Notes under the pieces: generated by a model
Databases searched by the model: none
The model's input: the letters and a program-made list of their open reading frames with translations, nothing else
Told to the model about the DNA's origin: nothing
Virus record (IMG/VR): IMGVR_UViG_3300003629_000001
DNA: 64,000 nt
DNA from: a virus
Reading direction: 5' to 3' (one strand)
Part shown: one piece after another, positions 1-64,000 of the stretch
How positions within the stretch are numbered: position 1 is the first letter of the stretch
Layout of the letters: every line of letters begins with the position of its first letter
Position numbers and translations under genes: made by a program

Positions 1-597
1 ACCCCACCCCCACCCCTACCCATAATGACGCTCTCACACATATCACGCGCCATATATGACGCTCACAAGCAGGGACGCCCACCACCGCCCGCCCCGCCAG
101 TCCCCCGGTAGAGGCCCCGAGGCTCCCGTCAACGGCACATAGAGAGACGGACGGAGAGCGCATTAGAGAAGGTTTTCTCCCGTTTCGGGGGGTCTTACAG
201 AATGAAAGTTATCGAAAGAGAGAATCAACCCATTTTCACCCTTCCACCCCCTCTCTTCTCCCAATAGGGAATGACCCCGCCCCCTTCTTGCTCATTACCC
301 CGTCCCCCCGTCTCGCAAATCATTCAGTTTTCACCCCGTCACCCCCTCTCATTCCCCATTTGGGAAAGGCTTATGCCCCCAGCACCGCTATCAGTACACG
401 TATGACCGAGGTAGACACCCCGCTCGAAATCATCTTGGACGAGGGTCAGATTCAGGCCCTCAAGAACGGTGAGACTATCGAATGCGTGCTGAATGAAGAC
501 GGCGACCGCACTGACAAACTTCAGATACAGTGGAAGACGGTTATCGAATCTGAAGGGGCTGGTCGCCTACACGACGAACTCACGGAGATATTCGACA

Positions 598-1032
598 ATG
601 ACTGACAAACTGATTCGACCGGAGTTGATTGAGGAAGTGGCCCGCATGGTCAAACGCGGTGAGACGCCCGTGACGGCGGTTGAAGAAGACGGGTTCGTGC
701 TACAGCACTCTCGCAATCGAAGCCGCTGTACGTTCGTGGGCCTTCGAGAAGAGGGTGACACGTTCATAGTGGCGAAGATGTGGTTCAAGACCGAGACGAT
801 TGGGCGGAATGAACCCCGTATCCAGCAGTCCAAAAACGAGTACGTTCAGTGCGAACTCTATCGCATGGACGTAGTAGAACCTACGGACTCTGACGAGACT
901 GTCGAAGCCCTCGCTGACGCGATTGACAACAAGCGCTACGCGGAGAAGATAGACACGGGATACATCAACGGCTACCGGCTGACCGCGCTCTCTGACGTGC
1001 TGGACGACCTGTTCCGGTGGTACGGTGAGTGA
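598..1032 (+). CDS. hypothetical early protein
   Basis: Acidic ORF; ATG at 598 overlaps the end of the preceding ORF (402-605) and is a more likely start than 493. Confidence 0.6.
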   Translation: MTDKLIRPELIEEVARMVKRGETPVTAVEEDGFVLQHSRNRSRCTFVGLREEGDTFIVAKMWFKTETIGRNEPRIQQSKNEYVQCELYRMDVVEPTDSDETVEALADAIDNKRYAEKIDTGYINGYRLTALSDVLDDLFRWYGE

Positions 1033-1408
1033 CCCTGTACTCACGCTGAAAATCGAACTCCGTCACGACGTGCGAGACTCGAATACGGATATTGAGTCCA
1101 TCGAAGAGCGTGTTGTCGGTTTCGTCAACGACACCGAGGGAAAGGCGAATGCGGCGGCTATCGAACTTCACCCGAACTTGTCGGCGGAACTGGCGAATGT
1201 CGATTCCGGGGTGCTTGATACCCGTATTGCTGTAGGCCACCGTGCGTCCGGGCTGTTCCTCGAACTGAAGGGGAACAAGCGCTTCGCGGAGCGTGATTTC
1301 GAGCGTATCGTTCACTCGGTCGTCATGGCGCTTGACCACACCTACGCAAACGATGTGGAAGCCCGTGGCTGGACGGTTCAGGCGACCGAAAAGGGGCGTC
1401 ATGTATGA
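1025..1408 (+). CDS. hypothetical protein
   Basis: Overlaps both neighbouring ORFs; acidic haloviral composition. Confidence 0.6.
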   Translation: MSDPVLTLKIELRHDVRDSNTDIESIEERVVGFVNDTEGKANAAAIELHPNLSAELANVDSGVLDTRIAVGHRASGLFLELKGNKRFAERDFERIVHSVVMALDHTYANDVEARGWTVQATEKGRHV

Positions 1409-2046
1409 GCGACCGTCTTCGCTATAACGATATAGGACTGAACCTCGGAAAACCCGCTGTCTCGGTCAACTGGACTGACGGGTACGTGACGGTAGTGGGT
1501 GAGTGCGTTCAGATGTGGATTGAAATACCACGGGACTCCCTCGGGGACGTTGACCACCTGTCGTTTTGGGAGTATCACGACGCACTTGTTCACTCTAACG
1601 AGTACGACTATAGCGACCGAGAGTGTGAGGCGTGCGAGCGGATGAAAGAAATGGGTCTGAAATGATTAGTGTAGCCCGCGCTGGCCCGGAGTTCGAGGAT
1701 TGCGACCTGTTTACGCCGTTCTGGACGTGCCTTCGGTGCGATTCGACGCAATTCGAGTACGTAGACAGCACCGACCGCCCGGACGAGTGTGTTCAGTGTG
1801 GGTATCACCAGTTCCAGCCGGAGTACCACGTTCTCGTTTCAAGATAATGCCTCTGAAATTTGTCACTGAACGGCGGTGTAAGGAAAAAGATTGCCGAGCG
1901 TATCAGCCGGATAGGAGTCCAGAGTACAGGTACAAGGCCCCAACCACTTGTTATTCCTGTCATTCGTGGCATGACGAGTTTCATGTCACTCTGAAGCGTG
2001 TTAGTGTCCGAACTGGGTTCCGCTGGAACGCGAACCACCAAGGCTC

Positions 2047-2111
2047 ATTCCCGTAACGGGGAAGATTTATTACCCCGGCGCGTGTACTATACTGTACGGA
2101 GAGATACTGAA
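2047..2111 (+). promoter_or_regulatory. conserved viral promoter cassette, copy 1
   Basis: ATTCCCGTAACGGGGAAGA-TTTATTA...TACTATACTGTACGGAGAGATACTGAA-ATG(2112); closely matches the copy at 15641. Confidence 0.75.
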
Positions 2112-2318
2112 ATGCTACGATTGGACACCCGAACATTGGCTGTTGCGTATGAGTTGGAACACCCCGTCTTCGGGGACGATGTTGACGATGATTTCGTTGT
2201 CTACGGTGGCGACGACAGTCTGTTGACCGGCTTCCGGCTGGACTCACTCGTCGGGTTCGACGCCGAGCAATACGCGCCTGCTGACTACAGCGTTTCGACG
2301 CTGAAGATTGAGGTATAA
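2112..2318 (+). CDS. small hypothetical protein
   Basis: In-frame ATG directly after the promoter cassette. Confidence 0.6.
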   Translation: MLRLDTRTLAVAYELEHPVFGDDVDDDFVVYGGDDSLLTGFRLDSLVGFDAEQYAPADYSVSTLKIEV

Positions 2319-3122
2319 TCAATGAAACTGAAAATTTCGCGTCATGACCCCGGAAAGCCCGGTGGGAAGGCGTTCGTAGAGACGGAGAACGTACAGGTCG
2401 TGGCTGACTACGCGACGGTGGACGGTGAACACCTGAAACTCGGCTACGATAATAAAATAATGGTCGATATTCACGTTGGCGACTGGGAAAAGGCTGTGGA
2501 CGCCGAAAACGCCGTTCGTCGGGCTATCCAGTACAACGAGACGTGGACGCTCGAAGAAGGGTGTATCGACGCGTGAAGCACGAACGAAACACCGCTGACG
2601 AGCGCTACGAGAGCGTTGACGCGCTCTTTGGCCCCGACGGGCCGACTGTTCGTCAGCCCTACGGTGTCGCCTACAACGGATGGTACACGGACGCTCTCAC
2701 GATTCAGAAAGGCGGCCTTCGGAAACTGAACGTGTGGGAAGCCGTGTTCGTCACGAAGCAAAATGAGAACGTCACGGTCTACCCGGAAGGCGACGGTGAC
2801 GTGTATCTGGACGGAAAACGCGTTGGCGTGTTCCAGTACGCCTTCGCACTGGGGGAATCATGAGCGACGAACGGAATGACCCCATCGAAATGGCAATCGA
2901 AGCGCCTAAAGCGTCCATCGACGCGCTGGGGGACGAGTTCGACCCGATTGCACGGTCAAGTGACTCAATCGTGCTGGAAGAGGTGTTCGCTGACGTGGTA
3001 GAGTTCGTTATCCAAGAGGATTTGCCGACGACGGAGTGGGATTTGGGCGACCTGTCCGAAGTGGCGTAGTTGGGTACGCGTTTTCCGAAGTGCTTGTTCT
3101 CACATTACCCCTACTGTGAAGT

Positions 3123-3377
3123 ATGACAATCGACTGGCGAGCGCTCCTTCGCATTATCGACTGGTTCGTACCGTTTGAGGTGTTTACAGCGGTCTTCGTG
3201 GTGTTTGCACTGGAAAACGTCACCGACTACTACTTCTCGTTGTACGTGTCCGAAGAGGTTTCCGGCCCGATTTGGCTGGTGATTGCACTGGTCGCTATGG
3301 TGTTCCTGAACTTCGCGTCGGCGGACGAGGAAGAGCGAGAGGAACTGGAAGACGACGTGGACGACCTGACGGACTGA
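3123..3377 (+). CDS. small membrane protein (2 TM, acidic tail)
   Basis: Two hydrophobic segments followed by an Asp/Glu-rich C-terminus. Confidence 0.6.
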   Translation: MTIDWRALLRIIDWFVPFEVFTAVFVVFALENVTDYYFSLYVSEEVSGPIWLVIALVAMVFLNFASADEEEREELEDDVDDLTD

Positions 3378-3397
3378 CAGTACTCCTAATAGCAGTC

Positions 3398-3460
3398 ATT
3401 TCCCATACGGCAAAGATTTTTCAGTGTTCGGAAACTATTCTACGGTGAAGTGAACTGTAA
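3398..3460 (+). promoter_or_regulatory. promoter cassette, degenerate copy
   Basis: ATTTCCCATACGGCAAAGATTTTT upstream of ATG 3461. Confidence 0.5.
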
Positions 3461-3859
3461 ATGAGCAACAAGACCGAATTGGAACGCATAGAGGAAGAAC
3501 AGGGCAAACTGGCGGCTATCAAGCACACCATTAGCAACGGCAAAGAAGAAATCTCGGAAGACGTAGACGACATTCGTGAAGAGGTAGACGACCTGAAGAC
3601 CGAACTCAAAGGCGGTGAGATTGAGAAGGTGACGTGTCGTGCCTGTGAGCGTGAAGTGAACTCATTCGAGGTGTCTCGGTGCGAGCATTGCGGTTACGAC
3701 GCGAGTGGTCACACGACGTGGAAGTGGATTCACGCGCTACTCGCTGGTGTGTTGTGTGCTACGTTAATTGGGATTCCGCTGGCGATTCTCCCGATTCTGA
3801 AAGCACGGAAGCACGGAACGAGGGCGAGTCAGGGCGTCGTCAAGGTTCACCGCTCGTAA
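3461..3859 (+). CDS. coiled-coil + zinc-ribbon + TM protein
   Basis: CRAC...CEHC pairs followed by a hydrophobic helix. Confidence 0.65.
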   Translation: MSNKTELERIEEEQGKLAAIKHTISNGKEEISEDVDDIREEVDDLKTELKGGEIEKVTCRACEREVNSFEVSRCEHCGYDASGHTTWKWIHALLAGVLCATLIGIPLAILPILKARKHGTRASQGVVKVHRS

Positions 3860-3922
3860 TACCCCTACTGTGAGTGGAGAAGGGGTACATCAGCCGGGTT
3901 ACATTGGATTCATTCTATAGTC

Positions 3923-3974
3923 GTTCCCGTATGGGGGAAGATATTTACGTCGGGGTATTGTACCATGTACTGTC
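3923..3974 (+). promoter_or_regulatory. promoter cassette copy
   Basis: GTTCCCGTATGGGGGAAGATATTTA...TGTACCATGTACTGT upstream of GTG 3975. Confidence 0.6.
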
Positions 3975-4883
3975 GTGTCCCAAACTGAACCTGAACCAAC
4001 AAACGACATGGACGCTGACGAAGTGTGGCAAACTCATATCCATAACCCGGATAAGGAGTTTACTGTCTACGCTTCGGTAACTACCGAGTCCCCGGAACTG
4101 GCAACCGCCGCCACGAAACGCGGAGAGACGCGTGAACTGATTCTCTCCGAGGGCGGCGACTTATCCAGTGGAGAGCCTGTCCCTTCACACAACTGGCCCT
4201 TCGTCCAGCAGAGCGCTCCTGACGCGAATCTGAACCGGACACTCGTCCACTGTGCTGGCGCGGCGGTCGGGTATTATCTTCACCACCTCGAAACCCACGC
4301 TATCCAAGAGGAACACACCTACGAGCAAATGGCCGCACTCGTTGACGAGAACGGCTTCCCGCTCGAAGAGTTCCAAGTATTCGTGGACTCGCTGGACAAG
4401 AGCGCCCGGAAACTCCGGTTGCTCGACCTGCTGGACTTTCGCGTGGGCAAGGGCGGTGACTGGGCCGCTGAACCGTACCGAGACACCTGTACGTGGCGGA
4501 CGACGAACTTGAGCGAACAGGGACAGCGGTTCGCGGAGCGGCTGGGTCGGGAACTTGACTTGAACCCCCAGCACTGCTACCGGAACGCACAGCAAGCGGC
4601 TATCAAGCACGCTGACAACCACCACGTCAAATACTTCGAGGGTCTTGCACTCCCGAAGCAGGGCTGTCAGGTGAGCCGTCACGCGTGGATTGAGTTCGAC
4701 GGCGAGGTTATCGAACTGACGTGGCCGTGGCACACCTACGACGGCAACGACGCGGTGTACTTCGGGACGGAGTTCGACGCGGAAGAGGTAGAAGAGACGT
4801 TCAACCGTCGAGACGGCGGGTCACAAATCATCCTGTCGGACGAACAGACGCGGAAACTGAAACAGGTGCGAAGCGAAGCATGA
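3975..4883 (+). CDS. protein with C-terminal papain/transglutaminase-like domain
   Basis: CYRNA...EGLA...HAWIE...VIELTW, a Cys-His-acidic triad pattern. Confidence 0.55.
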   Translation: MSQTEPEPTNDMDADEVWQTHIHNPDKEFTVYASVTTESPELATAATKRGETRELILSEGGDLSSGEPVPSHNWPFVQQSAPDANLNRTLVHCAGAAVGYYLHHLETHAIQEEHTYEQMAALVDENGFPLEEFQVFVDSLDKSARKLRLLDLLDFRVGKGGDWAAEPYRDTCTWRTTNLSEQGQRFAERLGRELDLNPQHCYRNAQQAAIKHADNHHVKYFEGLALPKQGCQVSRHAWIEFDGEVIELTWPWHTYDGNDAVYFGTEFDAEEVEETFNRRDGGSQIILSDEQTRKLKQVRSEA

Positions 4884-5938
4884 ATCTGGAACTCACGATT
4901 CAACTTGAAAAAGACGAAACGGCGACTGAACAACTCGCCCGTGGCGTTGACGACGCCGTAGACGGGGACAGCAGTACGGCCAATGCTATGGACGAAGTGA
5001 AAAAAGACGTTGAAATCGCGCTTTCCGAAGCGGGATACGAAGACGCCGAGGTGACGTTCATCGAACGGGTATGACTCCGACGGATTGGGCGATTCTCCTA
5101 ATACCGTTAGCAGGCTGGATTCCGGGCGTGTACTTCCTGTGGCTGAACGCAACGAAGGGCGCGGAGTACGCTCGGAAGAAGACACACCAGTACGACAACA
5201 ACGAATATCGACAGACTGACGCCGGTGCTATAGCGATAGACGACGAGCGCTGGATAGTCTACCTCTACAGAGAATGATTTGCTACGGTTATACAGTTCCG
5301 AAAGTCAACGACCGGGGAGAAATGTGGACTGAAAAAGAATACTACGATATTCCAATGAATACCGGAATTGATTGTATTCTGTCAGAAGTGGTGATACGGC
5401 GGTGATTCACTACGGATACCGGATGTGGTTCGAGAACGGAACTCGGTACGCGGAAACAGAGCGAGTGGGAATAGACCCACCCGACAGTGTGGTCGATTAC
5501 AGACTGACAAAAATAATCGTAAAACGATGATAAAACTAAACATCCAAACTACGTCGCACGACAGAGCGGAAAATGGCTGGTATGCCATTACTCGGTGGGA
5601 CGACGCCTACCGAAATTCACCAAAAGTTCGGTCGTTGCGTGAAATCAAGGTGGTAATATGATAGGGGAGCAAGGTAGCGGCGTTCAGAAGTTCTTCAAGT
5701 GTTCGCACTGTCACCGGAAAGTCGTTGTTAGCACCGAGGGCAACTTCGAGGAAACGTGGTGGGCTGACGGCTTCGAGACGCGTACTGCACTTCCCGAGGT
5801 GTGTCCACACTGTGTGAACTACGAGACGTTCGTGGAACAGGTGGAGTTGACCACGATTGAGGTGTTCTACGACTGGGGGTATCGTCAGTGGTCGGATTCC
5901 AGTTCAGAAGGGTGGCGGTTCAAAGTCGAAGTAGGTCG

Positions 5939-6220
5939 TTAATCCGAAGCGGTTTCTGGTTTTTCGACTGTCTGTGTTCCCGAGGTGAGACTGTCGTCGG
6001 TTAGAACGATATGTTTTTTGTCGATATAGACGTTCGTGTTTTTGTAAGTAAATGACATGGAAAAATCATCCGGGTTTGATTCCCATGCTTTCTGTAGTGT
6101 TTCTGTGTCAATGCCCGCGCCGGGAAGATTAATGGCTTCCATGCTTTCGTCACGGAATCCCATTAGAGCCTCTGTAATGGCGCATACGAGTTCAGGGTCG
6201 TTATTCAATCTATGCCGCAC
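5939..6220 (-). CDS. HalOD1-like small domain protein
   Basis: AITEAL...IDTETL...SFTYKNTNVYID resembles the halobacterial output domain 1 pattern; AT-rich and on the opposite strand. Confidence 0.5.
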   Translation of the reverse strand: MRHRLNNDPELVCAITEALMGFRDESMEAINLPGAGIDTETLQKAWESNPDDFSMSFTYKNTNVYIDKKHIVLTDDSLTSGTQTVEKPETASD

Positions 6221-6414
6221 AAGCGATTATAGAATATTGAATGTTATAAAACTCCCGATGAACGTATCAATTTCTGATAACTGAAACCGTGAGAAATTTT
6301 GATACGTTTTCCGTACAGCGATTTGTCATTGTATTTTTATTTTTGATATATTTTAGCAGTTTGGGAACGGCAACGAGAGTATCCTTATCAGACGCCGAGA
6401 ATTAAATTCGCACA

Positions 6415-7872
6415 ATGTCTGGTAACGGAGAGGGCTTCACAGACGCACAGATACAGGTTCTTAAACACGTACCAGCCACTCGGCTGGAAATCGCTGACGA
6501 ACTCGGCATATCTTCGCGGGCGGTGCGGGGGCGGATGGACGGTATCGAAGAAAACGGCGGTCGTTTTCAGCGCGACGAAAACGGCGTATGGACGTGGAAG
6601 GGTGAAGAAGACCTTGAAACCGTTCTCGAAGCCTATGGCGTCGATTACGACCCTGACGGAAAGAGCGAAGAGAATAAATTCAAACCCGGCGATTTGAGCG
6701 AGCGCGAAGCGTACCTTCTGAAAGACGTACTCCCGGCTGACAACGAAGAAATCGCTGACGAACTGAAAATCTCCGAGCGGATTGCTGATACGTATATTGC
6801 TGAACTACAGCAAGAACACAACGTCCCGATTGAGTACGACGACGTGAACGAAGCGTACTACGTGGACGACCCAACCGTCAAGCGGAAGATTGGGTCGCAC
6901 CACATGGGAACGATTACTCGGAGAGCGAACGACTGGCTGGCGGCGGTCGAAGACAAGCAGATACGACAGGCACGCTCGGTTGAACCGGTTACGGCCATGC
7001 AAGACCCCTCGCCGGGGAACGAAGACATTGTGGCGGCGTTCAGCGACCTTCACGTCGGTCAGAGCGTTGAAGACGAGACTGGTGACAAGGTGTATTCGGA
7101 GCGAGAGTGGCGTGAAGCCGTTCGAGAGTTCACCCAAAAGTGTCTCGAAATCCCCGAACGCATGGTTTCAGGCAATATTGAGTTCGACACGATACACCTA
7201 CTGCTGAACGGTGATATGGTGACGAACGAAAACATCTACAATCACCAGATAGAAGACATATCCGCATATCTCGCTGACCAGATAAATATTGCCGTAGAGG
7301 AACTGATTCAACTGATTATCACCCTCTCGGAACACTACGAGACAGTCAATGTCGTGTGTCAAGTAGGAAATCACGGCGAAATGCGTGCGTCCGGTTCCAG
7401 TCGTCAGGCGAATGCTGACCTTTTCCTTTACCGCGAACTCGAACGTATTGTCCACTACTCCGAGTACGAGAACGTGAACTTCGACGTGGGGGACGCGACC
7501 GCGTACAAGACGTTCGACCTTCGAGGTGGGGAGTGGACTGGCTTCGCAACCCACGGTCAAGACGCCTACGAACAGATTACGGGTACTTCAGCGTCCGACA
7601 GCCAAATGCAAAACTGGCTTCTCGGTCTTGAGAACGAACCGGACATTTTCTTCATGGGCCACTATCACGAATATCGGCACGCTCCGGTCAACGGCGTTCC
7701 TGCTGTTCGGATTCCCAGCCCGAAGCCCGGCGGTATCTTTGAATGGAAGATTGGGAAGATGGAAGCCCGAAAGGTTGATACCAAACTGGGGTACATTCAC
7801 GGAGTCAGCGACGACCGTGTTCAGACGTGGCAAGCAGTGGTTGACGCTAAAGACTCTGACATAATTGATTAG
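6415..7872 (+). CDS. HTH-containing calcineurin-like metallophosphoesterase
   Basis: Two HTH motifs (EIADELGIS, EIADELKIS) plus SDLH, NGD, GNHG, HG and GHYH phosphoesterase motifs. Confidence 0.85.
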   Translation: MSGNGEGFTDAQIQVLKHVPATRLEIADELGISSRAVRGRMDGIEENGGRFQRDENGVWTWKGEEDLETVLEAYGVDYDPDGKSEENKFKPGDLSEREAYLLKDVLPADNEEIADELKISERIADTYIAELQQEHNVPIEYDDVNEAYYVDDPTVKRKIGSHHMGTITRRANDWLAAVEDKQIRQARSVEPVTAMQDPSPGNEDIVAAFSDLHVGQSVEDETGDKVYSEREWREAVREFTQKCLEIPERMVSGNIEFDTIHLLLNGDMVTNENIYNHQIEDISAYLADQINIAVEELIQLIITLSEHYETVNVVCQVGNHGEMRASGSSRQANADLFLYRELERIVHYSEYENVNFDVGDATAYKTFDLRGGEWTGFATHGQDAYEQITGTSASDSQMQNWLLGLENEPDIFFMGHYHEYRHAPVNGVPAVRIPSPKPGGIFEWKIGKMEARKVDTKLGYIHGVSDDRVQTWQAVVDAKDSDIID

Positions 7873-7904
7873 TAGCGGTAACAATAATTGAATAACGTTA
7901 TAAT

Positions 7905-8016
7905 GCTTTGCTCCGTCTGTCAGAGGCCACGCGGTGAAATTGGGATGTTTCGCGGTGAGCCAACTTGTCGTTCGTGTATTGGTAGAATGAAGAGGCAAGA
8001 ACGGACGGAGTAAGGC
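7905..8016 (+). ncRNA. candidate structured ncRNA
   Basis: 16-bp closing stem 7905-7920/8001-8016, fully paired with 3 G-U pairs, with internal hairpins; intergenic. Confidence 0.5.
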
Positions 8017-8054
8017 AATTCCGCCACTTCATTCCCTAACACTTATTATTCTAT

Positions 8055-8160
8055 AAACGCTACTTCGGAGTGCCGAGACAACAACTCGGCGTGTCAATTC
8101 GTCCCAACAGACCTCTGTTGGTTCAGGGCGTCTTCGGCATTTATCCGAAGGCGTTTTTAA
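8055..8160 (+). ncRNA. candidate three-hairpin RNA or terminator element
   Basis: Hairpins at 8072-8090, 8104-8121 and 8127-8155, followed by a T tract. Confidence 0.4.
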
Positions 8161-8185
8161 GTGTATTCAGCCTCTACAGACGTGT

Positions 8186-8560
8186 ATGACGACAGTTAGT
8201 AAACTCATAGAATCCATAGAGTTGGATATTGGTGGCCGTGTGAATGTTGAAGAGCCTGAACCGGACACAGAGGAAGACGAGATTCAAGGCGTTGACCCAG
8301 TTCCCGAAATGGAACAGCCGATTGAGGGAGTGAATCTGCTGGAAGAAGACTCCCTTGGCTCTTATTTGACCGTTCAAAAGCGAAGCGGGAATAACCAATA
8401 CAACTACGAATACTGTTTCCGTGTTGACGGAACCACCGCATATCTGACAACCCTGACTCGCATGGAAGACGGAAAGGATTGTGACCGCTACTGGGTTCCC
8501 GAAGAGGTACGAAATGAAATCCAGAAGCACCACCCGGACGTAGGAGTCGTGATTTACTGA
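8186..8560 (+). CDS. hypothetical protein
   Basis: Acidic ORF with TTTTAA ~26 nt upstream, consistent with a leaderless archaeal promoter. Confidence 0.6.
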   Translation: MTTVSKLIESIELDIGGRVNVEEPEPDTEEDEIQGVDPVPEMEQPIEGVNLLEEDSLGSYLTVQKRSGNNQYNYEYCFRVDGTTAYLTTLTRMEDGKDCDRYWVPEEVRNEIQKHHPDVGVVIY

Positions 8561-8969
8561 TAGGGGTACTGTAGACCGAGGGGACTGGTGTTTGGGATTT
8601 GGAAGAACGAGGATTTAATAAGGTTCGTGTGAGAGTATGACGTGTCCCCGCTGGCACACCGGGGATAGCAAGCCGACCACCTCTCCGAGTCCTGTTCGTG
8701 TTCGTCCGGCGCGGCTTGATGAACCGCGCTGGGGTGTGGCTTTTCTCCACACTTTACGAATCAGACCGATAGAAGAACGCTGTCGCCGTCATACTAACTT
8801 TTATGTGAACTGGCTTCAACAGGCGCTATTAGACCGTTCATTCCTTGTGAGAGGAAGGACGCCGGGTGTGACCCGGTGTCGGTCGCCCCTGAACGGTCAC
8901 GCGGGGTTGCCGCCCCGTCGGCCCGGAGAGCCGTGAGTGCGACCATACAGGGAAGGAACCGATTCGACA

Positions 8970-9626
8970 ATGAGTACATCAAACCCGGAAACCAAAAAAG
9001 TAACGGATAGCGCGGAAGAGCAACCTCTTGACGCCCGAATCGACAGATTAGAGGATATTGTAGACGGCCTATGTGAGCGTGTCGAAGAACTCGAAGACGA
9101 AGTAGACGACCACGATAAACGCATGGACGCGCTCTCGAAAGGGGTAAATCATGCGAAGGATGAAATTGAGGTTCTGAACGCCCACACTGGACTCGGTGAC
9201 GTAGACGACCCCGAGGAATCACAGTCCCGTGAGAGCCAGCAGGACGCTCGTGACGAGACAGCGCTGGAAGATGTGGTGTCGCTCCCCGAACCGATTGCTC
9301 AAGACTCACTGTCGTCCAACCAGTTACGTGCGCGGTTCGTGGCGAAGGACATAGTGGAATACAGCACTTCGGTTCCGGCTGGCCGGAAGATACAGGCTGG
9401 CGAGATTCGGCGGGTGCTTCGAGCGGGAACCGAGTGTAACGGACACACGGAAACAGTTGACCGTGTAATCAAGATACTGGATAGGCTGGGAGAAGACCAA
9501 GTAACCGTCCGATTCGACCGAGACGGAGAGCGTCAGGTGGTGTTTGATGATGAACTCGCGGCTGGGTTGCTAAGTGCAAGAACTCGCTCACGACGTTGTG
9601 ATTCCAATGCGGGAGAGGGGGCGTGA
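8970..9626 (+). CDS. coiled-coil + putative wHTH protein typical of haloarchaeal mobile elements
   Basis: Coiled coil (RIDRLEDIVD...) then NQLRARFVAKDI...HTETVDRVIKILDRLG; family recalled from memory, not searched. Confidence 0.5.
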   Translation: MSTSNPETKKVTDSAEEQPLDARIDRLEDIVDGLCERVEELEDEVDDHDKRMDALSKGVNHAKDEIEVLNAHTGLGDVDDPEESQSRESQQDARDETALEDVVSLPEPIAQDSLSSNQLRARFVAKDIVEYSTSVPAGRKIQAGEIRRVLRAGTECNGHTETVDRVIKILDRLGEDQVTVRFDRDGERQVVFDDELAAGLLSARTRSRRCDSNAGEGA

Positions 9627-10102
9627 TAGAAGCAAGGGAGCCTGACGTGACGAGCGGTTGAAGAACGGGCTACTACCACAGTAGCCCTACTGTATCACTG
9701 GCAAGACTGGGCAAGAACCCCGCTGTTTCAGTAGTAGTATCGTATAGATAGCCACAGTTCGTCGGTGTATGCTTCGTTTTGTAGAATCACAACACTGTGA
9801 TTGAGTATGTTGTCGTTGTATCTTCGTTGGTACTCTATAGGAACTCTTATAACGTTATAGAATAGTGGTTGCTGTAGGCGGTGCGGTATTAATACAGTAA
9901 GAGAGTATATATTAATATACTTATACTATGTACGATTTTACTAACTCCGAGTTTTCTATACAGCACAACGAATTGAATAGCCCTAATATGAAAACATCGG
10001 TAATCGGGATACTGAACGGTGGGTTTATGCCGTTCCGTTTCCAATGTAGGGATGGACTTTGAAATGAAAAAAGACGAACCTGAACCAACGGAGTGGGACT
10101 AA

Positions 10103-11857
10103 ATGTCCACTTCAAGTTTTGACCTTGACGACTTGACCCCGGATGGGGTAGAGTCGTGGGACGACCTGTTCCCGTTCGACGGCTATCGGGAGAAACAGCG
10201 CCAAACGATGATTGCGGTCATTCAGGCGCTTCACGACCCCAGTATCGACAACGTGGTCGTAGACGCGCCAACGGGTGTGGGTAAGTCGGCTATCAACGTC
10301 GCCGCGTCCCGCTCGTTCGACAGTTCGTTCTATATTACGCCACAGAAGAGCCTTCGAGAGCAACTTCAAGACGACCCGGTGTTGTCGGCGTACTACCGGT
10401 CACTCCGCTCTCGGCGGGACTACACCTGTGGTGAGACGGGACAGGACTGTGATTCGTGCGACATTAACAAGTCCGGCAAGAAGCAGTGTTCGGATTACGA
10501 CGAGTGTACGTACTGGAACGCGAAGATGGACGCCATAGACCATGAGTGTGCTGTCCTGACATTCGCGTATCTCGTTATCGACGGGGCGCTTCCACCTACC
10601 TCGGGTGGCGAGAATCCGAAGCGTATCTCGTTCGCTGACCGAGAACTCCTAATCGTGGACGAGTGCCACGGCCTTGAGAGTCAGGTCGCCAGTCTCTTCG
10701 CTGGGTTCAAAGTGTCGCCGTGGACAGTTCCCCCGGACTGTTACCGGAATATCGCCCACGACCTTGATATGGACAATACCAGTCGTCACGGCGAGGTGTA
10801 CGACATTATGGAAACGTTGTATAACCGGTGTAACGCGTATCGGAACGAACACCGGAACAACGACGACTACGCCGACCAACTCGAAGACGCCAAGAAGTAC
10901 ATGGACAACTTCGAGTGGTTCCAGAAAGAGGTGGACGAGTGGGGCCGTGACTGGGTGGTTGACATGGACAGAACTCGCCACCCGGACAAGAACAAGAAGG
11001 TAAAATCGTTCCAAGTGAAGCCTGTGAAGGTCGATTCCTTTCTGAAGCACAAAGTGTGGCGGCGTGCCGATACCCGGCTTCTCACTACGGCTACTATGCC
11101 GTACCGAGGGAACCCCGACAGTTGGTGTCGTCGTATCGGACTTGACCCCGACCGGACGCACGTTATCAAGGTCGGTATGCCGTTCGACCCCGAGCGCCGT
11201 CCGATTCACCTTGACAGCACTGTCGCCAAAATGTCCGGCGGGGGCGACGACAACAACTGGGAAGGTATCATGACGCGACTGAACGAACTCGCAAAGCGAC
11301 ACTCCGGGGAGAACGGACTAATCCACACGGCGTCGTACAACCGTGCCGAGCGTATCTACAAGGACGCCAAGAGCGGGAAGTACCCTGAACTCAAGAGCAA
11401 CGTACTGTTCCACGACGCTGACGACGACACGGCGGCGTTTATCACGAAGTGGCAAAACAGTCAGCAGAGTATCGTCGTCTCGCCGTCCATGATGGAAGGT
11501 GTGGACTTGGTAGACGATATGTGCCGCTGGCAAGCACTCTTGAAGGTTCCGTACCCGAACATGGGGGACAGCCGGGTAGACTACCTCATGGACGCCAACA
11601 CCGGCTACAACGGCGAGGACTGGCAATGGTACAACGAGAACACCGCCCAGTCGGTGATTCAGTCAGTCGGTCGGGCTGTTCGGTCGAAGGACGACTTTGC
11701 GGACTACTACGTGCTGGACAAGTCGTTCAATAGTATCCGTAACAGCGTGGCGTTCCCCGACTGGTTCGAGGCCGCTATCACCAGCGACCCCGTGCGGAAG
11801 ACCACCAGCGAGAAGTTCGGGACGAAGAAAACCAAGGACGACCCACTGGATTTCTGA
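10103..11857 (+). CDS. DinG/XPD (Rad3)-family SF2 helicase with Fe-S cluster cysteines
   Basis: Q motif YREKQ, Walker A DAPTGVGKS, DECH, EGVD, KVPYP, QSVGRAVR; Cys cluster CGETGQDCDSC...C...C. Confidence 0.92.
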   Translation: MSTSSFDLDDLTPDGVESWDDLFPFDGYREKQRQTMIAVIQALHDPSIDNVVVDAPTGVGKSAINVAASRSFDSSFYITPQKSLREQLQDDPVLSAYYRSLRSRRDYTCGETGQDCDSCDINKSGKKQCSDYDECTYWNAKMDAIDHECAVLTFAYLVIDGALPPTSGGENPKRISFADRELLIVDECHGLESQVASLFAGFKVSPWTVPPDCYRNIAHDLDMDNTSRHGEVYDIMETLYNRCNAYRNEHRNNDDYADQLEDAKKYMDNFEWFQKEVDEWGRDWVVDMDRTRHPDKNKKVKSFQVKPVKVDSFLKHKVWRRADTRLLTTATMPYRGNPDSWCRRIGLDPDRTHVIKVGMPFDPERRPIHLDSTVAKMSGGGDDNNWEGIMTRLNELAKRHSGENGLIHTASYNRAERIYKDAKSGKYPELKSNVLFHDADDDTAAFITKWQNSQQSIVVSPSMMEGVDLVDDMCRWQALLKVPYPNMGDSRVDYLMDANTGYNGEDWQWYNENTAQSVIQSVGRAVRSKDDFADYYVLDKSFNSIRNSVAFPDWFEAAITSDPVRKTTSEKFGTKKTKDDPLDF

Positions 11858-13109
11858 ATGACTGAATACGAGTTCACTGCTGAATCGGTTCTCGAAGGCT
11901 TTGGCGACGACCTATTTTTCGCTGGGTTGCTTGCTGAAGCGGATGTGTCGCCTGAAGAGTTCGCGGCGTATCTGAACGAGGTGTTCGACCAGTCTGACCG
12001 ACAGGCGATAGCGGCTATGTTCCACGACCACGAAATCGACTTGGAAATAGGTGGTCAGGCGGAGATTCGTGAACCCTCGTCGTTCGAGGATTGGAAAGAG
12101 CAAACTGGTTGGGAACCCGAAGGAGAGCTATGAGCGACGAATTGCTCACACTCGAAGATATTCGGGAAGCGGCGGAAGCGCTTGAAACGAACAGCCCGGA
12201 TACCCAGTGGTCGTACTCGTCAGCAGAAATCGAGTTTGAGAGTGGTTCGTCTATCGAATACTATGAAGAGACGCCGGAGATTGAGTATAAGCCACCAGTA
12301 CACGAACGACGGCTCCCCGGAGAGGAACCGAACTACGAACTATTGAACGCGGTTATGCGAAACACCAACCGAAAAGTTCCGCTGTCAATCGGTGGGTGCG
12401 TTCGGATAGAGACATACATGGATTACGACCATTTCCTTCGGCTATGACCAGCACGGAAACAGCCGTCTTGGTCTATCTGTGTGTCATTTCGTATGCTCTC
12501 GGGTATCTTCGAGGGCGAATCTCGGAAGCACTACAATGAAAGAACGACTCATATCAGTCTACGACGCGGCAAGGGACGACGGCGGTGAGCGGATGTGGCC
12601 GTACATCGACTACGCTAATACCCGTATCAGCGCGACAGTGGCGGACGAGTATGTGGTCAAGGTGACTCGCCGGGACTGTCGGCCAGCCGAAAGCGAACGC
12701 TTCGACGTGAGAAACGTGACGACGAACGTCTTCCTTGACCGGGTAGCCCGGTGGCTGGTCACGGGAGAGAAATCGGCGTCTGACGGTTCTTCTGACCCGC
12801 TTGAGTGGTAGTACGGCTACCAAAGACTTATCCCCGGTCGTCCCCAATATGGGAACGAGGAAGGAGAGAAATGGAAGACCTAATGCACGCGTATGACCTT
12901 GCACAGCGCGGCGAGCGGGACACGGGCTGGATTCAGTTCTGTGGCGCTCACCTCGGCGTTGCGTCCGAAGAAAACGGAGAGGTGCGCGTTTGGAACGCCG
13001 AATCCACCGATACCGATAACACGTTCGACACGGAATCACTGACCATGAAGCAGTACATGAACGAGGTAGAGAACTTCGTTCACGACGAGATAGCGCCGAG
13101 GTTGTCGTC

Positions 13110-13547
13110 ATGAAGTTAGACCAGATAGCCCACCACCCCGAAGCACAGGTGGTCACGAAGTTCACGCACGAAGCACTCGAATGTATCGTGCTGAATATGC
13201 GTGACCGCCACTATTGCGGCTACGTCAGGACGCCGTTCGACGGCCACTACGACGAGTTCCAGAGCGCTATCGACATTCACGGTGGGTTGACTTACGGTAT
13301 CGACCCGGACGGTTGGGTCGGCTTCGACACCGCTCATGCGTTCGACGTTCCCTACGACGTGGACGGGAACGCGCTGACGAACAATCCGCTGGCAACCATG
13401 CGAGCGAAGCGCGGCTTTGGTGACGAACACGATATTTCGTGGAAGCCCGCTGACGTGGTGGAAGAGACGAAGTGTCTCGCGGAACAGATAGCCGAACTCG
13501 CTCCGAAGGGAGAGATAGCCGAAGACGCTGAAATCATCGACGGGTAG
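13110..13547 (+). CDS. conserved phage protein (CGYV...HGGLTY...GFDTAH type)
   Basis: Motif set widespread in tailed phages; function unknown. Confidence 0.6.
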   Translation: MKLDQIAHHPEAQVVTKFTHEALECIVLNMRDRHYCGYVRTPFDGHYDEFQSAIDIHGGLTYGIDPDGWVGFDTAHAFDVPYDVDGNALTNNPLATMRAKRGFGDEHDISWKPADVVEETKCLAEQIAELAPKGEIAEDAEIIDG

Positions 13548-13937
13548 TTCAGTATGGCTATGACTCCTGAAGATATAGCGGACTCCGAATACCACTTCGA
13601 CGTTGTTGTTAACGCGAATGGTCGGAGAACATCGACGCTAATCGAAGCGCCGACGGAGCGAGACGCGTATCTCGGTGTCCTACGGTCTGAAGGGCTGTTT
13701 GAGGAACCGACTGAAAGTCGTCACCTCGAAATCCTTCGGAACGACACCCACCTCGAAATCCTCGGTCTGATAGTCTATTCAGACGAGACACGGGAAATCG
13801 ACTACGTGGAAGAGAAGGGAATGTACCGGCGCGGTGGTATCACTGTGAAGGTGCAACGATGATAACCGTAATGGCTACCGGAAACCGAGGGTTTAAGTCA
13901 GTTCATCCCCTATTATGGAATGTAAGAGGCAATTGAA

Positions 13938-14984
13938 ATGAGCGACCTTAACGACTCCTTCGGACTCGGCGGCGAGTCCAGCGAAGGGAACGACGGCGTG
14001 GAACAGAGCGGTTCGAGCGAAGACAGTGCGGCGAAGGCCGCCATGTCGAAAGATGTGTCGAACGCGGACGTGTCGGAACTGGAAATGTCCGTGGGCGACC
14101 CCATTGGCGAGGATTTCAACGGGCTGGAAATCCTACGCGACGTGGGACACCCGATGGTTCCCGACATTGACCACGGCTACGTCAAACGGCCCGTGCGCGG
14201 CGGTATGACGGACGTGGAACTCGCGGCGGAGTTCGTGGCTGACGACGAGTACGCGGCGCTGTTTCAGGGCGAGACGGGGGTCGGCAAAGACTACCTCGTA
14301 GAGTACCTGTGCGCGAAGACCAACCGGCCTATGGTGCGTGTCAACTTCGGTGCTGGCACGACCTACGCTGACCTGATTGGGGACTGGGTTCCCGCCGACG
14401 ACGGCGGCTTCGAGTTCAAGCCCGGTATCCTCTACATGGCGGTCAAGCACGGCTGGGTGTTCGTGGCTGACGAAATCAACGCCGCTGGCCCGGAAGCGAC
14501 CATGCCGCTCCACGGTATCACCGAGTCCGACGGCAAACTCTCGGTTCCCCCGACGAGCGAGGTGCTTGACCCGCACCCCGAGTTCAAAATGGTCGCCACC
14601 ATGAACCCGCCGTCCTACGCGGGGACGAAGCCGCTGAACGACGCGTTCCGCACGCGGTTCTTCGTCATGGACGTGGACTACCTCGAACCCGAGGGCGAGA
14701 AAGCCCTGCTGTTCGAGGCTACCCACTTCGACCCGAACGACTCCCACGACGAACAGGTCGTTGACCGCCTGACCGACTTGGCGGCCAACCTTCGGGACAA
14801 CTACAAGAACATGGACATTGTGACCCCGGTGTCCCACCGTGACACCATGAAGGTCGCAAAGGTGGCCCGGTTCATGGACGCGGAAGACGCGGCGAAGCAG
14901 GTGCTTCAGGGTATGGCCGCCCCCGAAGACAAGAACGCAATCTCAAAAGCGATTGAAACGACCAAATGGCCTTCCGGTCAGTAA
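13938..14984 (+). CDS. MoxR/CbbQ/CobS-type AAA+ ATPase
   Basis: Walker A GETGVGKD, Walker B FVADEINAA, ATMNP, Arg finger AFRTRF. Confidence 0.9.
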   Translation: MSDLNDSFGLGGESSEGNDGVEQSGSSEDSAAKAAMSKDVSNADVSELEMSVGDPIGEDFNGLEILRDVGHPMVPDIDHGYVKRPVRGGMTDVELAAEFVADDEYAALFQGETGVGKDYLVEYLCAKTNRPMVRVNFGAGTTYADLIGDWVPADDGGFEFKPGILYMAVKHGWVFVADEINAAGPEATMPLHGITESDGKLSVPPTSEVLDPHPEFKMVATMNPPSYAGTKPLNDAFRTRFFVMDVDYLEPEGEKALLFEATHFDPNDSHDEQVVDRLTDLAANLRDNYKNMDIVTPVSHRDTMKVAKVARFMDAEDAAKQVLQGMAAPEDKNAISKAIETTKWPSGQ

Positions 14985-15028
14985 GTCGTTTCAGTAAGGC
15001 TTAAGCCGAATAGCCTTGTTATGAGATT

Positions 15029-15637
15029 GTGGATGAATCATTCAAAAACGAGACTGTTTTACGACGTTTGTATCAGCGTGAAGGTAAGACTCAATCAGAG
15101 ATAGCCGAAGAGTATGATTGCTCTGCTGATACAGTGCGATACTGGCTGGATAAGTTCGATATTAAGACTCGAAATTCGCAATACGAGCGACGTGAGTTTT
15201 TCGAGAACGAAGAACAGGAATTGAAGCGGTTGTATTGGGTCGAACAATTGACCGCCGATGAAATCGCTGATAGGGCTAATGTTGACGTGACGGACGTAGG
15301 AATACTGAATCGAATGGAAGAGTATGGGATTGACCGGCGCAATTCGGCGGCTGACCGACCACCAGGAGTTTATATTCATCCTTCAGAGTACCCATACGTT
15401 CGCCACTACGACGGCGAGTCGGAGCATATTGTTTTCACTCACCGGTTGCTGGCTGTCTCGGAGTATGGATTTGAGGCTGTCAAGGGTAACGACGTACACC
15501 ACACGACCGGATTTAAGCAAGATAATCGACCAGAAGCGATTGAAGTAATATCGCATTCAGACCACCAGGGAGAGCATTCGTCCAATCCCGGTGATTCGCC
15601 GTTTATTGTAGACGACTTATCCGACGCCGCTCCGTAG
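15029..15637 (+). CDS. HTH + HNH homing endonuclease
   Basis: Two HTH repeats, then HRLLA...VHH...DNRPE...H...H; lower GC. Confidence 0.8.
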   Translation: MDESFKNETVLRRLYQREGKTQSEIAEEYDCSADTVRYWLDKFDIKTRNSQYERREFFENEEQELKRLYWVEQLTADEIADRANVDVTDVGILNRMEEYGIDRRNSAADRPPGVYIHPSEYPYVRHYDGESEHIVFTHRLLAVSEYGFEAVKGNDVHHTTGFKQDNRPEAIEVISHSDHQGEHSSNPGDSPFIVDDLSDAAP

Positions 15638-15640
15638 TCC

Positions 15641-15705
15641 ATTCCCTATACGGGAAAGACTTAAGTCCGCCCGGACGCTACTATACTGTACGGAGAGGGA
15701 CTGAA
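15641..15705 (+). promoter_or_regulatory. conserved promoter cassette copy
   Basis: ATTCCCTATACGGGAAAGA-CTTAAG...TACTATACTGTACGGAGAGGGACTGAA-ATG(15706). Confidence 0.75.
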
Positions 15706-16098
15706 ATGGAATATATCACAATTCACCACATCGACAGCATGGCCCGAGAACTACACGGCGAACTCCGCTACGGAGAGCAAGACCAGCCTTCGCTGGCCGA
15801 GTTCGAGCGCTACTACCAGCCCGCCGAGACGGTGCTGGGGACGAGCGACCTTGACGAAGCGTTCCACCACGCACAGGGTCACGTCGTGAACGAGGAACAG
15901 CACGGACGACATATGGTTCATTCGTCCATGCCGACCGACGTGTACGAGGTTCACTACGAGAGCGGCGAGGTGGCGTACTTCATGGTACGTCCGATTGGAT
16001 TCGAGCGGATTTCGTGGGGTAACGACGTTCCGCGACCAACCGAATACCTCATGGACAACGTGTGGGTGGATGTGGAAGCGCCCGAGGGGCGACGGTAA
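15706..16098 (+). CDS. hypothetical protein
   Basis: Starts immediately after the promoter cassette. Confidence 0.65.
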   Translation: MEYITIHHIDSMARELHGELRYGEQDQPSLAEFERYYQPAETVLGTSDLDEAFHHAQGHVVNEEQHGRHMVHSSMPTDVYEVHYESGEVAYFMVRPIGFERISWGNDVPRPTEYLMDNVWVDVEAPEGRR

Positions 16099-16770
16099 TG
16101 GCGAAGCCCCGATTCAAGGTCGCTGGCACGCTCGGTGACGTTCACATTGAGACGGACTACGCGTTTCAGACGGCCTACGGTGCGAAGCAGTGGGTAATCG
16201 AACAGGGCGTAGACCCGTACAATATCATCGACGGCCAGCAGTGACCGTTGAAATTCTTCTTTGTCCGCGTGATATGAGAGACGACCACCCCGAGCAACTG
16301 GTGGAGTCGTGCGAGAAATACGGTTGTGACGGGATTCAGGTCTTTCGTAACGTTTCGCCGTACACGACCGACTACGAACGTCGAACGCTGGTCAGCGAGT
16401 GTACGGTGTGTGGTGAGACACGTACTGTCAGCACGAAAGCGAGGTATCTGACGCTCCGGGTTCGGATAACGAGGTGACTCACAGTATGGGTATTGAGATT
16501 CAGTTCTGTATCAAGGAAAACAGTGACCGCCGTGACCGGAGTACAGTTCTCTGTCCCGAGTGTGGCGAGGGCGTGTTGTACTACCCAAGTTTAGACGCGT
16601 CTGATATTTGGGGTAATATGATAACTGTGAAAGTGGGTTGTCGTTGCACAGCCTGTAATGACTACAGCGACTATAACAACACCGCTCCTCGGTATATGAC
16701 GTGGCGTGTGGTCGTCAGGGTGTAGCAAACATTTATAACAGTTCATCCCCAAATAAGAAACGAGATAACA

Positions 16771-17295
16771 GTGTCCAGTGAGAATAATCCTAAACGCGTG
16801 ACCAACTCCTACGACGTGGAAGAGTTACAGCCGCCGACTCCTTCGGTTGACACGGACACCGAAGTACCCAGCGACGACCACACGGGCGAGACGCGTACCG
16901 AGGGGCTGGATAAGATGATGGACGACCTGTCCAGCCTTGATGATACGGAACCGTCTGACGAGCCTGTGAGCGCTTCTGACGACACCGAGTGGTTAGTGCC
17001 GCTTGAAGACGACTCCGAAGACGGAGAGACGGCTGACCTTGAGTACGACCCCGAGTGGATTGCTGTTCAGTTGGCGAAACTGGACATGGCCCGCTTGGCA
17101 CGCCGAGCGCTTGAGGGCCGTATGGATGAAACGGAGATAGAGGAAGTAGCCCTACAGGCTATCTACTCGAACAAGTTCGACGCCAGTGCGGAACTGGACT
17201 TACAGCCCGCCGAACCGGGAAGTGTTGAACTCGTTCCCGCTCCGGTAGACGAGGAAGAGGCGGCTGACCTTCGGGAGCGTCTGACGACGGTATGA
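16771..17295 (+). CDS. acidic hypothetical protein
   Basis: TTTATAA box upstream; acidic composition. Confidence 0.6.
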   Translation: MSSENNPKRVTNSYDVEELQPPTPSVDTDTEVPSDDHTGETRTEGLDKMMDDLSSLDDTEPSDEPVSASDDTEWLVPLEDDSEDGETADLEYDPEWIAVQLAKLDMARLARRALEGRMDETEIEEVALQAIYSNKFDASAELDLQPAEPGSVELVPAPVDEEEAADLRERLTTV

Positions 17296-17637
17296 GTTGG
17301 CCCGACCTACCGGCGAATCTGTCGCTGACAATCGTTCGCCGGTGGGAGTGCGACAAGTGCGGGGACTGGGGGTCAACAAGGAAAACAGGAAATCGCTGTC
17401 ATTGCGATATGGTTCACGAATCGAACAGCCGCCACCTTCAGTTTACTATCAGCAAATGACGTACTCGAAACCCGACCACCTTGACAGGACGGACGTGCTG
17501 TATCGTGTTCATATTACCCCTGATGGATTGAAGTTCGAGAAGCCGTATTACCTTCAGTGTCCTGACTGTGGTGGTCACGTAACGCACTACGGCGGCGGCC
17601 TCTGGATGTGCGGGTCGTGCCAATGGCAATAGTAGTC

Positions 17638-17702
17638 ATTCCAGATATGGGGAAGACTTAAGGCCGCCCGGATACTACTATAGGTACGGAGAGTGTTACA
17701 CA
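17638..17702 (+). promoter_or_regulatory. conserved promoter cassette copy
   Basis: ATTCCAGATATGGGGAAGA-CTTAAG...TACTATAGGTACGGAGAG upstream of GTG 17703. Confidence 0.7.
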
Positions 17703-19718
17703 GTGCAAATTGACGACAAGACGAGCATACAGGACGTGAAGGAACGCCTTGGCGTGGGCCAAGACGAGGAACTACGGGAGAGCGAGAAACGCCGTCGCTA
17801 TCTCGAAAAGTACAGCCGTATCATTACGCCGAAGCGCCCGACGCTTCGCATGAAGGCCAACCACCCGACGGCCAGCGTAAATCAGGAAGACGATGAACCG
17901 GTCATTCACATGACCACGCGGGCGTTCGACCAGCCGATTACCGAGTTCCCGCGCAAAATCTACGACCTGATTATGCAAGAGGCTCTGACGGTTCACGAAG
18001 TGGGCCACATCCTCTACACCGACCACGACTCATTCGTGAGTCAACTCGGGAAGGTGGACGTTGGCCGCAAGAAGATGTTCAAGAAACTCTGGAATATCCT
18101 CGAAGACGGAGCGATTGAACGCCAACTTCGACACCGCTTCCGCGTGGAAGACGAACTCGAAGTGCTGAATCGCAACCTCATGGAAAACGACTCGCCGGGT
18201 CACGCGGTTGACGAAGACACCGAGCGCTATTCGCTGTATCAGGCCGTCACGCTCGGCCTGTGCGACATGGCGCTGTGGCAAACCGGTCAGTTCCAGCGGC
18301 TACTGAACCCGGACGACGACTCGCTCACTATGGCGAGCGAGAAGGACGCCGAACTACTGGACGAAGCGGTTCCGCTCATGAAATCCGTCTCGTCGGACGT
18401 ACTCTCCCAGCCAGTCTCGGAGAAACGTAACGAGCGTATCTACGAGTTCTGGACGGAGTTCAGCGACCTACTGGACGACGCGGACGTGTCCGGTGAGAAC
18501 GAGTCGAATCTGGAAGACCTAATCGGTGACGACGGCTCTGTCGGGGGTGGCCCCGGCGGGGACGAGGAAGAGGGCGACGACGGCGGTGACGCCAGCCCGA
18601 TTGACGGGAAGCCCGACGACACCGAGAACGACCTGACGGGTGAAGCGGCGACCGCTGACGAACTCGGTCGCGGTGACGTTCAGGCCGAGATTGAGGTTCA
18701 GATTGTCGTCGCGTCGGGCGGCGACCCCGAAGACGCGGACATTGACCCGGACGAACTCGGTACGGTCGTCTCGGCGTCAGCCCAGTCCGGCGAGGAAGAC
18801 GGCGAAGACGGTGACGACACGACGCCGGGGCTGGACGCGGACGTGAGCCACCTTGACGACATGGAAGAAGATTTCCGCGACGAACTCGCACAGGAAGCGA
18901 GTGAGTTGGACGGCGGTGAATCCACTATCGAAGAGGTGGAACAGTACATGGACATAATCGGCGGTCAGCAGGGCGGCGATACGTGGCGCGGTCTGACGCT
19001 GGAAATCCCCGAGGAACCGGACAAGGAGTTCGCTCGCTCTCGCTACAATGAGAGCCAGCAGGTCAGCAAGCGGCTGGCGAGCGATTTCCGCAACCGGCTA
19101 CTCCGCGAACAGCGCGACAAGGTGAAGCGTGGTAAGCGCCGTGGTCGCTTCGACCGGTCGCGTATGGTTCACGCCGCTCGGGGTTCGACCCGAGTGTTCA
19201 AGAAGGAAGAGAAGGGCGAAGACAAGGACTACAGTTGCATGGTCGTCGTAGACCGCTCCGGGTCTATGGGCGGCTACGAAATCGAAAACGCCGAAATGGC
19301 TGTCGGGGCGCTCACGGCGGCGCTGGACGAGGTTGGGGTGCGAACGTCGCTCCTTGACCTATACCAGTCCGAAGCACGACTCGTCAAGCCGTTCGGTCAG
19401 GACTTGACCGACGTGAAAGAACACGTCTTCAACGGTCAGGCGGGCGGCGGAACGCCGCTCACCCAAGTCCTGAAACTGGCCCGAGAGCGTCTGTCCGACC
19501 ACGACAACCCGTTCATGATTGTCGTGACGGACGGTCGCCCGGCGAACCAATCGGAGTACCGCGACGTGCTGGACAAGTGTAGTTTCCCCGTTCTCGGGGT
19601 CTACACGGCTGGAAGCCGCGCCGGTGACGGCGACTACTTCCACCGCCAAGTTCAGGTCGGCAACGGTGACGACCTTCAGAGCAAACTTCACAACCTCGCT
19701 AACGAGGTAATGTTCTGA
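17703..19718 (+). CDS. vWA-domain protein (CobT/NorD-like), probable partner of the MoxR ATPase
   Basis: N-terminal HEVGH...NILED, acidic linker, MIDAS VVDRSGSM, GGTP, VVTDG. Confidence 0.88.
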   Translation: MQIDDKTSIQDVKERLGVGQDEELRESEKRRRYLEKYSRIITPKRPTLRMKANHPTASVNQEDDEPVIHMTTRAFDQPITEFPRKIYDLIMQEALTVHEVGHILYTDHDSFVSQLGKVDVGRKKMFKKLWNILEDGAIERQLRHRFRVEDELEVLNRNLMENDSPGHAVDEDTERYSLYQAVTLGLCDMALWQTGQFQRLLNPDDDSLTMASEKDAELLDEAVPLMKSVSSDVLSQPVSEKRNERIYEFWTEFSDLLDDADVSGENESNLEDLIGDDGSVGGGPGGDEEEGDDGGDASPIDGKPDDTENDLTGEAATADELGRGDVQAEIEVQIVVASGGDPEDADIDPDELGTVVSASAQSGEEDGEDGDDTTPGLDADVSHLDDMEEDFRDELAQEASELDGGESTIEEVEQYMDIIGGQQGGDTWRGLTLEIPEEPDKEFARSRYNESQQVSKRLASDFRNRLLREQRDKVKRGKRRGRFDRSRMVHAARGSTRVFKKEEKGEDKDYSCMVVVDRSGSMGGYEIENAEMAVGALTAALDEVGVRTSLLDLYQSEARLVKPFGQDLTDVKEHVFNGQAGGGTPLTQVLKLARERLSDHDNPFMIVVTDGRPANQSEYRDVLDKCSFPVLGVYTAGSRAGDGDYFHRQVQVGNGDDLQSKLHNLANEVMF

Positions 19719-20247
19719 CGGTCGCTTCTTTCTGAAGGGAGCGCGTGGACGAAGATTGAAGCGAAGTTTTATACGATTATAATACCCCTATTAGCATAGA
19801 GAAATGAGCATGGACAGCGATTTCGCGGACGACGGGCTACTGATTAGCGAGAATACGGAAGCAGAGGAAGTGAAAGACTTTCTCCGCCGCCGTATGGACA
19901 ACCCGTACCGCTTCGAGAACGCTGTCGTGTACGATTTCAATTCCCACGAAATCGACGCCGACGCACTCGAAGAAGCCGTAGAAGGCAAACTGACGCACGA
20001 TAAGTACCTGATTCCGTATCAGGTGACGGGGACGTGGGGCTTCATGTACCACCTACTTCCCGAGAGTGTGAAGGCCGCCGAGATTCTGGTCTACCACCCC
20101 GGCGACGAACAGTATTACGCCTATCAGAACTTCCACCCCGAGGTTCCCAGCGAAGTGCAAGACGAGTTCCGTCACCAGTTGTCGCGGCTGGCCGACGAAT
20201 AGGCGATAGAATTATAAATTAAGGGGATTATTATTGACACGGTTAGA

Positions 20248-20940
20248 ATGGCCGATAAGCAAAAAGTCAATGTCGTCGTAGACAGCCGGGAACCGCTGGA
20301 TACGATAATCCCCGTCCTGACACAGCACGACGAAGTGGAAGAGTTTACCGTGGAACAACTTCCCACGGGCGACCTTGTAATCGAAGGCGTCGTCTTCGAG
20401 CGGAAGACCCCCAGTGATTACGCGTCGTCTATCACTGACGAAGACGACCACCTCAAGGGTCAGGTCGAACGCATGGCGGACGCCTACGACCACGCTTACG
20501 TGCTTCTCGAAGGCGACATGAGTGAGTTCGAGGAACTGTCTCACACCCGGATGAACGCCAACTCGCTCCGTGGCTTCGCCGCGTCACTCACCGCTCGCAA
20601 CGGTGTCCCGGTGATTCCCTGTTCCGATACCGAGAACCTAATCGACTACGCGATTCGTCAGGCCCGGAAGCACATCGAAGAGCCAAGCGACAGCGGGCTT
20701 CAGGTCAAGTCGTCGGCGGACTCGTCCGCTCCGGTCGTGGAACGAATGTACGGCTGTATAGACGGCGTGGGCGCGGACACAGCGTCGTCCCTACACCTTC
20801 AGTATCCCTCGCTTCAGGACGCACTCGAAGCGACTGTGGACGACCTGACGGTCATTGACGGCGTAGGAGAGAAGACGGCACAGACAATCTACGACTCGCT
20901 TCACGATAGCGAGGTGTCAGTCACGGAAACAACGATATGA
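20248..20940 (+). CDS. ERCC4/XPF-type nuclease with HhH motifs
   Basis: VDSRE, GD...ERKT...D, LLEG; C-terminal IDGVG twice. Confidence 0.9.
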   Translation: MADKQKVNVVVDSREPLDTIIPVLTQHDEVEEFTVEQLPTGDLVIEGVVFERKTPSDYASSITDEDDHLKGQVERMADAYDHAYVLLEGDMSEFEELSHTRMNANSLRGFAASLTARNGVPVIPCSDTENLIDYAIRQARKHIEEPSDSGLQVKSSADSSAPVVERMYGCIDGVGADTASSLHLQYPSLQDALEATVDDLTVIDGVGEKTAQTIYDSLHDSEVSVTETTI

Positions 20941-21605
20941 GAGGCCCAGCGTTCACTCTCCGATGTTGGCTCTTCGGCCATTCTCCGACCGAGCGTATGC
21001 GACACGGGTTCTGTAACGACTCGGATACGGAGTACACGTTCTGTGAGCGGTGTACGGCGCTGTTCAAAGAAGTAGACGACGAGTGGGTGCGAGCATGACT
21101 GTCGTCACCGAGAAAACCGCCGAGACGGAGAAGGTTGAACGAGAGGTGACAGAGACGGATTTCGAGACAGTCGAAACTACCGTCCAGAAAATCAAGTGCG
21201 ACTGTTGCGGTCAGAAGTGGGCTGAAGACGATGATATGGACATGAAGGAAATCGTCGTTGACCCTACTGCTGAAGCGGTAGTCGAAGAACGAATCGACAG
21301 TAATCGAAACGCGCACCAAACGAAGCAGGAATCTCTCGAAGAGCAACTGTACGAGTACGTCAAAGGCTTCGAGATTGAGGTTCCGAACCCGGAACACAAC
21401 GCTTCGGATATGCTTCACCGCAACGAGCGGACGGAGAAGAGTGTCTACGGAACGATTGTCGAAGCCCGCCAGTACCGAGAAGATTCAATGGACATGGGCT
21501 TCGGTAGCGTAGACCGCTATCACCGCTCAATGGGATTCCATCTTGAAATCCCGATTCAAGGAACAGAGAAGCATATGTGCGAGAACTGCTACGAGGGAGT
21601 CTTCC

Positions 21606-21761
21606 ATGCCTGAATGCCAAGGTTGCGGAAATCACGTCAGTCAGAACTTCGTCCGCGTCTTCGGCGTGGACGGAGAGGTACAGGGTTGTCAAGAGTGCGA
21701 AGGACAAAATGAAGGAAGGGCGTTCGCGGGGTTGAAGGAAGTGAAGGATATAAGGCACTGA
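21606..21761 (+). CDS. small haloarchaeal zinc-finger protein
   Basis: MPECQGCGNHVS...FVRVFG...GCQEC. Confidence 0.65.
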   Translation: MPECQGCGNHVSQNFVRVFGVDGEVQGCQECEGQNEGRAFAGLKEVKDIRH

Positions 21762-21778
21762 TAGCCCTACTGTGAGGT

Positions 21779-22306
21779 ATGGGCGCTGGCAAAGATTTTG
21801 AAGACGCGTTGATGGACGGCCTCGAAGAGTGGGTGGGCGACGAGGGTGTCCCCATGCTTCGCAAACAGCAAATGGCCTTTCGTCGGGGGAATTTCCAAAT
21901 GTCGCAAGAGTTGGACATTATGGTTGACTCCCCGCGAGACGAGTTCTATATCGGACTTGAAGCCAAGTCCCGAGATTGTGAATCCAGTGCGGCTGGATTG
22001 TATTTCTCTAAACTGAATCCCGACCAGTTCCTCGGTCAAGAAGAGTACCGAGAGAAATCGGGTCGGAAGGTCGCTGTCGCTGTCGAACTCCGCAACTGTT
22101 GTGAGAAGGGTGACTGTGGATTCCTGCTTCCGCTTGACCTGTTCTTGAACAAGATTCGGGACGACGCGACAAAGATTTCATGGGACGAGGTTCGGGAGTT
22201 CGGGGTCTATCTCGGGTCAGAGCGGGAAATGGAGTTCGACGCGAGTCAGTTTGACAGAGTGAACCAAAGTCCTATTACCCCTACTGGCGAAGTACATGGT
22301 GAGTAA
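21779..22306 (+). CDS. PD-(D/E)xK nuclease, Holliday-junction resolvase-like
   Basis: GKDFE...DIMV...LEAKS arrangement as in Hjc/RecU-like resolvases. Confidence 0.65.
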   Translation: MGAGKDFEDALMDGLEEWVGDEGVPMLRKQQMAFRRGNFQMSQELDIMVDSPRDEFYIGLEAKSRDCESSAAGLYFSKLNPDQFLGQEEYREKSGRKVAVAVELRNCCEKGDCGFLLPLDLFLNKIRDDATKISWDEVREFGVYLGSEREMEFDASQFDRVNQSPITPTGEVHGE

Positions 22307-22670
22307 GTGAACTGAACTCGCAATGACTGACTCTACTGACCGAGAGCCGGACTGTGATATTTGCGGGTCAGTTAAGGGTCTGTCATTTGCGTTTCTCACT
22401 GAACGACCGCTCGAAGAAGACGAAGCGTATGTGCCGGACGAACCGTACATGATTTGTCGTGACCACTGGCAACAGTTCGTAGATAGCGACGAATACTACG
22501 TCCGCACGATTGCTCCGGTTCCAAGCGAGCGCGGTGGCTTTTCTCGAACGTCTGACGCCGAGGGCGGAGATATTCTATACGACCGAGACGAGGGGGACGA
22601 CTGTTGGATACAGTTTGACCCCGACGCCGAGGTGGATTTAGAAGACGGCGAGGAACCCAACGGTGAAACT

Positions 22671-23157
22671 CATGAGTGACGGTTGGTCAGACGAGCAACG
22701 AGAGGCTATCGACCGCTGGAACGACAAAGACCAGTCCGAACGACACCCACATGACCTGCTTCCGAATGGGAGTCAGGGATATGACCGAGGTGTCGGAGAA
22801 GACGAGTGCGCGTCCATGCGTCAGTTTTTCAAATCGCACCCGGACAAGACGATAAAGAGCATGGTCGAAGTAGAGTTTGAATACTCACAGACGACGATTG
22901 CGGAACACGTTTTCAATCGGTGCAATCACTCAATCGAAGAAGAACCTGCTGATAGCCCTATGGGGACAATTGACCCCGAGGATTTCGTGACGAATCAGCA
23001 GTGTGCGGATATGCGGTCGTTCTATTTTGGCGAGGGTGACGAGGAAATCACCAACGTTGAAGCCCAGTTCGACAAGACTTACGGTCAGGTTTATCACCAC
23101 TTGGTTGGCCGTTGTAAGTGCGACCATGACCAAGTGGATATTCGTTCAGTTGAATAA
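22671..23157 (+). CDS. duplicated Cys/His zinc-binding HTH-like protein
   Basis: Two repeats of C..MR..F...H...RC.(H/C). Confidence 0.55.
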
Positions 23158-23252
23158 GGTTATTCAATAGGTTCAAGTGGTCACGTCCACAACGAGAGTA
23201 ACACGCGGTTTCCGACACCACTCCCGAGGGGACGGTGGCCGCTGGACTACGC

Positions 23253-25889
23253 ATGAATCCTTCAGACCGGGGAATCTCTCTCCCCAAGAAACGCACGGAC
23301 GGCGAAACGCTACAAGACAACCTGACCGAGAACGCCTACTTCGGAGTTCTCCCGTCTCGCTATCTCAAGAAAGACGAGAACGGGGAACCGATTGAGGCAC
23401 AGGAAGAACTCTTCCGACGCGTCGGGAAGAACAACGCGGTGGCCGAAGCGGTCTACCACGACACCGAGACGTACATCGACGCTCGTCACATCAAGCCTGA
23501 CCACCCGCGACGTGACGAACTCCGCGCCGACGTTCTGGACATGGCTGGTCAAGACGAGTTCCCGGTCAAACTGACCGAAGACAACGCGAAGCACGTCGCC
23601 TACGACGCTCTCATTGACGACGTGTCCGACGACACCCGCGAGACGATGGAAGCATGGGCCGACCGGTACACCGCCGCTATGGAAAACCTGTCGTTCATGC
23701 CGAACACGCCGACTCTTATCAACGCTGGAAGCGAACTTCAGCAACTCTCCGCCTGTTTCGTAAACAGCCCCGAAGACGACATTTCGGACATTCACGAAAC
23801 CGCCAAGGAAGCCGCTGAAATCTTCCAGAGCGGCGGCGGCAACGGGTATGCGTTCAGTCACCTTCGGCCCTACGGCGACATTGTGGGTTCTACTGGCGGT
23901 ATCGCGTCCGGGCCTATCACCTTCATGCGTACCTACGACCAACTCTGTGAAACTATCGCACAGGGTGGCGCTCGCCGGGGCGCTCAAATGGGCGTCATGA
24001 ACGTGACTCACCCCGACATTCCGTACTTCATTCACGCGAAACGGCGTGACGTGTCGCTGGCCGAGACGCTTCGGCTGAACGACCCCGACGATTTCACTCA
24101 CAATTCCTTCGGTGACGCTCTGGACGAAGCCCGCGACCTGATTGACGACGAGGGTCGCGTCCCCCACCACCTTCGGAACGCGGTCGAAGGCCACCTGTCG
24201 AACTTCAATATCTCGGTCGGTATCACCACCGAGTTCATGGAAGCGCTCAAGGCTGGCGAGGATTTCGACCTGATTAACCCACGCACGGGCGAACAGCATA
24301 TCGCCACCGAAGAGACGAAGGAAATGTACGGCTGGTTCGACCTTGGCGAGTACGTTACGGTCGGGGAACCCCTCTCTATCCCCGCCGAGAAACTGTGGAC
24401 GCGTATCGTTGAAGGCGCTCACCAGAACGGCGAACCGGGTGTCGTGTTCATCGACCGCATGAACGAAATGCACTCGTTCGCTGACCTTGACGGGGATAAT
24501 TCCGACTACAAAATCCACGCAACTAACCCCTGCTCCGAGCAACCTTTGTGTGAGAACGAAGCCTGTAACCTTGGGCATATCAATCTCTCTACACTTGTTG
24601 CGAAGGACGCCCCCGACTGGCGGGAGTTCCGTGCTTCCGACTGGGAAGAGTTGGGTGAAGTGGAACAGCAAGCCGAGGTTCAGGACTATCTGACGCACGC
24701 TATCGACTGGGAAGAACTCAATACCCGTATTGAGACGGGAACGCGGTTCTTGGACAACGTGGTCACTATGTCCAACTTCCCGAACGACGCTATCTCCGAG
24801 CGCGTCGGCAACCTTCGGAAAATCGGGCTGGGTATCATGGGCTACCACCAAATGATTATCCAAATGGGTGTCCGGTACGGGAGCGACGAGGGCAACCAAA
24901 TCGCCCGTCAGGTCATGCAACACATCAACCACCGGTCGAAGGCTGTCAGCCACGAACTCGCCAACGACCGTGGAAACTTCGCCGCGTGGGACGACTCGAA
25001 GTACGCGAACCCGACCGAAAACGAAGCGTGGTTCAGTAAGTTAGTCGGACAGGACGCGAGCGAATACGAAGACGGCTTCGGTGTGAGAAATCACAATACG
25101 ACGACAATTGCCCCGACTGGCACGACCAGTATGGTTGGAAATACGACAGGTGGCTGTGAACCCATCTACAACGTCGCCTACTACAAGAACGTCTCTGACG
25201 ACGTTCAGGGTGACGAAATGCTGGTCGAATTTGACGACTACTTCCTACGCGTCCTGAAGGAGAACGACGTGGACGTAGACGCGGTGAAGGCTCAAGCCGA
25301 AGAGCAAATGGAAGCCAACGAGTTCGACGGTATCGACGGGCTGACAAATGTCCCTGACGCGATTGGGGAACTCTTCGTCACGACCAACCAACTCACCGCA
25401 AAGGAACACGCTGACGTGCTGTGCGCGTTCCAAGACGGCGTAGACAGTGCTATCAGCAAGACGATAAATGCCCCGAAGCACGCTACGGTCGCGGAAGCCG
25501 AGAACATCTTCGAGTACATCTACGACCACGGTGGCAAGAGCGTGACCTTCTACCGAGACGGTAGCCGCTCGAAGCAGGTTCTCACCACGCGGAAGGAGAA
25601 CAAGGAGTCCGCTGACGCGGACGCCGAGGAAGTGACCGCCGAGTACCTTCAGGAAGAACTCGGTGTCTCGCTCGAAGAGGTAGAGACGCTTGTCGGTGTT
25701 GCGTCGAACGCTGGCGTGGGTCAAAGCCAAGACGAGGGTGACGCCACCACCGTCACGGACGGCGGCGTCACGGCGGCACAGAGCGCCGAGAATAACGTGC
25801 CTATGTGCGAAGAGTGCAACGTCCCTCTGGAAATCTCTGAAGGCTGTGAGAAGTGTCCCGAATGCGGTGCTGGTCAGTGTTCGTTCTGA
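23253..25889 (+). CDS. nrdJ: adenosylcobalamin-dependent (class II) ribonucleotide reductase
   Basis: PNTPTLINAG, LSACFV, GGARRGAQM, TNPCSE, CNLG, TIAPTGT, SKTIN, C-terminal CxxC...CxxC; no intein apparent. Confidence 0.95.
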   Translation: MNPSDRGISLPKKRTDGETLQDNLTENAYFGVLPSRYLKKDENGEPIEAQEELFRRVGKNNAVAEAVYHDTETYIDARHIKPDHPRRDELRADVLDMAGQDEFPVKLTEDNAKHVAYDALIDDVSDDTRETMEAWADRYTAAMENLSFMPNTPTLINAGSELQQLSACFVNSPEDDISDIHETAKEAAEIFQSGGGNGYAFSHLRPYGDIVGSTGGIASGPITFMRTYDQLCETIAQGGARRGAQMGVMNVTHPDIPYFIHAKRRDVSLAETLRLNDPDDFTHNSFGDALDEARDLIDDEGRVPHHLRNAVEGHLSNFNISVGITTEFMEALKAGEDFDLINPRTGEQHIATEETKEMYGWFDLGEYVTVGEPLSIPAEKLWTRIVEGAHQNGEPGVVFIDRMNEMHSFADLDGDNSDYKIHATNPCSEQPLCENEACNLGHINLSTLVAKDAPDWREFRASDWEELGEVEQQAEVQDYLTHAIDWEELNTRIETGTRFLDNVVTMSNFPNDAISERVGNLRKIGLGIMGYHQMIIQMGVRYGSDEGNQIARQVMQHINHRSKAVSHELANDRGNFAAWDDSKYANPTENEAWFSKLVGQDASEYEDGFGVRNHNTTTIAPTGTTSMVGNTTGGCEPIYNVAYYKNVSDDVQGDEMLVEFDDYFLRVLKENDVDVDAVKAQAEEQMEANEFDGIDGLTNVPDAIGELFVTTNQLTAKEHADVLCAFQDGVDSAISKTINAPKHATVAEAENIFEYIYDHGGKSVTFYRDGSRSKQVLTTRKENKESADADAEEVTAEYLQEELGVSLEEVETLVGVASNAGVGQSQDEGDATTVTDGGVTAAQSAENNVPMCEECNVPLEISEGCEKCPECGAGQCSF

Positions 25890-26244
25890 CCAGTTTGCTG
25901 GCCCGCGCTTGATTTTCGATTCCCATGTTTTCACGCTGGTCGTTAGTGTTACAAAGTGGTATCATGCTCGCTAAACTCATTTTTCTCCGTCTTTGGATAC
26001 TGAAAGAACGGATTTTCGGTGGTGAATCCTGACCTATCACGTATAAGTGAATATCGAAATCGCTGTATAGCGGTCAATTTACCCCTTCAAGCATAAGGAA
26101 TCTGACCAAAGTCTTAATACTATTCATCCCCTATATACACATGAGGCGGGAGCGAGGTGCATTCCATTTGCTCCCTCTCCGGTAGCCCATGCACAACGTG
26201 TGGCTATCGACAGCACGCCCCTGAACCAACGAGGTTGACACCCA

Positions 26245-27321
26245 ATGGCTTCGCAAAAATCATGGGACGCAATTCCCAACGTTGAAGAACAGACTCCGCT
26301 TCCCGAGACTATCAAGTTCGAGTTCCGACGGAACGATGATAGGCGACGGATGGAACGGATGTTCCGCGCCGCTGTCGCGGACGGATACATGGAACGCGCT
26401 ATTGGAGCGCCGACTCTGACCCGTCTGTCAACGCGTGCGGTAATCAAGACCGAAGAAGAACTCGAAGCATTCCGCGACGAGTTGCCTTTCGACAACCGCG
26501 ACATTCGAGAGGAGATTCGGTCACAAGTCCGCGCCATGTACGACGTGGATAACCGCGTCGTCAACTACGACCCAGCCCCCGACGCTCACCCGCTCGCTAC
26601 GGAAGAGCCGGTGGATATTGAGGCTGGCGACATAGTGGAAGTCGTTCGCTACGGAAGTACGAACGAGATTAAGCGGGAACACGGAGCGCGACTCTTCGAG
26701 AAGAGCGAACCGATGGAAGACACCAAGACTTACGTCGTGCGCGAAATCGACAGTCCCGGTGTCTTGCTCGAATCCACCTTCGGTCTTTCGACCGAACCAG
26801 AATGGTGGCTTCAAGACGCCATTGTCGGGTTGAACATTCGTGAGAAGGCCGAGCGTGAGTACGAGGCTGAAAAACGTCGTCGCTACCGCGCTCGCGTCGA
26901 AGAGCGAAAACAGACCGACATGGATACCCTCATGGACGAGGTAGTCATTCCCCACGCCCGCAAATGGGCCAACGAAGTGTGGTCAGGCGGAACCGTGGAC
27001 GTTGACGACATTGACTGGTTCTGGAACCCGCAACTGACGAACGCCGCTGGTATGGCGTACTACGGTTCGGCGGTTCCCGAGTCAATGGCGTCCGGGCGAT
27101 ACGCTATCGCTCTCGCACCTGACTACTACTACCAGAAGGGAATCGACAAACTTCTCGAAATCGTCCGCCACGAATTGATTCACCAGTGGCAATATATGCA
27201 CCCTGACGCGCCGAAAGGTAAAGGTCACGGGCGCGGATTCAAGCAGTGGATGGACGACATGGACACCCACCGGCATTGCGACCGCTGGTCGAAAGAAACC
27301 GAGTTCTCCACGACGGAGTAA
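26245..27321 (+). CDS. SprT-like zinc metalloprotease domain protein
   Basis: NPQLTNAAG...RHELIH...GHGRGFK. Confidence 0.8.
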   Translation: MASQKSWDAIPNVEEQTPLPETIKFEFRRNDDRRRMERMFRAAVADGYMERAIGAPTLTRLSTRAVIKTEEELEAFRDELPFDNRDIREEIRSQVRAMYDVDNRVVNYDPAPDAHPLATEEPVDIEAGDIVEVVRYGSTNEIKREHGARLFEKSEPMEDTKTYVVREIDSPGVLLESTFGLSTEPEWWLQDAIVGLNIREKAEREYEAEKRRRYRARVEERKQTDMDTLMDEVVIPHARKWANEVWSGGTVDVDDIDWFWNPQLTNAAGMAYYGSAVPESMASGRYAIALAPDYYYQKGIDKLLEIVRHELIHQWQYMHPDAPKGKGHGRGFKQWMDDMDTHRHCDRWSKETEFSTTE

Positions 27322-27330
27322 GGTTCATAC

Positions 27331-27361
27331 CCCAACTGGCTAACGCCGGTTGAGGTTTTTT
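27331..27361 (+). terminator. hairpin + T tract
   Basis: CAACTGGC-TAAC-GCCGGTTG followed by TTTTTT after the SprT gene. Confidence 0.5.
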
Positions 27362-27427
27362 ATTTAGCGATTTTGAGGAACGGGGCGGTCACGCTACCTT
27401 TTGATACTGACTCGAAATACGCCAGTA

Positions 27428-27769
27428 ATGACCCTACCAGAAGACGAGTACGCGGACTTGGTTCAAGAAATGTTGAATGCGGAGTACGGTGAAGAGAACG
27501 TCGAACGGAACGTCTATATCGAAGAGACTGGTCGGTATGCCGATTTCGTTGTTCGAGCGTGGCCGGTTGACCTTGCGATTGAGATAGAGAACGATTTTGA
27601 AGCCGTGTTCAAGGGCGTGAGTCAAGCGCTCGTCTACGCGAATCAGAGTGAAGACATGGCTCCTGTAATTATTCGCCCGCCGCTCGAAGACGAGTCAGAC
27701 GTACTTGAGAACGAAATTCTCTCGTCGCACGTCACGATTCGGGAGTTCGCTCCGACCGAGTGGGAATGA
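27428..27769 (+). CDS. restriction-endonuclease-fold protein
   Basis: ADFVV...AIEIEN...GVSQALVYA. Confidence 0.5.
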   Translation: MTLPEDEYADLVQEMLNAEYGEENVERNVYIEETGRYADFVVRAWPVDLAIEIENDFEAVFKGVSQALVYANQSEDMAPVIIRPPLEDESDVLENEILSSHVTIREFAPTEWE

Positions 27770-27993
27770 GAAAGCCCAACGACCCAGCCTCTCGTTCGTT
27801 TGCTCCTTCTGGGTCGGTAGCCGATATGAGCGAAATGGAAATCCGCGTCGTCGTAACCAGCGACGTAGATGATACGCCAATAGGGGTACTGGAATACTGG
27901 GATATTGACTGTTGGATGTATGCCGAAGTTGATTCACTTCGACCAGTTGAACCGGAACAATAATCTTATAAAACTACGGCGTCCAGTACAGGT

Positions 27994-28503
27994 GTGACAG
28001 TTCTCTCCGACCGCACGATTCACCGAATGTTAGACAACGGCGAACTTTCCATTGACCCTCTTGACCGAGAGTCACAAGTTCAACCTTCGTCGGTTGACCT
28101 TACTTTAGCAGGTCATACCATACCGCTTGGTCAACGTGGACAGCCAAAGACTGACCAAGAAGAGGTGACGTTCCGTTCCGGGGAAGCGTACCTCGGGTCA
28201 ACGCGAGAGTATATTGACCTTCCCGAAAACGTCTGTGCTATGTTGAAGGGTCGTTCTTCGATTGGTCGGAAGGGAGTTCAGATTCATACGGCTGGGTGGA
28301 TTGACGCTGGATTTCATGGTGAGTTGACATTGGAAATCGTGAACTTCAACGGCAATCCCCAAACCTTCAAAGAAGGAACGAGATTTTGTCAACTGATTCT
28401 AATTCCACTTGACGATACCCCTATTGAAAGTTACGCGACGAAGGCGGATGCGAAATACAACGGTCAGAAAGGGGCTACTACCTCTCGGTTAGAAGACGTG
28501 TGA
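27994..28503 (+). CDS. dcd: dCTP deaminase / dUTPase family protein
   Basis: QPSSVDL, GRSSIGR.G, IDAGFHG.LTLE, QL, KYNGQ. Confidence 0.9.
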   Translation: MTVLSDRTIHRMLDNGELSIDPLDRESQVQPSSVDLTLAGHTIPLGQRGQPKTDQEEVTFRSGEAYLGSTREYIDLPENVCAMLKGRSSIGRKGVQIHTAGWIDAGFHGELTLEIVNFNGNPQTFKEGTRFCQLILIPLDDTPIESYATKADAKYNGQKGATTSRLEDV

Positions 28504-28566
28504 CTGTTTTATAAAACAATAAAGTTATAAGATAGCGGGTTCAGATTCTCAAGTGGAGTTTGAGAA

Positions 28567-29178
28567 ATGCCTACCACTGACTCTGAACCAGCAGAACAAT
28601 ACGAGAAGCGGAACGAGACGATTCGAGCGATAATTGACGAGTGCGCGGCTGTTGAAGACCTTGACGAGTTCGGAATCAAGACGGAGATTGCGAATAACGT
28701 CGGCGTGGGTGATAGTCGCGTTCACTACGTTATCAACGAGTGGGGTCACTTGATTGAGTGGCGTCGTGCCGCGAATCGTGAACCGCTTGAGAAAGACGCT
28801 GTGAAAGCGGCTTACGAAGATGAAACTCTCGAAGCAATGGCGACTGGGGGTGCTGTCAAGTACGTCTGTCCTGACTGTGAAGACGACTTTGACGAAAAGT
28901 CGCAACTTCGGGGCCACCTGACGCATGGTTGTGAGACGCCTGAAGGATGGACAATGGAAGCGTCCGCTGTGATTGTCGGGGAAGACGACCCACAGACGAA
29001 GGCTATGGCCGATGGAATGGGGGACGCCCGTGTTCAGGTAGAGTTCACGCTGGACGAAGCGTTCAGGGCCATGAAACTTCTTCCGGGTGACTTGGGAATG
29101 CACGTTTTCTACCAAGTTCTCGAAGACGCCGAAGAACTTCCGAAGCAGGGGCTTTCGCGCCTGTTTGACGAGAAGTAG
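28567..29178 (+). CDS. HTH-like protein with internal C2H2-type finger
   Basis: TEIANNVGVGDSRVHYVI; CPDC...LRGHLTH. Confidence 0.55.
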   Translation: MPTTDSEPAEQYEKRNETIRAIIDECAAVEDLDEFGIKTEIANNVGVGDSRVHYVINEWGHLIEWRRAANREPLEKDAVKAAYEDETLEAMATGGAVKYVCPDCEDDFDEKSQLRGHLTHGCETPEGWTMEASAVIVGEDDPQTKAMADGMGDARVQVEFTLDEAFRAMKLLPGDLGMHVFYQVLEDAEELPKQGLSRLFDEK

Positions 29179-29221
29179 CGTCGGAACCTTTTTACGCGTT
29201 CATCCCCTATCTTGGAATGTA

Positions 29222-29854
29222 ATGGGAGATACGAGAAACCTCATAGATACGAGTGAACGCGTAGTATTGTGCTTTGACCGCGACCATACAGTCACCGTCA
29301 ACGCACACCCGCGCCGAGCGGCTGTGCCGACTGGATGGGTTCAGTATTGGGCGCACGAAACTGACATTCCCGTGTGGGCGACCGGCAATCAGCACTTGAA
29401 GAGCGAGTGTGAGATTCCGGGTCTGTCCGAAGCAGAGTTCCTATGGGAAGAGTACCTGTGTAACCCACAGTACGAGTTCGAGAACAGTGAGTTCGAGAAT
29501 CACATCAAGCCCCGGCGTAGAGACGGTCTTCGACTGATTCAGGACGTGTATGAAACAGCGTTCCCCGACGAAGACTTCCGGTTCATCGTCGTGGACGACG
29601 AAGACGTGAGCGACTTGGCCGCTGAAGGGCCGTGGACTCACTACTTCCCGTGGAATTTCCGAGCGGCTGTCGAAGCCGGAGCGCTTCGAGACTCGCGGGG
29701 AATCGAAGAGCCACCGGAAGATTCGTACAAGAATCAGGGCGTTCCGTTCAATTCGACGGACAATCCTGATTTCGAGATTGAGCGACGGACGTGCGACGAG
29801 ATTCGGAACGAACTTCGGGGTCTTGACCGTCTCGCCGCGAAGAACGAGGATTAA
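29222..29854 (+). CDS. HAD-superfamily-like hydrolase
   Basis: LCFDRDHT (DxDxT), WATGN, VVDD. Confidence 0.6.
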   Translation: MGDTRNLIDTSERVVLCFDRDHTVTVNAHPRRAAVPTGWVQYWAHETDIPVWATGNQHLKSECEIPGLSEAEFLWEEYLCNPQYEFENSEFENHIKPRRRDGLRLIQDVYETAFPDEDFRFIVVDDEDVSDLAAEGPWTHYFPWNFRAAVEAGALRDSRGIEEPPEDSYKNQGVPFNSTDNPDFEIERRTCDEIRNELRGLDRLAAKNED

Positions 29855-29981
29855 GGAACGTGGGCGCGACCGCTTTTCAGCACCCACGGTAACGTTCTGA
29901 TATGGATACCAAGAAAGCGTGGCGGAGAGTCAAGAATTTCTACAGTCGAATGCCAGCACCGAGCGCGAAAATGTTAGTCCT

Positions 29982-30341
29982 TCACTGATTCTCGTCCGGC
30001 GGGTTGTAGTTCTTTGCGAGGTTGGCAACGCGTTCGATTACATACGTGACCGGATTCGCCCCGTACTCCTTCATGAGAGCCAGTACAAACGCCAGCACCA
30101 TGACAGCCGTCGTGACCAGAAGAATCGGCCTGACGACCGTATTGAACGCTCCTTGAGCGCCGATAGTGCCTTCAATCGTGACGTTGACTGGGATATAGCC
30201 AGCGACAATCAGTCCGATGAACGATAGGCTGGCGATAGTGAGAATGGCGAACGGAGCGAGAATGACAGCGCGGGCTGTCCACTCGTCGCCGCTTCCGGGG
30301 TCGTCTTGTATTTCTGGTATTTCGTCTTCGTTAGCACTCAT
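29982..30341 (-). CDS. 2-TM membrane protein
   Basis: Two long hydrophobic helices. Confidence 0.6.
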   Translation of the reverse strand: MSANEDEIPEIQDDPGSGDEWTARAVILAPFAILTIASLSFIGLIVAGYIPVNVTIEGTIGAQGAFNTVVRPILLVTTAVMVLAFVLALMKEYGANPVTYVIERVANLAKNYNPPDENQ

Positions 30342-30491
30342 ATTAGGGGTATTGTCTATTCCAAGGGATAGTTCTGACCCCCGTCGTTCCCAATTGCTTT
30401 CGAGAACTGTTCATATAGAGAAGATAGGAATAGGTTTATCCCGCTACGTCCCCAATCAGGGGATGAAGGGTAAAATGAAAACCCCATAAAA

Positions 30492-30788
30492 ATGAGTACG
30501 AGCATGAGTCAAGCGAGTAACACCACGAACGAACTCGAATTGCTACACGAATATCTTCCAGATTCCTTCCTTAACGAGATTGGGAATTTGGAATCCAAAA
30601 TCGAAGAGAGCGAACTGACCGCGAGGGAGTACCTGACCTACGTGCTGGCCGAAGTGACGGACAAGACTGGAAAGGAGAGTGCGGAAATCATGAAGATTCA
30701 GGAAGGGACGTATTGGGGCAAACTCGGTCGCGCTCGTGACAAAATCGACGCGGCCAAAGCGACTATCGAACTCGCTAATGTCGTCTGA
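30492..30788 (+). CDS. HTH (sigma region-4-like) DNA-binding protein
   Basis: LTARE...ESAEIMKIQEGT...LGRARDKI. Confidence 0.65.
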   Translation: MSTSMSQASNTTNELELLHEYLPDSFLNEIGNLESKIEESELTAREYLTYVLAEVTDKTGKESAEIMKIQEGTYWGKLGRARDKIDAAKATIELANVV

Positions 30789-31029
30789 TTACGTCTTGTG
30801 AAAGTAAACTACAATGTCGTCGTGGCCGACATACTCGCCTGATTCCACGTCCCTTTTTGAACTACACCGCCGTCGGTAACTCGTCATAAGGTCGAAGAAA
30901 GCGCCGGGATAGTGGTTGTCGAAGCGGGTTTCAACTGAAATTACATTTAAGTCGTGGTAAGGCGTTCCACATACGGGACATTCATGTGATTCCATCTATT
31001 GAATAATACATCAACCCGCGAGAAAAACG

Positions 31030-31380
31030 CTACCCCCACAGTCCCAAAGACGCTACAGGATAGGCAAGTGAGAGAGCGACGAAGTGGAAGATTTGGTCGT
31101 TCAGCCACACCCACGTCTCACCCCAGCCGTCTTTAGGTTCGACCCAGCGTCGGTGGTCAATGAACCCGTGGGTTAGGACAATCCACGAAATGAAGACGGC
31201 CATGCTCGTCTCATTCGGGAGCGTTCGCCACGCGATAGGGATAACGAGGAACCCGTGGACAAGAATATGAATCGTCAGACGAGTCGTGTTCTCTGTTTTA
31301 TGCTTCGCTATCCAGTCGGGTTGAAGCGGAAAGTCGCCAATGAGGTGAGCCGTAATTAGCCACAGTGACGACGTTATCAT
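31030..31380 (-). CDS. DUF3307-like membrane protein
   Basis: AHLIGDFPLQ...H...H...HGFID...DQIFH. Confidence 0.8.
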   Translation of the reverse strand: MITSSLWLITAHLIGDFPLQPDWIAKHKTENTTRLTIHILVHGFLVIPIAWRTLPNETSMAVFISWIVLTHGFIDHRRWVEPKDGWGETWVWLNDQIFHFVALSLAYPVASLGLWG

Positions 31381-31904
31381 CGTTCGACCCTGACCGCCGT
31401 GAGTCCATACCACGAATACCGCTCCGCGTGGTCTTTGTAGCAAATCCCGGCTGGGCAATCGTAGAGGAATCGAATCATCGAATCGCTCCTATGAAAGTAG
31501 GATGTTCGCTCCGATTAGCACGACTACGCACAGGAATCCAGCAACAAGCAACCCGGTCGTACCGCCCATCGTGACGAACCACATGATTGCGACGGCTTGA
31601 GCGATTGCGGCGAGCATGAGAACGGTAGGGAGATACCGTGCAACGGTCGCCACTTTACTTTCTTGCATTCGTTCGAGTTGTTCCTGTTGCTGACGCTGGA
31701 TACCCATGAGAACGTCCACAACGGCTTCGTACTCGTCTCGTTCCCAGTTCCGGCCAGCCTCTTGGGCTTCGAGCATGACGTTGGTCAGAATCGTCTCATG
31801 GCGTCTCTTGGCTTCTTTCTCGGAGAGGCCGTATTCTTCCATCAACACTTCTTTCGCGTCAGCGAAGGCTTCGCTGTCAAGGGCTACGTTGGTTGCTTGC
31901 ATTG

Positions 31905-32657
31905 TTAAGGAGCGAGTCGGTTTTTGCGGTTCTTCAGGTTCTCTTCGTAGTAGTCGAATGTAATCGGACACCAGTCAGCCGCCGCGTCCAGAATCCCTTC
32001 GGTCATTTCTCGAATTTCCCACTGGGATTCGCCACTGGCTCTCATGTCCCCGACGTGCATGAGCATTCGAGCGTTCATCGACACGACCATGTTGACCTTC
32101 GTGCCGATAGGGAGAACCATTCGGGCGTTTTCGGGCGCGACACCCATATCCACCAGATTGCCGTAAGACTTGAACGACTGTTTCAACGCGGCTTCGTACT
32201 GTTCGCGTCGAGCGTCCAGTAGTTGCTCGTCACTATACGCGTCAGCGTACACGTCGTCCATGTCTGTGTTTCGTCCAGCCGGGTCGGTGGTTTCGAGTTC
32301 GGGAATGAGAACGACACCTTCTCCGGGTTCGGGACTCATGTCGGAGAAGTTTACGTACCTCATGCTTTGAATATCGAACGACGCGTGTCGGTGACGGGTG
32401 ATTTGAGCCATGCACGACCGGCTGATTCCCTTCACCGCGAACGTCGCTTGAACGTGTTCAAACGGCCCGAAGTGGCCGTGTTCCATGAGGTGTCCGATTA
32501 GCGTTTCCATTTTCACGTCAGTATCTTCACCGTCGATAGAACTCATGGCTTCCTCGAAGGTCATGTCACCAATCCACTCTTCGAGGTAGTCGTTGCGAGC
32601 GGCGAGACACAGCGTCTTTTCTGGTTCAGGGGTCGCCTTCAGCAGTTCAACTTCCAT
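31905..32657 (-). CDS. thyX: FAD-dependent thymidylate synthase
   Basis: GHFGPFEH, ISR...QITRHR-x7-S.RY signature, ARMVLP, QWEIR. Confidence 0.95.
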   Translation of the reverse strand: MEVELLKATPEPEKTLCLAARNDYLEEWIGDMTFEEAMSSIDGEDTDVKMETLIGHLMEHGHFGPFEHVQATFAVKGISRSCMAQITRHRHASFDIQSMRYVNFSDMSPEPGEGVVLIPELETTDPAGRNTDMDDVYADAYSDEQLLDARREQYEAALKQSFKSYGNLVDMGVAPENARMVLPIGTKVNMVVSMNARMLMHVGDMRASGESQWEIREMTEGILDAAADWCPITFDYYEENLKNRKNRLAP

Positions 32658-33115
32658 GCGACTCACCCTTTCTTTTATAGGATTATAATTGTTTGGACTC
32701 ATGATAGCCATATCAGAGCGATAATTTTATAAGCCCATGTTTATAAGTAGAAGACAGGCGGTCACAAATACCCGGCTTTGCCGGTCGTACTACGCCGCCC
32801 GCGACAACTGGTTCAGTCCACCAGTCCCGTCCCCTCTCCCCTCTCCGTTGTCCACTCTGGTAGTACCAACAATGCAAGGTAATCCCGGCGACGGCGCGAT
32901 ATTCACGGACAGAAATGGCGACCAGTGGAAAGCCATAATCACCGACGAGTCAATGAGTGGTAATGCGTCACTCTGTTACTCGAAAAGCGACGACGGTGAG
33001 TTCGCCCAAGGTTCTATACACATGGCTCTCAATATCCCTAATGAGAGCAACGCCGTGAGCGAACCTTACTACGAACACCGCCCCGACGCCGACTGGCCCA
33101 ACGAGGTACTGTAAC

Positions 33116-33799
33116 ATGAGTGGAAAGAAATGTCCAACTTGCGACATGGAGTTTCAACGGTTGGGGCAACACTGGCGTTATTCCGACCAGTGTGAGTATC
33201 CTGAACCCGACCAGCGGCAAGACAAAATAATCAAGGGATTGGTAATGAGTGACGCTTCGGTGGAAAGAGGTGGTGAAAATCCATCAATGGAAATTCAAAC
33301 AGTAACAAAAGAATTTGCTCGGTGGATTGATTCAGAACTGGGTTCATTGAGTAGTGGTGTGAAAGAACGACCAGCGGCGTCTAACAGACCAGAGTCGAAA
33401 AATGAGATTGTGGCTGTTCGATTGTGGTCAAATCCAAATCTACGAAAGTACAGTGAATGGTATTCGTCGGGTGAAAAGAGATTTCCCGAAGATATTGACT
33501 TGTCACCTTTGACTGTGAAAGTTTGGTATTGTGGTGACGGACATTTGGGGTGGAGCGGTCATTATACTACGAAGGCTTCACCGGGCTTTGGTGTCACTAA
33601 TGAATCCGACCGATTGGAATTTCTTTCTCAAAAATTCCGCGAAGTTGGTTTCAATACCCGTACTGAAGAACGCGGAATTGTGGTAATTGACCGTGACGAG
33701 ATAGCCGATTTCTTTGATTGGTTGGGTAAGCCACTTCCCGGTTTTGAATGCAAGTGGCAATTTAATAATCCAGATAAGTACAAGGAACTACAGCAATGA
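33116..33799 (+). CDS. LAGLIDADG-like homing endonuclease
   Basis: Two LAGLIDADG-like helices (IIKGLVMSDA, KVWYCGDG); AT-rich; sits upstream of the packaging genes. Confidence 0.7.
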   Translation: MSGKKCPTCDMEFQRLGQHWRYSDQCEYPEPDQRQDKIIKGLVMSDASVERGGENPSMEIQTVTKEFARWIDSELGSLSSGVKERPAASNRPESKNEIVAVRLWSNPNLRKYSEWYSSGEKRFPEDIDLSPLTVKVWYCGDGHLGWSGHYTTKASPGFGVTNESDRLEFLSQKFREVGFNTRTEERGIVVIDRDEIADFFDWLGKPLPGFECKWQFNNPDKYKELQQ

Positions 33800-34518
33800 A
33801 CGACAAGAATTTACCAGAAGAAGCAAAGTCGGACAGTCCACGATTCAAAAAGAAATCGACCCGAGTTCAAGTAGCGCTTGCTCGGTATCATGGTATGGGG
33901 GATGAACCCCCTTCGACGCTTCAAGAGATTGCTGACTATCTCCGTATCGACAAAGCCACCGTATCTGATTACGTCAACAACACGGAAATGGCCGAAGAGG
34001 TAGAAGATAGGCTGGCCGAAGCACAGGCCCGGACGCGTATGCGTCTCGCCATGAAACTCATGGACTACCTTGACAACCTCGAAGAAATGGAAGCGGAAAT
34101 GCAAGAAGAGAAGCGCCCTGCTGTCGTCTCTCACGAACAGGAAGACGTGAAAGGCGAGGTGACGATGAACCGCGACGGAATGACCGTCATAGACGATAAA
34201 ACGGTCGATTTCTCCGTTCCCGTACCGGACAAGTTCAAGGAAGTTCCGAAGGTCAGCAACCTCAAAGACATTTGGCGGGAGAAGCGTCAGGTCATTCAGC
34301 AAATCGAAGACCTACTCGGCCTCGAAGCCCCCGACCAAGTGGAATCCAAGCACGAAGAGGTCAACACGGAAATCAAGATTTGGGGTGGTATGGAAGACAA
34401 CAGTTTCCCCGAGCAACGAGTTGTGGACGGGGGCGACTCTGAAGACCTTGACCGACTGGACGAACTCAAGGAAGCCGAGGAAAACGAGGAAATACCGTCT
34501 GAATTGAACGACGAATAG
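33796..34518 (+). CDS. HTH protein, probable terminase small subunit
   Basis: TLQEIADYLRIDKATVSDY HTH, helical hairpin and LLGLEAP tail typical of TerS; upstream of TerL. Confidence 0.6.
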   Translation: MNDKNLPEEAKSDSPRFKKKSTRVQVALARYHGMGDEPPSTLQEIADYLRIDKATVSDYVNNTEMAEEVEDRLAEAQARTRMRLAMKLMDYLDNLEEMEAEMQEEKRPAVVSHEQEDVKGEVTMNRDGMTVIDDKTVDFSVPVPDKFKEVPKVSNLKDIWREKRQVIQQIEDLLGLEAPDQVESKHEEVNTEIKIWGGMEDNSFPEQRVVDGGDSEDLDRLDELKEAEENEEIPSELNDE

Positions 34519-34527
34519 GGGTACTCG

Positions 34528-35238
34528 TCAGGGGTTTTCTTCGTAAGTACGAACGTTGTCCATATAGGCTTCACCACTCCCAATACCCCCGGACTTGAAT
34601 CCGAACGCGTCTCCCGAATACTGTGTGTCATTGACGGTGATTCTATCGCCAGTATTCACTGCTTCAAGTATTAGTGTTCCATTGACGCGTCCGAACTCAA
34701 TCGTGTACCAAGTGTTGTCATTATAATCCTGAAACGTTTGTGCAATGGCATTAGCGCCCCCGCTTGATGGGTCAATTTTGTTAATCTCTAATTCGTCCTG
34801 ATTAGAGGCGATAGAGAAAGAATAACCGTTTCCGTTACTGTCTTGGAAACCGGTGACACCGATGTTCATTCCGCTTGTAGTGTATATATCTGCTCGGTAT
34901 AGAACATCTTCTTCAAAACCGCCCTTTTCCGTTGTCCAAACGAAATCCTGACTGTCTCTATGCTGGAAGGAGCCAGCCCGGTCGCCTTCAGTTACAACGT
35001 TAGTTTGTGAACCAAAGAGTCCAGTATCGCCTTGATAGAGTGATTTGTCGTCGGGGAAATTCTCGAAATTTTCGAGTCCGGGGAAGCCACCAAGACCTAT
35101 ACCGGACTCGAAAACGAACGATGATTCGTCCCCTGTATTGCTTACGGGGACTCCCGACTCGAAAACGTATTCAGTATCGCCGTGACTACCAACGAAGATG
35201 GGTTCTCCTTTCTCGAACACATAGTCTGAATCAGGCAT
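34528..35238 (-). CDS. putative adhesin / lectin-like virion protein
   Basis: Three (Y/F)VFE(K/S)G repeats, then a beta-rich ConA-like domain (ENFE...YMDNVR). Confidence 0.5.
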   Translation of the reverse strand: MPDSDYVFEKGEPIFVGSHGDTEYVFESGVPVSNTGDESSFVFESGIGLGGFPGLENFENFPDDKSLYQGDTGLFGSQTNVVTEGDRAGSFQHRDSQDFVWTTEKGGFEEDVLYRADIYTTSGMNIGVTGFQDSNGNGYSFSIASNQDELEINKIDPSSGGANAIAQTFQDYNDNTWYTIEFGRVNGTLILEAVNTGDRITVNDTQYSGDAFGFKSGGIGSGEAYMDNVRTYEENP

Positions 35239-35893
35239 CTATATCGTCCACCCATACTTCGATATTGTTATTGCTTGTCGGGTCGCCGGTGTACGGTTTT
35301 TTACCCCCCGACGAGTGCGGTCGAAGTGCTACTTGTTCGTATGGTACAGGATTGGCAAAATTGAGTGAACCTGATTGAGTAACGCCAGCGTCGTCGCGGA
35401 ACTCGTAATCAAATTCTCCGGTGTCAAAATTCAGATTGATAGTCATTGCTGTCCACCGACCTGACGAAGAAGAACTATCGACTGTTGACCAACCCCCACC
35501 GTGGTACACGACCCACTGTGGATTGTCTGAACCGAAAGCACAGATAGGAGTTCCTGATGAATCTTCCAGTCCAATGACGTGACCGTTCCCGTTATCTGTT
35601 TCAAACCAGTCCCATGTGACAGTCCGCGTACCCTCGGAAACAGAGCCGCCTAATGGCCTCGTTGCTTGCGGATTGTCAACACCATTGAGATTGGTACTGG
35701 AATTGTACGTTGCTAAACCAGACCACGAACCGTTATTTGAGCGACTGTTATCAGCCACGAAATTGTTTACATTCCATTCTGAAACATCGCCATCCTCGAA
35801 GCCGTCGAAGAAACCCGTTGTAACAAGTCGCCCAGCGTTAACTCCGCGTCCCTCAATCAGAAACCCTCGTCCGTCAGTATCTATTCCCGTCAT
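35231..35893 (-). CDS. putative adhesin / lectin-like virion protein
   Basis: FDGFEDGDVSEW...WVDDI beta-sandwich pattern. Confidence 0.5.
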   Translation of the reverse strand: MTGIDTDGRGFLIEGRGVNAGRLVTTGFFDGFEDGDVSEWNVNNFVADNSRSNNGSWSGLATYNSSTNLNGVDNPQATRPLGGSVSEGTRTVTWDWFETDNGNGHVIGLEDSSGTPICAFGSDNPQWVVYHGGGWSTVDSSSSSGRWTAMTINLNFDTGEFDYEFRDDAGVTQSGSLNFANPVPYEQVALRPHSSGGKKPYTGDPTSNNNIEVWVDDIDA

Positions 35894-37860
35894 TATTCCA
35901 CCACATACGCGAATAGGCCACCAATCCCGTCAGTTGTGTAACCGTTTCCAGTGTTGTTATTGATACGGAGTTTGAAAATAGATAGACTCCCGCTGGCATT
36001 CCCGTGCTGAACTACTGGCCCGGTTGTGCTTTCTGTGTTCACTGTATTTTCACTTGCCTGTATGTTGTCTGAATCACCGAGTAATTGTACTTCGAGTCCA
36101 GCCGGAGCAGTACCGTCGCTTATTTTGTAGGCCCCCCAGCGGTACACTTTCAGTGTTTCCGTGTTTGGTACGGGGACAGAAATTTCTATACTTTCGGTGT
36201 CTTCCAACAGAGCAGTGGGGATATTCCCGTTGGGACTGTCAACAAGGCTTTGGACACGGGATTTCGAGATTGACACGTCCAGAGTATATACCCGATAATC
36301 GAGTTCTACGTCGTTCCCACTTCCGGGGTCTGTATCCCATGAAGCGTCAATTGTTACGTCTTTTTCCCCGCTGGCATTGTCCCACGCTTCGCCCCAGTCG
36401 TAATCCCATGCGTAATTAGCGTCAAAACTCGGGTCAGCGTTGACACCTACTTCTACGTAGAGATTTTCTGTTTGGTCAGTTGTCACCCCAGCAATGGTTT
36501 CTGAAGTAGAAGAGCCGCCAGTGTGATTGAATACACCGGTGTCAAGTACAGTAACACCGGATGAATCGGAATCGACCCTGACTGTCCCGTCACCGTTGTC
36601 AGTAACAGCAAGTTCGTTCCCAAAGTCAATGCCGCCGGATGAACTCAATATCGTTGTACCGCTGTCTTCGATAGAGATTCCCGAGGAGTCTACGGCACTT
36701 CCGCCAGCAGTGAACCAATTAGTTCCGTTGGAAACGTAAATTACAGCCCCGTAGTCGCTGGAAAGTGATTTTGAGGAAACGCCGTCGATAGTTTCGCTTC
36801 CTTCAGTTTCAATCGTCACATTGTTCGTTTCAGCCGCTCCGGCTACGTCAACGACAGTCACATAATTTCCATTTTCCACGTCAGCCGAAGCGAGAGTGAG
36901 TGTGAATGCCCCACTGCTGGTATCCACCAAGGCTACTTCTTCTCCGCTTGTTGTATGATTGGAAGTGAGAGGGCCGACTGTCACGCGGTTGTCGTCAATC
37001 TGTGGACGAGGGATGTGTCCTTCGGACGTGTCCCAAATGGTCGCTCCGACAGCAGAGTCGGTCAAGTCGTTACCCGCCGCGTCCATGTCTGAAATCGTAG
37101 GAAGAGCGTAGGGGTTATTGAGTTCTGTCGTGGTAATTCCACCGGACGGGATAGCAATATCCGCGCTTCCACCGAGTCCAATGGAAGCATTGGTCGTTGT
37201 CAGACCGCTTCCCGTATTGACAGTAATTGCAGAATTTGCTAAATCAGAATTTGCGAACGGGTATGCGTTGACGCTCGCAATATTCGTCGGAGCGTAGGGC
37301 GCGTTCAGGTCGCCAATTTCCAGTGGATATGCTGAAATTTGAGCGGCGTATTGTAGTGCGTCAAGGGCGGCGTCTACGGTGTTGATTCCGTAGATTCCTG
37401 AACTGTCGTCGTAGTTTATCTCTTCTGCTTCGTTCGAGAATTGCGCTCGCCAATTCAGTATATCAGCGTCGGGAACGTCGGTAGCACCAGCAGGGACATA
37501 GATAACAGCAAGGAGTAGTTCGTCACCCTGAACGTCCGGGGGTTCGGGCGAGGTTCCAGCAGTGCCTTCACGGACGCCAGCGGACGATGTGGCGGTATCG
37601 AAGTACACCGTATCCCACCGGTCGTCTGAATCGCCTGAAGAGAGTGTGAACGTACTCGCGGAACCGAGTGTGTATTCCTGTCCGATGTAAAACGCGGTTC
37701 CTGTATCGACTTGGATTTCGAGCGCGTTGGCTGTGGCCGTGACAGCCAAGTGACTCGGTTCTTGTATCCCGTTTCCGGCCAGCGATTCAGCGACAGCCCG
37801 CCACTGAACCTGAAAGAGCGGATTGCCTTGGGGCCATTCGATTTGTGCGGCGTTGGGCAT
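35893..37860 (-). CDS. tail fibre / baseplate-associated structural protein
   Basis: N-terminal RWDTVY...PPDV...LLAVIYVPAG module; VDTSSGAFTLTL...NNVTI...ETIDG...NWF fibre domain; Ser/Thr/Gly-rich. Confidence 0.7.
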   Translation of the reverse strand: MPNAAQIEWPQGNPLFQVQWRAVAESLAGNGIQEPSHLAVTATANALEIQVDTGTAFYIGQEYTLGSASTFTLSSGDSDDRWDTVYFDTATSSAGVREGTAGTSPEPPDVQGDELLLAVIYVPAGATDVPDADILNWRAQFSNEAEEINYDDSSGIYGINTVDAALDALQYAAQISAYPLEIGDLNAPYAPTNIASVNAYPFANSDLANSAITVNTGSGLTTTNASIGLGGSADIAIPSGGITTTELNNPYALPTISDMDAAGNDLTDSAVGATIWDTSEGHIPRPQIDDNRVTVGPLTSNHTTSGEEVALVDTSSGAFTLTLASADVENGNYVTVVDVAGAAETNNVTIETEGSETIDGVSSKSLSSDYGAVIYVSNGTNWFTAGGSAVDSSGISIEDSGTTILSSSGGIDFGNELAVTDNGDGTVRVDSDSSGVTVLDTGVFNHTGGSSTSETIAGVTTDQTENLYVEVGVNADPSFDANYAWDYDWGEAWDNASGEKDVTIDASWDTDPGSGNDVELDYRVYTLDVSISKSRVQSLVDSPNGNIPTALLEDTESIEISVPVPNTETLKVYRWGAYKISDGTAPAGLEVQLLGDSDNIQASENTVNTESTTGPVVQHGNASGSLSIFKLRINNNTGNGYTTDGIGGLFAYVVE

Positions 37861-37999
37861 TCTTGTATCACAGTATGCCTATCAGCGGCATAAATCCGAG
37901 GGAAACATAAAGGCTCAAGAACGCCGTAACTTCTAATACCCCTACTGAACACAAGGACTAAACCACTGTCTGTCAAACCTTTATACGACTTACCGGCCC

Positions 38000-39457
38000 A
38001 TGAGCGCTCAAAACGATTTGCCGCAACGCGAGTTTGAACCCTTGCCGAAGCAGAAACAGTTCCTTCATTCGACGGCTGGTCAGGTTCTTCTGTCGGGTTC
38101 GTTCGGGGCCGGAAAGAGCCGTATCGGATGTGAGAAGGGCTATATGATGAACATGATGTATCCCGGCAACCGGGGGTTGATTGTTCGGAAGCACTTCTCC
38201 GACGTGCGTGCGTCTACGATACAACAGACGCTACTCGAAGAGGTAATCCCTGAATCGCACATTCCCGAAGACGGCCATAATAAGGGGAATCACGAAATTA
38301 AACACCGCACTGGCGTCACGGACGACGACGGTGAACCCATTCTCTCGCAAATTCACTATCACGGCCTTGACTCCGGTAAGAGTACGTCTGACGACGACCT
38401 TCCCCGGAAGATTGGGTCGCACGCATACGGGTGGATTTTCGTGGACGAGGGAACGGAACTCTCACGCGGGGAGTGGTCACAACTTCAGGGCCGACTCCGT
38501 TACAAGGGGAAGCGACAACTCGGAAAGTTCTACGAGGTTCCCTTCCGTCAGATTTTCACCGCGACGAACCCGGCCAGTCCCCAGCACTGGATGTATCAAA
38601 TGTTCTTCGAGGAAGGAAAGGGCGAGGTTGTCAAGATGAACGTCGAAGACAACCCCCACGTTCCCGAGGAATACATCGAACGAATGCGGCGGAATCTCTC
38701 GGGGATGTACTACGAGCGGTATTTCAAGGGTAAATGGATTGGGGCGGAAGGTGCAATTTACAGCGAATACGACCCCAATACCCATATTCTACAGCCCGAC
38801 CAGATTCCGCGTGGCTGGGTCATTGAGCAACGGCGTACCTTTGACGAGGAAGAGTCGATTTGGTACTCTCCGCCACCGGACTGGCAAGTGTACCGGACTA
38901 TCGACCTTGGGTATCGGAACCCGTTCGTCTGTCAGTGGTGGGCGCGGTCGCCGGACGACCAACTGTATATGTTCCGTGAACTGTACGAGACGGAACTGTT
39001 GGTCGAAGACGCCGCTGACCGCATTATCGAACAGACAGACGACGAATGGCATTTAGAGAATACGTACACTGACCACGACGCCGAGGGCGTTGAAACGCTC
39101 AAGAAGGCTGGCGTGTACGCCGCGAACGCGAAGAAGGACGTATCCCCCGGTATTCAGGCGGTCAAGGGCCGCCTTCGGACAGACGACCGTGGTGAGCCGG
39201 GAATGTACTTCATGGCGAATGCTCGGACGCACGCTCCCGACGCTCGCCTGAAACTGGACGACAAGCCGACTCGCACGACTGACGAACTCCCCGGTTACGT
39301 GTGGAAGGACGACGACCAGAAAGACGAACCGAAGAAAAAGAACGACCACGGCGCTGACGCCATGCGCTACCTTGTCTTTAGTGTGGACGAAGGCAACACT
39401 ATGAGCAAGGAAGAAATGGAGCAGTGGGGGGAGATAATGAATGACGGAACTTTCTGA
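38000..39457 (+). CDS. terL: terminase large subunit
   Basis: GSFGAGKS, FVDE, ATNP, DNPH, TIDLGYRNP, DHGADAMRY. Confidence 0.95.
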   Translation: MSAQNDLPQREFEPLPKQKQFLHSTAGQVLLSGSFGAGKSRIGCEKGYMMNMMYPGNRGLIVRKHFSDVRASTIQQTLLEEVIPESHIPEDGHNKGNHEIKHRTGVTDDDGEPILSQIHYHGLDSGKSTSDDDLPRKIGSHAYGWIFVDEGTELSRGEWSQLQGRLRYKGKRQLGKFYEVPFRQIFTATNPASPQHWMYQMFFEEGKGEVVKMNVEDNPHVPEEYIERMRRNLSGMYYERYFKGKWIGAEGAIYSEYDPNTHILQPDQIPRGWVIEQRRTFDEEESIWYSPPPDWQVYRTIDLGYRNPFVCQWWARSPDDQLYMFRELYETELLVEDAADRIIEQTDDEWHLENTYTDHDAEGVETLKKAGVYAANAKKDVSPGIQAVKGRLRTDDRGEPGMYFMANARTHAPDARLKLDDKPTRTTDELPGYVWKDDDQKDEPKKKNDHGADAMRYLVFSVDEGNTMSKEEMEQWGEIMNDGTF

Positions 39458-39459
39458 CC

Positions 39460-40023
39460 ATGAATAGCAAAGAATGTCCAGTTTGCGGTGAAGAGTTCGA
39501 GTTTTATCCGTCAAGAGAGACAAAAACCTGTTCTCCCGAGTGTGGCTATCAGACGTTCCCTGAAGGAGAAGACCACGGGTCATATGACCCTGACGCTCAC
39601 GTAGAATGTGAACAGTGTGGTGATACATTCGAGAAGAAATACTACGACAAAGAGACTCAAGGACGGTTTTGTTCAACCGAGTGTTGGTCAGAATGGTGTG
39701 ACGACCACCCCGAACGTCGTGATTTTGAGGGATATGGGGCTGGCTTTAAGAATCTTCGGCGTAAGATTCGTAATAGGGATACTGTGTGTCAGATTTGCGG
39801 TCACGACGGGACGGAACACCGACTCGAATGCCACCACATTCGGAAAGTGGCTACGTTCGAGAACCCGAGTGACGCGCACACGATGGACAACGCGGTTTTG
39901 CTCTGTGCTTCGTGTCATAGACACGCTGACGCCGGACGTGTTGAAGAACTCTTGAGTCGGGCTGATTCTAAAGCCGTGACTCAATTCGTACCGAATCAGC
40001 CGTCAATAGAGGAAAGTAACTAA
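39460..40023 (+). CDS. zinc-finger HNH homing endonuclease
   Basis: CxxC/FCSxxC repeats; RD..CQIC...HHI...N...LCASCH. Confidence 0.85.
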   Translation: MNSKECPVCGEEFEFYPSRETKTCSPECGYQTFPEGEDHGSYDPDAHVECEQCGDTFEKKYYDKETQGRFCSTECWSEWCDDHPERRDFEGYGAGFKNLRRKIRNRDTVCQICGHDGTEHRLECHHIRKVATFENPSDAHTMDNAVLLCASCHRHADAGRVEELLSRADSKAVTQFVPNQPSIEESN

Positions 40024-40024
40024 A

Positions 40025-42184
40025 ATGTCACGGATTACCAACAACCGAATCACCAAGGCGCTCAAGCAAGGGTTCGAGAATCGTGTCGCAAGCGTAATGC
40101 AAAAGTTCGGCTACCCCAGTGGGGGTGCTGGTATGGGTGGCCGAGGGCAAGAGGCTGAACCGCCTTACGCCCGTCAGGTTCCGCCACAGGCAATCTACCA
40201 AATGCGGCGGAAGCAATCGCTTGTGAATAACGCTATTGAAGAGAAGGTGAATCAGACCTTCCGGCGTGGATTCACGGAGTGGGAGAAGGAGTACATAGCC
40301 GAGTGTCAGGACTGTGGCGAGACGTTCGAGACGATAGAGCCGTTCACCGGTATGCTCGGTGACGACGGTGACGAAATCGAAGAAGAAGACTTGGATTTCT
40401 CGAAGATTCGTCCCTGTCCCGACTGTGGGGAAATGGCCGCGTTCAGCACCCCCGACGAGGAAGAGAAAGAAGAGGCACAGAAATACTTCGACGCCGCGAA
40501 TATGCGGGGTCGAACTGACTCGTTCCTCGAAGGCGACGAACAGAACTCGGTCGGTCAGACCTTCCTCGAAGTGTGTAAGGAAGTGGCGTGGGACATTGAG
40601 TCGTTTGACGACGGCTGGATGTTATTCCAGCGCGAATACTGGACTGACCACAACGGTAATATCGTAGATTGGGAACTCAAGGGCGTCCACCGGGGCGAAC
40701 CCGAACTCATGCGATACATCGTTGACGAAGACGGGAATATCGGTGGACACACCGAGGGCCGAGGTGGCGACCGTGGTGTCGCTCGCTGGGTCTGTGTCGA
40801 ATGTCGGGCTACGAAGGAACACTACACACCGGACAAGGCTGGTGACGAGTGCCAGCACTGTGGCGCGAAGACCTACCGAGCGTTCGCTGAACGTCTCGAA
40901 GAGGTGAACGGTGACGCCGTAGAGTGGTATATCCGGGGCGAGTTCGCTCACGCCAGCGAGTACGAACCCTCGAAGTTCTACGGAATGTCCCCCATCATTA
41001 CGCTGTGGGAAGAGGCCCGCACTATCGAAATGATGGACAAGTGGTACAAAGAGGCGTACCAGCAACGCCGCGCCCCGCGTGGGGCTATGGTGGTTCGGTC
41101 GTCCAACGCCGAGTCCGTTCGGAGTTGGAACCAACAGCAAATGCAAGAACTGAAGAATGACCCCCAGCACATTCCGACGTTCATTGACGACACCGAGGGG
41201 AAGGGCCAACCGCTGACGTGGCAACCGCTTCTCGAAGAACCCGCGCAAATGCAACATATGCAAATGCGTGAGTGGTTCCTTGACCGTATCTCCGCGAAGT
41301 TCGGAGTGACGGCTATCTTCCAGAAGGCCAGCCCCGAGAACTCCGGGCTGTCGCAATCTATGGAAATCATCGTCAGCAACCGCTCGGCCATGCGGCTGAA
41401 GCAACTGTACGACGACACCTTCCTTCCCGCGTTCCTGTCTCAAATACAGGTAGAGGGCTGGGAGAAGGAAGTTAACGAAATCGAAGAGGAAGACGAAGTG
41501 GCCGAAGCAGAGCGTATCGGGAAGGAACTCAAGAACGCCCAACTCGCACAGAAAATCGGTGCGGACGTGGAATGGACTCGCCGCGACACGTTGGACGTGA
41601 AACCCGGTCAACTGGAACCGCCTGAAGGGGCCGAGGGCGAGGAAGGTATGGGTGGCATGGAAGATATGATGGGCGGTGGTGACGACGGCGGTGGGCCTAC
41701 GAACCTACTCGCCGGTGGTGGGAGTGGCCCTGAAGGCGGCGCTCCGCCCAAAGCCGACCCGCAAGGTGGCGCTCCCGATACACCGAACGGGCCGAGTCAA
41801 GACAATCCAATTCAAATGCAAGACGGTGGTGGTGACGGTGGCGGTGGTAACAGCGTGACCACTAGCGATAGTGGTTTCTCGAACGGGTCGTACAGTGGCC
41901 GTTCGGGTGGCACTATCAATATCTTCGAGCATATCGAAGAGCAAATGGACGCCCAGTCGGGGGCGACCAGCCGTGACGACCTTGCTGAACAGGCCAAGAA
42001 GGCGTACAATTACAACTTCTCGAACCTCGGTGTGGACGCCAGTACGGTTCAGAAATTCGCACAGGACAGCGAGAAGACCTTCAGCGACCTTCAGGAAGAA
42101 CACTACGGCTACTGGATGAAAGAGAAGCGGGCGAAGGATACAACCGAGTATCTTTATGAGTTGATGGTTAAAGCAAAACAATGA
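40025..42184 (+). CDS. portal protein with zinc-ribbon insertions and Gly-rich tail
   Basis: Follows TerL; FYGMSPI, PRG.M, ISAKFGV portal-type motifs; four CxxC pairs. Confidence 0.85.
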   Translation: MSRITNNRITKALKQGFENRVASVMQKFGYPSGGAGMGGRGQEAEPPYARQVPPQAIYQMRRKQSLVNNAIEEKVNQTFRRGFTEWEKEYIAECQDCGETFETIEPFTGMLGDDGDEIEEEDLDFSKIRPCPDCGEMAAFSTPDEEEKEEAQKYFDAANMRGRTDSFLEGDEQNSVGQTFLEVCKEVAWDIESFDDGWMLFQREYWTDHNGNIVDWELKGVHRGEPELMRYIVDEDGNIGGHTEGRGGDRGVARWVCVECRATKEHYTPDKAGDECQHCGAKTYRAFAERLEEVNGDAVEWYIRGEFAHASEYEPSKFYGMSPIITLWEEARTIEMMDKWYKEAYQQRRAPRGAMVVRSSNAESVRSWNQQQMQELKNDPQHIPTFIDDTEGKGQPLTWQPLLEEPAQMQHMQMREWFLDRISAKFGVTAIFQKASPENSGLSQSMEIIVSNRSAMRLKQLYDDTFLPAFLSQIQVEGWEKEVNEIEEEDEVAEAERIGKELKNAQLAQKIGADVEWTRRDTLDVKPGQLEPPEGAEGEEGMGGMEDMMGGGDDGGGPTNLLAGGGSGPEGGAPPKADPQGGAPDTPNGPSQDNPIQMQDGGGDGGGGNSVTTSDSGFSNGSYSGRSGGTINIFEHIEEQMDAQSGATSRDDLAEQAKKAYNYNFSNLGVDASTVQKFAQDSEKTFSDLQEEHYGYWMKEKRAKDTTEYLYELMVKAKQ

Positions 42185-42765
42185 CATTCAATTGCCCTAC
42201 TTGTGGTGACGGGTTGCCTACAGAGTCAGGAATGAAGAAACACCACACTCGGGTACATGACGAATCTATCGCAACAACCGAGGTAGAGTGTCATTGGTGT
42301 GGAGATTTGACTACATATTCCGATTATGAACTCAATTACCGAGAAGAGTATTTTTGCTCTTCAGAGTGTCGGTATAACTGGCAATCGGAACAAATGGAAG
42401 GGCGTGAATGTGAATGGGCTGAAAAGATAGGCGAATCTAATAGGGGCAATGACGGAATGGTCGGTGACGAAAATCCACGCTGGAATGGTGGAAGGTGTAA
42501 TCGGACTGGGCCGAATTGGGCTACTCAAAGGCGTAAAGCGCTGAAAAGGGATTACCGGCAATGTCGGGTCTGTCAAATGGATAATGAGACTCACAAAGAG
42601 GAATACGGGAGAGAATTGAGTGTCCATCATAAGACCCCAAGGTCGTGGTTTTTGGACGAATACGAAGACGAAACCGAAGCACTCCGTAAAGCGAATCGGC
42701 TTTACAATTTGGTAACAGTGTGTCGAAAGCACCACCGAAATCTGGAATCACAGGTGGCACAATGA
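42181..42765 (+). CDS. C2H2 + HNH homing endonuclease
   Basis: CPTC...HHTRVH; ENPRWNGG; RD..CRVC...VHH...NLVTVCRKHH. Confidence 0.85.
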   Translation: MTFNCPTCGDGLPTESGMKKHHTRVHDESIATTEVECHWCGDLTTYSDYELNYREEYFCSSECRYNWQSEQMEGRECEWAEKIGESNRGNDGMVGDENPRWNGGRCNRTGPNWATQRRKALKRDYRQCRVCQMDNETHKEEYGRELSVHHKTPRSWFLDEYEDETEALRKANRLYNLVTVCRKHHRNLESQVAQ

Positions 42766-43475
42766 CCCGCACAATCGCTCTCGCTGGCAATCCGATTGAG
42801 GTAGAAGTAGCGGAGAACGACGCTCACCGGTACAAGGGCTTGAGTGACCGCGACGAACTCGGGAAGGACGAGGGCATGATGTTCGTGTGGCCGATGGAAA
42901 AAGAACACGGGCTGGTCATGCGCGACATGAACTTCGGTATCGACATGGTGTTCGCTGACGCCGAAGGCGAGGTGACGAAGGTGCATTCGGCTAACCCGGA
43001 CGAGGAAGGTACGACGGCCTTCTCGAAGTACGCGGTTGAACTCCCGAAAGGCTACTGTGAAGCGGCTGGTGTCGAAAAGGGCGACCGACTCGAACTGGAC
43101 GCGGGCGGACTCGGAAAATCTGATAGGGGTACTATGAACAAGACTGACCTGTTCAAAGAAATCGAAGGCGTATCGTTTTACAGTGAAATCAACGACACCG
43201 AAGTAAAAGTCGTAGACGTGGAAGACGACAAGGTTCGTGTCACTGACGACGAGAATGAGTGGTGGGAGCGGATGGAAGACGTTCGTGATAAAATCACGGA
43301 CGGTGCGTGGGAAGAGAAAGACGACCCATGCTGGGAAGGCTACGAAATGGCTGGCACGAAGGAACAAGACGGCGAAACGGTTCCGAACTGTGTCCCCAAG
43401 AGCGTCGATACTGGTGACGTGACGGGCGATATTGCGGAAAAACTCTCGGAAGTAGTGTTCGACGGGGACGACTGA
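42762..43475 (+). CDS. DUF192-domain protein with C-terminal CWEGY...VPNCVP module
   Basis: EVEVA...KGLSDR..L...EGMMFV...MRDMNFGIDMVF...AVELP. Confidence 0.8.
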   Translation: MTRTIALAGNPIEVEVAENDAHRYKGLSDRDELGKDEGMMFVWPMEKEHGLVMRDMNFGIDMVFADAEGEVTKVHSANPDEEGTTAFSKYAVELPKGYCEAAGVEKGDRLELDAGGLGKSDRGTMNKTDLFKEIEGVSFYSEINDTEVKVVDVEDDKVRVTDDENEWWERMEDVRDKITDGAWEEKDDPCWEGYEMAGTKEQDGETVPNCVPKSVDTGDVTGDIAEKLSEVVFDGDD

Positions 43476-43478
43476 CTA

Positions 43479-45518
43479 ATGAGCCAGCGTATAGAGAATC
43501 AGATACTCGCGGAGCGAGGATACGTGTGGCTCTCGAAGCAGGAGAACGAGTGGATTCCATACGTCGGGCCTGACGGTGGTGAAGGATGGCAACGTGTCGG
43601 TGACGACGAGGTGCGATACCAGCAACGACCGCCGGGAGAGACAGCCCAAGGTGTCGAAGAGAACTACTGGACTGACGATTTCGGCGCTGACGCACTTACC
43701 GAGTTCCTTTCAGAACGTCTTTCTGACGAGGATATGGGTCGTATCGGAGCGCGGGTTCAGGACGCCGCTGAAGCCATGAACTCCGATATAGACACCGAAG
43801 CAGGGTACGTATGGGGTCGTCTTCAGCACCGAGAAGAACGGTTCAATCAGCATTTGGGGGACGCGCCGGAAGGTGCGATAGTCGATTTAGTAGACAGTAT
43901 GCTTGGACGGCGAGAAGCGAAGTTCGCCCAGCGTCAGGAAATGGACGAACTCGCCATGCTGGTCGAAGATAACTCCGACATGGGAACCCGCGACAAACTG
44001 AATATCAGTGAAGCGGTGCGTGAAGTTCAGGACGATACCGACCTGACCGAAGAGGAACTTCGTCAAGACCTTTACGAAATGGTCGAAGACGCGGATATGC
44101 CAGCAGAGTACGTGCTGGATAACGCTGGCCTGAACGCGTGGAAAGACAGCAAACGGGCCGAGTGGCGAGACGAGAATCTGACTGGTGAAGACGCGATAGA
44201 AGTACCCGAAGGCCACGAAGGCGATATTACAGAGAGTGACGTTTTCGACGCGCTCAATCACACGTCGCTTTCCGGGTTCCAACTTCCGCTAAATGACCAC
44301 GACCCGATTCCCGCTGTCGCACAGGCTATGGAAGACCAGTTCGGGGACGACCCGAATAAGATGTACGACGAGATAGAAGCGTTCAACGGTGCTCTCGAAG
44401 GCATTCTCAAGCCGTTTAGTCAAACCAGTACGAACGCGCCGGAACACATGAACCCACAGAATGCCGACGAGGTGGGGAAACTGGATAAGTACACCGATAA
44501 GACCGGGCGGTCGTCTAGTTCCATGTTCGTTGCGAAAGGTGTCCCCGACGAAGACGGGAACAAGCGCGACCTGTATATCACGAACACCAACCGGAATCGG
44601 GAAGGGGCCTACGCACAAGACGACGCCGACGCCAACCGACAGATTCTCGGGTCGAACGGATTCCAAGCGGCGGGTTTTGATTCCCCTGACTCGTACCATG
44701 AACCGGGAGAGTTTTGGGCTGTCGAAGAGGCCCCCGGTGATACTGCTGACGAATTTCACGTCGAAAATGACCTTGACAATCCCGTAGAGCAATTCGCTGA
44801 ACTCGGAGCGGCGGCGGCTGTTCTCGGTGCATGGGACATTCACGAAGGGAACGTATTCATCCACGACGGCGAGTTCGTTCCAGTTGACATGGACTTGGCT
44901 GGTGCTGAACTTCACCACAGCGCCGACCACACGTTCAATCGGTATAACGCTGATTTGAATGGGTTCATGGGTCTATTTCCCCGTATGCAACGACTCTTTG
45001 ACCGCATGGACGGTGGTGATACTATCGACTTTGACGAGATAAAGCAAGCCACGAAACGTCGGGTGGCTGAAATGGGTGAGACGGGAGAGGCCAAGGAAAT
45101 CGCTGAAGCCGGAAAGAGCGACATTACACACTCAATCGGTCGGAACGTTGAAGCCAACGTTAGGGCTATTGAGAACCAGAACTACTTCGAGCGTTACCCA
45201 ACTGACGTGTTGGGAGTAAACGGATACGACGAAATGAGTGATTTCCGCGAGGGTCAGGTCGTAGAGGTGACAGAAGACGACCGAGAGCAAAGGAGTCAAG
45301 AGTTCGAGATTACCGAGACATACGACGACCACGTTGAAGTGACCGCCCTCGAAGACGGTGCGATTCTCGGTGAAGGTGAGCGGTGGAACGTTCACAACCC
45401 CGGTGAGATAACAGAAATCATCGACAGTGGGGGCGACGAAGAGGGCGACCCACCTGACCCGATTGACGCGCTCATGGACGAACTGGACGAGCGGCTGGAA
45501 GACGGTGATAGCGAATGA
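43479..45518 (+). CDS. tagged polyvalent protein 1: tag + helical region + HipA/PI3K-like kinase + SH3-like domain
   Basis: Tag at 43551; WDIHEGNVF...VPVDMD at 44835. Confidence 0.75.
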   Translation: MSQRIENQILAERGYVWLSKQENEWIPYVGPDGGEGWQRVGDDEVRYQQRPPGETAQGVEENYWTDDFGADALTEFLSERLSDEDMGRIGARVQDAAEAMNSDIDTEAGYVWGRLQHREERFNQHLGDAPEGAIVDLVDSMLGRREAKFAQRQEMDELAMLVEDNSDMGTRDKLNISEAVREVQDDTDLTEEELRQDLYEMVEDADMPAEYVLDNAGLNAWKDSKRAEWRDENLTGEDAIEVPEGHEGDITESDVFDALNHTSLSGFQLPLNDHDPIPAVAQAMEDQFGDDPNKMYDEIEAFNGALEGILKPFSQTSTNAPEHMNPQNADEVGKLDKYTDKTGRSSSSMFVAKGVPDEDGNKRDLYITNTNRNREGAYAQDDADANRQILGSNGFQAAGFDSPDSYHEPGEFWAVEEAPGDTADEFHVENDLDNPVEQFAELGAAAAVLGAWDIHEGNVFIHDGEFVPVDMDLAGAELHHSADHTFNRYNADLNGFMGLFPRMQRLFDRMDGGDTIDFDEIKQATKRRVAEMGETGEAKEIAEAGKSDITHSIGRNVEANVRAIENQNYFERYPTDVLGVNGYDEMSDFREGQVVEVTEDDREQRSQEFEITETYDDHVEVTALEDGAILGEGERWNVHNPGEITEIIDSGGDEEGDPPDPIDALMDELDERLEDGDSE

Positions 45519-48202
45519 CAGAAATTGTTCGAGTCTACGACCGTGACGGTGGCGAGTTGGAAGCAAAGGCTGACGTAGGCCCTGACGGACGCCTGATTCG
45601 GGGTGACGAAGACTTTGCTGAAATCGCTACTCGGTTCCTCGAAGAGCGGAGCGTGGACGAGATACTGACGTATCTGGACGGCCCGCATATGCTGGCTATG
45701 GCGATTGACGTGGACGGCTTAGACTACGACCCCGGCCTTCAAGAGAAAATGGAAGGTCGCCGCGCCGCAAAAGAGACACACCACGTTCCTCACAGTACCC
45801 CTATTGAGAATACCGAGAGAACTCATTGGCTCACCGAACCCCGACTCGGGAAAGTCGGTTGGTACGACAGTGATACCGGTGCGTTCCTCTACAGGGGGGC
45901 CAGCGCCCGCGTGAGTGAGTTGCTGAAGAGTGAAGGCCCCACCAGCGGACTCGAAGAGACACAAACGTCGCTGGTGGACTGTCAGGGGCCGTCCAGCAAC
46001 CTTCTCAAGCAAGACGACGGTCAGTGGATTCCGTACAAGGGGCCACAGGAAGGCGAGGGGTGGCAACAGGTCGGTTCCGGCGAGGTGCGATACCAACAAG
46101 AGCCACCCGGTGACGTAGCGGACGGACATGAGGCCGACCACTGGAAACAACGCTGGCCGGAGATTGAGGGCGCGGAGTGGAACGAAGACGTTCCACACCC
46201 GATTGACATGAAAGAGGAAGACGCTCTTCTCTTCGTCAATCGGAACGGCGAGTCGGAAGTGGGCCGTTTCGAGAGTGCGACATTCATTCGTGACGAGAGT
46301 TGGGATAGTGCGAAGACAGGCGTCACTCTCGCTGACGGTCGTCAAGTTCTGACTGACGACATAGCCGCTCATGCGGATATGACTATGGCGGTCGAACCAC
46401 CGAGTCTTCACGGTGACGAAGAGTGGGGTGACGCCCCCGGAGTCTATTCAGATTACATTCCGTGGAATCTCGTTCACTTTGTGGATTCTGACGGTGAAGA
46501 GCGAGTGGCTATGGTCGAAGGACACGCCGACGACCGGGGTGCGGTGAAGGTGCAAACCAACGAGGGATACACGGTCGTTGACCCGAGTAACATTACTCAC
46601 TACGCCGAGGTTGACCAGTTCTATAACGGCGCTTACGAAGTGCTGGATAGTCCCTTCCGTGGGATTCCAGAGATAGAAGACAACGAACAACCCCCGGACG
46701 AGAACTTTGCACAGCGTGTCGGAGTCACGGCTGACGACGTGAACGCCGCGTTCCGAATGGTTTTTGCACCCCACCTTGTGAGCGTGCTTGAAAACGAAAT
46801 CGAAGAGGGTGGGTACGACGCTGACGACCCGGACGACATAATTCAGGCTATCATCGACGTTCGTGGGTCTGAAGACGACACGACGTGGCAATCATTCAAG
46901 CGAGAACTTCGAGGGCGTTCTGTTGGAATCGGGAAGAGCCGGGCGGAACGTATTGTTAACGAAGCCTTTGCTGGCGAAACCCCCGACCCGAGTTTCGCTG
47001 TTCGTCAGGATATGGACAGGATGGACGACCCGGAAGAGTGGCTGAAACAAGCCGCCAAATTCGCTCACGAAGACGAGTTCGTGTCTATCGCTTCGTTACA
47101 GGACGCGGTGGACGAGTGGAAGGGTGACGGTGTTCCATTCAATCTCAAAGGAATCCACGACTTCGACGGTGAACCCGACGAGGTGGTAGCCCTATCAGAA
47201 ACCGGGACGAACACCGGAATCTCCGCCGGGGCCATGTTCATTGCGGACTGGCCGGACGGTAGTAGGGCGTTCGTCACTCGAATCAAGGATAAGGAAACGG
47301 GCCGACTTGTGTCTAACGACCACATGGAAACGTCCGAAGAGGCCGAACGGGCTATGACTGGCTTCGGGATTCAGAACGAACTGGCTCAAGACAACGAGTC
47401 GATTCAGGTTCCCGACCACACGTACTCAATGGACGAGTATTTCAGCGTGAAGGGCGCTCCCAACGACGCGATACTCGCTGACCAGTTCCTTGAGACGTTC
47501 CCGAGTCAGGACATGGAATTGCCGGACGGCCCGCCTGATACGGATATTGTAGAGTCGGTTGGTGCGACGGTCGAAGACGTACAACAAGCGTTCAGTGAAA
47601 CGGTATATCCGGGCTGGGAAGACCACAACGAGACGAAACAAATCTTCCACAGTGACGACAATTTGGACGAAGAGAACTCACAGGACTGGGTGGCTGTCGC
47701 CAAAATCCGTTATGATAAACCCGACCCACGAATTTGGAACGAGTTCGCCCGTGAACTCGCTGGGTCAGCCTACGAAACGCCGGTTGAACGTGAGACGTTC
47801 ATGGACATGGCGTTCGGAGCGGTCATGGCTGGCAACAAAGATATGCACTCGAATAACGTTATGGCGGATAATGAGGGAACCGTCTACCCAATCGACTTGG
47901 ACTTTGCTGGGTACGACATGACCAACAGCCGCAATTTGAGCGCCGCTATCGGGAAACTCGTCAGTACCGGTCAGGCACTCGGAATCGAACCCAGTGAAGA
48001 GTTCGAGGATAAGGGGAACCCCGACGCTTTTGACGACTCGCAACACCCATTAGCACACGAAATCCTCGCGTATATCCACGACAACGCGACCGAGGAAACT
48101 ACGGAGAAGGTTCGGAGTGGGAATCCGATGTGGCGAGACGGTGGGGCTGACAACGTTGCTCGGAACGCGGAAGCGGCAAAGAACGGAGAACTCGAACTAT
48201 GA
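45515..48202 (+). CDS. tagged polyvalent protein 2: DGP module + tags + SH3-like domains + kinase
   Basis: DGPH at 45677; tag at 46025; NKDMHSNNV...YPIDLD at 47840. Confidence 0.75.
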   Translation: MTEIVRVYDRDGGELEAKADVGPDGRLIRGDEDFAEIATRFLEERSVDEILTYLDGPHMLAMAIDVDGLDYDPGLQEKMEGRRAAKETHHVPHSTPIENTERTHWLTEPRLGKVGWYDSDTGAFLYRGASARVSELLKSEGPTSGLEETQTSLVDCQGPSSNLLKQDDGQWIPYKGPQEGEGWQQVGSGEVRYQQEPPGDVADGHEADHWKQRWPEIEGAEWNEDVPHPIDMKEEDALLFVNRNGESEVGRFESATFIRDESWDSAKTGVTLADGRQVLTDDIAAHADMTMAVEPPSLHGDEEWGDAPGVYSDYIPWNLVHFVDSDGEERVAMVEGHADDRGAVKVQTNEGYTVVDPSNITHYAEVDQFYNGAYEVLDSPFRGIPEIEDNEQPPDENFAQRVGVTADDVNAAFRMVFAPHLVSVLENEIEEGGYDADDPDDIIQAIIDVRGSEDDTTWQSFKRELRGRSVGIGKSRAERIVNEAFAGETPDPSFAVRQDMDRMDDPEEWLKQAAKFAHEDEFVSIASLQDAVDEWKGDGVPFNLKGIHDFDGEPDEVVALSETGTNTGISAGAMFIADWPDGSRAFVTRIKDKETGRLVSNDHMETSEEAERAMTGFGIQNELAQDNESIQVPDHTYSMDEYFSVKGAPNDAILADQFLETFPSQDMELPDGPPDTDIVESVGATVEDVQQAFSETVYPGWEDHNETKQIFHSDDNLDEENSQDWVAVAKIRYDKPDPRIWNEFARELAGSAYETPVERETFMDMAFGAVMAGNKDMHSNNVMADNEGTVYPIDLDFAGYDMTNSRNLSAAIGKLVSTGQALGIEPSEEFEDKGNPDAFDDSQHPLAHEILAYIHDNATEETTEKVRSGNPMWRDGGADNVARNAEAAKNGELEL

Positions 48203-50751
48203 TAGTGTTTTACCGTCTCGAAGGTCGGGACTACAACGAAATCGGGCGTGTCGAAGACGGCGAAATCGTAGACGGCGAAGAGGAACTGGCTGGTATCGTT
48301 CACCCGCCGAACCTCTCCGACGAAGACGAACTACTCGCCGCTCATGACGGCCCACATATTCTCGCCCAAATGGAAGACGAGTCGCCCGGCGAGGGTGGTA
48401 CTGACGCTAATTCTGATAGGGGTACTGAAAAGTGGGTTCCATACACCAACGGCGACGAACGTGGGTGGATTAGTGCCAGCACTGGCGAGAAGAAATTCAC
48501 CGAGGAGGCCCCCGGCCCGATAGTGAAAGGCTTCGAGGAACAGGCGGAAAACTGGACGGAAGTAAAGACGTTGAATAAGGAGTGGATTCCGTATCAGGGG
48601 CCGCACGGGGGCGAAGGGTGGCAAGAGGTGGAGACTGGTGAGGTTCGCTACGTCGAAGAGCCGCCGGGGCGAGTTGGGACAGGTGATGGCGCTCCGCCCA
48701 GTGACGGCATGACGCCTGAAGAACGGGCGTGGCTGGAAGAGCATGGCGACCCGGAAGCACTGTCGGAGTTGGAAGAAGAGGCCCCTGACGGCACGACAGA
48801 AACGAGTGAAGAGATTACGTGGGACAACGTAGCCGCCGGTGACGAAATCGCCTACTACGATGACTACGGCGAACTACAGCAGGGAGAGGTAACTGCTGTT
48901 GAACAGGACGCGTTCGGTGTGATATGGGTTCAGGACGGTCACGGCAAATCGCCAGTCGAAGAAGAGGATTTCATTGGCACGCCGGACGACAAGATTGGCG
49001 ACGGACTCGAAGCACCTGACCACGCTGGCGCTGACTGGTTCGACAATAACCTGTTCTACGGTCAGACTATCAAACTCTACAACAAAAACACCGACATGGT
49101 GGAATACGCGGACGTAGAGAGTATCTTCGTTGCGGGTGGTGAAATCAACGCTGTCGAACTTGAAGTTCAGAATCAACGTGGATTTGGCGACCTTATTACT
49201 ATCACGAACGACGACATAGACTGGCATGACCAAGACGATAACGGGAAGTACGAAATACGAGAGACGAGTCGCTGGTCGGATTTAGAAAAGGACGAGCAAA
49301 TTGACGCTGTGAGACGTTCTTACCGTGAAAATACTCGTCTTGAGACGATGGGTCGGGCTACGCGGCAAAATCTGAATGACGATATTTCTGAAGATATTAT
49401 CCCCTCGTTTAAGGACATGAACGTCGCCCGTGAGACATTCAAGTCACTCTTCAAAATCGGGAACAAGGTATCCCGAGCGAGTTGTAGCGGAACGGGGAGT
49501 GTTTCAATCAAGGTGTCAGAACGAGCGCCTATCGACACGACGAGACACGAATTTGGACACGCTATCGTCAGTTCGTTCGGATATAATTACAAGAATCGTT
49601 ACAAAAATAGCAATTTCTCTGACGAGAAGTACAGGCGGCGTCCGACGAATTTGTCTCACGAGTATCATGACCTGAAGACCCGGTACGATACCATAGCGTT
49701 CGATTTCAGCGAAGATTCAGATTTCTTTGCCCCCGAAGACTATATGCTTCAGGATACCGACAACGACGGCGAGTTTGTAGACTTTGATTTTGACGAAATA
49801 GAGGCTGGAAGGAACATATACATCGAGCCGTCCGATACCTTCATGTCGAATGAGTCATACGAAATTGAGTCAGTTGGTGAAATGGAAGACGGTAAGTTAG
49901 AAATCCACACCAGTATGGCTCAAGACGCCTATGTTGATAGAGAGGGGACTGTCTATCAGTACGATTCGTTCGGTGGTGGATGGGAAGAGGTTGGGGAAGC
50001 AACCGCATTCACTCAAGAGAAACTACCGCACGGATTCGACGCGTGGAAAGACGCTGTAGAGGAAGAGGTTCACGGAGAAACCGATTTGGAACAGAGGGAG
50101 TACGAGAATACCGAGGGTATGTCGCCCAAAGACGTGTTCGAGTCGGTTGATAAGGGCGACGTAGTTCGGTTCCAGCACGAAGACAAGACGATTCACCTTA
50201 TTGCTCAAGAGAAAGAAAACCTCTCTCAAGAAGACCGGCGTGATTATGAGTTCGTTCACCCCGGCGACGGTTCACAGTGGAATTTCACCGTACAGAGTGA
50301 CAACGGTGAACTTCAGTTCTCTGACCACATTGTTACTGGGTACGACGATACATACGGCGAAGAAGACGGGGACAGCCCGAACGTGGATAATCCTCTTGAG
50401 AACTGGGAAGGGTTTGAGCCAAACCCTGAAACCACTGAACAGAGAATAGATAATTTAGTGTCAGCCGTGAACCGTGCGTGGTACAAGCAAGCCAAAATGT
50501 TCGAGAACGACCCTGCTGATTTCGGTAACAGCGCTTACAGTATTGGGTCGGGATACTCGGCCACAAATGCTCAAGAGACAATGGCGAAAACTCATGAGGT
50601 TTTACAGAACGGCGACCAGTTGGCAACCTCGCATTTGATTGAAGAACATCCGTATCTGGTTGCGGCTTATGTAGAACTGTTTGAGCCGCACTTGTACGCT
50701 AAAAAGGCGATTCATCGTCATGGCGGGGAAGAGTACGGGATAAAAGTATGA
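48199..50751 (+). CDS. tagged polyvalent protein 3: DGP module + 2 tags + zincin metallopeptidase
   Basis: Tags at 48433 and 48583; HEFGH at 49546; YSATNAQETMA at 50554. Confidence 0.7.
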   Translation: MIVFYRLEGRDYNEIGRVEDGEIVDGEEELAGIVHPPNLSDEDELLAAHDGPHILAQMEDESPGEGGTDANSDRGTEKWVPYTNGDERGWISASTGEKKFTEEAPGPIVKGFEEQAENWTEVKTLNKEWIPYQGPHGGEGWQEVETGEVRYVEEPPGRVGTGDGAPPSDGMTPEERAWLEEHGDPEALSELEEEAPDGTTETSEEITWDNVAAGDEIAYYDDYGELQQGEVTAVEQDAFGVIWVQDGHGKSPVEEEDFIGTPDDKIGDGLEAPDHAGADWFDNNLFYGQTIKLYNKNTDMVEYADVESIFVAGGEINAVELEVQNQRGFGDLITITNDDIDWHDQDDNGKYEIRETSRWSDLEKDEQIDAVRRSYRENTRLETMGRATRQNLNDDISEDIIPSFKDMNVARETFKSLFKIGNKVSRASCSGTGSVSIKVSERAPIDTTRHEFGHAIVSSFGYNYKNRYKNSNFSDEKYRRRPTNLSHEYHDLKTRYDTIAFDFSEDSDFFAPEDYMLQDTDNDGEFVDFDFDEIEAGRNIYIEPSDTFMSNESYEIESVGEMEDGKLEIHTSMAQDAYVDREGTVYQYDSFGGGWEEVGEATAFTQEKLPHGFDAWKDAVEEEVHGETDLEQREYENTEGMSPKDVFESVDKGDVVRFQHEDKTIHLIAQEKENLSQEDRRDYEFVHPGDGSQWNFTVQSDNGELQFSDHIVTGYDDTYGEEDGDSPNVDNPLENWEGFEPNPETTEQRIDNLVSAVNRAWYKQAKMFENDPADFGNSAYSIGSGYSATNAQETMAKTHEVLQNGDQLATSHLIEEHPYLVAAYVELFEPHLYAKKAIHRHGGEEYGIKV

Positions 50752-51734
50752 GACTCATAATCACCAACAACAACGACGAGGAACTGGGCGAGATACGGTC
50801 GAATTTCGAGTTCGAGGCTGATATTCCGTTCGAGGATAAGGAACGGATTCGAGCGCTCATGCGTTCAGCGAAGAAATTCGCTATGGACGTAGGGCCAGTT
50901 GAACGCTCCGGGGGCGCGGATGAACGCGAACTAATTACCCCCGGCGAAGAGGTCGTGGAGTTCGAGACGGACGAAGCACTTCCACGCGTCAAGGTCGCTA
51001 TTGACCGAATGACTCGGTATCATGCTGTCCTCGAAGAGACGGAAGAGCGTGAAGCAATCAAGGCTGTTGACGCTCCGTTCAACGCCCCGGATGGAAAGGA
51101 AGTACACGAAGGGCCGCCCGGATTCTTCTACTACAACGTCAGTAAGGATACTGAAGAATCAGGGGATGGTGAGGTGTTGGAAGTTCGGGATTACTACCGA
51201 GTGTGGGTCAACGACCAAGATAGCGTTCCTGACGACAGCATGGCGCTCTACGACGAAGAGGGCGACCCGGCTGGAAATCACTGGTACTACGAAGTACCGT
51301 TCGAGACGAAGACGCGAATCAATCTTTCCGAGCATGAAGTTGACCCGTCGAATGTGATAGAAAAGGACGCTGACGTTGAACTCTCACCTGACGAACTGAA
51401 CGAGTACGGTATTTGTAAGTCGGATAACGAACGGATACAGGAAGCCAGTGAAGCCGTTGAAAAAGGTGAGCCGGTGTGGGGCGATACTCATTCGGTGAGT
51501 GGGGCTGTTCTCAAGTCAGTAGAGTGTCCGTCGGTGTTGCTCTGTCTCTATAAGTTGTTTCACAATGCTGGCGACGAGTACACCCAATATCTCCCACCGA
51601 TTCAAACTGAACTCAATCACCGTGGCGTCAAGGCGATAGATAAAATTACACGGAAGAAGCGAGATTTCGGTCAAGCGACCGACGACGTGACGCTCGAAAA
51701 GAGCGGCGATTGGCTTGAGTTCGAGCGAGAGTAG
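50748..51734 (+). CDS. modular hypothetical protein of the array
   Basis: ATGA-coupled to the peptidase gene; contains APDGKEVHEGPPGFFYY. Confidence 0.6.
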   Translation: MRLIITNNNDEELGEIRSNFEFEADIPFEDKERIRALMRSAKKFAMDVGPVERSGGADERELITPGEEVVEFETDEALPRVKVAIDRMTRYHAVLEETEEREAIKAVDAPFNAPDGKEVHEGPPGFFYYNVSKDTEESGDGEVLEVRDYYRVWVNDQDSVPDDSMALYDEEGDPAGNHWYYEVPFETKTRINLSEHEVDPSNVIEKDADVELSPDELNEYGICKSDNERIQEASEAVEKGEPVWGDTHSVSGAVLKSVECPSVLLCLYKLFHNAGDEYTQYLPPIQTELNHRGVKAIDKITRKKRDFGQATDDVTLEKSGDWLEFERE

Positions 51735-51804
51735 TTTAACCGGTTCTTCCCGAAAGGTCTTACAGTAGGGGTATCAACAGTATTAACAAGAGGCCACTAT
51801 CCCC

Positions 51805-52602
51805 ATGAGCGATTCTGAAGATACGCCAAATGTCGTTGACCTGAACAAGCAGGACAGCGACGACGAGTCGAACGGAGAAGAAAATAGTCCGACTGTGGCC
51901 GAGCAAGCGAAGGAAGGGTACAACGACCTTGACAGTCGTGAAGGTGACGTAGCCCCCGGCGGCAACCCGAACGCACAACAGCGCGACAACTATCCCGAAG
52001 CCGTCAACGAGGAAGACGACGAAGACCCTCAAATCGGTTCTGTCTACGGTCAAGCGCGTCAGGAATACGGCTTCGACCCCGAGGAAGCACAGAAGGCATT
52101 CACCTACAACGAGTACGGGCTGTCGTCTCGCTTTGACGAAGAGAAAGGTTTCTCACACCTCGAACGCGGTGACATGGTGGTTATCGACACGCCGATGGGC
52201 GGCGGGAAGACTGGCGAAGTAACGGACGTAGACGAAACGTGGTCGGGGACGTTGAAGGCCACGGTAGACACCGGCGCGAATAAGTACGAACTGACGCCGT
52301 TTGAAGACGAATACTCCGAGAAATTCGTTGCGTGCGTCAGTGACGCCGGTGAAATGAGTGACGAAATGCTGGGTACGCTCGGCAAGGTGTCGGTCAAGGA
52401 CGTAGACGTTGGAACTCAAGTCATGCTGGACGTGCCGAATGTCGGCCCGACGCGTGGTATGGTTCAGGAAAAGAAGACTACCCGAGAGAACGGTGAGCAA
52501 ATCATCGTCAACACTGGCCCGGTCGCGTTCGACGTGTACGAAGACCCCAGCCCGACGCAAAAGAAAGAACAGCCGTTCCTCGTCGGTCGAATCTCGAACT
52601 AA
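51805..52602 (+). CDS. acidic protein with two SH3/KOW-like repeats
   Basis: RGDMVVIDTP...GEVTDV and VGTQVMLDVP...GMVQEK. Confidence 0.6.
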   Translation: MSDSEDTPNVVDLNKQDSDDESNGEENSPTVAEQAKEGYNDLDSREGDVAPGGNPNAQQRDNYPEAVNEEDDEDPQIGSVYGQARQEYGFDPEEAQKAFTYNEYGLSSRFDEEKGFSHLERGDMVVIDTPMGGGKTGEVTDVDETWSGTLKATVDTGANKYELTPFEDEYSEKFVACVSDAGEMSDEMLGTLGKVSVKDVDVGTQVMLDVPNVGPTRGMVQEKKTTRENGEQIIVNTGPVAFDVYEDPSPTQKKEQPFLVGRISN

Positions 52603-52607
52603 CTGTA

Positions 52608-55600
52608 ATGAGCCTGACCAAAGACCTTGCGGACGCACTCGCTGGTACGGTAGCCAAACAACACCCGGCTTTTCGGAGTAGTACCAACTGGCTTCCGTAT
52701 CGTGGCCCGCGAGGTGGGGAAGGGTACATCAACACCTACACCGGCGACGTAGTGTACGGAAGTGACCGGCCCGGTGGCGGGTGGGACAGTGACGGCGAGA
52801 TTGAGGTAGACGAGTCGTTCCGTGCCGCCCCTGACGGCTACGAGTGGGAGCGCCCACCGATGAACTACGACGTGAAAGACGAGATTGACGAAGCCAACCC
52901 GGACAACGTAGACGGCTTCCTCGAAGCGAAGTTCAGTGGCGACCAAGTTATCTACGAAGACGGTCAAGGTGAAGAGGCCCCGCACAGTTGGGGTCGCGTC
53001 ACTGGTGCGCGTGTGGATACGTACACCAATCTCGGTGGTCATGAAGTGACGGGTGTCGTTCTCGAACTTGAATCGGGTGACGACGTGCCATTAAATCGTG
53101 TCTTGAAGCACGTCAATACGTCACAAGACCCGAAATACGAAGCGTGGCAACTGGCCGACGACAATCCCCACGAAGACGATTTGGAAGACGTAAGCGAGAA
53201 AGTCTATCATTCGTTCTCTCACGACGAGTTCGAGTGGAAAGAGTACGCTGACTGGCGAAATGACGCCAAAACGCTCCCTGTTCTTTCTGAACATGGTGCT
53301 GACGATTTGTGGAAAGCCATGAGCGCGTACTTCGACCGTGAGTCCATGAACGACCTACGGGCGGATTTAGCCAGTTGGAAGAGCGACAGTGACCGTGGCA
53401 CTGGCCGTTACTCCGACATTGCGAAAGAGGTGTTCGAGATTGACGCGGTGTCTCGGGATAATCGCTACGGGGAAGAATGGGATACAAGCAACGAGGAAGA
53501 CTTTAAACGGGCGGTAGAAATTCTCTCTGACGCATCTCGTCGGTTTTACGAAGACCAGTACGAGAGCGACGACCTGTTCCGTGGAATCTCCCGACACGGC
53601 TTTCGGAGTCTCGTCAAGGGGTGGCTGGAAAACCCCGGCGCTGACGAGTTCGAGGTGGAACACAGGGCGCTCGCCAACTACTCCGCCGACCACCGGGTCG
53701 CCCGTGATTGGGCTGGGAATACGGTTGTCATTCAGCCGGATATTGACCCGGAAGACATAGTGCTGGCTATCGACGGCTTGAATTTCTCCGGTGTCCACAA
53801 CACGGAATCCGAGGTGCATATGCGGGGCGACCGGATTACCCTCAAGCCTGACGACGTGAAACTCAAGACACGCCGAGATACACAGGGTCGAACATCATGG
53901 CCGGAACGAAAGGCTGGGTTAAGCGAACCAGCCGAGAACTGGTCAGCGAACGACGCGGAGAACTTCAGTAGGGCTATCAGTCTAATCTACGACGACGAAA
54001 CGCCTGACGAGGAAACCGCGCTTCGCTTCCTACGTATCGCCAAGGCTCACGAAGACCACATTGAAGACAAACTAAACAGCGACCGCTTCAATTTCGAGCG
54101 CGACAGGTTCTTTACGACGGGAACCGCTGGCCCCGGTGAAGCCCACGGCGAAGTGATTGAGTGGGAAAACGAGTATCTGGACTTACTCGGTCGTATCGAA
54201 GCGGAACACGGCCTCAATCTATCCAGCGTAGAGAAGGCCGAGAATCCGCCCGGTTCGCCTGACGAGACGCCGGTTGTAGACTTGACCGAGGATTGGTTCT
54301 TGTCCCCGGAACACCGTGACGACCCGGAGAGAGCCGAGAAACAGGTACAGAACGTCATGGGCGAGTGGGTTCCGTACCAAGGCCCCCGAGGTGGCGAAGG
54401 CTGGCAACGGATTAGCGACCAAGAGGTAGTGTATCAAGACGACCCGCCCGGTGACGTAGTGGAAGGCGTCGAAGAGAACTTTTGGGAGCGCTACGGTGAA
54501 GGCGACGAGTCCCAAGACACCAGCGGATACTATGACGCTGACGAGTGGGACGACGCTTTTGAGGGCATGAATATTGCCGCTCCGTCTGACGTTCCCGAGG
54601 GGGCTGAAATCTACTATATCTCGTCGGTCGGTAATCACCACGAAGGACGCGTTGTGGGCTATGAATACGGTGAGAACATCGAAGGCGCTGACCCAACGCC
54701 CGCGTATCTCAAAGTCGTTGGTGACGACGGTTACGAAGCCTCTGTCACGGCTGACCAGATTCAAGAGATTACGGATATGCCGCATGAGGCCGAAGTACCC
54801 GAGTTCGAGTGGGATACAGATATTCCACCGATTAACGAACTACAGGAAGGCGCTGACGTGCTGTACGAAGGCGAGAACGGCATTCGTCGTGTTGGCGAAT
54901 ACGAACGTCCGACGTTCGTTCAGACGGAAGAAGGGACGTTTGGTGGTGTTGTTCTCGAAGACGGAACCGAGATTCGGCTACAAGATATGGTGGCCGTGGA
55001 CGAAGGGCCGGTTCCGCTTGAACCCCGAGAAGACCCCTTCGAGTTCGAGTCGGTGGTCAACGAGGGCGATTTCCGTGGATTCCGCGCTCCTGACGAGACG
55101 TGGGACAACCTACTCGAATTTACCCCGTTTGACGGCCTTGGCGAAGTTCCGCTGGGTGCGACGGTGGAGTTCGATACTCCGAAACTGAACGGAACGATTG
55201 AGGGTGAAGTGACTGGGTACATCGACTACGACGCGTCGATAGGCGAAACGAACTCGCTACGCGTCCAGACCGAAGACGATTACGTGGGAGAAACGACAGT
55301 AGGGCCGAGTAATTTCGTTCGATTCATTGGCCCTGAAGGCGACCAAGATTTATCGCTGGAAGAGTATCTGTCCAATCCGTTTGCACACGCTCACAAGGTC
55401 GAAGGCTCTCGGGAAGCCGGTATCACTGGCGGGAACACGACTGGGGAGAAAATGAAAATCGCTACCATGCCGGACGACTCGCTAATCTTTGCGACTCCGG
55501 TGGAAGCCTACAATCATATCACAACGGGCGTGGTTGATAGTGCGGCTGAAGCACGCGAGAACAATCTGAATAGCCCTATTATGATTGACCACCTCGGCGG

Positions 55601-56741
55601 GGGAGCGTGTAAAACACGAATCGTGGAAGGGCCGGACGGAGGTGAGTATATCGCTAAAGAGGGTATCGAAGGCGACGACTTGAGAAGCCGCCAGTGGTCG
55701 ATAGACGAAAACGACGACGCTGAACTTATGGACTCCCTCGCTCGCACTTCGGCGGCGGCGTTCTTTGTTGGCAATCAAGACCTTCACTCTCACAATATCC
55801 GGGTCAACTTCGATACACAGGAAGCGACTGTAATCGACCACGACGCCGCTGGTGGGAGTCATTTTGGTAGTTTCATGGACGTTAACAGAGTTGTCAACGA
55901 CCCGCTTAGTACCTCTCAAGTCGAAAACGAGATATACGATATTGCGCGGGATTATATGAGAGGCGACCTTGACGTTCCCGAGGAACTGAAAGGAACGAAC
56001 CACGAATCCTACTTCAAGGACGCCATAGACAAACTGGCGAACGACGAAAGCCATTCAGACCTATTTGAACCGTGGGGCGGCGACCCGCACAGTCTTCCGC
56101 GTCATGCGGATAGCATGGACGACTTTCAGGAAGGGCAAGAAGTGACAGTTCTGACGAGTGACGGACACGTTCGCACAGGAGAACTCACCCAGTTCTATCA
56201 AGGGACTTGGTATGGTGAGACGGACGACAACTACGAAATTTCGTTCGATATGCCGCACCACGTTCTCTCGTCCGAAGAGCCAAAAATTCCGATTGAACCG
56301 ACCGAAGAATCGGCGGCGCTCATGGACGCACTGGCTGACCGAGAGGATTCATACGACTCCTTAACCGACCTTGAACCCGGTATGGGTATCACGATTAATC
56401 AGGGGTTTAGCGACGAAGAGGTGCTGGTTGAAGAGGTGAAAACGGACGGCCCGGTGACTCAAGTAGAAGTTCGTCCGACTGACGGTGGCGACCCATTCCA
56501 CGTCAATCAGTGGGACGACGTAGTTCAGGTTGGACGGGAACGGAACTGGAATGGTGAGTTGGACGACCTAAACACTGGTGAAGAGATTCGGGTCGAAGAC
56601 GAAGACGGTGAAGAGATTAGCGGGACGTTCATGGGCTACGACGCTGACAGCGGAGAGGTAGAAATCCAAGACGCACCGGGACGGATTGTCACGGTGGACG
56701 CGCCACGTAACGTCCAGCGGTTGACGGGTGATTCAGAATGA
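52608..56741 (+). CDS. tagged polyvalent protein 4: tag + ART + tag + SH3-like domains + kinase + SH3-like domains
   Basis: Tags at 52689 and 54366; LFRG...NYSAD...ESE; NQDLHSHNI...VIDHD at 55779. Confidence 0.75.
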   Translation: MSLTKDLADALAGTVAKQHPAFRSSTNWLPYRGPRGGEGYINTYTGDVVYGSDRPGGGWDSDGEIEVDESFRAAPDGYEWERPPMNYDVKDEIDEANPDNVDGFLEAKFSGDQVIYEDGQGEEAPHSWGRVTGARVDTYTNLGGHEVTGVVLELESGDDVPLNRVLKHVNTSQDPKYEAWQLADDNPHEDDLEDVSEKVYHSFSHDEFEWKEYADWRNDAKTLPVLSEHGADDLWKAMSAYFDRESMNDLRADLASWKSDSDRGTGRYSDIAKEVFEIDAVSRDNRYGEEWDTSNEEDFKRAVEILSDASRRFYEDQYESDDLFRGISRHGFRSLVKGWLENPGADEFEVEHRALANYSADHRVARDWAGNTVVIQPDIDPEDIVLAIDGLNFSGVHNTESEVHMRGDRITLKPDDVKLKTRRDTQGRTSWPERKAGLSEPAENWSANDAENFSRAISLIYDDETPDEETALRFLRIAKAHEDHIEDKLNSDRFNFERDRFFTTGTAGPGEAHGEVIEWENEYLDLLGRIEAEHGLNLSSVEKAENPPGSPDETPVVDLTEDWFLSPEHRDDPERAEKQVQNVMGEWVPYQGPRGGEGWQRISDQEVVYQDDPPGDVVEGVEENFWERYGEGDESQDTSGYYDADEWDDAFEGMNIAAPSDVPEGAEIYYISSVGNHHEGRVVGYEYGENIEGADPTPAYLKVVGDDGYEASVTADQIQEITDMPHEAEVPEFEWDTDIPPINELQEGADVLYEGENGIRRVGEYERPTFVQTEEGTFGGVVLEDGTEIRLQDMVAVDEGPVPLEPREDPFEFESVVNEGDFRGFRAPDETWDNLLEFTPFDGLGEVPLGATVEFDTPKLNGTIEGEVTGYIDYDASIGETNSLRVQTEDDYVGETTVGPSNFVRFIGPEGDQDLSLEEYLSNPFAHAHKVEGSREAGITGGNTTGEKMKIATMPDDSLIFATPVEAYNHITTGVVDSAAEARENNLNSPIMIDHLGGGACKTRIVEGPDGGEYIAKEGIEGDDLRSRQWSIDENDDAELMDSLARTSAAAFFVGNQDLHSHNIRVNFDTQEATVIDHDAAGGSHFGSFMDVNRVVNDPLSTSQVENEIYDIARDYMRGDLDVPEELKGTNHESYFKDAIDKLANDESHSDLFEPWGGDPHSLPRHADSMDDFQEGQEVTVLTSDGHVRTGELTQFYQGTWYGETDDNYEISFDMPHHVLSSEEPKIPIEPTEESAALMDALADREDSYDSLTDLEPGMGITINQGFSDEEVLVEEVKTDGPVTQVEVRPTDGGDPFHVNQWDDVVQVGRERNWNGELDDLNTGEEIRVEDEDGEEISGTFMGYDADSGEVEIQDAPGRIVTVDAPRNVQRLTGDSE

Positions 56742-59700
56742 CAGTAGTTGTATATGAACTGAACGACGACGCGGAGTACGAGGAACTGGGTAGCCATACC
56801 GACCAAGAGGCCGTGGAGAACGACGACCTACTGGATATTTTTCCTGAACAGGTGTGGCAAGACCACTCCGACGAATGGCTCTCCGAGCGGATTGACGGCC
56901 CTTACGTCATGGCCGCAATTCAGGACGAAGACTCCGAGACGACAGAGAAAATCAGTATGTGGACACCCTACGTCGGCCCGAACGGTGGCGAGGGCTACCA
57001 ACATATGCTGACTGACGAAGTTCGTTACGTGGACGAGGAACCCACTGACGACGAAGCACCCGGCAATGACGTTGACGTAGACGAACCCGAGAGCGGTGAA
57101 CTGAACGAAATGACCGGGATTTCGGACGCGTCGTATATTGAAGACAATCTTCCGGTCACGGCGACGTGGGAGAATGACGACGGTGAATCATTCGTTGGTC
57201 AAATCGAAGAGGTGGATTACGGCGGCTTTGACGAGAAGTTTGTAATTGCCGCTACCAACGGACGGCGCTACGAGGTGAATGGTGACGATTTGACCGGGTA
57301 TATCGAACCCACGCCGGAATACAACCCGGAAAGTGACGAGGAAGACGGACGGATTCGGGACGGATTCGAGCGGATAAAGGAAAAACTTGGCGAGGGTGTG
57401 ATTCCACCGCGTCCAACTCCCAATATGGGTAATGGTGGCTCTCGTCCCGAACAGAGCGATTTCCGACAAATCGCGTCGGAAGACGACGCCGAGAAACTAC
57501 AGCAGATTATCGACACTGGCGACACTGGGAATATTCAGGTCGGAATCGAAGCCGTCGGTGACGGAGTAGACTACGGCCCGTGGGACGCTGATACGGATAA
57601 TCTCAATTACTTCGACGGCGGTCAGTTCACGAACATCGACGTGGAAATGCCGGTCGAAGATTTCCTTGCCACACAAACGGATATGTTGTCGTCTGACCGG
57701 AACCATCCACAAGAAGCCTACGAGTCGTTCCACCGAGTTCGGACTGACGACGTAGAAGAGTACGCCGAGGTGTTACAGAACGAACCGGGTGAAATGCCCA
57801 TGCCGTACATTGAGTTCGGTCGCAACGGCAATATGCGGAACTCACAGGAAGGCCGACACCGCGCTCTCGCGGCGCGTATGGCTGGGTTAGATACCATGCC
57901 GGTTCGGTTCGTTCTAAACCCCGACCGCGACGGAAAAGGCGCTGAAGACCGTGTTGACTGGGGTCAGGATTTGAGTAAGCCGGTGGAGAAACGCACAAAG
58001 TGGCGTCCATATCTCGGCCCGCGTGGTGGTGAAGGCTGGATTAAGCCGTTCAGTTTCACCGACGACAAAATTGTCTACGACGAAGAACCACCGGGTGAAG
58101 TATCGCCGGAGTACAGCGAGGATTACTGGCACGACCGCCCGTCTCCGGTCAACGAAGATATTGTTAATTTGGTGGATTCGCACCTCGAAGGCGTTCGAGC
58201 GCGTCCGTACAAGTTGGACGAACCGACAGCGGATTTCTTCGAGGAAGGACTGGAAGCCGGGTATCACCCGAACGCCGTTTCCGAAGCCGCTGAATGGAAA
58301 CTGAAAAGCATGGAAAAGGAGATTGGGGACGGTGGGCGACTCGAAGAGAACGACGTTCAGAAGGTACTCCGAGACGCCGCTACCCAGTTCCTTGACCGCC
58401 AAACCGAGCAAGAGATAGAGATAGAAGGTGGCAAACGAGGTGGTGGGGTTATCTCTCTCGGTGAAATTGACAACAACTTCAAACGAGACTGGTGGGATAA
58501 CTTCGAGTCTGAAATAGGCTACACCGACGACCAAATGACGAACGAGAAGCCTGCTTACAGTGCTATTCGCAACTGGTCTATCACCAGTAGTATGTTCAGT
58601 CAGTCTACAGCGCCACTAATCAAAGCGGCCATGCGAGAGAGCGACAACGATTTCATTCCGGTCAACGGCGAAGAGGTGCGTGAGACAGACGTAACCGACC
58701 GAGAAATCGAACACGTTCTCGAATACAAAGAGGCCATGACTGAACTGTACCGGAGCGTCTACGGTGACACGGTTCCGTGTTTCCGTGGCATTGACGGTCA
58801 GAGTAGTCAAATCGACGGAATGCGCGAAGATATACAGGAAGGCAAGGGTATCGAACTTCCTGAAGCCACCCTCTCTTCGTGGGCGACGGAACCCGGAACC
58901 GCCATGCGATTCGCCGGGAGCATCCACACTGACGGCTACAGCGAAGGTGGTGTCGTGATTCGTCAAGAGGTTCCGGTTGAACAACTATTCGTGACTGGCG
59001 ACACTCACCCCGGCCTTCTTAATAACGAGAACGAACTTGTTGTTAACGCGCCGGAACCCGAGACGCGCTACGAACCCGACAACCTGATTCTCCCGAGTGA
59101 GACGACAGCACTCGAACAGGCGGTGTGGGCGGCGGAACGTGCTAATAGGGATACTGACGTGAGCGAGGAAGCCGCGAAGGCTGTCCAGCGAGCGCTCCTT
59201 TCCAAACAGGAAATGAACCAGTACGCTTCAATCGCAATCGAAAACTACGATTGGTTCCGTCAGACTGTCGGTGAGCAAACCCAACCCGACATTAAGTCGA
59301 AAGAGTGGATTCCGTATGAAGGGCCACGGGGCGGTGAAGGGTGGCAAAATACGGAAGACCGAGACGATATTCGATATGGGCTGGAAGACCCGCCCGGTGA
59401 AGTGGCCGAGGGGTACGAAGACATGGCCGAAGACTGGGGGGCGGGAGAAGACGCTGTAGAAATCCCCGAGAAGTTCGAGGGAGAGTACGCCCCGGAAGAC
59501 ATTACGCCGATTCCCGGCGACCCTGCTGAATGGGGTGACGAGTTCCCAATTAGTGAAGGACAGACACTACTCGGTCAAAATTGGGAATGGGATATAGAAA
59601 ATCTCTGGTTCCAAGGTAGCGATACACACGTTCCTGAACCTCGAATGGAATTAGCAATTCCGACTGGTGTTAGTCACAAATTTGGTTACGTATCCGATTC

Positions 59701-62700
59701 CGTGAAGTTACAGGGTATGGAACCCGGTTGGTTCAAGAATCCGGCTATCCCCAGCAAGCAAAACAAGCAAGAGTTCGTCGGAGTCGTCGGAGAACCTGAA
59801 CCACGAGATATGAGTTTCAACCCGACTGGTGAAGCGGCGAATGCTTCGTTTGATTTAGACGAAGCGGCTGAAAGAATGAGTCAGGAGATTCGTGACCGCA
59901 ATTCGTGGGAAAACAAAAAGGCTGGAATTTACGCGGCTGAACTAATAGAAGAGCATGACCCGAGTTACGAAACGCTACTCGCTATCACTCGTTACGGGCT
60001 GGAATCAAATGGTCAGAGTATAAACGAAGACCGCGATATAGACGACGCTCAAGAAATTGTCTTGGACGGTATCGACCAACACCTTGACAATGAAGCACCT
60101 GACCACCCCACGCTCAAGGGCAAACTGTCGTTAAGTCACGCTGACCCCGAATTGACCGAAGATTTCATGAGTCGTATGACACCCGATACCCGAGAGACTG
60201 TCAATACGGCTATGGGTGAATGGATTCGTGGTCAGGGGAGTATGGTGGACGAGTACACACTTCCAATTTACCGACTGGCCGCTCACACCTACGAGAACGA
60301 TTTCTACCCGACGCGTGGTGACGTAGGGAAACTCATTGCGGAAGCCGACGACGTGGAAGCCGCTGACAGTCTCGAAGTTCGTCAAGAGAGGCTGGAACGC
60401 TATCGTCAAAAGACCGTAGAGACGTTCCGTGAAGTGTTCGGTGATACCGTTCCGGTGTTTCGTGGCTACGACCCCGGTGAACAATCCAAAGGTAAAGAAG
60501 CACGGGAAGCGCTACAGGCTGAAGACGCCCCGTCAGAGATAGAGATTCGTAATGGTGTGGCGAACTCATGGTCTACAAACCCGACCGTCGCATTTCAGTT
60601 TTCGACGTGGAATACCGAAGATTACCCCGGTATTGTTGTCCGCCAAGAACTCCCCGTTGAACAAATATTCGGGTCGTCTGATACCACTACCAGTGGTCGG
60701 TCTGACGAAGCGGAAATCGTTGCTGGCAATCCTGAAGAGTACACTAACCACAGCCGCGACGACGTATTCCTTCCCGAAGAGTTCGACCCGATTGAGCAAA
60801 TGCGGTGGGCGCTTTCGGGTATCGAAAATGACGCCAGTGAAGAGGAAGAGAAGGCTGACGGGGAAACGCTATCACTTGACTGGGAACTCGAATCGGTTGA
60901 CTGGCTACGTCGTTACCGGAAGATGGAAGACGCACTCACGAAAGAAAACTGGACTCCTATAGACGTAGGCGACCAGAGAGGCTACCAGCACGTCGTCAGC
61001 GGAGAGACGATAGTATCCAAGGCTGGTATCCCGTTCAGCAACACGGCGCGTCAGGCGGGCCACACGCCGCTGTCAGCGGTGGTTATGGACTCCGACGCAC
61101 TGGGGAAAGAGTGGGTTCCATATCACGGCCCACGGGGCGGTGAAGGGTGGCGGAATACAACGACCGAGAATATCCGCTACGGACTGGACGAAGCACCGCG
61201 CCCAGCCGAGAACGACCCCGACGAACTCACCGAAGAGAACATCGAAGAGGCTGATATTCAACAGTCGTTCGGCCTCATGCAAACTACAGCCAACGACTTG
61301 GTAGAAGGTGAGAAACTACACTTCGAGGTTCAAGGCCACCCCTACGAAACCCGCGTTCAGGAAGTGACCGACGACGCGATTCACGCGATAGACACCGAGA
61401 CGCACCGCGAGTTCGAGATTCCGACCGACGAGCGAGGAATGGCCGAAAGCGGGCTAACACTGGCTTCGCCACAAGCGGTATTCTTCGGCCACGGTATCGC
61501 TGGGTCGGAGTCGTCGTGGCTACCCGAGGAAGACGAACCGAGTCAGATAGAACTCGAAGCCGAAGCGCTTCGTTCCGCCGCGTCCACCGACGGATTCGGT
61601 GATACCAGTTACATTGAAGGCTTCGCCGCACGGGCGAGTGAACTCGGTGCTGGACGTGACGAGATTACCAACGCGATTCACGGCGCTCTCGAAGAACACC
61701 CCGCACTGAACACGGATTTGGCCGACGAGATTTACGAGAACGGTCAGCGGCTATTGGAAATCGAAGAGTCGCTGACGGACAAGTCACTCGCTCGCTCCTA
61801 TCCCATTACCCCTATCAGGACTATGCGGAAGGAGTGGATTCCGTACCGTGGCCCACAGGACGGAGAGGGCTGGCAAAACGTCAACAATCCCGACGACATT
61901 CGATACGGACTCGAAGACCCGCCCGGTGAAGTGGCTGAAGGCTACGAAGAACAGGCGGAAGACTGGGGGCCGAGTAGCGACGAGGAACCCGACCGAGTTC
62001 AGGGCGCGACCCTCGTAGACTACAACATTCCGGGGAGCGACAAGGACATTCAAGTCCCGAAAAACTTCACGGCTGACGACTTGAAGAACACCATTCGGCG
62101 GTTCCGAGACGACAACGAAGGCGACCTACTCACGGAACTGGCGAACGTCGTTCAAATGCAAAACGACGGCAACCTAAACGACAAGATGGACGTGCTTCAT
62201 GGCACGGCTGAAGTGCTGGGGAACCACCCGGAGATTATCGACCAGTACAACGACCTGCTACACGAAGAGATAGCCGATACTCCAAACGCCAACTTCGACG
62301 TACCATTCGGCTTCGACGGTGTGGACGTTCACAATATGCTGGAAGACACCTTTGGCCCCCACAGTGAGATTGTGGGTGAACTCGAAGATATGGTTCTGTT
62401 CGGGGACGTGGACGAAGAAAAAGCCGACAACTGGATTACCGCCGCCGAAGGCTGGATTCGTAACTACGGCGACCGGAAAATGGCGGACAAGTTCAAGGAT
62501 ACCATAGCCGACGCGGAGTTGGCGAATCCGTTCTCAAACACCGACGAGTACGCCGCACAGGAAGAGATTAGCGACGACCTAAACCCAGCAAAAGCGTCCC
62601 GAGTTGTGCCTATTTCGGATACTGAAGCGTCTACGGGTATCAGCGCTGACAGTATGTTCATAGCCGAGTACGACGACGGACACCGAGCATTCGTCACCAA

Positions 62701-63319
62701 CACCAGTCACCACCGCTCGGAGCGGATTGACGAGGTACGGAATCAAGGCGAGGAAGACGCCGAGCGGGCTATGGCTGGCTACGAAGCCTTCAAGGCCGCT
62801 GGTATGGACGTTCCTCGCCACGAACGGCTCAAGACGGAATACTGGACAGTTGAAGAGGCTGACGGTCAACCAGCGAGGGAGTGGGGCGGTGAACCGGACG
62901 AAGCCATGCGTGACCAGTTCGCTAAACTCGGCGCTGTCGCCATGCTCTCGGGGAACTGGGATATGCACGGTGGGAACGTCTTCGTGACCGAGAACGGTGG
63001 TCTGATTCCAGTTGACCTTGACTTGTCGGGTCACGATATGCAATCCCGCGACTGGAAGCACACGTCGTGGGGGCGACTCAAGAGTTTGGGTCGAACGCTG
63101 AATATGTACGAGGTGAGAGGTGACGATAACGAAGTTCTCGAACTCAAGCGAGACGTGGCCCGTGCGACACAGGAACTAATCGAAGACGGAACAGCCGACG
63201 ATATAAAGAGTATGGCGTCCAACGTGGATAATAAGGATATTCAAATGGCTATCGAAGAGAACGTCTTCGCCGCCAAAGGTGGGCGGCTCTACGACGACAG
63301 AGTGCGGGGTGACGAATGA
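56738..63319 (+). CDS. tagged polyvalent protein 5 (2193 aa): DGP module, 6 tags, ParB-like domain, 2 ARTs, kinase
   Basis: Tags at 56960, 58001, 59306, 60950, 61112, 61835; EGRHR at 57848; FRG/SSW/ENE and FRG/SWS/EAE; NWDMHGGNV...PVDLD at 62960. Confidence 0.8.
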   Translation: MTVVVYELNDDAEYEELGSHTDQEAVENDDLLDIFPEQVWQDHSDEWLSERIDGPYVMAAIQDEDSETTEKISMWTPYVGPNGGEGYQHMLTDEVRYVDEEPTDDEAPGNDVDVDEPESGELNEMTGISDASYIEDNLPVTATWENDDGESFVGQIEEVDYGGFDEKFVIAATNGRRYEVNGDDLTGYIEPTPEYNPESDEEDGRIRDGFERIKEKLGEGVIPPRPTPNMGNGGSRPEQSDFRQIASEDDAEKLQQIIDTGDTGNIQVGIEAVGDGVDYGPWDADTDNLNYFDGGQFTNIDVEMPVEDFLATQTDMLSSDRNHPQEAYESFHRVRTDDVEEYAEVLQNEPGEMPMPYIEFGRNGNMRNSQEGRHRALAARMAGLDTMPVRFVLNPDRDGKGAEDRVDWGQDLSKPVEKRTKWRPYLGPRGGEGWIKPFSFTDDKIVYDEEPPGEVSPEYSEDYWHDRPSPVNEDIVNLVDSHLEGVRARPYKLDEPTADFFEEGLEAGYHPNAVSEAAEWKLKSMEKEIGDGGRLEENDVQKVLRDAATQFLDRQTEQEIEIEGGKRGGGVISLGEIDNNFKRDWWDNFESEIGYTDDQMTNEKPAYSAIRNWSITSSMFSQSTAPLIKAAMRESDNDFIPVNGEEVRETDVTDREIEHVLEYKEAMTELYRSVYGDTVPCFRGIDGQSSQIDGMREDIQEGKGIELPEATLSSWATEPGTAMRFAGSIHTDGYSEGGVVIRQEVPVEQLFVTGDTHPGLLNNENELVVNAPEPETRYEPDNLILPSETTALEQAVWAAERANRDTDVSEEAAKAVQRALLSKQEMNQYASIAIENYDWFRQTVGEQTQPDIKSKEWIPYEGPRGGEGWQNTEDRDDIRYGLEDPPGEVAEGYEDMAEDWGAGEDAVEIPEKFEGEYAPEDITPIPGDPAEWGDEFPISEGQTLLGQNWEWDIENLWFQGSDTHVPEPRMELAIPTGVSHKFGYVSDSVKLQGMEPGWFKNPAIPSKQNKQEFVGVVGEPEPRDMSFNPTGEAANASFDLDEAAERMSQEIRDRNSWENKKAGIYAAELIEEHDPSYETLLAITRYGLESNGQSINEDRDIDDAQEIVLDGIDQHLDNEAPDHPTLKGKLSLSHADPELTEDFMSRMTPDTRETVNTAMGEWIRGQGSMVDEYTLPIYRLAAHTYENDFYPTRGDVGKLIAEADDVEAADSLEVRQERLERYRQKTVETFREVFGDTVPVFRGYDPGEQSKGKEAREALQAEDAPSEIEIRNGVANSWSTNPTVAFQFSTWNTEDYPGIVVRQELPVEQIFGSSDTTTSGRSDEAEIVAGNPEEYTNHSRDDVFLPEEFDPIEQMRWALSGIENDASEEEEKADGETLSLDWELESVDWLRRYRKMEDALTKENWTPIDVGDQRGYQHVVSGETIVSKAGIPFSNTARQAGHTPLSAVVMDSDALGKEWVPYHGPRGGEGWRNTTTENIRYGLDEAPRPAENDPDELTEENIEEADIQQSFGLMQTTANDLVEGEKLHFEVQGHPYETRVQEVTDDAIHAIDTETHREFEIPTDERGMAESGLTLASPQAVFFGHGIAGSESSWLPEEDEPSQIELEAEALRSAASTDGFGDTSYIEGFAARASELGAGRDEITNAIHGALEEHPALNTDLADEIYENGQRLLEIEESLTDKSLARSYPITPIRTMRKEWIPYRGPQDGEGWQNVNNPDDIRYGLEDPPGEVAEGYEEQAEDWGPSSDEEPDRVQGATLVDYNIPGSDKDIQVPKNFTADDLKNTIRRFRDDNEGDLLTELANVVQMQNDGNLNDKMDVLHGTAEVLGNHPEIIDQYNDLLHEEIADTPNANFDVPFGFDGVDVHNMLEDTFGPHSEIVGELEDMVLFGDVDEEKADNWITAAEGWIRNYGDRKMADKFKDTIADAELANPFSNTDEYAAQEEISDDLNPAKASRVVPISDTEASTGISADSMFIAEYDDGHRAFVTNTSHHRSERIDEVRNQGEEDAERAMAGYEAFKAAGMDVPRHERLKTEYWTVEEADGQPAREWGGEPDEAMRDQFAKLGAVAMLSGNWDMHGGNVFVTENGGLIPVDLDLSGHDMQSRDWKHTSWGRLKSLGRTLNMYEVRGDDNEVLELKRDVARATQELIEDGTADDIKSMASNVDNKDIQMAIEENVFAAKGGRLYDDRVRGDE

Positions 63320-64000
63320 CCGTCACCTTCTACGAACTCGGTGAAAACGACTACACCGAAATTGGTCGTATCCACGACGGAGAAATCGTAGACGGCGAAG
63401 ACCAACTGGTCGCAATCGGCGCTGACCAGTTCGCGGACAACGAAAAGAAACTACTGAACGTCTACGATGGGCCGTACATCGTTGCTGGAATTGGGACGCC
63501 TAATACCCTTACTCAAAAGTCGGACAAGGCACTTCGGAAGAGCGTCGAAACAGTCTTCAAAGACTGGATTCCCTACGAGGGGCCACAGGGCGGGGAAGGC
63601 TGGCAAAACACCCTGACAGGCGAAATCCGCTATCAGGAAGGGAAGCCGAGTGGCGCGGGAAGTGACGCCGACGTTACTGTCCCCGGCAACTCTACGATAC
63701 AGACTGTCTCGGCGGCTATCACGTCAGTCCTCGGCGCGACAGTCATGCAATCGCTCAAGCAACAGGCGACCGGTGGCGGTGGGTCATTCAACCCACAGAC
63801 GTTCGTGACCGCCGCCGCCATGTATATCGCACAGACTGGTAAGGGGTCGCTCGGAGAACTACAGGAAGCGTTGGATACCGAAGCCGAGAGCGAACCCGAA
63901 GACGCTCAAGACGTGACGATTCAGACCGAGAGTGGCGAAATCGAATCTACGACTCAAACGGGTGTCACCGACGTAACGAGCGCGATTACACAAGTCTCGT
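63316..64000 (+). CDS. tagged polyvalent protein 6 (runs off the window; absent from the ORF track)
   Basis: ATGA overlap; manual translation MTVTFYELGENDYTEIGRIHDGEIVDGEDQL...YDGPYIVAG...VFKDWIPYEGPQGGEGWQNTLTGEIRY. Confidence 0.8.
   Translation, partial: MTVTFYELGENDYTEIGRIHDGEIVDGEDQLVAIGADQFADNEKKLLNVYDGPYIVAGIGTPNTLTQKSDKALRKSVETVFKDWIPYEGPQGGEGWQNTLTGEIRYQEGKPSGAGSDADVTVPGNSTIQTVSAAITSVLGATVMQSLKQQATGGGGSFNPQTFVTAAAMYIAQTGKGSLGELQEALDTEAESEPEDAQDVTIQTESGEIESTTQTGVTDVTSAITQVS

Follow-up and report, generated by a model that had tools for sequence, protein, structure and literature searches.

The window, which here means the whole 64-kb stretch of viral DNA analyzed (75 ORFs), is from a tailed virus of haloarchaea. 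In addition to a large terminase, a helicase, and enzymes for nucleotide salvage, it encodes several nucleases (HTH-HNH, HNH, LAGLIDADG, ERCC4, and HTH-metallophosphoesterase). Dispersed along it is the 8-mer TACCCCTA, of which 15 exact copies, 8 on the plus and 7 on the minus strand, were found at the positions given by an earlier note that had claimed at least 15, against an expectation of ∼0.5. A 14-bp dyad site, YRDTA-N4-TAHYR, usually with N-CC-N at its center, has this word as its most frequent core; a one-base variant of the word, TAGCCCTA, has the same flanks. The sites are as follows, with the position of the 8-mer in parentheses.

1216..1229, +, dyad site, center CCCG; in CDS 1025-1408
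3103..3116, +, dyad site with exact TACCCCTA (3106); ATG at 3123, 6 nt downstream
3378..3391, +, dyad site, center CTCC; begins directly after stop of 3123-3377
3857..3870, +, dyad site with exact TACCCCTA (3860); first 3 bases are TAA stop of 3461-3859
6786..6799, no strand assigned, dyad site, center CGTA; in CDS 6415-7872
7190..7203, +, dyad site, center CACC; in CDS 6415-7872
7870..7883, -, dyad site, center CCGC; first 3 bases are TAG stop of 6415-7872
8558..8571, -, dyad site with exact TACCCCTA (8561, -); first 3 bases are TGA stop of 8186-8560
9679..9692, +, dyad site with TAGCCCTA (9682), perfect 6-bp arms; intergenic
9729..9742, -, dyad site, center CTAC; intergenic, 50 nt from site 9679..9692
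9975..9988, +, TAGCCCTA (9978), relaxed flanks; last base overlapped by ATG
11731..11744, +, dyad site, center TCCG; in helicase CDS 10103-11857
12616..12629, +, dyad site, center CCCG; in CDS 12479-12811
12809..12822, no strand assigned, dyad site, center CGGC; in CDS 12805-13113
13008..13021, +, dyad site, center CCGA; in CDS 12805-13113
13860..13873, +, dyad site, center ACCG; first 3 bases are TGA stop of 13554-13862
15268..15281, -, dyad site with TAGCCCTA (15271, -); in HTH-HNH CDS 15029-15637
16482..16495, -, dyad site, center CCCA; in CDS 16474-16725
17144..17157, +, TAGCCCTA (17147), relaxed flanks; in CDS 16771-17295
19780..19793, +, dyad site with exact TACCCCTA (19783); after TTATAA box, 10 nt 5' of ATG at 19804
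20113..20126, +, dyad site, center CGCC; in CDS 19804-20202
21759..21772, +, dyad site with TAGCCCTA (21762); ATATAA box upstream, ATG at 21779 downstream
22273..22286, +, dyad site with exact TACCCCTA (22276); end of CDS 21779-22306
22950..22963, +, TAGCCCTA (22953), relaxed flanks; in CDS 22663-23157
24719..24732, +, dyad site, center CCCG; in ribonucleotide reductase CDS
27878..27891, -, dyad site with exact TACCCCTA (27881, -)
28413..28426, +, dyad site with exact TACCCCTA (28416); in dCTP deaminase CDS 27994-28503
29898..29911, -, dyad site, center TCCA; intergenic
30341..30354, -, dyad site with exact TACCCCTA (30344, -); edge base is A of ATG of 29982-30341 (-)
31233..31246, -, dyad site, center TCCC; in DUF3307 CDS (-)
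32702..32715, +, dyad site, center GCCA; overlaps ATG of ThyX gene 31905-32711 (-)
33030..33043, +, dyad site, center TCCC; in CDS 32737-33114
33652..33665, +, dyad site, center CCCG; in LAGLIDADG endonuclease CDS
34513..34526, -, exact TACCCCTA (34516, -), relaxed flanks; convergent junction 33796-34518 (+)/34528-35238 (-)
35260..35273, -, dyad site, center ACAA; in CDS 35231-35893 (-)
37871..37884, +, dyad site, center TGCC; divergent intergenic region, 10 nt 5' of ATG of 35893-37860 (-)
37934..37947, +, dyad site with exact TACCCCTA (37937); 52 nt 5' of large-terminase ATG at 38000
39771..39784, -, dyad site, center TCCC; in HNH CDS 39460-40023
43121..43134, -, dyad site with exact TACCCCTA (43124, -); directly after DUF192 domain
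45158..45171, -, dyad site with TAGCCCTA (45161, -); in CDS 43479-45518
45793..45806, +, dyad site with exact TACCCCTA (45796); linker, 231 nt 5' of WIPY tag
47184..47197, +, dyad site with TAGCCCTA (47187); in CDS 45515-48202
47536..47549, -, dyad site, center TCCG; in CDS 45515-48202
48414..48427, -, dyad site with exact TACCCCTA (48417, -); 18 nt 5' of WVPY tag
51140..51153, -, dyad site, center TCCT; in CDS 50748-51734
51763..51776, -, dyad site with exact TACCCCTA (51766, -); intergenic, between 51734 and 51805
53966..53979, -, dyad site with TAGCCCTA (53969, -); in CDS 52608-56741
55568..55581, +, TAGCCCTA (55571), relaxed flanks; in CDS 52608-56741
56378..56391, -, dyad site, center CCCA; in CDS 52608-56741
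57421..57434, -, dyad site, center CCCA; in CDS 56738-63319
59143..59156, -, dyad site, center TCCC (59146 variant); 162 nt 5' of WIPY tag
60679..60692, +, dyad site, center CCAC; in CDS 56738-63319
61804..61817, +, dyad site with exact TACCCCTA (61807); 30 nt 5' of WIPY tag

At site 30341..30354, the base called as the last is the A of the ATG of gene 29982-30341 (-).

In dinucleotide shuffles of the window, TACCCCTA occurred 0.52 times on average and 3 times at maximum, against the 15 copies observed, and under an order-3 Markov model it was the top over-represented 8-mer of the window (15 versus 0.49), with TAGCCCTA as the runner-up (10 versus 0.35). The one-mismatch copies that had been listed at 9682, 21762, 59146, and 63504 are all real. 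Within coding sequence, TA[C/G]CCCTA occurred 15 times versus 0.8 in shuffles keeping the protein or the codon usage, and the enrichment proposed in the earlier note therefore survives Markov and codon correction. We give next to no credence to base composition, codon usage, repeated peptides, or a hairpin-forming repeat as the source of the excess; this by-product reading is refuted by the shuffle, Markov, and codon controls. Although similar short peptides are encoded at some sites (SDRGT twice and TPI three times), the excess persists under dinucleotide, order-3 Markov, synonymous-codon, and codon-order controls, about one-third of the sites lie outside coding sequence, and the in-gene sites, found in either orientation, encode different peptides.

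The word had been described as non-palindromic, but the bases flanking it show two-fold symmetry (YRD..HYR), and it forms part of the 14-bp dyad, of which the window holds 48 strict copies versus 3.5 expected from dinucleotide shuffles and 6 copies of the reversed control pattern. Only the 4-bp spacer is enriched, with all 48 copies, while the other spacers within 0 to 8 bp gave 1 to 9. The center is N-CC-N in 38 of the 48 strict sites, and the dyad extends weakly to ∼20 bp (T at −6, A at +6). The arms have matching base compositions without base-pair covariation, as Watson-Crick pairs at positions ±1 to ±8 were found at the frequency expected from independent columns; this is evidence against folding into a hairpin or RNA structure and favors two half-sites that are each read independently. 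The site thus looks like two degenerate half-sites read by a putative dimer. A hairpin, cruciform, or structured-RNA repeat was rejected on the lack of covariation, which also speaks against the by-product reading above, and because the Rfam search gave no match for the site.

Sites are spaced at about one per 1.3 kb (∼0.75 per kb) along the window, every 8 kb of which holds 4 to 9 of them, and the coefficient of variation of the gaps is 0.71, an evenness reached by 0.7% of random placements. Of the strict sites, 33 (69%) lie strictly inside coding sequence, where protein-preserving or codon-usage-preserving shuffles give 5 to 7; for the CC-centered dyad, the corresponding figures are 27 versus 0.8 to 1.7. 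This embedding has a codon cost: in-gene sites use rare codons such as AGG, and 13% of all AGG codons fall in sites, which make up 0.9% of codons. Both TA steps straddle codons in 27 of the 33. The earlier suggestion that selection acts on the DNA is in line with these results: the coding-sequence excess persists under both kinds of shuffle, and orientations and peptides differ. The remaining 15 sites are at gene boundaries or intergenic, in regions comprising 6% of bases, which amounts to an approximately five-fold enrichment per base, and the boundary placement of the words at 3106, 3860, 8561, 19783, 30344, 34516, 37937, and 51766 was reproduced on new gene calls. Overall, the center is C-rich on the top strand in 25 sites, G-rich in 21, and neutral in 2. 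Regionally, the top strand is the C-rich one at 16 of 22 sites below 29 kb versus 4 of 15 above 39 kb (P = 0.008, from a post hoc split), and in the all-plus-strand gene block at 40 to 64 kb, 4 centers point one way and 11 the other way; no flip was seen in the GC skew of the window.

The site is restricted to, and conserved within, one virus clade. Relatives with 66% terminase identity contain 19 sites in 24 kb and 15 in 20 kb (control, 0 to 1), so that the density is equal, with shifted centers, and the conservation in relatives that had been proposed as a check is borne out. In two relatives with 84% DNA identity, sites are at the same positions, and those with altered centers or arms still match the consensus. 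The site upstream of the terminase gene is also retained in relatives. HCTV-1, HVTV-1, and a third virus of 104 kb, all represented by complete genomes, have the dyad at background, and among 401 sampled archaeal genomes of one phylum, which may not include the host, the maximum was 7 CCCC-centered sites, equal to the control.

The Pfam scan of the 75 ORFs in the window, which covers part of the viral genome, detected no ParB, KorB, or ParA family protein. Among the HTH proteins that had been nominated as possible binders, the one at 33796 is a conserved gene product adjoining the large terminase and fails as a specific reader because homologs are present in HCTV-1 and HVTV-1, both without the motif; the one at 6415 is likewise disfavored by homologs on motif-less viral contigs. 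Close relatives of the HTH candidate 28567-29178, and relatives of a further candidate, 3461-3859, were not found in the viral contig collection, and 30492-30788 gave weak DUF134 and sigma-factor-like matches in Pfam and PHROG scans.

We lean toward the explanation that 5'-YRDTA-N(CC)N-TAHYR-3' is the putative docking site of a dimeric, sequence-specific DNA-binding protein decorating the whole viral chromosome. We infer that a protein binds to the site, that the virus encodes it, and that its binding has an effect. Each of the two monomers would recognize a single degenerate YRDTA half-site, and a preference for the G/C-rich center might stem from its shape or from central contacts. A site every ∼1.3 kb along the chromosome suggests decoration or marking of viral DNA by the protein rather than regulation of a few genes, and because the sampled cellular genomes lack enrichment, it would find viral DNA almost exclusively. 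Its plausible uses would be ParB-, KorB-, or Noc-like organization, condensation, or segregation of the genome, or the discrimination of viral from host DNA, and the same protein might also modulate transcription at sites that overlap a start codon or are placed between it and a TATA-like box. The binding site for a genome-organizing or regulatory protein proposed in the earlier note fits the evidence, whereas the asymmetric 8-mer assumed there gives way to the dyad. The strongly preferred asymmetric center is unusual for a simple homodimer site and counts against the docking-site explanation, as do the regional bias in center orientation, the negative Pfam scan for ParB, KorB, and ParA, and the failure of two HTH candidates. 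A more specific possibility, which we put forward tentatively, is that the dyad is an evenly spaced address label, rare in sampled cellular genomes, which a viral protein might use to spare viral DNA during host DNA breakdown or to gather, condense, or partition genomes, with related lineages using other private words.

Dispersed operators are known from phages, as in the C1 operators of phage P1, the conserved inverted repeats of phiC31, and the stoperators of Cluster A mycobacteriophages, and the sites could in principle form an ordinary operator network in which a viral repressor or activator acts at many promoters and in-gene sites serve as roadblocks. The higher density per base at gene boundaries suits such a network, as do sites 19780 and 21759 between TATA-like boxes and start codons, sites 30341, 32702, and 9975 overlapping start codons, and the pair 37871 and 37934 in the divergent region 5' of the large terminase gene, together with the retention of the terminase-upstream site in relatives. 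We nevertheless regard it as unlikely because 69% of the sites are well inside genes at a codon cost, the spread is even over all functional modules, the distance to start codons varies widely, the center points both ways within a 26-kb same-strand gene block, and a separate, better promoter-like repeat is present at other intergenic regions. It seems less likely still that a site-specific nuclease, nickase, or recombinase acts on the sites, giving either programmed single-strand interruptions, as found in the DNA of phage T5 and Pseudomonas phage tf, or break points that promote the exchange of gene or domain modules between co-infecting relatives. Two half-sites around four central bases resemble the targets of dimeric nucleases, and several of the window's genes encode nucleases. 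The placement of the words at 45796, 48417, and 61807 in linkers was confirmed, a linker-like peptide lying directly upstream of a repeated WIPYxGPxGGEGW module. A site lies no more than 432 nt upstream of every such module (P about 1e-4), and an extra 430-nt module in one 97%-identical relative starts exactly at site 43121. Settlement of sites in linkers free of constraint would, however, account for this link equally well; among near-identical relatives, four further replacement break points are 20 to 90 nt off sites rather than within them, no site is present at the junctions of the HNH and gene-42181 insertions, and the nuclease families concerned are common in haloviruses without the motif.

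The density of ∼0.75 per kb, even spacing, mostly in-gene location, and occurrence in both orientations are like those of the uptake sequences of Haemophilus and Neisseria, which raises the prospect of a self-recognition tag by which a moving machine, such as a helicase-nuclease, packaging motor, or replication or priming factor, tells viral from host DNA. The absence of enrichment in sampled cellular genomes, the regional bias in center orientation, and the genes for ribonucleotide reductase, ThyX, and dCTP deaminase, a salvage set typical of host-DNA-degrading viruses, are in line with this. Chi, KOPS, and uptake sequences are, however, asymmetric one-strand words, while the symmetric arms and strictly fixed spacer found here point to a static dimer on duplex DNA, and RecBCD is not known from archaea. 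We consider the tag doubtful, slightly more so than the nuclease targets, and the Chi-like or priming signal offered in the earlier note is disfavored by the two-fold symmetric arms and the lack of overall polarity, despite the regional bias. An interrupted palindrome with a G-rich center also has the form of type II recognition sites, and the DNA of the related virus HVTV-1 carries a 7-deazaguanine, but recognition by a DNA-modifying enzyme (methyltransferase or base-exchange enzyme) is highly improbable: Pfam detected no methyltransferase, DpdA, or Que family in the 64-kb window, recognition sites are normally avoided or neutral rather than 14-fold enriched and evenly spaced, and HVTV-1 lacks the site.

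Some known systems share part of this architecture. The RK2 KorB OB operators, ParB-parS, and the centromere sites of prophage N15 are palindromes of 13 to 16 bp dispersed over a replicon, at which a bound dimer organizes or segregates DNA and represses nearby promoters. The 14-bp dyad falls within this size range, but those replicons have 4 to 12 sites, in contrast with about one per kb here, and such systems have their own ParB or KorB, usually with ParA, families that gave no Pfam match in the window. Chi and the uptake sequences USS/DUS, asymmetric words of cellular genomes read by RecBCD or in DNA uptake, resemble the sites in being near one per kb, evenly spread, and mostly in genes in permissive frames. 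They are, however, enriched throughout the genome of the reading species, whereas none of the 401 sampled archaeal genomes is enriched for the dyad, and Chi- and KOPS-type words are asymmetric, with a polarity that follows replication, while here the arms are dyadic and only a post hoc regional bias is seen. In the stoperators of Cluster A, many copies of one 13- to 14-bp word, some away from promoters, are bound by one phage protein. The sites here resemble them in copy number, length, and placement, but stoperators are asymmetric and oriented with transcription, while the arms here are symmetric and the centers point both ways in one transcription block.

The closest known case, by comparison of architecture, is the 17-bp dyad repeat TGTTCGG-N3-CCGAACA of Cluster O mycobacteriophages (Corndog), whose function and reader are not known and for which the authors, who also discuss the Cluster A stoperators, predict a dimeric DNA-binding protein (PMC4351075). 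Both have short inverted arms at fixed spacing around a short, variable but biased center, tens of copies throughout a siphovirus genome, partly in genes and with the center either way, conservation across a clade, and no obvious tie to promoters (PMC4351075). The arms of the Cluster O repeat are invariant and 7 bp long, in contrast with the degenerate 5-bp arms here, and the sequences are unrelated; about two-thirds of its copies are intergenic or near gene starts and crowd one genome end (PMC4351075), whereas the sites here are evenly spread and 33 of 48 are inside coding sequence. The host is bacterial in the one case and archaeal in the other.

Dyad words dispersed over a whole genome are thus already known in phages, without known function, and our reading of the literature turned up none described from an archaeal virus. 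If the address-label interpretation is true, private words in each halovirus lineage would represent a general, undescribed layer of genome organization in archaeal tailed viruses. Since the word is short and well defined, the question of its reader is directly testable. The case is also unusually clean, with a strict spacer, a measurable codon cost, and an even spread, and with a word that is kept in its clade with shifted centers while being absent from sister clades and sampled cellular genomes.

The word TACCCCTA, singled out by the earlier note, occurs in the window 15 times, with 8 copies in plus and 7 in minus orientation, and all 15 exact copies reported there were confirmed. Dinucleotide-shuffled sequences contain 0.52 copies on average and 3 at most, and under an order-3 Markov model TACCCCTA ranks first for over-representation among all 8-mers (15 versus 0.49), followed by TAGCCCTA (10 versus 0.35), which has the same flanks. 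Counted jointly in coding sequence, the two words number 15 versus 0.8, whether synonymous codons are shuffled, which keeps the protein, or codon order is shuffled, which keeps codon usage. The enrichment claimed earlier therefore stands, because the excess persists under both Markov and codon controls. In the literature, the 8-mer turned up nothing but primers and unrelated text, and a paper on the halovirus Hardycor1 that mentions motifs deals with motif avoidance and a different word (PMC7911831).

TACCCCTA is the core of a 14-bp dyad site, YRDTA-N4-TAHYR. The flanks of the aligned copies are mirror-constrained, with Y-R-D ahead of the first TA and H-Y-R behind the second, and T at -6 and A at +6 are more weakly preferred. 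Forty-eight strict copies are present, versus 3.5 in shuffles (shuffle maximum, 9), while the reversed, noncomplemented control pattern has 6; a looser 12-bp form reaches 69 copies versus 13 expected. The spacer is fixed, as lengths of 0 to 8 bp yield 4, 7, 1, 3, 48, 1, 7, 9, and 3 copies, with an excess only at 4 bp. Nor is the center free: its middle step is CC (or GG) in 38 of the 48 sites, and the leading centers are CCCC (14), GCCC (6), CCCG (4), TCCC (4), and CCCA (3). The arms are alike in base composition and independent of each other, the Watson-Crick pairs per mirrored position equaling the expectation for independent columns. This lack of covariation speaks against a hairpin, whether of DNA or RNA, and for two degenerate half-sites that would each be read separately, as by a dimeric protein. 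Rfam and tRNA searches of the window gave no match.

Placement was scored against a curated set of genes (94% coding). Thirty-three of the 48 strict sites lie wholly within coding sequence, and 15 are intergenic or touch a start or stop codon, which amounts to an approximately five-fold enrichment per base. The stop codon of the upstream gene forms the first three bases of five sites (3857, 7870, 8558, 13860, and 21759), a start codon overlaps the last base of three (30341, 32702, and 9975), those at 19780 and 21759 fall between a TATA-like box and the start codon, and those at 37871 and 37934 flank the divergent region ahead of the terminase gene. Inside genes the sites carry a codon cost. 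Codon position 3 is the start of 27 of the 33 in-gene sites, the sole phase that makes each TA step span two codons, and minority codons are used (GAT, 19% of Asp; CCT, 14% of Pro; AGG, 5% of Arg), such that 13% of the AGG codons of the window fall in sites that cover 0.9% of codons. The earlier observation that sites occupy inter-module linkers was borne out in the long multi-domain genes downstream of the portal gene, where each of nine WIPYxGPxGGEGW-type tags (43551-63565) is preceded by a dyad site at a distance of 18-432 nt, in linker-like peptide (P about 1e-4 for every module having a site within 432 nt upstream). The simplest reading is that the sites take up positions at which constraint on the protein is weakest.

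Coverage of the window is even, with 7, 9, 5, 6, 7, 5, 4, and 5 sites per successive 8 kb and a coefficient of variation of the gaps of 0.71, an evenness equaled in only 0.7% of random placements. The orientation of the center varies regionally: of the 22 sites before 29 kb (1-29000), 16 have the C-rich strand on top, as against 4 of 15 after 39 kb (39000-64000), a bias (16:6 versus 4:11) with P=0.008 on a post-hoc split. No sign change of GC skew separates the left and right parts of the window.

The virus is, judging from its genes, a haloarchaeal tailed virus outside described genera, because its large terminase subunit (38000-39457) shares 55% identity with its counterparts in the haloarchaeal siphoviruses HCTV-1, HCTV-5, and HVTV-1, and a DNA-level search of a phage collection found no match longer than ~150 bp. 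Also encoded are a portal protein, ribonucleotide reductase, ThyX, dCTP deaminase, an XPD-type helicase, a MoxR-type ATPase with a von Willebrand (VWA) partner, and several homing-type nucleases. In the search for proviruses and hosts among cellular genomes, the terminase retrieved distant bacterial prophages only, the ribonucleotide reductase gave no match, and the dCTP deaminase matched methanogens, a match that served only as the entry point for sampling their phylum.

Conservation in relatives, which the earlier note had proposed as a check, was found, with the centers shifted. All statements here refer to the 64-kb window and the related contigs fetched. The nearest viral contigs have terminases 66% identical to that of the window; five of them are ~99% identical to each other, and L001 is 84% identical to those five at the DNA level. 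In these contigs the dyad is kept at window-like density (19 in 24 kb and 15 in 20 kb; control, 0-1), the preferred center is CCCG, not CCCC, and the arms are more strictly YRATA. Between L001 and another relative, L003, several sites are at the same positions and others exist in one lineage only; among the shared ones, one is unchanged, one differs in the center only (ACCC to GCCC), and one has five substitutions and still matches the consensus. In addition, three short metagenome contigs with 90-97% identity to the window retain the sites within their span, and here too centers have changed. By comparison, HCTV-1, HVTV-1, and a third virus of 104 kb, all complete genomes, show only background numbers, with 6, 2, and 4 sites versus 3, 7, and 0 in controls, and the strict site with a CCCC center does not exceed 7 copies per genome, or the control, among 401 genomes evenly sampled from the phylum of the methanogen entry genome, which we take to include haloarchaea under the GTDB classification. 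The word is therefore private to a single clade of viruses. Helicase and reductase queries for further clade members added none. The AT-rich contigs L031-L035 and L044 have an elevated number of loose-pattern matches and lack the CC center, and were rejected as the same system.

The best-supported reading, which we hold to be slightly more probable than not, is that the sites are docking sites for a dimeric DNA-binding protein across the whole viral chromosome. The even coverage and the mostly in-gene location of the sites argue for a genome-wide rather than a purely promoter-centered role, and the protein, presumably encoded by the virus itself, might mark, organize, segregate, or protect the viral DNA; at the boundary sites, the same docking protein might also affect transcription. 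Neither of two helix-turn-helix proteins put forward earlier as candidates holds up as a specific reader. The homologue of the protein at 33796-34518 directly precedes the large terminase gene in relatives, and the protein, probably the small terminase subunit, also occurs in HCTV-1, HCTV-5, and HVTV-1, all free of the motif. The HTH-metallophosphoesterase at 6415-7872 has homologues on two viral contigs, of which one has a single site and the other none. An HTH-HNH protein (15029-15637) belongs to a family widespread in haloviruses, and no relatives of the small proteins at 3461-3859 and 28567-29178 were found among viral contigs.

An ordinary operator or roadblock network would suit the enrichment at gene boundaries, but it fits poorly with even, mostly in-gene coverage, and we consider it unlikely. 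Somewhat less likely still is a target of a nuclease, nickase, or recombinase. One coincidence favors it: L139 is 97% identical to the window up to site 43121-43134, exactly where an extra 430-nt module begins. However, at the four replacement junctions between L003 and L005 the dyad word is absent from the exact break points and lies 20-90 nt away, which leaves the sites unsupported as exact recombination junctions. A tag of the Chi or uptake-sequence type, read by a moving machine, seems slightly more doubtful again, since dyad symmetry and the fixed spacer speak against it and the regional bias of center orientation is the one observation that suits it. A modification site is very improbable; Pfam detected no methyltransferase or base-exchange family, nor ParB, KorB, or ParA, among 75 window ORFs. 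KorB/ParB sites resemble the dyad site in some respects, and so do stoperators, Chi, and uptake sequences, the last three kinds each failing at least one defining test. The nearest described case is the 17-bp dyad repeat of Cluster O mycobacteriophages, with 34 copies, invariant 7-bp arms, a biased 3-bp center pointing either way, about one-third of the copies in genes, and a predicted dimeric binder (PMC4351075). The halovirus site, which comes from an archaeal virus, differs in its unrelated sequence, its degenerate half-sites, and its mostly in-gene, evenly spread copies.

The window also contains a second intergenic repeat of ~60 nt, a promoter-like element unrelated to the dyad site. A TTCATyCC..TATA part is followed by GGAAAGACTTAAG, CCGCCCGGA, CTACTATA, and GTACGGAGAG immediately ahead of the start codon. 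Its copies are as follows.

15638-15705 and 17633-17702: full copies, ~80% identical to each other
near 3398-3460, 3925-3974, 13900-13937, 16740-16770, and 26120-26170: partial copies

The perfect 10-bp palindrome ATAACGTTAT occurs at 7892, 9849, and 47853 (3 versus 0.03 expected), two of these in long intergenic regions, and L003 has an analogous ATAAGCTTAT; the flanks of the palindromes do not match those of dyad sites. Two of the viral sequences have other words. In L007 (IMG/VR; 56% terminase identity, 65% G+C), GAACCCTCAG has 15 copies in 13 kb, 13 of them on one strand and ten of these inside 1.7 kb, and may be an iteron cluster or coding repeat. In L016, a 104-kb complete viral genome with 53% terminase identity, TATAAATCTAT has 4 copies in 21 kb on one strand and is probably a lineage-specific promoter word.

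Several differences in gene content were seen. The extra segment of L139 (L139:505-950) encodes an additional tag-like module (WVEFQGPEGGTGW), and the center and right arm of site 43121-43134 differ between the two sides of the junction. A 194-codon gene after the portal gene (42181-42765) is replaced by ~25 nt in L137 and L139 (91-97% identical). A 655-codon baseplate-like gene (phrog_20556; 35893-37860, minus strand) and two more minus-strand genes form a block that relatives lack, bordered by the terminase-associated HTH gene on one side and the gene for the large terminase on the other. Directly ahead of the same HTH gene is a LAGLIDADG endonuclease gene (33116-33799) without counterpart in L003, L005, and L001, where the gap between ThyX and the HTH gene is only ~230 bp. 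Finally, an HNH endonuclease gene (39460-40023) separates the large terminase and portal genes; it is absent from the 90% identical metagenome relative L138, in which the two genes abut, which marks it as a homing-type gene that was mobile recently.

Follow-up and report, generated by a model that had tools for sequence, protein, structure and literature searches.

Organization of the locus

The DNA analysed here (the window, 64,000 nucleotides) comes from an uncultured salt-lake archaeal virus in which genes for multi-enzyme proteins take up more than 20 kb beside the portal gene. It is a haloarchaeal tailed virus with a distant relationship to the Druskaviridae, and its portal is 53% identical to the portals of the Haloarcula viruses HCTV-5, HVTV-1 and HCTV-1 (tblastn 7e-164). 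This portal has 113 homologues, five of which carry PF00454 PI3_PI4_kinase at the C-terminus. The gene order is TerL, HNH, portal, second HNH, a DUF192 protein and then genes A-H, the array starting 1.3 kb past the portal. Genes A-H are plus-strand ORFs and most neighbouring pairs share a 4-base overlap.

38000..39457, + strand: large terminase TerL (Pfam Terminase_6N 4e-12; context)
40025..42184, + strand: portal (Pfam Phage_portal 3e-5; context)
42720..43475, + strand: DUF192 protein (Pfam DUF192 4e-26; C-terminal CWxGY...VPNCVP motif)
43479-45518, + strand: gene A, 679 aa; tag, helical region, kinase-like domain, small beta barrel
45515-48202, + strand: gene B, 895 aa; DGP N-terminal module, tag, barrels, kinase-like domain
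48199-50751, + strand: gene C, 850 aa; DGP module, degenerate tag and tag, barrels, HExxH zincin-like domain, conserved C-terminal domain
50748-51734, + strand: gene D, 328 aa; without the WIPY tag, second junction motif hYh..P..AP.G...G...YY
51805-52602, + strand: gene E, 265 aa; untagged acidic protein, kept in the relatives L004 and L005 (8.6e-67)
52608-56741, + strand: gene F, 1377 aa; tag, ART, tag, barrels, kinase-like domain, barrels
56738-63319, + strand: gene G, 2193 aa; DGP module, tag, barrels, ParB/Srx, tag, helical region, ART, tag, ART, degenerate tag and tag, barrel, tag, helical region, kinase-like domain
63316..64000, + strand: gene H; DGP module, tag, the gene running past the window end

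The DGP module with which B, C, G and H open is a separate conserved module of about 60 residues. The DUF192 domain is also found inside the tagged polyproteins P0175 and P0068, and the DUF192 protein of the window probably belongs to the cargo block as well, as a member without a tag. The part of the contig downstream of the window end is known from protein records, where full-length H is P0102 (778 aa), identical over the N-terminal 228 residues and with an ART at residues 604-762; IMG/VR gave no exact match for DNA beyond the window end, P0152 and P0101 are not recorded there as called genes, and a metagenome scan returned only two short relatives (93-97%).

A repeated leader peptide

Six of the genes (A, B, C, F, G and H) carry a tag of the form W-x-P-Y-x-G-P-x-G-G-x-G-W…(T)GE-x-RY…PPG, in 13 in-frame copies, with a 29-residue leader consensus W-[VI]-P-Y-x-G-P-x-G-G-x-G-W-x-N-x-x-T-G-E-V-R-Y-Q-[DE]-[ED]-x-P-G. 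The strict pattern W.PY.GP..G.G[WY] has 11 in-frame plus-strand matches in the window, all at 43.5-63.6 kb, and had 0 matches in 100 shuffles. A six-frame profile search of the window, from which the bits below are taken, gave 13 significant copies of 31-74 bits and nothing above 4 bits elsewhere.

43542..43688, + strand: tag 1 (A), 73.8 bits
46016..46162, + strand: tag 2 (B), 71.5 bits
48424..48564, + strand: tag 3 (C, degenerate), 50.4 bits
48574..48747, + strand: tag 4 (C), 65.5 bits
52680..52826, + strand: tag 5 (F), 55.1 bits
54357..54500, + strand: tag 6 (F), 68.4 bits
56951..57091, + strand: tag 7 (G), 60.6 bits
57989..58147, + strand: tag 8 (G), 61.2 bits
59294..59443, + strand: tag 9 (G), 67.7 bits
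60941..61096, + strand: tag 10 (G, degenerate), 30.9 bits
61106..61255, + strand: tag 11 (G), 59.1 bits
61823..61972, + strand: tag 12 (G), 67.8 bits
63556..63678, + strand: tag 13 (H), 66.7 bits

The tagged proteins are chains of units, and a unit consists of the 29-residue leader, a flexible acidic linker (low-complexity sequence follows each tag), accessory barrels or helices and one enzyme. The tag was modelled as a short beta-hairpin with modest confidence (AF2, pLDDT 58-70), and a complex prediction of portal residues 40-530 with the tag, run without controls, scored 0.00, which speaks neither for nor against binding.

Cargo enzymes

A re-count of the cargo gave four kinase-like modules (A, B, F, G), three ART-like modules (F, two in G), one HExxH module (C) and one ParB-like module (G).

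44436..45158, + strand: kinase-like module of A, PI3K/PI4K/HipA/Rio-like fold (AF2 pLDDT 80-90; Foldseek; motif)
47132..48199, + strand: kinase-like module of B (BLAST to G 1889-2170; motif present)
49246..49758, + strand: HExxH zincin-like module of C (motif level only)
53475..53897, + strand: ART module of F, DRAT-like subtype (alignment A5)
55395..56057, + strand: kinase-like module of F (alignment A3)
57605..57937, + strand: ParB/sulfiredoxin-like module of G (VIA; QEGRHRA invariant)
58655..59107, + strand: ART module 1 of G (AF2 pLDDT 85-96; VIA structure comparison)
60305..60787, + strand: ART module 2 of G (alignment A5; R / S-W-S / E-x-E conserved)
62585..63316, + strand: kinase-like module of G (alignment A3)

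Over 563 aa, gene product A shares 28% identity with the last unit of G. Foldseek matched the kinase module of A to Vps34, PI3K, Rio2, HipA and actin-fragmin kinase (E about 1e-5, prob 1.0), and the motif G-x-D-x-H-x-x-N plus D-x-D is invariant in the 12 sequences of alignment A3. The kinase profile matches the PI3K catalytic loop (E 0.036), and the window copies had no match in Pfam. The catalytic loop, the metal-binding Asp and the modelled bilobal fold indicate atypical kinases of the PI3K/PI4K and HipA type; for PF00454 itself they are no more than candidate members.

Modules of P0152 homologous to the ART of F match Pfam DRAT (3e-5), and a further homologue is found in HVTV-1 gp115 (1.7e-10). 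In the VIA comparison, ART module 1 of G resembled C2-I, VIP2, iota, Vis, C3 and ExoS (Z 6-6.8, rmsd about 4.5 A, about 165 residues); the match by Foldseek alone was weak (E 0.012), and the ART profile gave chance matches to HisF only among PDB sequences. The motifs R-G, [ST]-[WY]-[ST] and E-x-E are invariant in the 10 sequences of alignment A5. Together with the modelled ART fold, these motifs place the window ARTs in the R-S-E clade (C2-I / VIP2 / C3 / DRAT type). Their assignment to ART-PolyVal (PF18760) was rejected because the motif set of that family is H-Y-type and the window copies are R-S-E.

For the ParB/Srx module of G, VIA returned sulfiredoxin at Z 8.6 (rmsd 3.7 A, 89 residues) and ParB N-terminal domains at about 7; the modelled fold and a G-x-x-R (GRHR) nucleotide-binding motif identify it as a ParB/Srx-type domain. 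The HExxH of the C module is invariant in 4 homologues, HVTV-1 gp113 among them. Its profile had a weak match to FtsH (E 0.5) as the sole one among PDB sequences, and its Atlas feature neighbours, which without exception belong to zincin families, have a value of 0.84 that falls short of the trust level and are taken as a lead only.

These results bear out a sequence-only reading of this DNA, made before the analysis, which had described six tag-built genes within more than 20 kb of mostly overlap-coupled genes past the portal: 13 tag copies were found in just these genes. The structure comparisons also agree with its four kinase, three ART and ParB calls (Foldseek for the kinase fold, VIA for the other two), and its zincin stays at the level of a motif. 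The protein F combines an ART with a kinase-like domain and G combines ParB, two ARTs and a kinase-like domain, that is, at least two unrelated enzyme domains in one chain, as in polyvalent proteins.

Ties of the tag to portal and MuF proteins

Tags and a MuF domain are present in one polypeptide in six proteins (P0152, P0020, P0154, P0165, P0091, P0120), and wherever the downstream DNA is long enough, which is so at five loci, a MuF domain closes the array. At L004 and L005 the array is located between TerL-portal and the MuF domain, at L007 the tags lie ahead of MuF, and at L009 they lie ahead of MuF, which is followed by the capsid. Portal_Mu occurs in 4 of 28 non-halophile tag proteins; P0062 has the order portal / tag / ART-PolyVal / tag / sigma-70 / tag / RelA-SpoT, and at L011 the tag is within a portal-InPase fusion. 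Since enzymes are connected by the tag to the head proteins portal and MuF in hundreds of other viruses, of bacteria as well as archaea, it probably marks proteins that are carried inside the virus head.

A Pfam search of the window proteins for MuF (PF04233) gave no match, and no protein within the window joins MuF and a toxin in a single chain. P0152, which has tags and MuF and lies beyond the window, shows the same contig statistics as the window proteins (3 contigs, longest 145,854 bp).

Distribution of the tag and selection on it

The tag profile retrieved 503 metagenomic protein clusters from halophilic and non-halophilic viruses, and about a third of the retrieved tags were in non-halophilic proteins with bacterial-phage domains. 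The tag separates ART-PolyVal, sigma-70, TopoIB, RelA/SpoT and other typical polyvalent-protein domains, and the non-halophile tag-bearing proteins contain PF18760 ART-PolyVal, the domain that defines phage polyvalent proteins. The tag is almost absent from cellular genomes: the strict pattern, searched as a degenerate DNA pattern, occurred only 3 times in a set of 185,579 prokaryotic species represented by a single genome apiece, compared with the 503 metagenomic clusters. The search for related loci was made with a single tag.

The sequence-only reading had proposed that the tag is a capsid-, portal- or scaffold-targeting signal used in place of MuF, in an archaeal virus. Its core, tag-plus-cargo polyproteins of the polyvalent or MuF-linked effector kind within a head-morphogenesis block, agrees with the adjoining TerL and portal and with the portal and MuF fusions of the relatives, and the profile search that it suggested gave the 503 clusters, the tag joining cargo to Portal_Mu and MuF in single polypeptides. 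A tag mostly in non-viral or non-head contexts, which would have spoken against it, is at odds with the 3 cellular occurrences and the same fusions. The substitution for MuF has to be given up, since arrays end in MuF and some proteins hold both, and so does the implied limit to archaeal viruses. Its remark that no MuF is recognized stands for the window itself, but a tag-bearing MuF protein, P0152, has the contig statistics of the window proteins.

In 128 of 175 proteins, the tag lies within 130 residues of the N-terminus, in some cases at residue 2, and the last tag is followed by fewer than 130 residues in only 3 of the 175. Selection on the tag acts on the peptide and not on the DNA, the same-codon fraction at conserved tag residues being 0.405 against 0.37 expected from codon usage. 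A role as a DNA-level recombination junction was rejected, synonymous sites being random: the tag lacks DNA-level conservation and is therefore not a recombination sequence. Units do recombine at tags between viruses, and P0012 consists of the ParB-tag-ART of G and the barrel-kinase unit of F. In the flanks, 52% of the halophile copies have Lys at -2, and 20-28% of the other copies have Met at -3 or Ser at -2; no strongly conserved cut-site residue was found at the flanks of either set. Tags of non-halophiles are rich in Arg/Lys and aromatic residues, and position +10 is Glu in halophile tags and Lys/Arg in the others.

The tag is an undescribed peptide that matches no Pfam or NCBIfam family. 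The array proteins and the tag alone had no match in these two databases, and in PHROGs only H matched, weakly, to the unannotated phrog_24083 (4.6e-5) in the region with the H tag. Comparison of the array with 50,697 phage records (megablast, tblastn) gave no match, and the canonical tag was found in none of the cultured viruses of the phage collection; a 36-residue non-halophile tag matched the phage records only at E about 5, in 'zeta toxin' genes of HCTV-1 and HCTV-16. A literature search for the tag core motif and phage returned nothing relevant.

Comparison with known systems

In phage T4, a short N-terminal capsid-targeting sequence sends cargo that includes an ART (Alt, IPI-III) to the prohead core and is then cut off by the prohead protease. 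Both this sequence and the tag, the latter known from its sequence position, are short peptides N-terminal to unrelated cargo that includes an ART. The T4 sequence is about 10 residues long, lineage-specific, present once per protein and without sequence similarity to the tag, whereas the tag has a 29-residue core, up to six copies per protein and carriers among viruses of two domains.

The prediction for phage polyvalent proteins is that they are carried in the virion and injected (Iyer, Burroughs, Anand, de Souza, & Aravind, 2017; PMC5512222). They share with the array giant multi-enzyme chains (ART, kinase, metallopeptidase, DdrB-like ParB, zeta toxin, InPase) and with the tag systems genes located beside portal-terminase and, sometimes, a portal or MuF fusion. 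Contrary to the one-protein systems of that study, the content is here split over about 10 coupled genes and 20 kb in the window. The ARTs are of the R-S-E clade (DRAT / VIP2-like) instead of ART-PolyVal, and the kinases, set beside each other by description, are PI3K/HipA-like instead of the truncated Ser/Thr/Tyr-kinase clade. The word 'linker' is absent from that paper, archaea have only 3 occurrences in it, and no Pfam model matches the tag.

MuF polymorphic toxins of temperate phages, for which delivery along with the DNA has been proposed, couple a toxin-type enzyme to the head protein MuF within the DNA-packaging module and in this resemble the array (Jamet et al., 2017; PMC5576092). In the array, the last protein (P0152) carries MuF at its C-terminus, most cargo proteins are without it, the hosts are archaeal and a repeated leader stands before every cargo. 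The Dar system of phage P1 (DarB, DdrB, DarA, Hdf) comprises large anti-defence enzymes that are carried in the head and injected, with a ParB-like protein processed before packaging (PMC12810830, PMC5512222). The array, known from its genes, also encodes large candidate anti-defence enzymes including a ParB-like one; in P1, however, dedicated helper proteins load the cargo without a repeated leader, and no DarA/Hdf homologue was seen here.

The nearest cultured relatives are Druskaviridae proteins, HVTV-1 gp113/gp115 and HCTV-1 gp106-gp109 ('zeta toxin domain protein'), whose slot also lies between portal and protease/MCP, in the order portal, large proteins, MuF, 'zeta toxin', protease, MCP. 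HVTV-1 shares with the window the HExxH module (gp113) and the F-type ART (gp115). The Druskaviridae proteins have only diverged half-tags (W..T.TGEHRYQETKPG, 9-14 bits) and a second junction motif VYV.SP.EAPEG..V..GP.GG.YY, and the slot measures about 9 kb in HVTV-1/HCTV-1 against more than 20 kb here.

Possible functions of the leader

The explanation that we prefer, and to which we give an even chance of being right, is that the array encodes polyvalent effectors built into the head and probably delivered with the DNA, its leader acting like the T4 capsid-targeting sequence and also marking a cut boundary. During assembly, the leader would dock each unit on a conserved component inside the procapsid; it would also mark where the polyprotein is to be cleaved to give the single enzymes, and the freed enzymes would leave the head along with the DNA. 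Packaging, docking, cutting and ejection are steps that we infer; what speaks for them is the array position, the portal/MuF fusions, the cargo repertoire (PMC5512222), the N-terminal direction of the tag, the peptide-level selection, the cellular scarcity and the swapping of units. Against this explanation stand a canonical tag with no carrier among the cultured viruses of the phage collection, the modest hairpin model and the lack of a conserved cut-site residue. Docking meets two further objections: cargo fused directly to the portal seems to have no need of a docking signal, and G has six copies where a single signal for the whole protein should be enough.

For the portal-tag-cargo fusions, processing or a hinge function is no worse an explanation of the tag than a loading signal. 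The proteins may be head-packaged with the tag as a processing or hinge module only, cut by the head-maturation protease or the zincin of the array, and with loading through MuF, portal fusion or the DGP module; we regard this as rather unlikely. One tag precedes every cargo domain, including those of portal-tag-cargo chains in which release needs a cut, each tag is followed by its low-complexity linker, and the true address could lie in the DGP module with which B, C, G and H open. Candidate zincins are encoded by the array and by relatives, gp113 of HVTV-1 being one of them, and autoprocessing of polyvalent proteins by metallopeptidase domains has been predicted (Iyer et al., 2017; PMC5512222). 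However, stand-alone proteins with the tag at residue 2 need no cut to free their cargo, a 29-residue core whose aromatic, Gly and Pro residues stay invariant from archaeal to bacterial viruses exceeds what known head-protease sites need, and a conserved scissile residue was not found.

The tag might also act after assembly, by binding the packaged DNA or the portal/tail channel for exit with the genome, or by docking the effectors on a common host hub, which we consider improbable. The richness of non-halophile tags in Arg/Lys and aromatic residues would suit such a role, and a tag copy of its own for each unit is expected if each released enzyme needs one. Since bacterial and archaeal viruses alike conserve the tag, its partner must be universal, as DNA and HK97-type head parts are. 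The exchange of Glu for Lys/Arg at +10, however, points to surface adaptation and not to a fixed nucleic-acid contact, the tag matched no known DNA-binding family, and a host protein target common to two domains of life is unlikely. Least probable of all is that the array is not virion cargo but late cytoplasmic enzymes for host takeover or anti-defence encoded among head genes, the tag being a folding/solubility spacer or a module-shuffling junction: modules are indeed exchanged at tags between viruses, but the tags are not conserved as DNA, tag-cargo fusions to portal and MuF put homologous modules inside heads, and the portal-MuF position is kept at every locus with enough flank.

Implications

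To our knowledge, the selection of head cargo by tailed viruses is known for a few model phages only (T4, P1, P22, SPP1). The leader is conserved, recognizable and placed ahead of every cargo enzyme in at least 503 clusters of archaeal and bacterial viruses, and it is wired to portal/MuF; it therefore offers a concrete sequence with which to test for a general loading or processing signal. As a tentative and somewhat doubtful extension of the docking explanation, WxPYxGPxGGxGW...TGExRYQ could be a portable cargo address read by a conserved HK97-type head part in bacterial and archaeal viruses, sufficient to load and, once cut, release any downstream protein for delivery with the DNA; infection by an archaeal virus would then begin with PI3K-like protein/lipid phosphorylation and ADP-ribosylation by the array enzymes. 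If true, the T4 capsid-targeting sequence would have in the tag an equivalent that spans two domains, and if it is sufficient for encapsidation, it could be used for loading chosen proteins into capsids. Searching for the tag provides a simple route to candidate virion-delivered effectors in metagenomes and, for archaeal virology, indicates a large unexplored entry arsenal of PI3K-like kinases, ADP-ribosyltransferases, ParB/Srx and a putative protease.

Gene order around the portal

The window is a stretch of a contig from an uncultured virus, and the protein records assign its proteins to three contigs, of which the longest measures 145,854 bp. These proteins are very acidic (pI ~4.1-4.2 for those tabulated) and their portal shares 53% identity with those of the Haloarcula siphoviruses HCTV-5, HVTV-1 and HCTV-1 (Druskaviridae), and because of these two features the source is read, from its sequence, as a tailed virus of haloarchaea.

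Genes of the portal block, in local order
38000-39457, plus strand: large terminase, first in the order and followed by an HNH gene
39460-40023: HNH endonuclease gene, flanking the portal on one side
40025-42184, plus strand: portal, between the two HNH genes
42181-42765: HNH endonuclease gene, flanking the portal on the other side
after the second HNH gene and before gene A: DUF192 protein
43479 to the window end, plus strand: eight genes, A-H, most neighbours sharing a 4-base overlap

An HNH pair is placed in the same way around the portal of HVTV-1 (gp109, gp111). Elsewhere in the window are genes for a CobS/CobT-like pair, consisting of an AAA_5 ATPase and a VWA protein, and for a class II-type ribonucleotide reductase (13938-14984, 17703-19718 and 23235-25889), a set typical of large haloviruses.

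A recurring leader tag

The sequence-only reading had described a recurring tag (W-x-P-Y-x-G-P-x-G-G), here called the WIPY tag, in six array genes, and this was borne out. The strict pattern occurs in 11 copies, every one in frame within array genes, and in none of 100 shuffles, while a tag profile built from these copies and run on all six reading frames across the window gave 13 significant matches, all in genes A, B, C, F, G and H, with no other match above 4 bits. When 355 copies from 175 proteins were pooled, the core came to 29 residues, W-[VI]-P-Y-x-G-P-[RQ]-G-G-x-G-W-x-N-x-x-T-G-E-V-R-Y-Q-[DE]-[ED]-x-P-G, with a low-complexity linker after it. At the conserved residues of the 11 strict copies, same-codon use was 40.5% versus the 37% expected from codon usage, and therefore selection acts on the tag peptide and not on the DNA. 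A DNA recombination site was rejected on this same near-agreement with codon usage. The tag is modelled only as a hairpin of modest confidence (pLDDT 58-70). It has no match in Pfam or NCBIfam, the sole PHROGs family to overlap it, weakly, is the unannotated phrog_24083, and a literature search with the core motif returned nothing relevant.

The tags act in position as leaders and not as tails. Among the 175 proteins, the first tag is found within 130 residues of the N-terminus in 128 and within 15 residues in 18, and just three have fewer than 130 residues after the last tag. The median inter-tag spacing is 371 residues. Each enzyme domain of the window has a tag upstream, and tag plus cargo forms a whole unit that recurs in differing combinations among viruses.

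Cargo enzymes

The proposed cargo comprised kinase-like, ART-like, ParB-like and zincin domains together with small beta barrels. In 12 kinase-like segments from the window and its relatives, G-x-D-x-H-x-x-N and D-x-D are invariant, and their profile weakly matches the PI3K catalytic loop (E 0.036). The AlphaFold2 model of gene A, with pLDDT 80-90 across the kinase-like part, matches Vps34, PI3K, Rio2, HipA, actin-fragmin kinase and PI4K (E ~1e-5, probability 1.0). Ten ART-like segments conserve R-G, [ST]-[WY]-[ST] and E-x-E, and related modules match Pfam DRAT. The model of gene G residues 290-860 (pLDDT 75.5) can be aligned to numerous ART toxins of the R-S-E type (~165 residues, Z 6-6.8) and also resembles sulfiredoxin (Z 8.6) and ParB N-terminal domains (Z ~7). 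Both structure models rest on shallow alignments, of 11 and 17 rows; small beta barrels are visible in the models. The kinase, ART and ParB folds are modelled as proposed. As for the zincin, the HExxH motif of gene C is invariant and common to HVTV-1 gp113; the fold itself is only probable from this motif, other leads being weak. HVTV-1 and HCTV-1, both in culture, possess ART and zincin-like modules homologous to those of the array, accompanied by half-tags.

Tags, portals and MuF

The tag profile, searched against 1.84 billion representative proteins, retrieved 503 matches at E ≤ 0.001, many of them giants with 3-6 copies. About one third of the retrieved tags come from non-acidic proteins, which bear the classic polyvalent-protein repertoire: among 28 of these proteins, ART-PolyVal was found in nine and Portal_Mu in four, and further domains were TopoIB, sigma-70, SAM lyase, zeta toxin, SNF2, GNAT, PI3_PI4_kinase and MuF. 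The clearest example is the database protein P0062, which reads Portal_Mu (49-364), tag (488), ART-PolyVal (676-809), tag (823), sigma-70 (888-1049), tag (1069) and RelA/SpoT (1560-1666). At the locus L011, a tag lies inside a portal-InPase fusion, and in the next gene six tags accompany four ART-PolyVal domains. The strict-tag DNA pattern occurs just three times among 185,579 prokaryotic species (one genome each), in Haloarcula salina, an Acetobacteraceae MAG and a Gemmataceae MAG, all with true tags. In the cellular genome of Haloarcula salina, a canonical tag (49 bits) forms the end of a 158-aa ORF on the minus strand of the 655-kb scaffold2, near 3770-3808; this may be a provirus remnant or captured fragment.

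The suggestion that the tag is used in place of MuF is contradicted. MuF comes after the tags in each of the five loci whose downstream DNA is long enough, within a set of context loci that is small and was picked by availability, and in one of these loci (L009) a capsid gene comes next. Tags, ARTs and a C-terminal MuF occur together in six halophile proteins. One of them, P0152, is recorded with the same contig statistics as the window's proteins and has the order DGP module, tag, ART, tag, ART, MuF. Within this virus family, five homologues of the portal end in a PF00454 (PI3_PI4_kinase) domain, an independent support for the kinase-like cargo. For these portal-PI3_PI4_kinase fusions of haloarchaeal viruses (P0206, P0207, P0213, P0216 and P0217; ~1,140-1,165 aa), no published description was found in the limited literature covered.

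Other conserved modules

Modules and motifs besides the tag
45515-45720 (gene B), N-terminus: DGP module
48199-48380 (gene C), N-terminus: DGP module
56738-56940 (gene G), N-terminus: DGP module
63316-63500 (gene H), N-terminus: DGP module
51201-51290 (gene D): second junction motif, also at the N-termini of HVTV-1 gp113, gp115 and gp116 and at residues ~640-680 of P0206 and P0207
43320-43410: C-terminal motif of the DUF192 protein, DPCWEGYEM.GTK..DG..VPNCVP
59150-59260 and 60820-60900: post-ART peptide, also at residues 722-733 and 1318-1329 of P0152

The DGP module (~60 residues, hhhYxL..xxY.EIG...DGEIVDGE...L...DGP[HY]I) is likewise N-terminal in 15-25 database relatives and P0152, and all four genes that open with it come after a kinase-module gene. 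Possible roles for it are those of the true loading signal, of a module that partners the preceding kinase or gives immunity to it, or of a coupling element. The second junction motif, [VI][YW][VI]..P..AP.G..V...GP.GG.YY, which in the portal fusions separates the portal from the PI3K-like kinase, has 'GP.GG + aromatic' and 'PPGE / APEG' in common with the WIPY tag, of which it may be a permuted relative. The DUF192-protein motif has matches in five PHROG families, all unannotated, and in the N-terminal part of an ORF of 569 aa that lies shortly before the L009 capsid gene; a DUF192 domain is also found within the tagged polyproteins P0175 and P0068. A short and conserved peptide (IDLTD.AS..W / DWE..S..WL[HR]R) follows each ART module, ~30-60 residues ahead of the next tag.

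Function of the array

In a model like that of T4, where a capsid-targeting sequence is cut by the prohead protease, the tag would provide each unit with both an address and a cut mark, a reading by analogy that we adopt at even odds. Its main rival takes the tag for a processing or hinge element and nothing more; this agrees well with the portal-tag-cargo chains, yet stand-alone proteins with a tag at residue 2 are left unexplained. The array falls within an established class, the polyvalent effectors of phages that are associated with portal and MuF (PMC5512222, PMC5576092), and its position, the portal and MuF fusions and the cargo repertoire make it quite probable that its proteins are packaged in the head.

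Follow-up and report, generated by a model that had tools for sequence, protein, structure and literature searches.

A lysine-centred linear motif directly precedes the repeated tags of acidic polyvalent head proteins in haloarchaeal tailed viruses

Acidic polyvalent head proteins encoded by haloarchaeal tailed viruses contain repeated tags with the consensus W.PY.GP.GGEGW. Directly N-terminal to almost every tag, in a flexible linker, lies a Lys around which a short linear motif is built, of roughly the form [V/T/L/I]-[E/x]-K-[A/S/E/D/Q]. The DNA analysed is a stretch of 64,000 nucleotides (the window) from the virus record IMGVR_UViG_3300003629_000001, which represents an uncultured virus of salt-loving archaea. 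The window encodes 13 copies of the tag, and in 13/13 a Lys is found 1-11 residues before the tag Trp (Table 1). The Lys motif before the tags is real and holds beyond the window in about 100 related proteins. The most likely explanation, to which a probability of roughly 0.4 can be given, is that the motif serves as a processing site for a head protease that would free tag-first cargo units inside the capsid. We infer the cutting, as well as its enzyme, the bond that is cut and the capsid interior as its location.

The array of tag-bearing ORFs is directly preceded by the genes for the large terminase and the portal, which places it in the head module, and in relatives the tag arrays are followed by MuF, protease and major capsid protein (MCP) genes. 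R-S-E ADP-ribosyltransferase (ART)-like and D.H..N kinase-like effector modules can be read from the sequence of the window ORFs, while Pfam models gave no match for these ORFs. Less acidic tag-bearing relatives contain three to four ART-PolyVal (PF18760) domains each, and further domains in tag-bearing relatives include RelA/SpoT, sigma-70 and helicase. Judged by their domain content, the tag-bearing proteins can be classed as polyvalent, with several unrelated effector domains combined in a single phage or mobile-element polypeptide. A search of IMG/VR returned no relative of the portal, and a search with the tag returned only three near-identical tag-bearing fragments which end inside the protease gene. 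No tag-bearing virus was found among cultured phages by tblastn with the tag and with the 2193-aa ORF, and the tag is absent from HVTV-1 gp113-115.

Table 1. Lys sites, tags and neighbouring features of the window. Site coordinates start at the Lys codon; Lys positions are counted from the tag Trp.
Feature	Coordinates	Strand	ORF	Remarks
Large terminase	38000-39457	+		~54% identical to HVTV-1
Portal	40025-42184	+		~54% identical to HVTV-1
EEK/DDPCWEGY	43311-43343			Border of another module
Site 1, WLSK/QENE, tag 1	43536..43664	+	43479-45518	Lys at -5
Site 2, NLLK/QDDGQ, tag 2	46007..46138	+	45515-48202	Lys at -6
Polyvalent ORF with candidate zincin peptidase	48199..50751	+		HEFGH and YSATNAQE motifs
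Site 3, GTEK/W	48430..48546	+	48199-50751	Degenerate half-tag WVPYTNGDERGW
Site 4, TLNK/E, tag 4	48577..48696	+		Lys at -2
Site 5, TVAK/QHPAFRSSTN, tag 5	52656..52802	+	52608-56741	Lys at -11
VEK/AEN	54228..54245	+	52608-56741	aa 541; motif-conforming Lys at tagless border
Site 6, RAEK/QVQNVMGE, tag 6	54339..54479	+		Lys at -9
Site 7, TTEK/ISM, tag 7	56948..57073	+	56738-63319	Lys at -4
Site 8, KRTK/W, tag 8	57998..58114	+		Lys at -1
Site 9, IKSK/E, tag 9	59300..59419	+		Lys at -2
Site 10, ALTK/EN	60941..61063	+		Degenerate half-tag
Site 11, ALGK/E, tag 11	61106..61225	+		Lys at -2
Site 12, TMRK/E, tag 12	61829..61948	+		Lys at -2
Site 13, TVFK/D, tag 13	63559..63678	+	63316 to past window end	Lys at -2

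An earlier, sequence-only reading of this DNA had listed the 13 Lys-tag sites, all of which are present as written, and had named Lys enrichment over background before the tags as a test. This enrichment is real and very strong. In the window, a Lys within 11 residues is expected at a frequency of 0.30 for all positions of the same ORFs and is found at every tag (binomial p 1.3e-7), and a Lys within two residues is found at 7/13 tags against a background of 0.063. For comparison, the count for Trp residues that lie outside tags is 26/91, and the Lys content of the tagged ORFs is otherwise low (2.4-4.0%). Since the tags of the window are paralogues, the enrichment test was repeated on other proteins collected by a tag-profile search, namely 100 acidic (halophile-type) representatives with 188 tags from which the window's own proteins were excluded. 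In this set Lys lies within two residues of the tag in 55% (6% expected), within six in 87% (16% expected) and within 11 in 94% (27% expected). When only one tag per protein was counted, the value for six residues was again 87%, and clustering of the tags at 60% identity gave 140/158 (p about 1e-90). The Lys is required while its spacing is free, in that acidic tags that have no Lys at -1 or -2 mostly have one at -3 to -11 instead (87% versus 22% expected). Arg shows no enrichment, being found at -1 or -2 in 4% of the acidic set compared with 10% expected. The Lys codons are a mixture of AAA and AAG, so that the signal sits at the amino-acid level; a cause at the DNA level, such as a Shine-Dalgarno-like AAGGAG or internal starts, was rejected because the Lys codons vary and a start codon is not consistently present.

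The residues that surround the Lys show that the motif context moves with the Lys rather than with the tag. This is seen in the 56 Lys that are located at least four residues from the tag Trp, of which 39 have V/T/L/I at P3 and 21 have Glu at P2, and whose P1' residues are D/A/Q/E/S with hydrophobic residues and Pro absent. The sequence-only reading had also named two Lys at borders of other modules, both of which are present, but only VEK/AEN falls within this wider motif and EEK/DDPCWEGY falls outside it because of its Glu at P3. Loose matches to the motif occur by chance at about 8% of the Lys in unrelated (non-head) ORFs of the window, and the motif by itself can thus not define sites. In the less acidic relatives with ART-PolyVal domains the Lys is missing, and h-R-M-[A/S] occurs at the same place in 37% of cases against a background of 2.3%; in the acidic set it is found in 1/186. 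The Lys shows no covariation with the Glu of GGEGW, and a salt bridge from Lys(-2) to the tag Glu(+10) was rejected on this ground. The lack of covariation together with the lineage-specific switch to h-R-M-[A/S] is what one would expect of a site in co-evolution with a trans-acting factor.

The tag itself folds into a mini-domain of three strands and about 35 aa, which is repeated up to six times per polypeptide. In an AlphaFold model, built from an alignment of 70 tag sequences with tag 9 as the first sequence, residues 1-20 have pLDDT values of 53-60 and the first strand begins at residue 20 (position -1). The model thus puts Lys(-2) at the edge between linker and domain, that is at the end of a low-confidence linker and one residue before the first strand of the tag. 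A Foldseek search with the tag model gave no significant match, and WW domains were among the weak matches only. The motif is three to four residues long, has a hydrophobic residue or Thr at P3, varies in its spacing to the tag, lies in a linker modelled with low confidence and is specific to a lineage; in all of this it has the form that a protease site would be expected to have.

If the motif is a processing site, the polyproteins would enter the prohead whole, and the head maturation protease, which would be encoded after the MuF gene outside the window, would then become active and cut at or next to the motif Lys, with the candidate scissile bond located after the Lys or one to two residues later. 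The products would be units that start with a tag and continue into an enzyme cargo (ADP-ribosyltransferase-like, kinase-like or other). The prohead protease gene lies outside the window and is seen only in relatives, where head maturation protease homologues follow the arrays in HVTV-1 and in the related loci L005, L030 and L011. These proteases match only PHROG families of the 'head maturation protease' kind, and the HVTV-1-type enzyme, which is annotated as a head maturation protease and has an acidic scaffold-like tail fused to it, was assigned to no peptidase family by Pfam. When all Lys of the HVTV-1 proteins are counted, the motif fits 3/10 in the MCP leader and 11/36 in the protease/scaffold (14/46) compared with 8% in non-head ORFs, while the scaffold and MCP of L030 and L011 have no excess of the h-x-K motif. 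No cleavage sites are given in the ChaoS9 and HFTV1 papers, and a literature search for the HK97 cleavage site was without result. HK97 gp5 is cut after Lys (Lys103/Ser104), so that a P1 Lys would be nothing out of the ordinary in the class of HK97-type prohead proteases. The sequence-only reading had attributed the processing to a Lys-specific prohead protease, presumably encoded downstream of the window; the Lys enrichment, the protease-like motif and the downstream protease of relatives are in support of this proposal, which nevertheless overlooked a zincin peptidase candidate within the array and does not readily account for the Lys retained in short leaders (see below).

Several features of the array are reminiscent of bacteriophage systems in which packaged proteins are processed. 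The internal proteins and Alt of T4 have a capsid-targeting sequence and are cut by the gp21 prohead protease at (L/I)-x-E, and head proteins of phiKZ and SPN3US are cut by gp175 and gp245, respectively, with a short gp245 motif measured in SPN3US (PMC10052503, PMC3012670). Like these, the tag-bearing proteins are encoded by head-module genes, carry enzyme cargo that includes ADP-ribosyltransferase-like modules, and have, next to a short targeting element, a motif of three residues that is charged at P1 and hydrophobic or small at P3; the protease gene belongs to the same module, here in relatives. Unlike in T4 and phiKZ, where P1 is Glu, the putative P1 is Lys, the host is archaeal, cleavage is predicted from sequence, and the tag is a folded mini-domain in multiple copies. 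As the motif is N-terminal to the tag, the tag would remain attached to its cargo, in contrast to the targeting element of T4 and phiKZ which is removed. The array equally resembles the polyvalent proteins of phages and conjugative elements (Iyer, Burroughs, Anand, de Souza, Aravind 2017, PMC5512222), being giant and multi-enzyme with swappable modules, an embedded zincin motif and an adjacent MuF; a term search of that paper gave no mention of the tag, the Lys or the R-M-A/S junction motif.

Cutting at the motif would give the head proteins of archaeal tailed viruses their first predicted processing rule, and the 20-30 kb row of giant ORFs could then be read as a list of about 15-18 packaged enzymes, each of them tag-first. 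It would also link polyvalent proteins to capsid maturation in a testable manner, since a single tag family occurs with two junction motifs according to lineage, Lys in the acidic proteins and Arg-Met-Ala/Ser in the others. In practical terms, the motif would provide boundaries for the expression of single effectors and peptide targets for the metaproteomics of hypersaline viromes.

A somewhat unlikely alternative is that the Lys motif is left uncut and acts as an N-terminal extension of the tag which aids the binding of a partner (scaffold, inner capsid surface, portal or DNA), with the polyproteins remaining whole. In half of the acidic tags the Lys keeps a fixed register, at -2 with E/S/A at -1, as would suit such an extension, and N4 vRNAP-type polyvalent proteins are described as packaged uncut (PMC5512222). 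The N-terminal tags are informative in this respect. Where the leader is at least 19 residues long, Lys is present in 17/18 cases while starts of the MSEW type need none, which speaks for processing, but among leaders of at most ten residues 4/6 also retain it (for instance MNKDEW, MSEQLNKEW and MHKRREW), although leaders of 4-10 residues hold nothing to remove. Retention in short leaders favours a non-cleaved role and is unexpected if the Lys serves only to separate modules. Starts of the MSEW type have a tag without any Lys, which implies that such tags work without it and that the Lys may only modulate binding. Set against this are the spacing of 1-11 residues with the P3, P2 and P1' context travelling along, the location of the Lys in a low-confidence linker outside the fold, its independence from the tag's own residues, the failure of Arg to substitute for it, and the use of an unrelated motif at this position by the less acidic relatives.

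It is rather improbable that the motif is cut not by a prohead serine protease but by the array's own zincin, in cis or in trans and before, during or after packaging. In the candidate in ORF 48199-50751, an insert of about 290 aa separates HEFGH (about aa 449-453) from YSATNAQE (about aa 785-792), and the consensus across homologues is HExxH ... YSxTNAHE. The HExxH is invariant in 8/8 homologues of the N-lobe, and about 25 homologues, every one of which has an upstream HExxH, share the conserved NAHE helix motif. Among 150 representatives, acidic as well as non-acidic, a second type of zincin (HExxH ... Y..N..E.VAE) was counted 18 times, and a candidate zincin is present in every array examined, in the window ORF as well as in L030, L011 and L005 (next to MuF). 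Polyvalent-protein literature predicts that zincin-class (MPTase) peptidases carry out such processing (Iyer et al. 2017, PMC5512222). Against this enzyme, the window zincin had no match to Pfam peptidase models, PDB sequences or ESM Atlas clusters, and an AlphaFold model of its compact form was unusable (pLDDT 41). Thermolysin-like gluzincins usually owe their specificity to a hydrophobic residue at P1', whereas P1' of the motif is A/S/E/D/Q. N4 vRNAP, ArdC and TraC1 have such domains and are transferred uncut (PMC5512222).

Of similarly low probability is a wider version of processing in which a WW-like tag would dock the processing peptidase while the motif in the linker is cut, as a signal shared from bacterial polyvalent proteins to haloarchaeal viruses. 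The bacterial h-R-M-[A/S] plus tag would then match the haloarchaeal h-E-K plus tag, the tag would mark the points of polyprotein disassembly rather than, or besides, targeting the capsid, and the lineage-specific switch of motif would track a changed protease specificity.

Very improbable is a role of the Lys as a site of covalent chemistry, for example modification or cross-linking to a capsid component. The strict preference for Lys over Arg, the exposed position in the linker and the ADP-ribosyltransferase-like and kinase-like modules in the same proteins (PF18760 in relatives) would be compatible with it, but nothing speaks specifically for it, a hydrophobic P3 context is typical of protease sites, and cross-linked cargo could not be ejected. 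That the Lys has no function and reflects chance, composition or inheritance through duplication of paralogous tags, with KEW passed on as a block, has almost no likelihood, as the enrichment persists with one tag per protein and across the 158 clusters, the Lys stays while its position and neighbours drift, and the tagged ORFs are otherwise poor in Lys.

The orthologues that were found are 86-93% identical, too close for a decisive test of conservation, and in the 86% orthologue the Lys is not significantly more conserved than neighbouring residues, on small numbers. Site 5 is retained in the 93% orthologue (P0021), and site 10 reads NEKN in the 86% orthologue (P0151), so that the Lys has moved by one residue.

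The tagged region of the window belongs to the head module of an uncultured tailed virus of haloarchaea that is related to HVTV-1 (Druskaviridae). Downstream of the large terminase and portal genes come an HNH gene, a DUF192 gene and then a run of strongly acidic ORFs (22-24% D+E). The corresponding HVTV-1 interval encodes gp113, a MuF protein and gp115, after which come the head maturation protease (gp119) and major capsid protein. None of the large acidic ORFs of the window matched a Pfam or annotated PHROG family. The DUF192 gene separates the array from the portal and HNH genes; its product has a DPCWEGY...VPNCVP motif at the C-terminus, with matches to several PHROGs of unknown function. 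Parts of the array recur as near-identical copies in three JGI hypersaline metagenome contigs (L028, L017, L007) from independent metagenomes; L028 extends approximately 4 kb beyond the window end and contains two further tags there, after TFGK-DE and SVSK-N.

Location of features in the window and in related contigs
Feature	Position (nt)	Remark
Large terminase	38000-39457	~54% identity to HVTV-1 counterpart
Portal	40025-42184	~54% identity to HVTV-1 counterpart
DUF192 protein	42720-43475	
EEK-DDPCWEGY	43311-43343	
Acidic ORFs, 1st-3rd	43479-45518; 45515-48202; 48199-50751	3rd: candidate zincin, HEFGH ~49543-49557, YSATNAQE ~50551-50574
Acidic ORFs, 4th-5th	50748-51734; 51805-52602	
Acidic ORFs, 6th-8th	52608-56741; 56738-63319; 63316 to beyond window end	
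Degenerate half-tags	48433-48546; 60950-61063	W.PY..GD.RG[WY]
VEK-AEN	54228-54245	
(D/E/N)-W-(L/I/F)-(R/H) peptide	e.g. 60890-60950; 59240-59300; 54290-54340	also in L011, L030 and proteins P0019, P0043
Protease/scaffold ORF	L030:7502-8938; L011 (minus strand)	

A regular-expression scan (W.PY.GP.GGEG[WY]) finds 13 tags of about 35 amino acids in the window, two of them degenerate. The sequence-only reading had placed a Lys before each tag, and every site that it wrote out is present, the nearest upstream Lys lying 1-11 residues from the tag Trp throughout. The tagged ORFs are Lys-poor (2.4-4.0%, or 3.2% of all residues in these proteins, compared with about 3-7.5% in most other ORFs of the window), and Lys is enriched over background upstream of the tags: it occurs within 11 residues of 13/13 tags versus 0.30 of all positions (p 1.3e-7) and within two residues of 7/13 versus 0.063. 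The count for Trp outside the tags is 26/91. The two degenerate half-tags, each about 50 residues ahead of a canonical tag, have an upstream Lys of their own.

Because the 13 tags of the window are paralogues, the tag profile (A1) was searched against 1.84 billion representative proteins, which gave 556 matches at E <= 1e-3; the best 150 of these, with 317 Trp-anchored tags, were analysed. They include an acidic set (at least 20% D+E, the window's own proteins left out) of 100 proteins and 188 tags, in which Lys occurs within two, six and 11 residues of 55%, 87% and 94% of tags, compared with 6%, 16% and 27% expected. The value for six residues is also 87% when one tag per protein is counted, and clustering of the tags at 60% identity gives 140/158. 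Arg is not enriched in this set and is depleted adjoining the tag. Among tags taken from JGI hypersaline metagenome contigs (69 after removal of redundancy), nearly all likewise have, by inspection, a Lys a few residues upstream.

This Lys is part of an established linear motif and not a fixed residue of the tag fold. Where a tag of the acidic set has no Lys at -1 or -2 from the Trp, one is present at -3 to -11 in 87% of cases versus 22% expected. Alignment on the Lys (as P1) reveals V/T/L/I at P3, Glu or Ser at P2 and A/E/S/D/Q at P1', and this context is unchanged for the 56 Lys at least four residues from the Trp (P3 V15, T9, L8, I7; P2 E21; P1' D/A/Q/E/S). All six 'far' sites in the window conform to the motif (LSK-Q, LLK-Q, VAK-Q, AEK-Q, TEK-I, LTK-E). 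In its loose form the motif also fits 8% of Lys in unrelated ORFs, a reason for caution. Two additional sites, at which other modules had been thought to be bounded, fared differently: VEK-AEN fits but EEK-DDPCWEGY does not. In P0151, an 86% orthologue with linkers just 68% identical, the nearest Lys is retained at 6/6 tags and shifted by one residue at one of them (TKEN to NEKN), numbers too small for significance. Seventy tag sequences, each aligned together with its 20 upstream residues, gave an AlphaFold model with a mean pLDDT of 75. Residues 1-20 form a low-confidence linker (block means 53 and 60); the three-stranded sheet behind it is confident (85-89) and its first strand begins at -1, so Lys(-2) is the final linker residue. 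A Foldseek search with this model gave no significant relative, WW domains being among the weak matches. The presence of Lys is independent of the Glu in GGEGW.

Tag-family members of lower acidity (D+E < 18%) are polyvalent proteins of the classical kind, each with three to four ART-PolyVal domains; the tag alternates with these domains in P0004, P0007, P0017, P0039, P0047, P0058, P0100 and others. They show no Lys enrichment before tags. Instead, 37% of their tags have h-R-[M/L/F]-[A/S] (h, hydrophobic) at most 13 residues away, versus a 2.3% background, at a spacing that is also variable (IRMSS-W, VRMASDSNP-W), compared with 1/186 in the acidic set. Two mutually exclusive motifs at one place are what a site recognised by a lineage-specific trans-acting factor would be expected to show. 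The less acidic proteins also have a longer conserved peptide ahead of each tag, N.G.FDP...NIRMS(S/T)-W or VRMA...NP-W, and its Met leads one to ask whether these are internal starts or were once gene starts (cf. the MSEW N-termini).

The sequence-only reading had a Lys-specific prohead protease cut at these sites to yield tag-cargo units. Cleavage is inferred, and we put this mechanism at a probability of no more than about 0.4, mainly because short leaders retain the Lys. At N-termini, leaders of at least 19 residues contain Lys in 17/18 cases, and those of 4-10 residues often keep it too (MNKDEW, MSEQLNKEW, MHKRREW, MDALATETKKW) though nothing there needs removal, which speaks for the Lys contributing to the function of the tag itself. 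Tags at true N-termini may be without Lys (MSEW), and the tag thus does not depend on it. A DNA-level signal is ruled out by the mixed AAA/AAG codons at the Lys and the absence of a consistent start codon, which place the signal at the protein level. If cleavage occurs, the scissile bond could lie after the Lys or one or two residues further, which sequence cannot tell apart; in the latter case it would fall right before the tag Trp in the -2 class.

There are two candidate enzymes, the head maturation protease and a zincin within the array. The protease gene lies downstream of the arrays in HVTV-1 and in the related contigs L005, L030 and L011. The capsid-protein leader and the protease/scaffold protein of HVTV-1 together have 46 Lys, 14 of which fit the motif (versus the 8% background); L030/L011 show no comparable excess. 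The scaffold-like protease tail of the latter two is Lys-rich (5-9%) with repeated EDEKS peptides in a Lys-poor surrounding proteome, and the neighbouring capsid protein (1.4-2.2% Lys) has a conserved N-terminal GGLMEK-ATF. In the candidate zincin, HEFGH and YSATNAQE are about 330 residues apart, split by an insert of about 290 amino acids; in homologues HExxH is invariant, the 'YSxTNAHE..A' helix is conserved and the gap varies between about 60 and about 330 residues, relatives having a compact form of the pair. In the L005/L009 lineage this domain lies immediately N-terminal to MuF. A second zincin type (HExxH ... Y..N..E.VAE) occurs 18 times in the best 150 of 556 representatives. The fold was not confirmed by Pfam, PDB sequence search, ESM Atlas or an AlphaFold attempt (pLDDT 41). 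Such peptidases have been proposed as processors of polyvalent proteins by Iyer et al. (2017, PMC5512222), who also note that N4 vRNAP, ArdC and TraC1 are transferred uncut.

The nearest known systems are capsid cargo of the T4 and phiKZ type, which prohead proteases process, and the polyvalent proteins (Iyer et al. 2017). The Lys motif shares the three-residue format of the T4 (L/I)-x-E rule, with a hydrophobic P3 and charged P1, and parallels the measured short cleavage motif of SPN3US gp245. New are a Lys-centred motif coupled to a tag that is both folded and repeated, the near-universal presence of this motif among proteins of the haloarchaeal-virus type, and its replacement by R-M-[A/S] in less acidic relatives. 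Finally, many tags have the (D/E/N)-W-(L/I/F)-(R/H) peptide 12-25 residues before them. In some relatives it makes up the N-terminus of a gene of its own (M.I...ENQ.EWIR...K-W), so that in some genomes the unit border seems to fall ahead of it.

What the first reader, a model, noticed from the sequence alone, without database searches (positions are those of the whole stretch)
45515..63490. Conserved ~60-aa DGP(H/Y) N-terminal module follows every kinase gene: candidate cognate immunity protein fused to the next polyprotein
Seen: the ORFs starting at 45515, 48199, 56738 and 63316 begin with a homologous module, M-x-(V/I)-x-Y-x-(L)...(E-I/L-G)...DG...DGP(H/Y)(I/V/M)xA. The copies at 48199 and 63316 share EIGR..DGEIVDGE..L. 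Each lies directly after, and ATGA-overlaps, a gene containing a kinase domain (4 of 4). The genes not preceded by a kinase gene (43479, 50748, 52608) lack it. Known: polymorphic toxin loci place the immunity gene immediately downstream of the toxin. Inference: the module inhibits the upstream kinase during virion production and is clipped off at the Lys before the next tag, giving a daisy-chained toxin-immunity design.
Basis: partly seen in the sequence, partly recalled or inferred. Interest (0 to 1): 0.88.

Follow-up and report, generated by a model that had tools for sequence, protein, structure and literature searches.

The report
Small domain always following viral kinases
In an uncultured virus of salt-loving archaea and its relatives, every gene ending in an unusual kinase-like enzyme is followed at once by a gene that starts with the same new 60-residue domain; the pairing is real and strict, and the domain most likely binds and restrains the kinase, though no experiment has tested this.

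Summary
The window is part of a 146-kb uncultured haloarchaeal tailed virus. After terminase and portal comes an array of large acidic "cargo" proteins carrying a repeated WIPYxGPxGGEGW tag. Four ORFs (45515, 48199, 56738, 63316) start with a homologous ~62-residue "DGP" module. Each overlaps by ATGA the stop of an ORF whose last domain is an atypical kinase-like domain.

Across the window and related metagenomic loci there are 29 non-redundant kinase-to-DGP junctions, 33 non-kinase junctions without DGP, and no discordant junction. The module always sits at residue 1. No tag ever follows a kinase in the same ORF.

About half of 94 family representatives are free-standing proteins of 58-116 residues. 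Six of eight sampled lie right after a kinase gene, so the fused form is secondary. The module folds confidently on its own (pLDDT 88) and matches no Pfam family or solved structure.

A predicted kinase-DGP complex gave only weak support. Binding, and especially inhibition, are inferred. Clipping at a Lys is unsupported.

Exceptions exist: two orphan DGP homologues without a kinase, and the isolate HHTV-1, whose altered internal kinase has no DGP.

The scan noted the same pairing from an overlapping window of this genome.

The parts
44454..45191 (+). Kinase-like domain 1, in ORF 43479-45518; about 107 further residues follow it before the stop
   Evidence: Kinase profile E 3e-69; catalytic motif at residue 453
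45515..45718 (+). DGP module 1, N-terminus of ORF 45515-48202; ATGA overlap with the stop of ORF 43479
   Evidence: DGP profile E 5e-17; junction read
47165..48199 (+). Kinase-like domain 2 (carries a ~100-residue insert), C-terminus of ORF 45515-48202
   Evidence: Kinase profile E 3e-82
48199..48390 (+). DGP module 2, N-terminus of ORF 48199-50751 (tag, then an HEFGH metalloprotease-like region); ATGA overlap
   Evidence: DGP profile E 4e-26; junction
55380..56069 (+). Kinase-like domain 3, in ORF 52608-56741; about 222 further residues follow it
   Evidence: Kinase profile E 8e-63
56738..56938 (+). DGP module 3, N-terminus of the 2193-residue ORF 56738-63319 (five tags); ATGA overlap
   Evidence: DGP profile E 1e-23; junction
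62585..63316 (+). Kinase-like domain 4, C-terminus of ORF 56738-63319; this one was modelled
   Evidence: Kinase profile E 3e-91; AlphaFold model pLDDT 88.6; fold matches
63316..63510 (+). DGP module 4, N-terminus of ORF 63316-> (778 residues in full, P0005; runs off the window); ATGA overlap; this one was modelled
   Evidence: DGP profile E 1e-27; model pLDDT 88.4, pTM 0.71; junction
46016..46141 (+). First WIPY tag after DGP module 1
   Evidence: Motif scan; tag profile
48574..48699 (+). WIPY tag after DGP module 2 (a degenerate copy lies at 48424-48549)
56951..57076 (+). First WIPY tag after DGP module 3
63556..63681 (+). WIPY tag after DGP module 4

Best explanation
The kinase-like domain and the DGP module form a conserved two-polypeptide cassette.

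The kinase is the last unit of a tagged protein. That protein is presumed, from its position between portal and head protease, to be capsid cargo. The DGP module is made from the very next start codon by termination-reinitiation at ATGA. It folds as an independent small beta-beta-beta/alpha/beta domain.

The module most likely binds the newly made kinase domain and keeps it inactive in the producing cell, like an immunity or antitoxin protein. The ancestral form is a free-standing protein of about 65 residues. In this virus its stop codon has been lost, so the module now sits on the N-terminus of whatever cargo gene comes next.

Shown: the strict adjacency, the N-terminal-only position, the existence of the free-standing form, the autonomous fold and the kinase fold. 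Inferred: binding (weakly supported), inhibition, toxicity of the kinase, and release of the kinase on packaging or ejection.
For: 1. Adjacency: 29 non-redundant kinase-to-DGP junctions, 33 junctions without either, 0 discordant, in the window plus metagenomic and IMG/VR loci. Kinase identities fall as low as 16-30%.

2. Separate chains: among 94 true family representatives the module always starts the protein. In 34 distinct kinase ORFs no tag follows the kinase (14 are multi-tag ORFs; naive chance 1e-5). So the kinase/DGP boundary always coincides with a stop-start junction, and kinase-DGP fusions are never seen although DGP-cargo fusions are common.

3. Free-standing form: 47 of the 94 representatives are 58-116 residues long. 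All eight looked up are complete genes. Six of the eight sit directly after a kinase ORF, followed by a separate tagged gene (L050, L051, L052, L053 partial, L056, L057; also L005/L006:15470).

4. Fusion partners are arbitrary: ART, MuF, HD+DUF192, metalloprotease, kinase. Module divergence tracks the upstream kinase (Mantel r 0.63-0.71, p 2e-4) more than its own tag (r 0.39).

5. Autonomous confident fold: pLDDT 88.4, pTM 0.71.

6. Complex prediction, kinase plus cognate module: verdict 'weak support'. ipSAE was 0.00, 0.53 and 0.54 (median 0.53); the best of 3 controls was 0.00. In the tool's calibration the mark was reached by 58 of 80 solved complexes and 2 of 110 mismatched pairs, but at 0.60 or under by only 7 of those 80 and by both mismatches. 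Runs agree in at least 14% of contacts; partner pLDDT is at least 68.

7. Precedent: hipIN and hipJS modules have a core Hip kinase followed by a downstream gene whose N-terminal HipS-like domain is the putative antitoxin, fused in HipN to a HIRAN domain (PMC8262856). HipS blocks HipT sterically (PMC10627512). MuF phage toxins have immunity genes downstream (PMC5576092).

8. HHTV-1, the one isolate with this kinase, has Gly in place of the otherwise invariant second Asp and has no DGP anywhere in its genome.
Against: - No direct evidence of inhibition or of kinase toxicity.
- The complex score is weak, and one of three runs scored 0.00.
- The kinase family has no conserved beta3 lysine (F-x-T instead), so it may not be a conventional or active kinase.
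- In the fused form both kinase and module carry tags. If both are packaged, an inhibitor would travel with its target unless it is cleaved off or degraded, and nothing shows that it is.
- Two homologues (L054 tandem pair, L055) occur with no kinase nearby.
- The module has no detectable similarity to any known inhibitor. The HipS resemblance is Z 3.1, which is not significant.
- Most junctions come from related viruses, so the counts overstate independence.
Confidence: 0.45

Rival explanations
1. The module is a required subunit of the kinase supplied in trans: an activator, specificity factor or fold-completing piece, as the N-subdomain is to HipA. It is delivered with the kinase, by its own tag when fused or by riding on the kinase when free-standing.
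For: The same adjacency, coupling and weak binding prediction fit this equally well. Co-packaging of the fused forms makes more sense for a cofactor than for an inhibitor. The kinase core aligns to HipA and HipT without their N-subdomain 1 / HipS part. HipS chains rank 2 and 5, and the HipA N-subdomain 45, of 48,161 chains for the module, but at Z 2.5-3.1.
Against: Obligate subunits are often found fused to their enzyme. Here kinase-DGP fusions are absent in 34 kinase ORFs and 94 module representatives. The orphan copies lack a kinase. Z 3.1 is within noise, and there is no sequence link to HipS or Couple_hipA.
Confidence: 0.2
2. The module is a docking adaptor. By binding the kinase domain of the preceding protein it strings cargo proteins into a non-covalent chain, or lets untagged proteins ride along, for ordered packaging or ejection. 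The kinase-like domain serves mainly as the docking platform.
For: In this virus the module sits on the next cargo protein, giving K1:D2-K2:D3 type links. The missing beta3 Lys allows a pseudokinase reading. From general knowledge, phage P1 internal head proteins depend on one another for incorporation.
Against: Half the family is free-standing with no cargo attached, so there is nothing to tether. The five catalytic-type residues are invariant at 16-30% identity, which argues for chemistry rather than a mere platform. Cargo genes that follow non-kinase genes need no such adaptor.
Confidence: 0.12
3. There is no protein-protein relation. The pair stays together only because it is inherited and duplicated as one block, or because the module's coding start helps reinitiation after the kinase stop.
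For: Most junctions come from related viruses. Adjacent genes share history, which alone gives correlated divergence. The complex support is weak.
Against: Flanking cargo on both sides is shuffled while the junction is kept. The module is fused to many unrelated partners and also stands alone. It has a conserved, confidently folded protein structure with 94-96% conserved Gly/Pro/Ala positions. Other ATGA junctions in the array, such as 48199/50748, do without it.
Confidence: 0.08
4. The module is the kinase's substrate: a phospho-acceptor domain that marks the next protein.
For: Adjacency and coupling only.
Against: No Ser, Thr or Tyr is conserved in the 94-member alignment. The best aromatic columns are 45-48% Tyr and look like core positions.
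Confidence: 0.03

Closest known systems
Hip kinase modules with a downstream HipS-like antitoxin (hipJS, hipIN; HipS-HipT of HipBST)
   Same: A core kinase of the HipA/PI3K-like part of the kinase superfamily is followed by a gene whose N-terminal small domain is the (putative) neutraliser. In HipN that domain is fused to an unrelated C-terminal domain, as the DGP module is here (PMC8262856). HipS inhibits HipT by steric block at the Gly-rich loop (PMC10627512).
   Different: No sequence match of the kinase to HipA_C above threshold (best E 0.008, 4 of 23 members) and none of the module to HipS. The fold match of the module to HipS is Z 3.1, not significant. The module is ~62 residues against ~103. 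The context is a virus structural-gene array, not a cellular toxin-antitoxin operon, and there is no HipB-like DNA-binding partner. HipL shows kinase-HipS fusions, which are absent here.
MuF and other polymorphic toxin-immunity pairs (phage MuF toxins, CDI, Rhs, colicins)
   Same: The toxin domain lies at the C-terminal end of a multi-domain delivered protein, the immunity gene lies immediately downstream, and orphan immunity genes occur (PMC5576092; general knowledge of polymorphic toxins). The array here ends in a MuF-like gene in the relative L006.
   Different: The kinase ORFs carry no MuF domain. The candidate immunity is fused to the next delivered protein, which is not described for those systems. 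Toxicity and protection are untested.
Polyvalent proteins of phages and conjugative elements
   Same: Very large multi-enzyme proteins (ART, kinase, peptidase, ParB-like) encoded near the head genes and thought to be delivered with the DNA (PMC5512222).
   Different: That survey found few in archaea, and its kinase clade has lost the C-terminal lobe. Here the C-lobe is present. No dedicated small partner domain for the kinase is described there.
Capsid-targeted internal proteins of T4 (targeting sequence, Alt) and the P1 Dar proteins
   Same: Enzymes packed in the head through a short tag, made late and used in the next cell (general knowledge).
   Different: No cognate inhibitor or partner domain is known for them. 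The tag here is a ~40-residue internal repeat rather than a short cleaved N-terminal peptide.

Membership tests
Protein-kinase-like superfamily (atypical: PI4KII / CtkA / Rio / actin-fragmin kinase / CotH / HipA group) | Two-lobed kinase fold | tested here: met
   Model pLDDT 88.6. VIA-align Z 13.3 (rmsd 4.0, 211 aligned) to 4pla, 12.6 to CtkA 3akj, 12.5 to Rio2 1tqi. Foldseek gives 377 hits at E <= 1e-3.
Protein-kinase-like superfamily (atypical: PI4KII / CtkA / Rio / actin-fragmin kinase / CotH / HipA group) | Catalytic loop D-x-H-x-x-N and a metal-binding Asp after it | tested here: met
   D126, H128, N131, D144 and D146 are invariant in 23 sequences with 16-59% identity to the modelled domain.
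Protein-kinase-like superfamily (atypical: PI4KII / CtkA / Rio / actin-fragmin kinase / CotH / HipA group) | ATP-anchoring Lys in strand beta3 | tested here: not met
   No Lys or Arg is conserved in the N-lobe. The strand reads F-x-T in at least 80% of members.
HipA/HipT kinases (Pfam HipA_C) | Match to the family profile above its cut-off | tested here: not met
   Only 4 of 23 members hit HipA_C, best E 0.008, below threshold. CotH scores better in 2 members.
HipA/HipT kinases (Pfam HipA_C) | Closest structural neighbour is a Hip kinase | tested here: inconclusive
   HipA Z 10.9 and HipT Z 10.7, behind PI4KII, CtkA, Rio, AFK and CotH by 1-2.5 Z units.
HipS-like antitoxin domain | Sequence or fold relation to HipS / HipA N-subdomain 1 | tested here: inconclusive
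   No Pfam or PDB sequence hit. VIA-align Z 3.1 (rmsd 3.5, 49 aligned) to 7ab3_B, 2.9 to 7vkb_B and 2.5 to 5k98_A, tied with many RRM and Ig rows.
HipS-like antitoxin domain | Encoded next to its kinase | tested here: met
   29 of 29 non-redundant junctions.
HipS-like antitoxin domain | Neutralises the kinase | not testable with these tools
   Needs co-expression and kinase assays.
Polymorphic toxin-immunity pair | Immunity gene immediately downstream of a C-terminal toxin domain | tested here: met
   The kinase is always the last tag-delimited unit (0 of 34 with a later tag). The module starts -4 to +52 nt from the stop, mostly as an ATGA overlap.
Polymorphic toxin-immunity pair | Immunity protein binds its toxin | tested here: inconclusive
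   Complex prediction verdict 'weak support': median score 0.53, best control 0.00.
Polymorphic toxin-immunity pair | Toxin is toxic and immunity rescues | not testable with these tools
   Needs experiments.
MuF polymorphic toxins | N-terminal MuF domain on the toxin protein | tested here: not met
   No Phage_Mu_F hit in any of the window's array ORFs at E <= 0.1. MuF is a separate or C-terminal element in relatives.

The most novel reading that the evidence does not exclude
The cargo proteins of these archaeal viruses are wired into a non-covalent daisy chain. Each virion-delivered kinase is clamped by an inhibitor domain built into the N-terminus of the next cargo protein. Packaging, ejection through the tail, or proteolysis then both orders the cargo and switches the kinases on only in the newly infected cell. 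This would be a toxin-immunity logic repurposed for timing inside a virus particle, using a domain family and a Lys-less kinase family not described before.
Probability: 0.15. Interest if true: 0.85.

Novelty: new variant of a known kind. Interest (0 to 1): 0.62.

Why it matters
Little is known about what archaeal viruses carry into the cell besides DNA. Here a new atypical kinase family and a new small domain family are locked together in a large effector array of hypersaline viruses. The genetic signature is as clean as that of well-studied toxin-antitoxin pairs.

If the module is an inhibitor, it would be a kinase-immunity pair in archaeal viruses, where I know of none described. It would also be an example of an immunity domain fused to the next delivered protein. 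If it is a cofactor or docking piece, it bears on how virion cargo is assembled. Either way it gives a compact pair of parts (a ~240-residue kinase domain and a ~62-residue module) that can be expressed and tested directly.

Tried and rejected
- tblastn of the module and of ORF 43479 against 50,697 phage records found no match. Further module queries (P0109, P0043) and the L057 kinase also found nothing useful.
- The search for related loci with the module or kinase alignments failed for lack of a conserved 7-10 column stretch. The tag alignment worked instead.
- The tag gave no hit in 185,579 species genomes, so no provirus or host was found. No whole genome is held for the window.
- Pfam scans of the module (47 members) gave only scattered single hits. 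The PDB sequence search gave nothing.
- Foldseek of the module against PDB gave no hit at E <= 1e-3. The ESM Atlas gave only Ig-like and miscellaneous rows near TM 0.5. BFVD gave one unnamed 76-residue viral protein, R4T5L2 (TM 0.62, E 0.055), which I could not trace to a genome.
- I considered that the start of ORF 50748 is a fifth, diverged module following the metalloprotease gene. This was rejected (hhalign probability 0.2%).
- I considered the module as a phospho-acceptor. This was rejected because no Ser, Thr or Tyr is conserved.
- Profile search of the HHTV-1, HVTV-1 and HCTV-5 genomes for the module found nothing rang, and the tool warns that an empty answer without a positive control shows little.
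- treekit's careful tree of the module did not finish in time. A nearest-neighbour count was used instead.
- Cluster look-ups gave no names or hosts for ten representatives.
Full report
**What the window is.** The + strand carries a terminase large subunit (38000-39457; Pfam Terminase_6N E 4e-12), an HNH gene, and a portal-like gene (40025-42184; Phage_portal E 3e-5, below cut-off). A DUF192 gene follows (42720-43475; E 4e-26). Then comes a run of tightly packed, very acidic ORFs: 43479, 45515, 48199, 50748, 51805, 52608, 56738 and 63316.
- The only nucleotide similarity to sequenced viruses is a 116-151-base stretch of the terminase gene, 79-83% identical to Haloarcula viruses HVTV-1 and HCTV-16.
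- The window's last protein is 778 residues in full and lies on a 145,854-base contig.
- No host genome is held.
- In the cultured druskaviruses HVTV-1 and HCTV-5 the same genome position, between portal and head protease, holds large proteins annotated as zeta toxin, ParB nuclease, ADP-ribosyltransferase and gpF-like. The array here is therefore the counterpart of a known, little-studied "big head-module protein" region.

**The observation.**
- Profiles built here find the module at exactly those four places in the window.
- The kinase-like domain is found in exactly four ORFs: 43479, 45515, 52608 and 56738.
- Each module's ATG overlaps the TGA of the kinase ORF.
- ORFs 43479, 50748 and 52608, which do not follow a kinase ORF, lack it. 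The superficially similar start of 50748 is not related.

**The kinase.** An AlphaFold model of the last kinase domain is confident (pLDDT 88.6). It matches atypical protein-kinase-like enzymes:
- PI4KII-alpha Z 13.3, CtkA 12.6, Rio2 12.5, actin-fragmin kinase 12.1, CotH 11.7, HipA 10.9, HipT 10.7 (Foldseek).
- Sequence profiles reach only sub-threshold PI3K, HipA_C and CotH matches.
- Across 23 sequences sharing 16-59% identity with the modelled domain, D-x-H-x-x-N and D-x-D are invariant.
- There is no conserved beta3 lysine; the strand reads F-x-T. Another first-stage note on this genome said the same.

It is therefore a new family of the kinase superfamily. It is probably catalytic, but its chemistry is unproven.

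**Related loci.** A word-based protein search found relatives of the module-bearing proteins, all from metagenomes. One of them carries module, tag and a Pfam-recognised ADP-ribosyltransferase. Their contigs (L001-L004) already showed the same rule. A scan with the tag alignment brought 4 IMG/VR loci and 41 metagenome loci.
- Every kinase ORF whose 3' end lies inside its contig is followed by a module-starting ORF, -4 to +52 nt from its stop and mostly by ATGA overlap. Two diverged copies were seen only by eye (L022, L028).
- Every module hit has a kinase-ORF stop directly upstream, apart from one at a contig edge.
- Counting consecutive feature-bearing ORFs and removing near-duplicates gives kinase-to-module 29, kinase-to-none 0, none-to-module 0 and none-to-none 33 (Fisher p 2e-18). 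The pairs share ancestry, so the p-value overstates independence. The kinases are nonetheless as little as 16% identical, and the flanking cargo differs.
- A weak, partial, internal kinase-like hit in L042 has no module after it.

**Position rules.** A profile search of 1.84 billion representative proteins found 101 hits at E <= 1e-3. Two of them are the window's own proteins.
- Of the 99 others re-scanned, 5 are repeat-protein false positives. In the other 94 the module starts the protein (within 27 residues of the called start).
- In 34 distinct kinase ORFs no tag ever follows the kinase, although 14 of them have two to five tags before it.
- So the kinase always closes a polypeptide and the module always opens one. 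Module-cargo fusions are common; kinase-module fusions are absent.

**The free-standing form.** 47 of the 94 representatives are 58-116 residues long, and by nearest neighbour the short and long forms are intermixed. I looked up eight short ones, and all are complete genes.
- Six lie directly after a kinase ORF, usually followed by a separate gene that starts with its own leader and tag: L050, L051, L052, L056 and L057. L053 is at a contig edge, where only a kinase-like C-terminal helix motif is visible upstream.
- L005/L006 carry a 331-residue kinase gene, then a 79-residue module gene, close to a MuF-like gene.
- Fused partners are unrelated to one another: ART, DRAT-like ART plus MuF, HD plus DUF192, metalloprotease, or another kinase.
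- Pairwise divergence of modules correlates with that of the upstream kinases (r 0.63-0.71). It correlates less with the tag that follows in the same protein (r 0.39), though the tag is short.

The unit is therefore kinase plus module, and the fusion to the next cargo protein is secondary.

**The module itself.** It is predicted with confidence as an independent domain of three strands, short helices and a final strand (pLDDT 88.4, pTM 0.71).
- The best-conserved positions are two Gly turns, a Pro and an Ala (94-96%). No Ser, Thr or Tyr is conserved.
- It has no Pfam family, no PDB sequence match and no significant fold match.
- In the exhaustive structural search the top rows are all about Z 3. 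Among them are HipS of E. coli HipBST (rank 2), HipS of Legionella (rank 5) and the N-subdomain of HipA (rank 45). That is a lead, not a result.

**Does it bind the kinase?** The single complex job (kinase alignment plus module alignment) returned 'weak support'.
- Scores were 0.00, 0.53 and 0.54 (median 0.53); the best of three controls was 0.00.
- In the tool's calibration the mark was reached by 58 of 80 solved complexes and 2 of 110 mismatched pairs. At 0.60 or under it was reached by only 7 of those 80 and by both mismatches.
- Runs agree in at least 14% of contacts, and partner pLDDT is at least 68. No interface was reported.
- Given the strong genomic prior this nudges towards binding. 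It says nothing about inhibition.

**Exceptions.**
- Two of the eight free-standing homologues have no kinase nearby. L054 has two tandem module genes after about 800 bases without an ORF. L055 has a module gene between a metallophosphatase gene and an AAA ATPase gene. They are the most diverged members sampled.
- The cultured virus HHTV-1 has the kinase-like domain (E 2.5e-24) inside its 1100-residue gp13. A metalloprotease-like region follows in the same chain. The otherwise invariant second Asp is Gly. No module match was found anywhere in that genome, and its small downstream gp14 does not match the profile.

**Mechanism.** I favour a cognate kinase-binding regulator that is inhibitory (0.45). 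It would be made by coupled translation right after the kinase, holding it off in the producing cell. Three things weigh for this:
- the strict need for two separate chains;
- the immunity-like position after a C-terminal enzyme domain;
- the precedent of Hip kinases followed by HipS-like putative antitoxins that can be fused to other domains (PMC8262856, PMC10627512), and of immunity genes after MuF phage toxins (PMC5576092).

Three things weigh against it:
- inhibition and toxicity are untested;
- the kinase is unorthodox;
- in the fused form the supposed inhibitor would be packaged with its target unless it is removed.

That Lys is present in about half of all tags, whether or not a module precedes them. 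The rivals are a cofactor supplied in trans (0.2), a docking adaptor (0.12), mere linkage (0.08) and a substrate (0.03).

**Novelty.** Both families are uncatalogued and known only from metagenomes. The survey of polyvalent proteins noted few such proteins in archaea and describes a different kinase clade (PMC5512222). The logic resembles known toxin-immunity and Hip kinase modules, so I class it as a new variant of a known kind. The same pairing was also noted by first-stage readers from an overlapping window of this genome ('5 of 5'), but not on other DNA.

Noticed in passing
window 48199-50751 and 50748-51734: ORF 48199 carries an HEFGH zinc-metalloprotease-like motif and a C-terminal region resembling the C-terminus of HHTV-1 gp13. 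The next ORF (50748) also overlaps by ATGA and has a conserved orthologue in L001, but is not a DGP module. It might be a partner of the protease.
   Followed up: partly
window 52608-56741, 56738-63319, and P0005 (63316 onward): Several regions show an R...S-x-S...E-x-E pattern typical of ADP-ribosyltransferases (for example FRG...SSWAT...NENELVV). Pfam did not call them in the window's proteins, though it did call ART in the relative P0011.
   Followed up: partly
window 57700-57900 (ORF 56738, residues ~360-400): A ParB/sulfiredoxin-like 'GRHR' stretch seen by eye between the first and second tags. Cultured druskaviruses annotate a ParB nuclease domain in the equivalent protein. Not tested.
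   Followed up: no
window 42720-43475; L002:118-2043; P0039: DUF192 is free-standing in the window but fused to tagged cargo in L002 and sits inside a 1391-residue module-bearing protein (P0039). So DUF192 is probably part of the same cargo set.
   Followed up: partly
window 39460-40023 and 42181-42765: Two Cys-rich HNH-type genes flank the portal gene. The first is a Pfam HNH hit. The second has no Pfam hit but a similar Cys/His pattern.
   Followed up: partly
P0018, P0050, P0068, P0085, P0099; L058 (HHTV-1 gp13); L006:12570-13565: Other viruses use variant tags in the same position, such as EGPRGGxYYE and NPxLHPRGPDGKFVERP(W/Y). This suggests one broad family of short cargo motifs, of which the WIPY tag is a member.
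   Followed up: no
L054:805-1235 and L055:3051-3251: Orphan DGP homologues without a kinase: a tandem pair, and one between a metallophosphatase gene and an AAA ATPase gene. They could be decoys or defences against incoming kinases, or a second function of the fold.
   Followed up: partly
L059 (HVTV-1 genes 115-116): In HVTV-1 the 1313-residue 'zeta toxin' protein is followed by an overlapping 153-residue ORF that shares the tag-like region with the L006 kinase ORF. The layout looks parallel: a kinase-type toxin followed by a small gene.
   Followed up: no
window 45200-45518 and 56100-56741: The two kinase ORFs that do not end at the kinase carry small C-terminal repeats that look like SH3- or Tudor-like beta domains (for example FxEGQxVxV...). 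A similar piece recurs in several cargo proteins.
   Followed up: no
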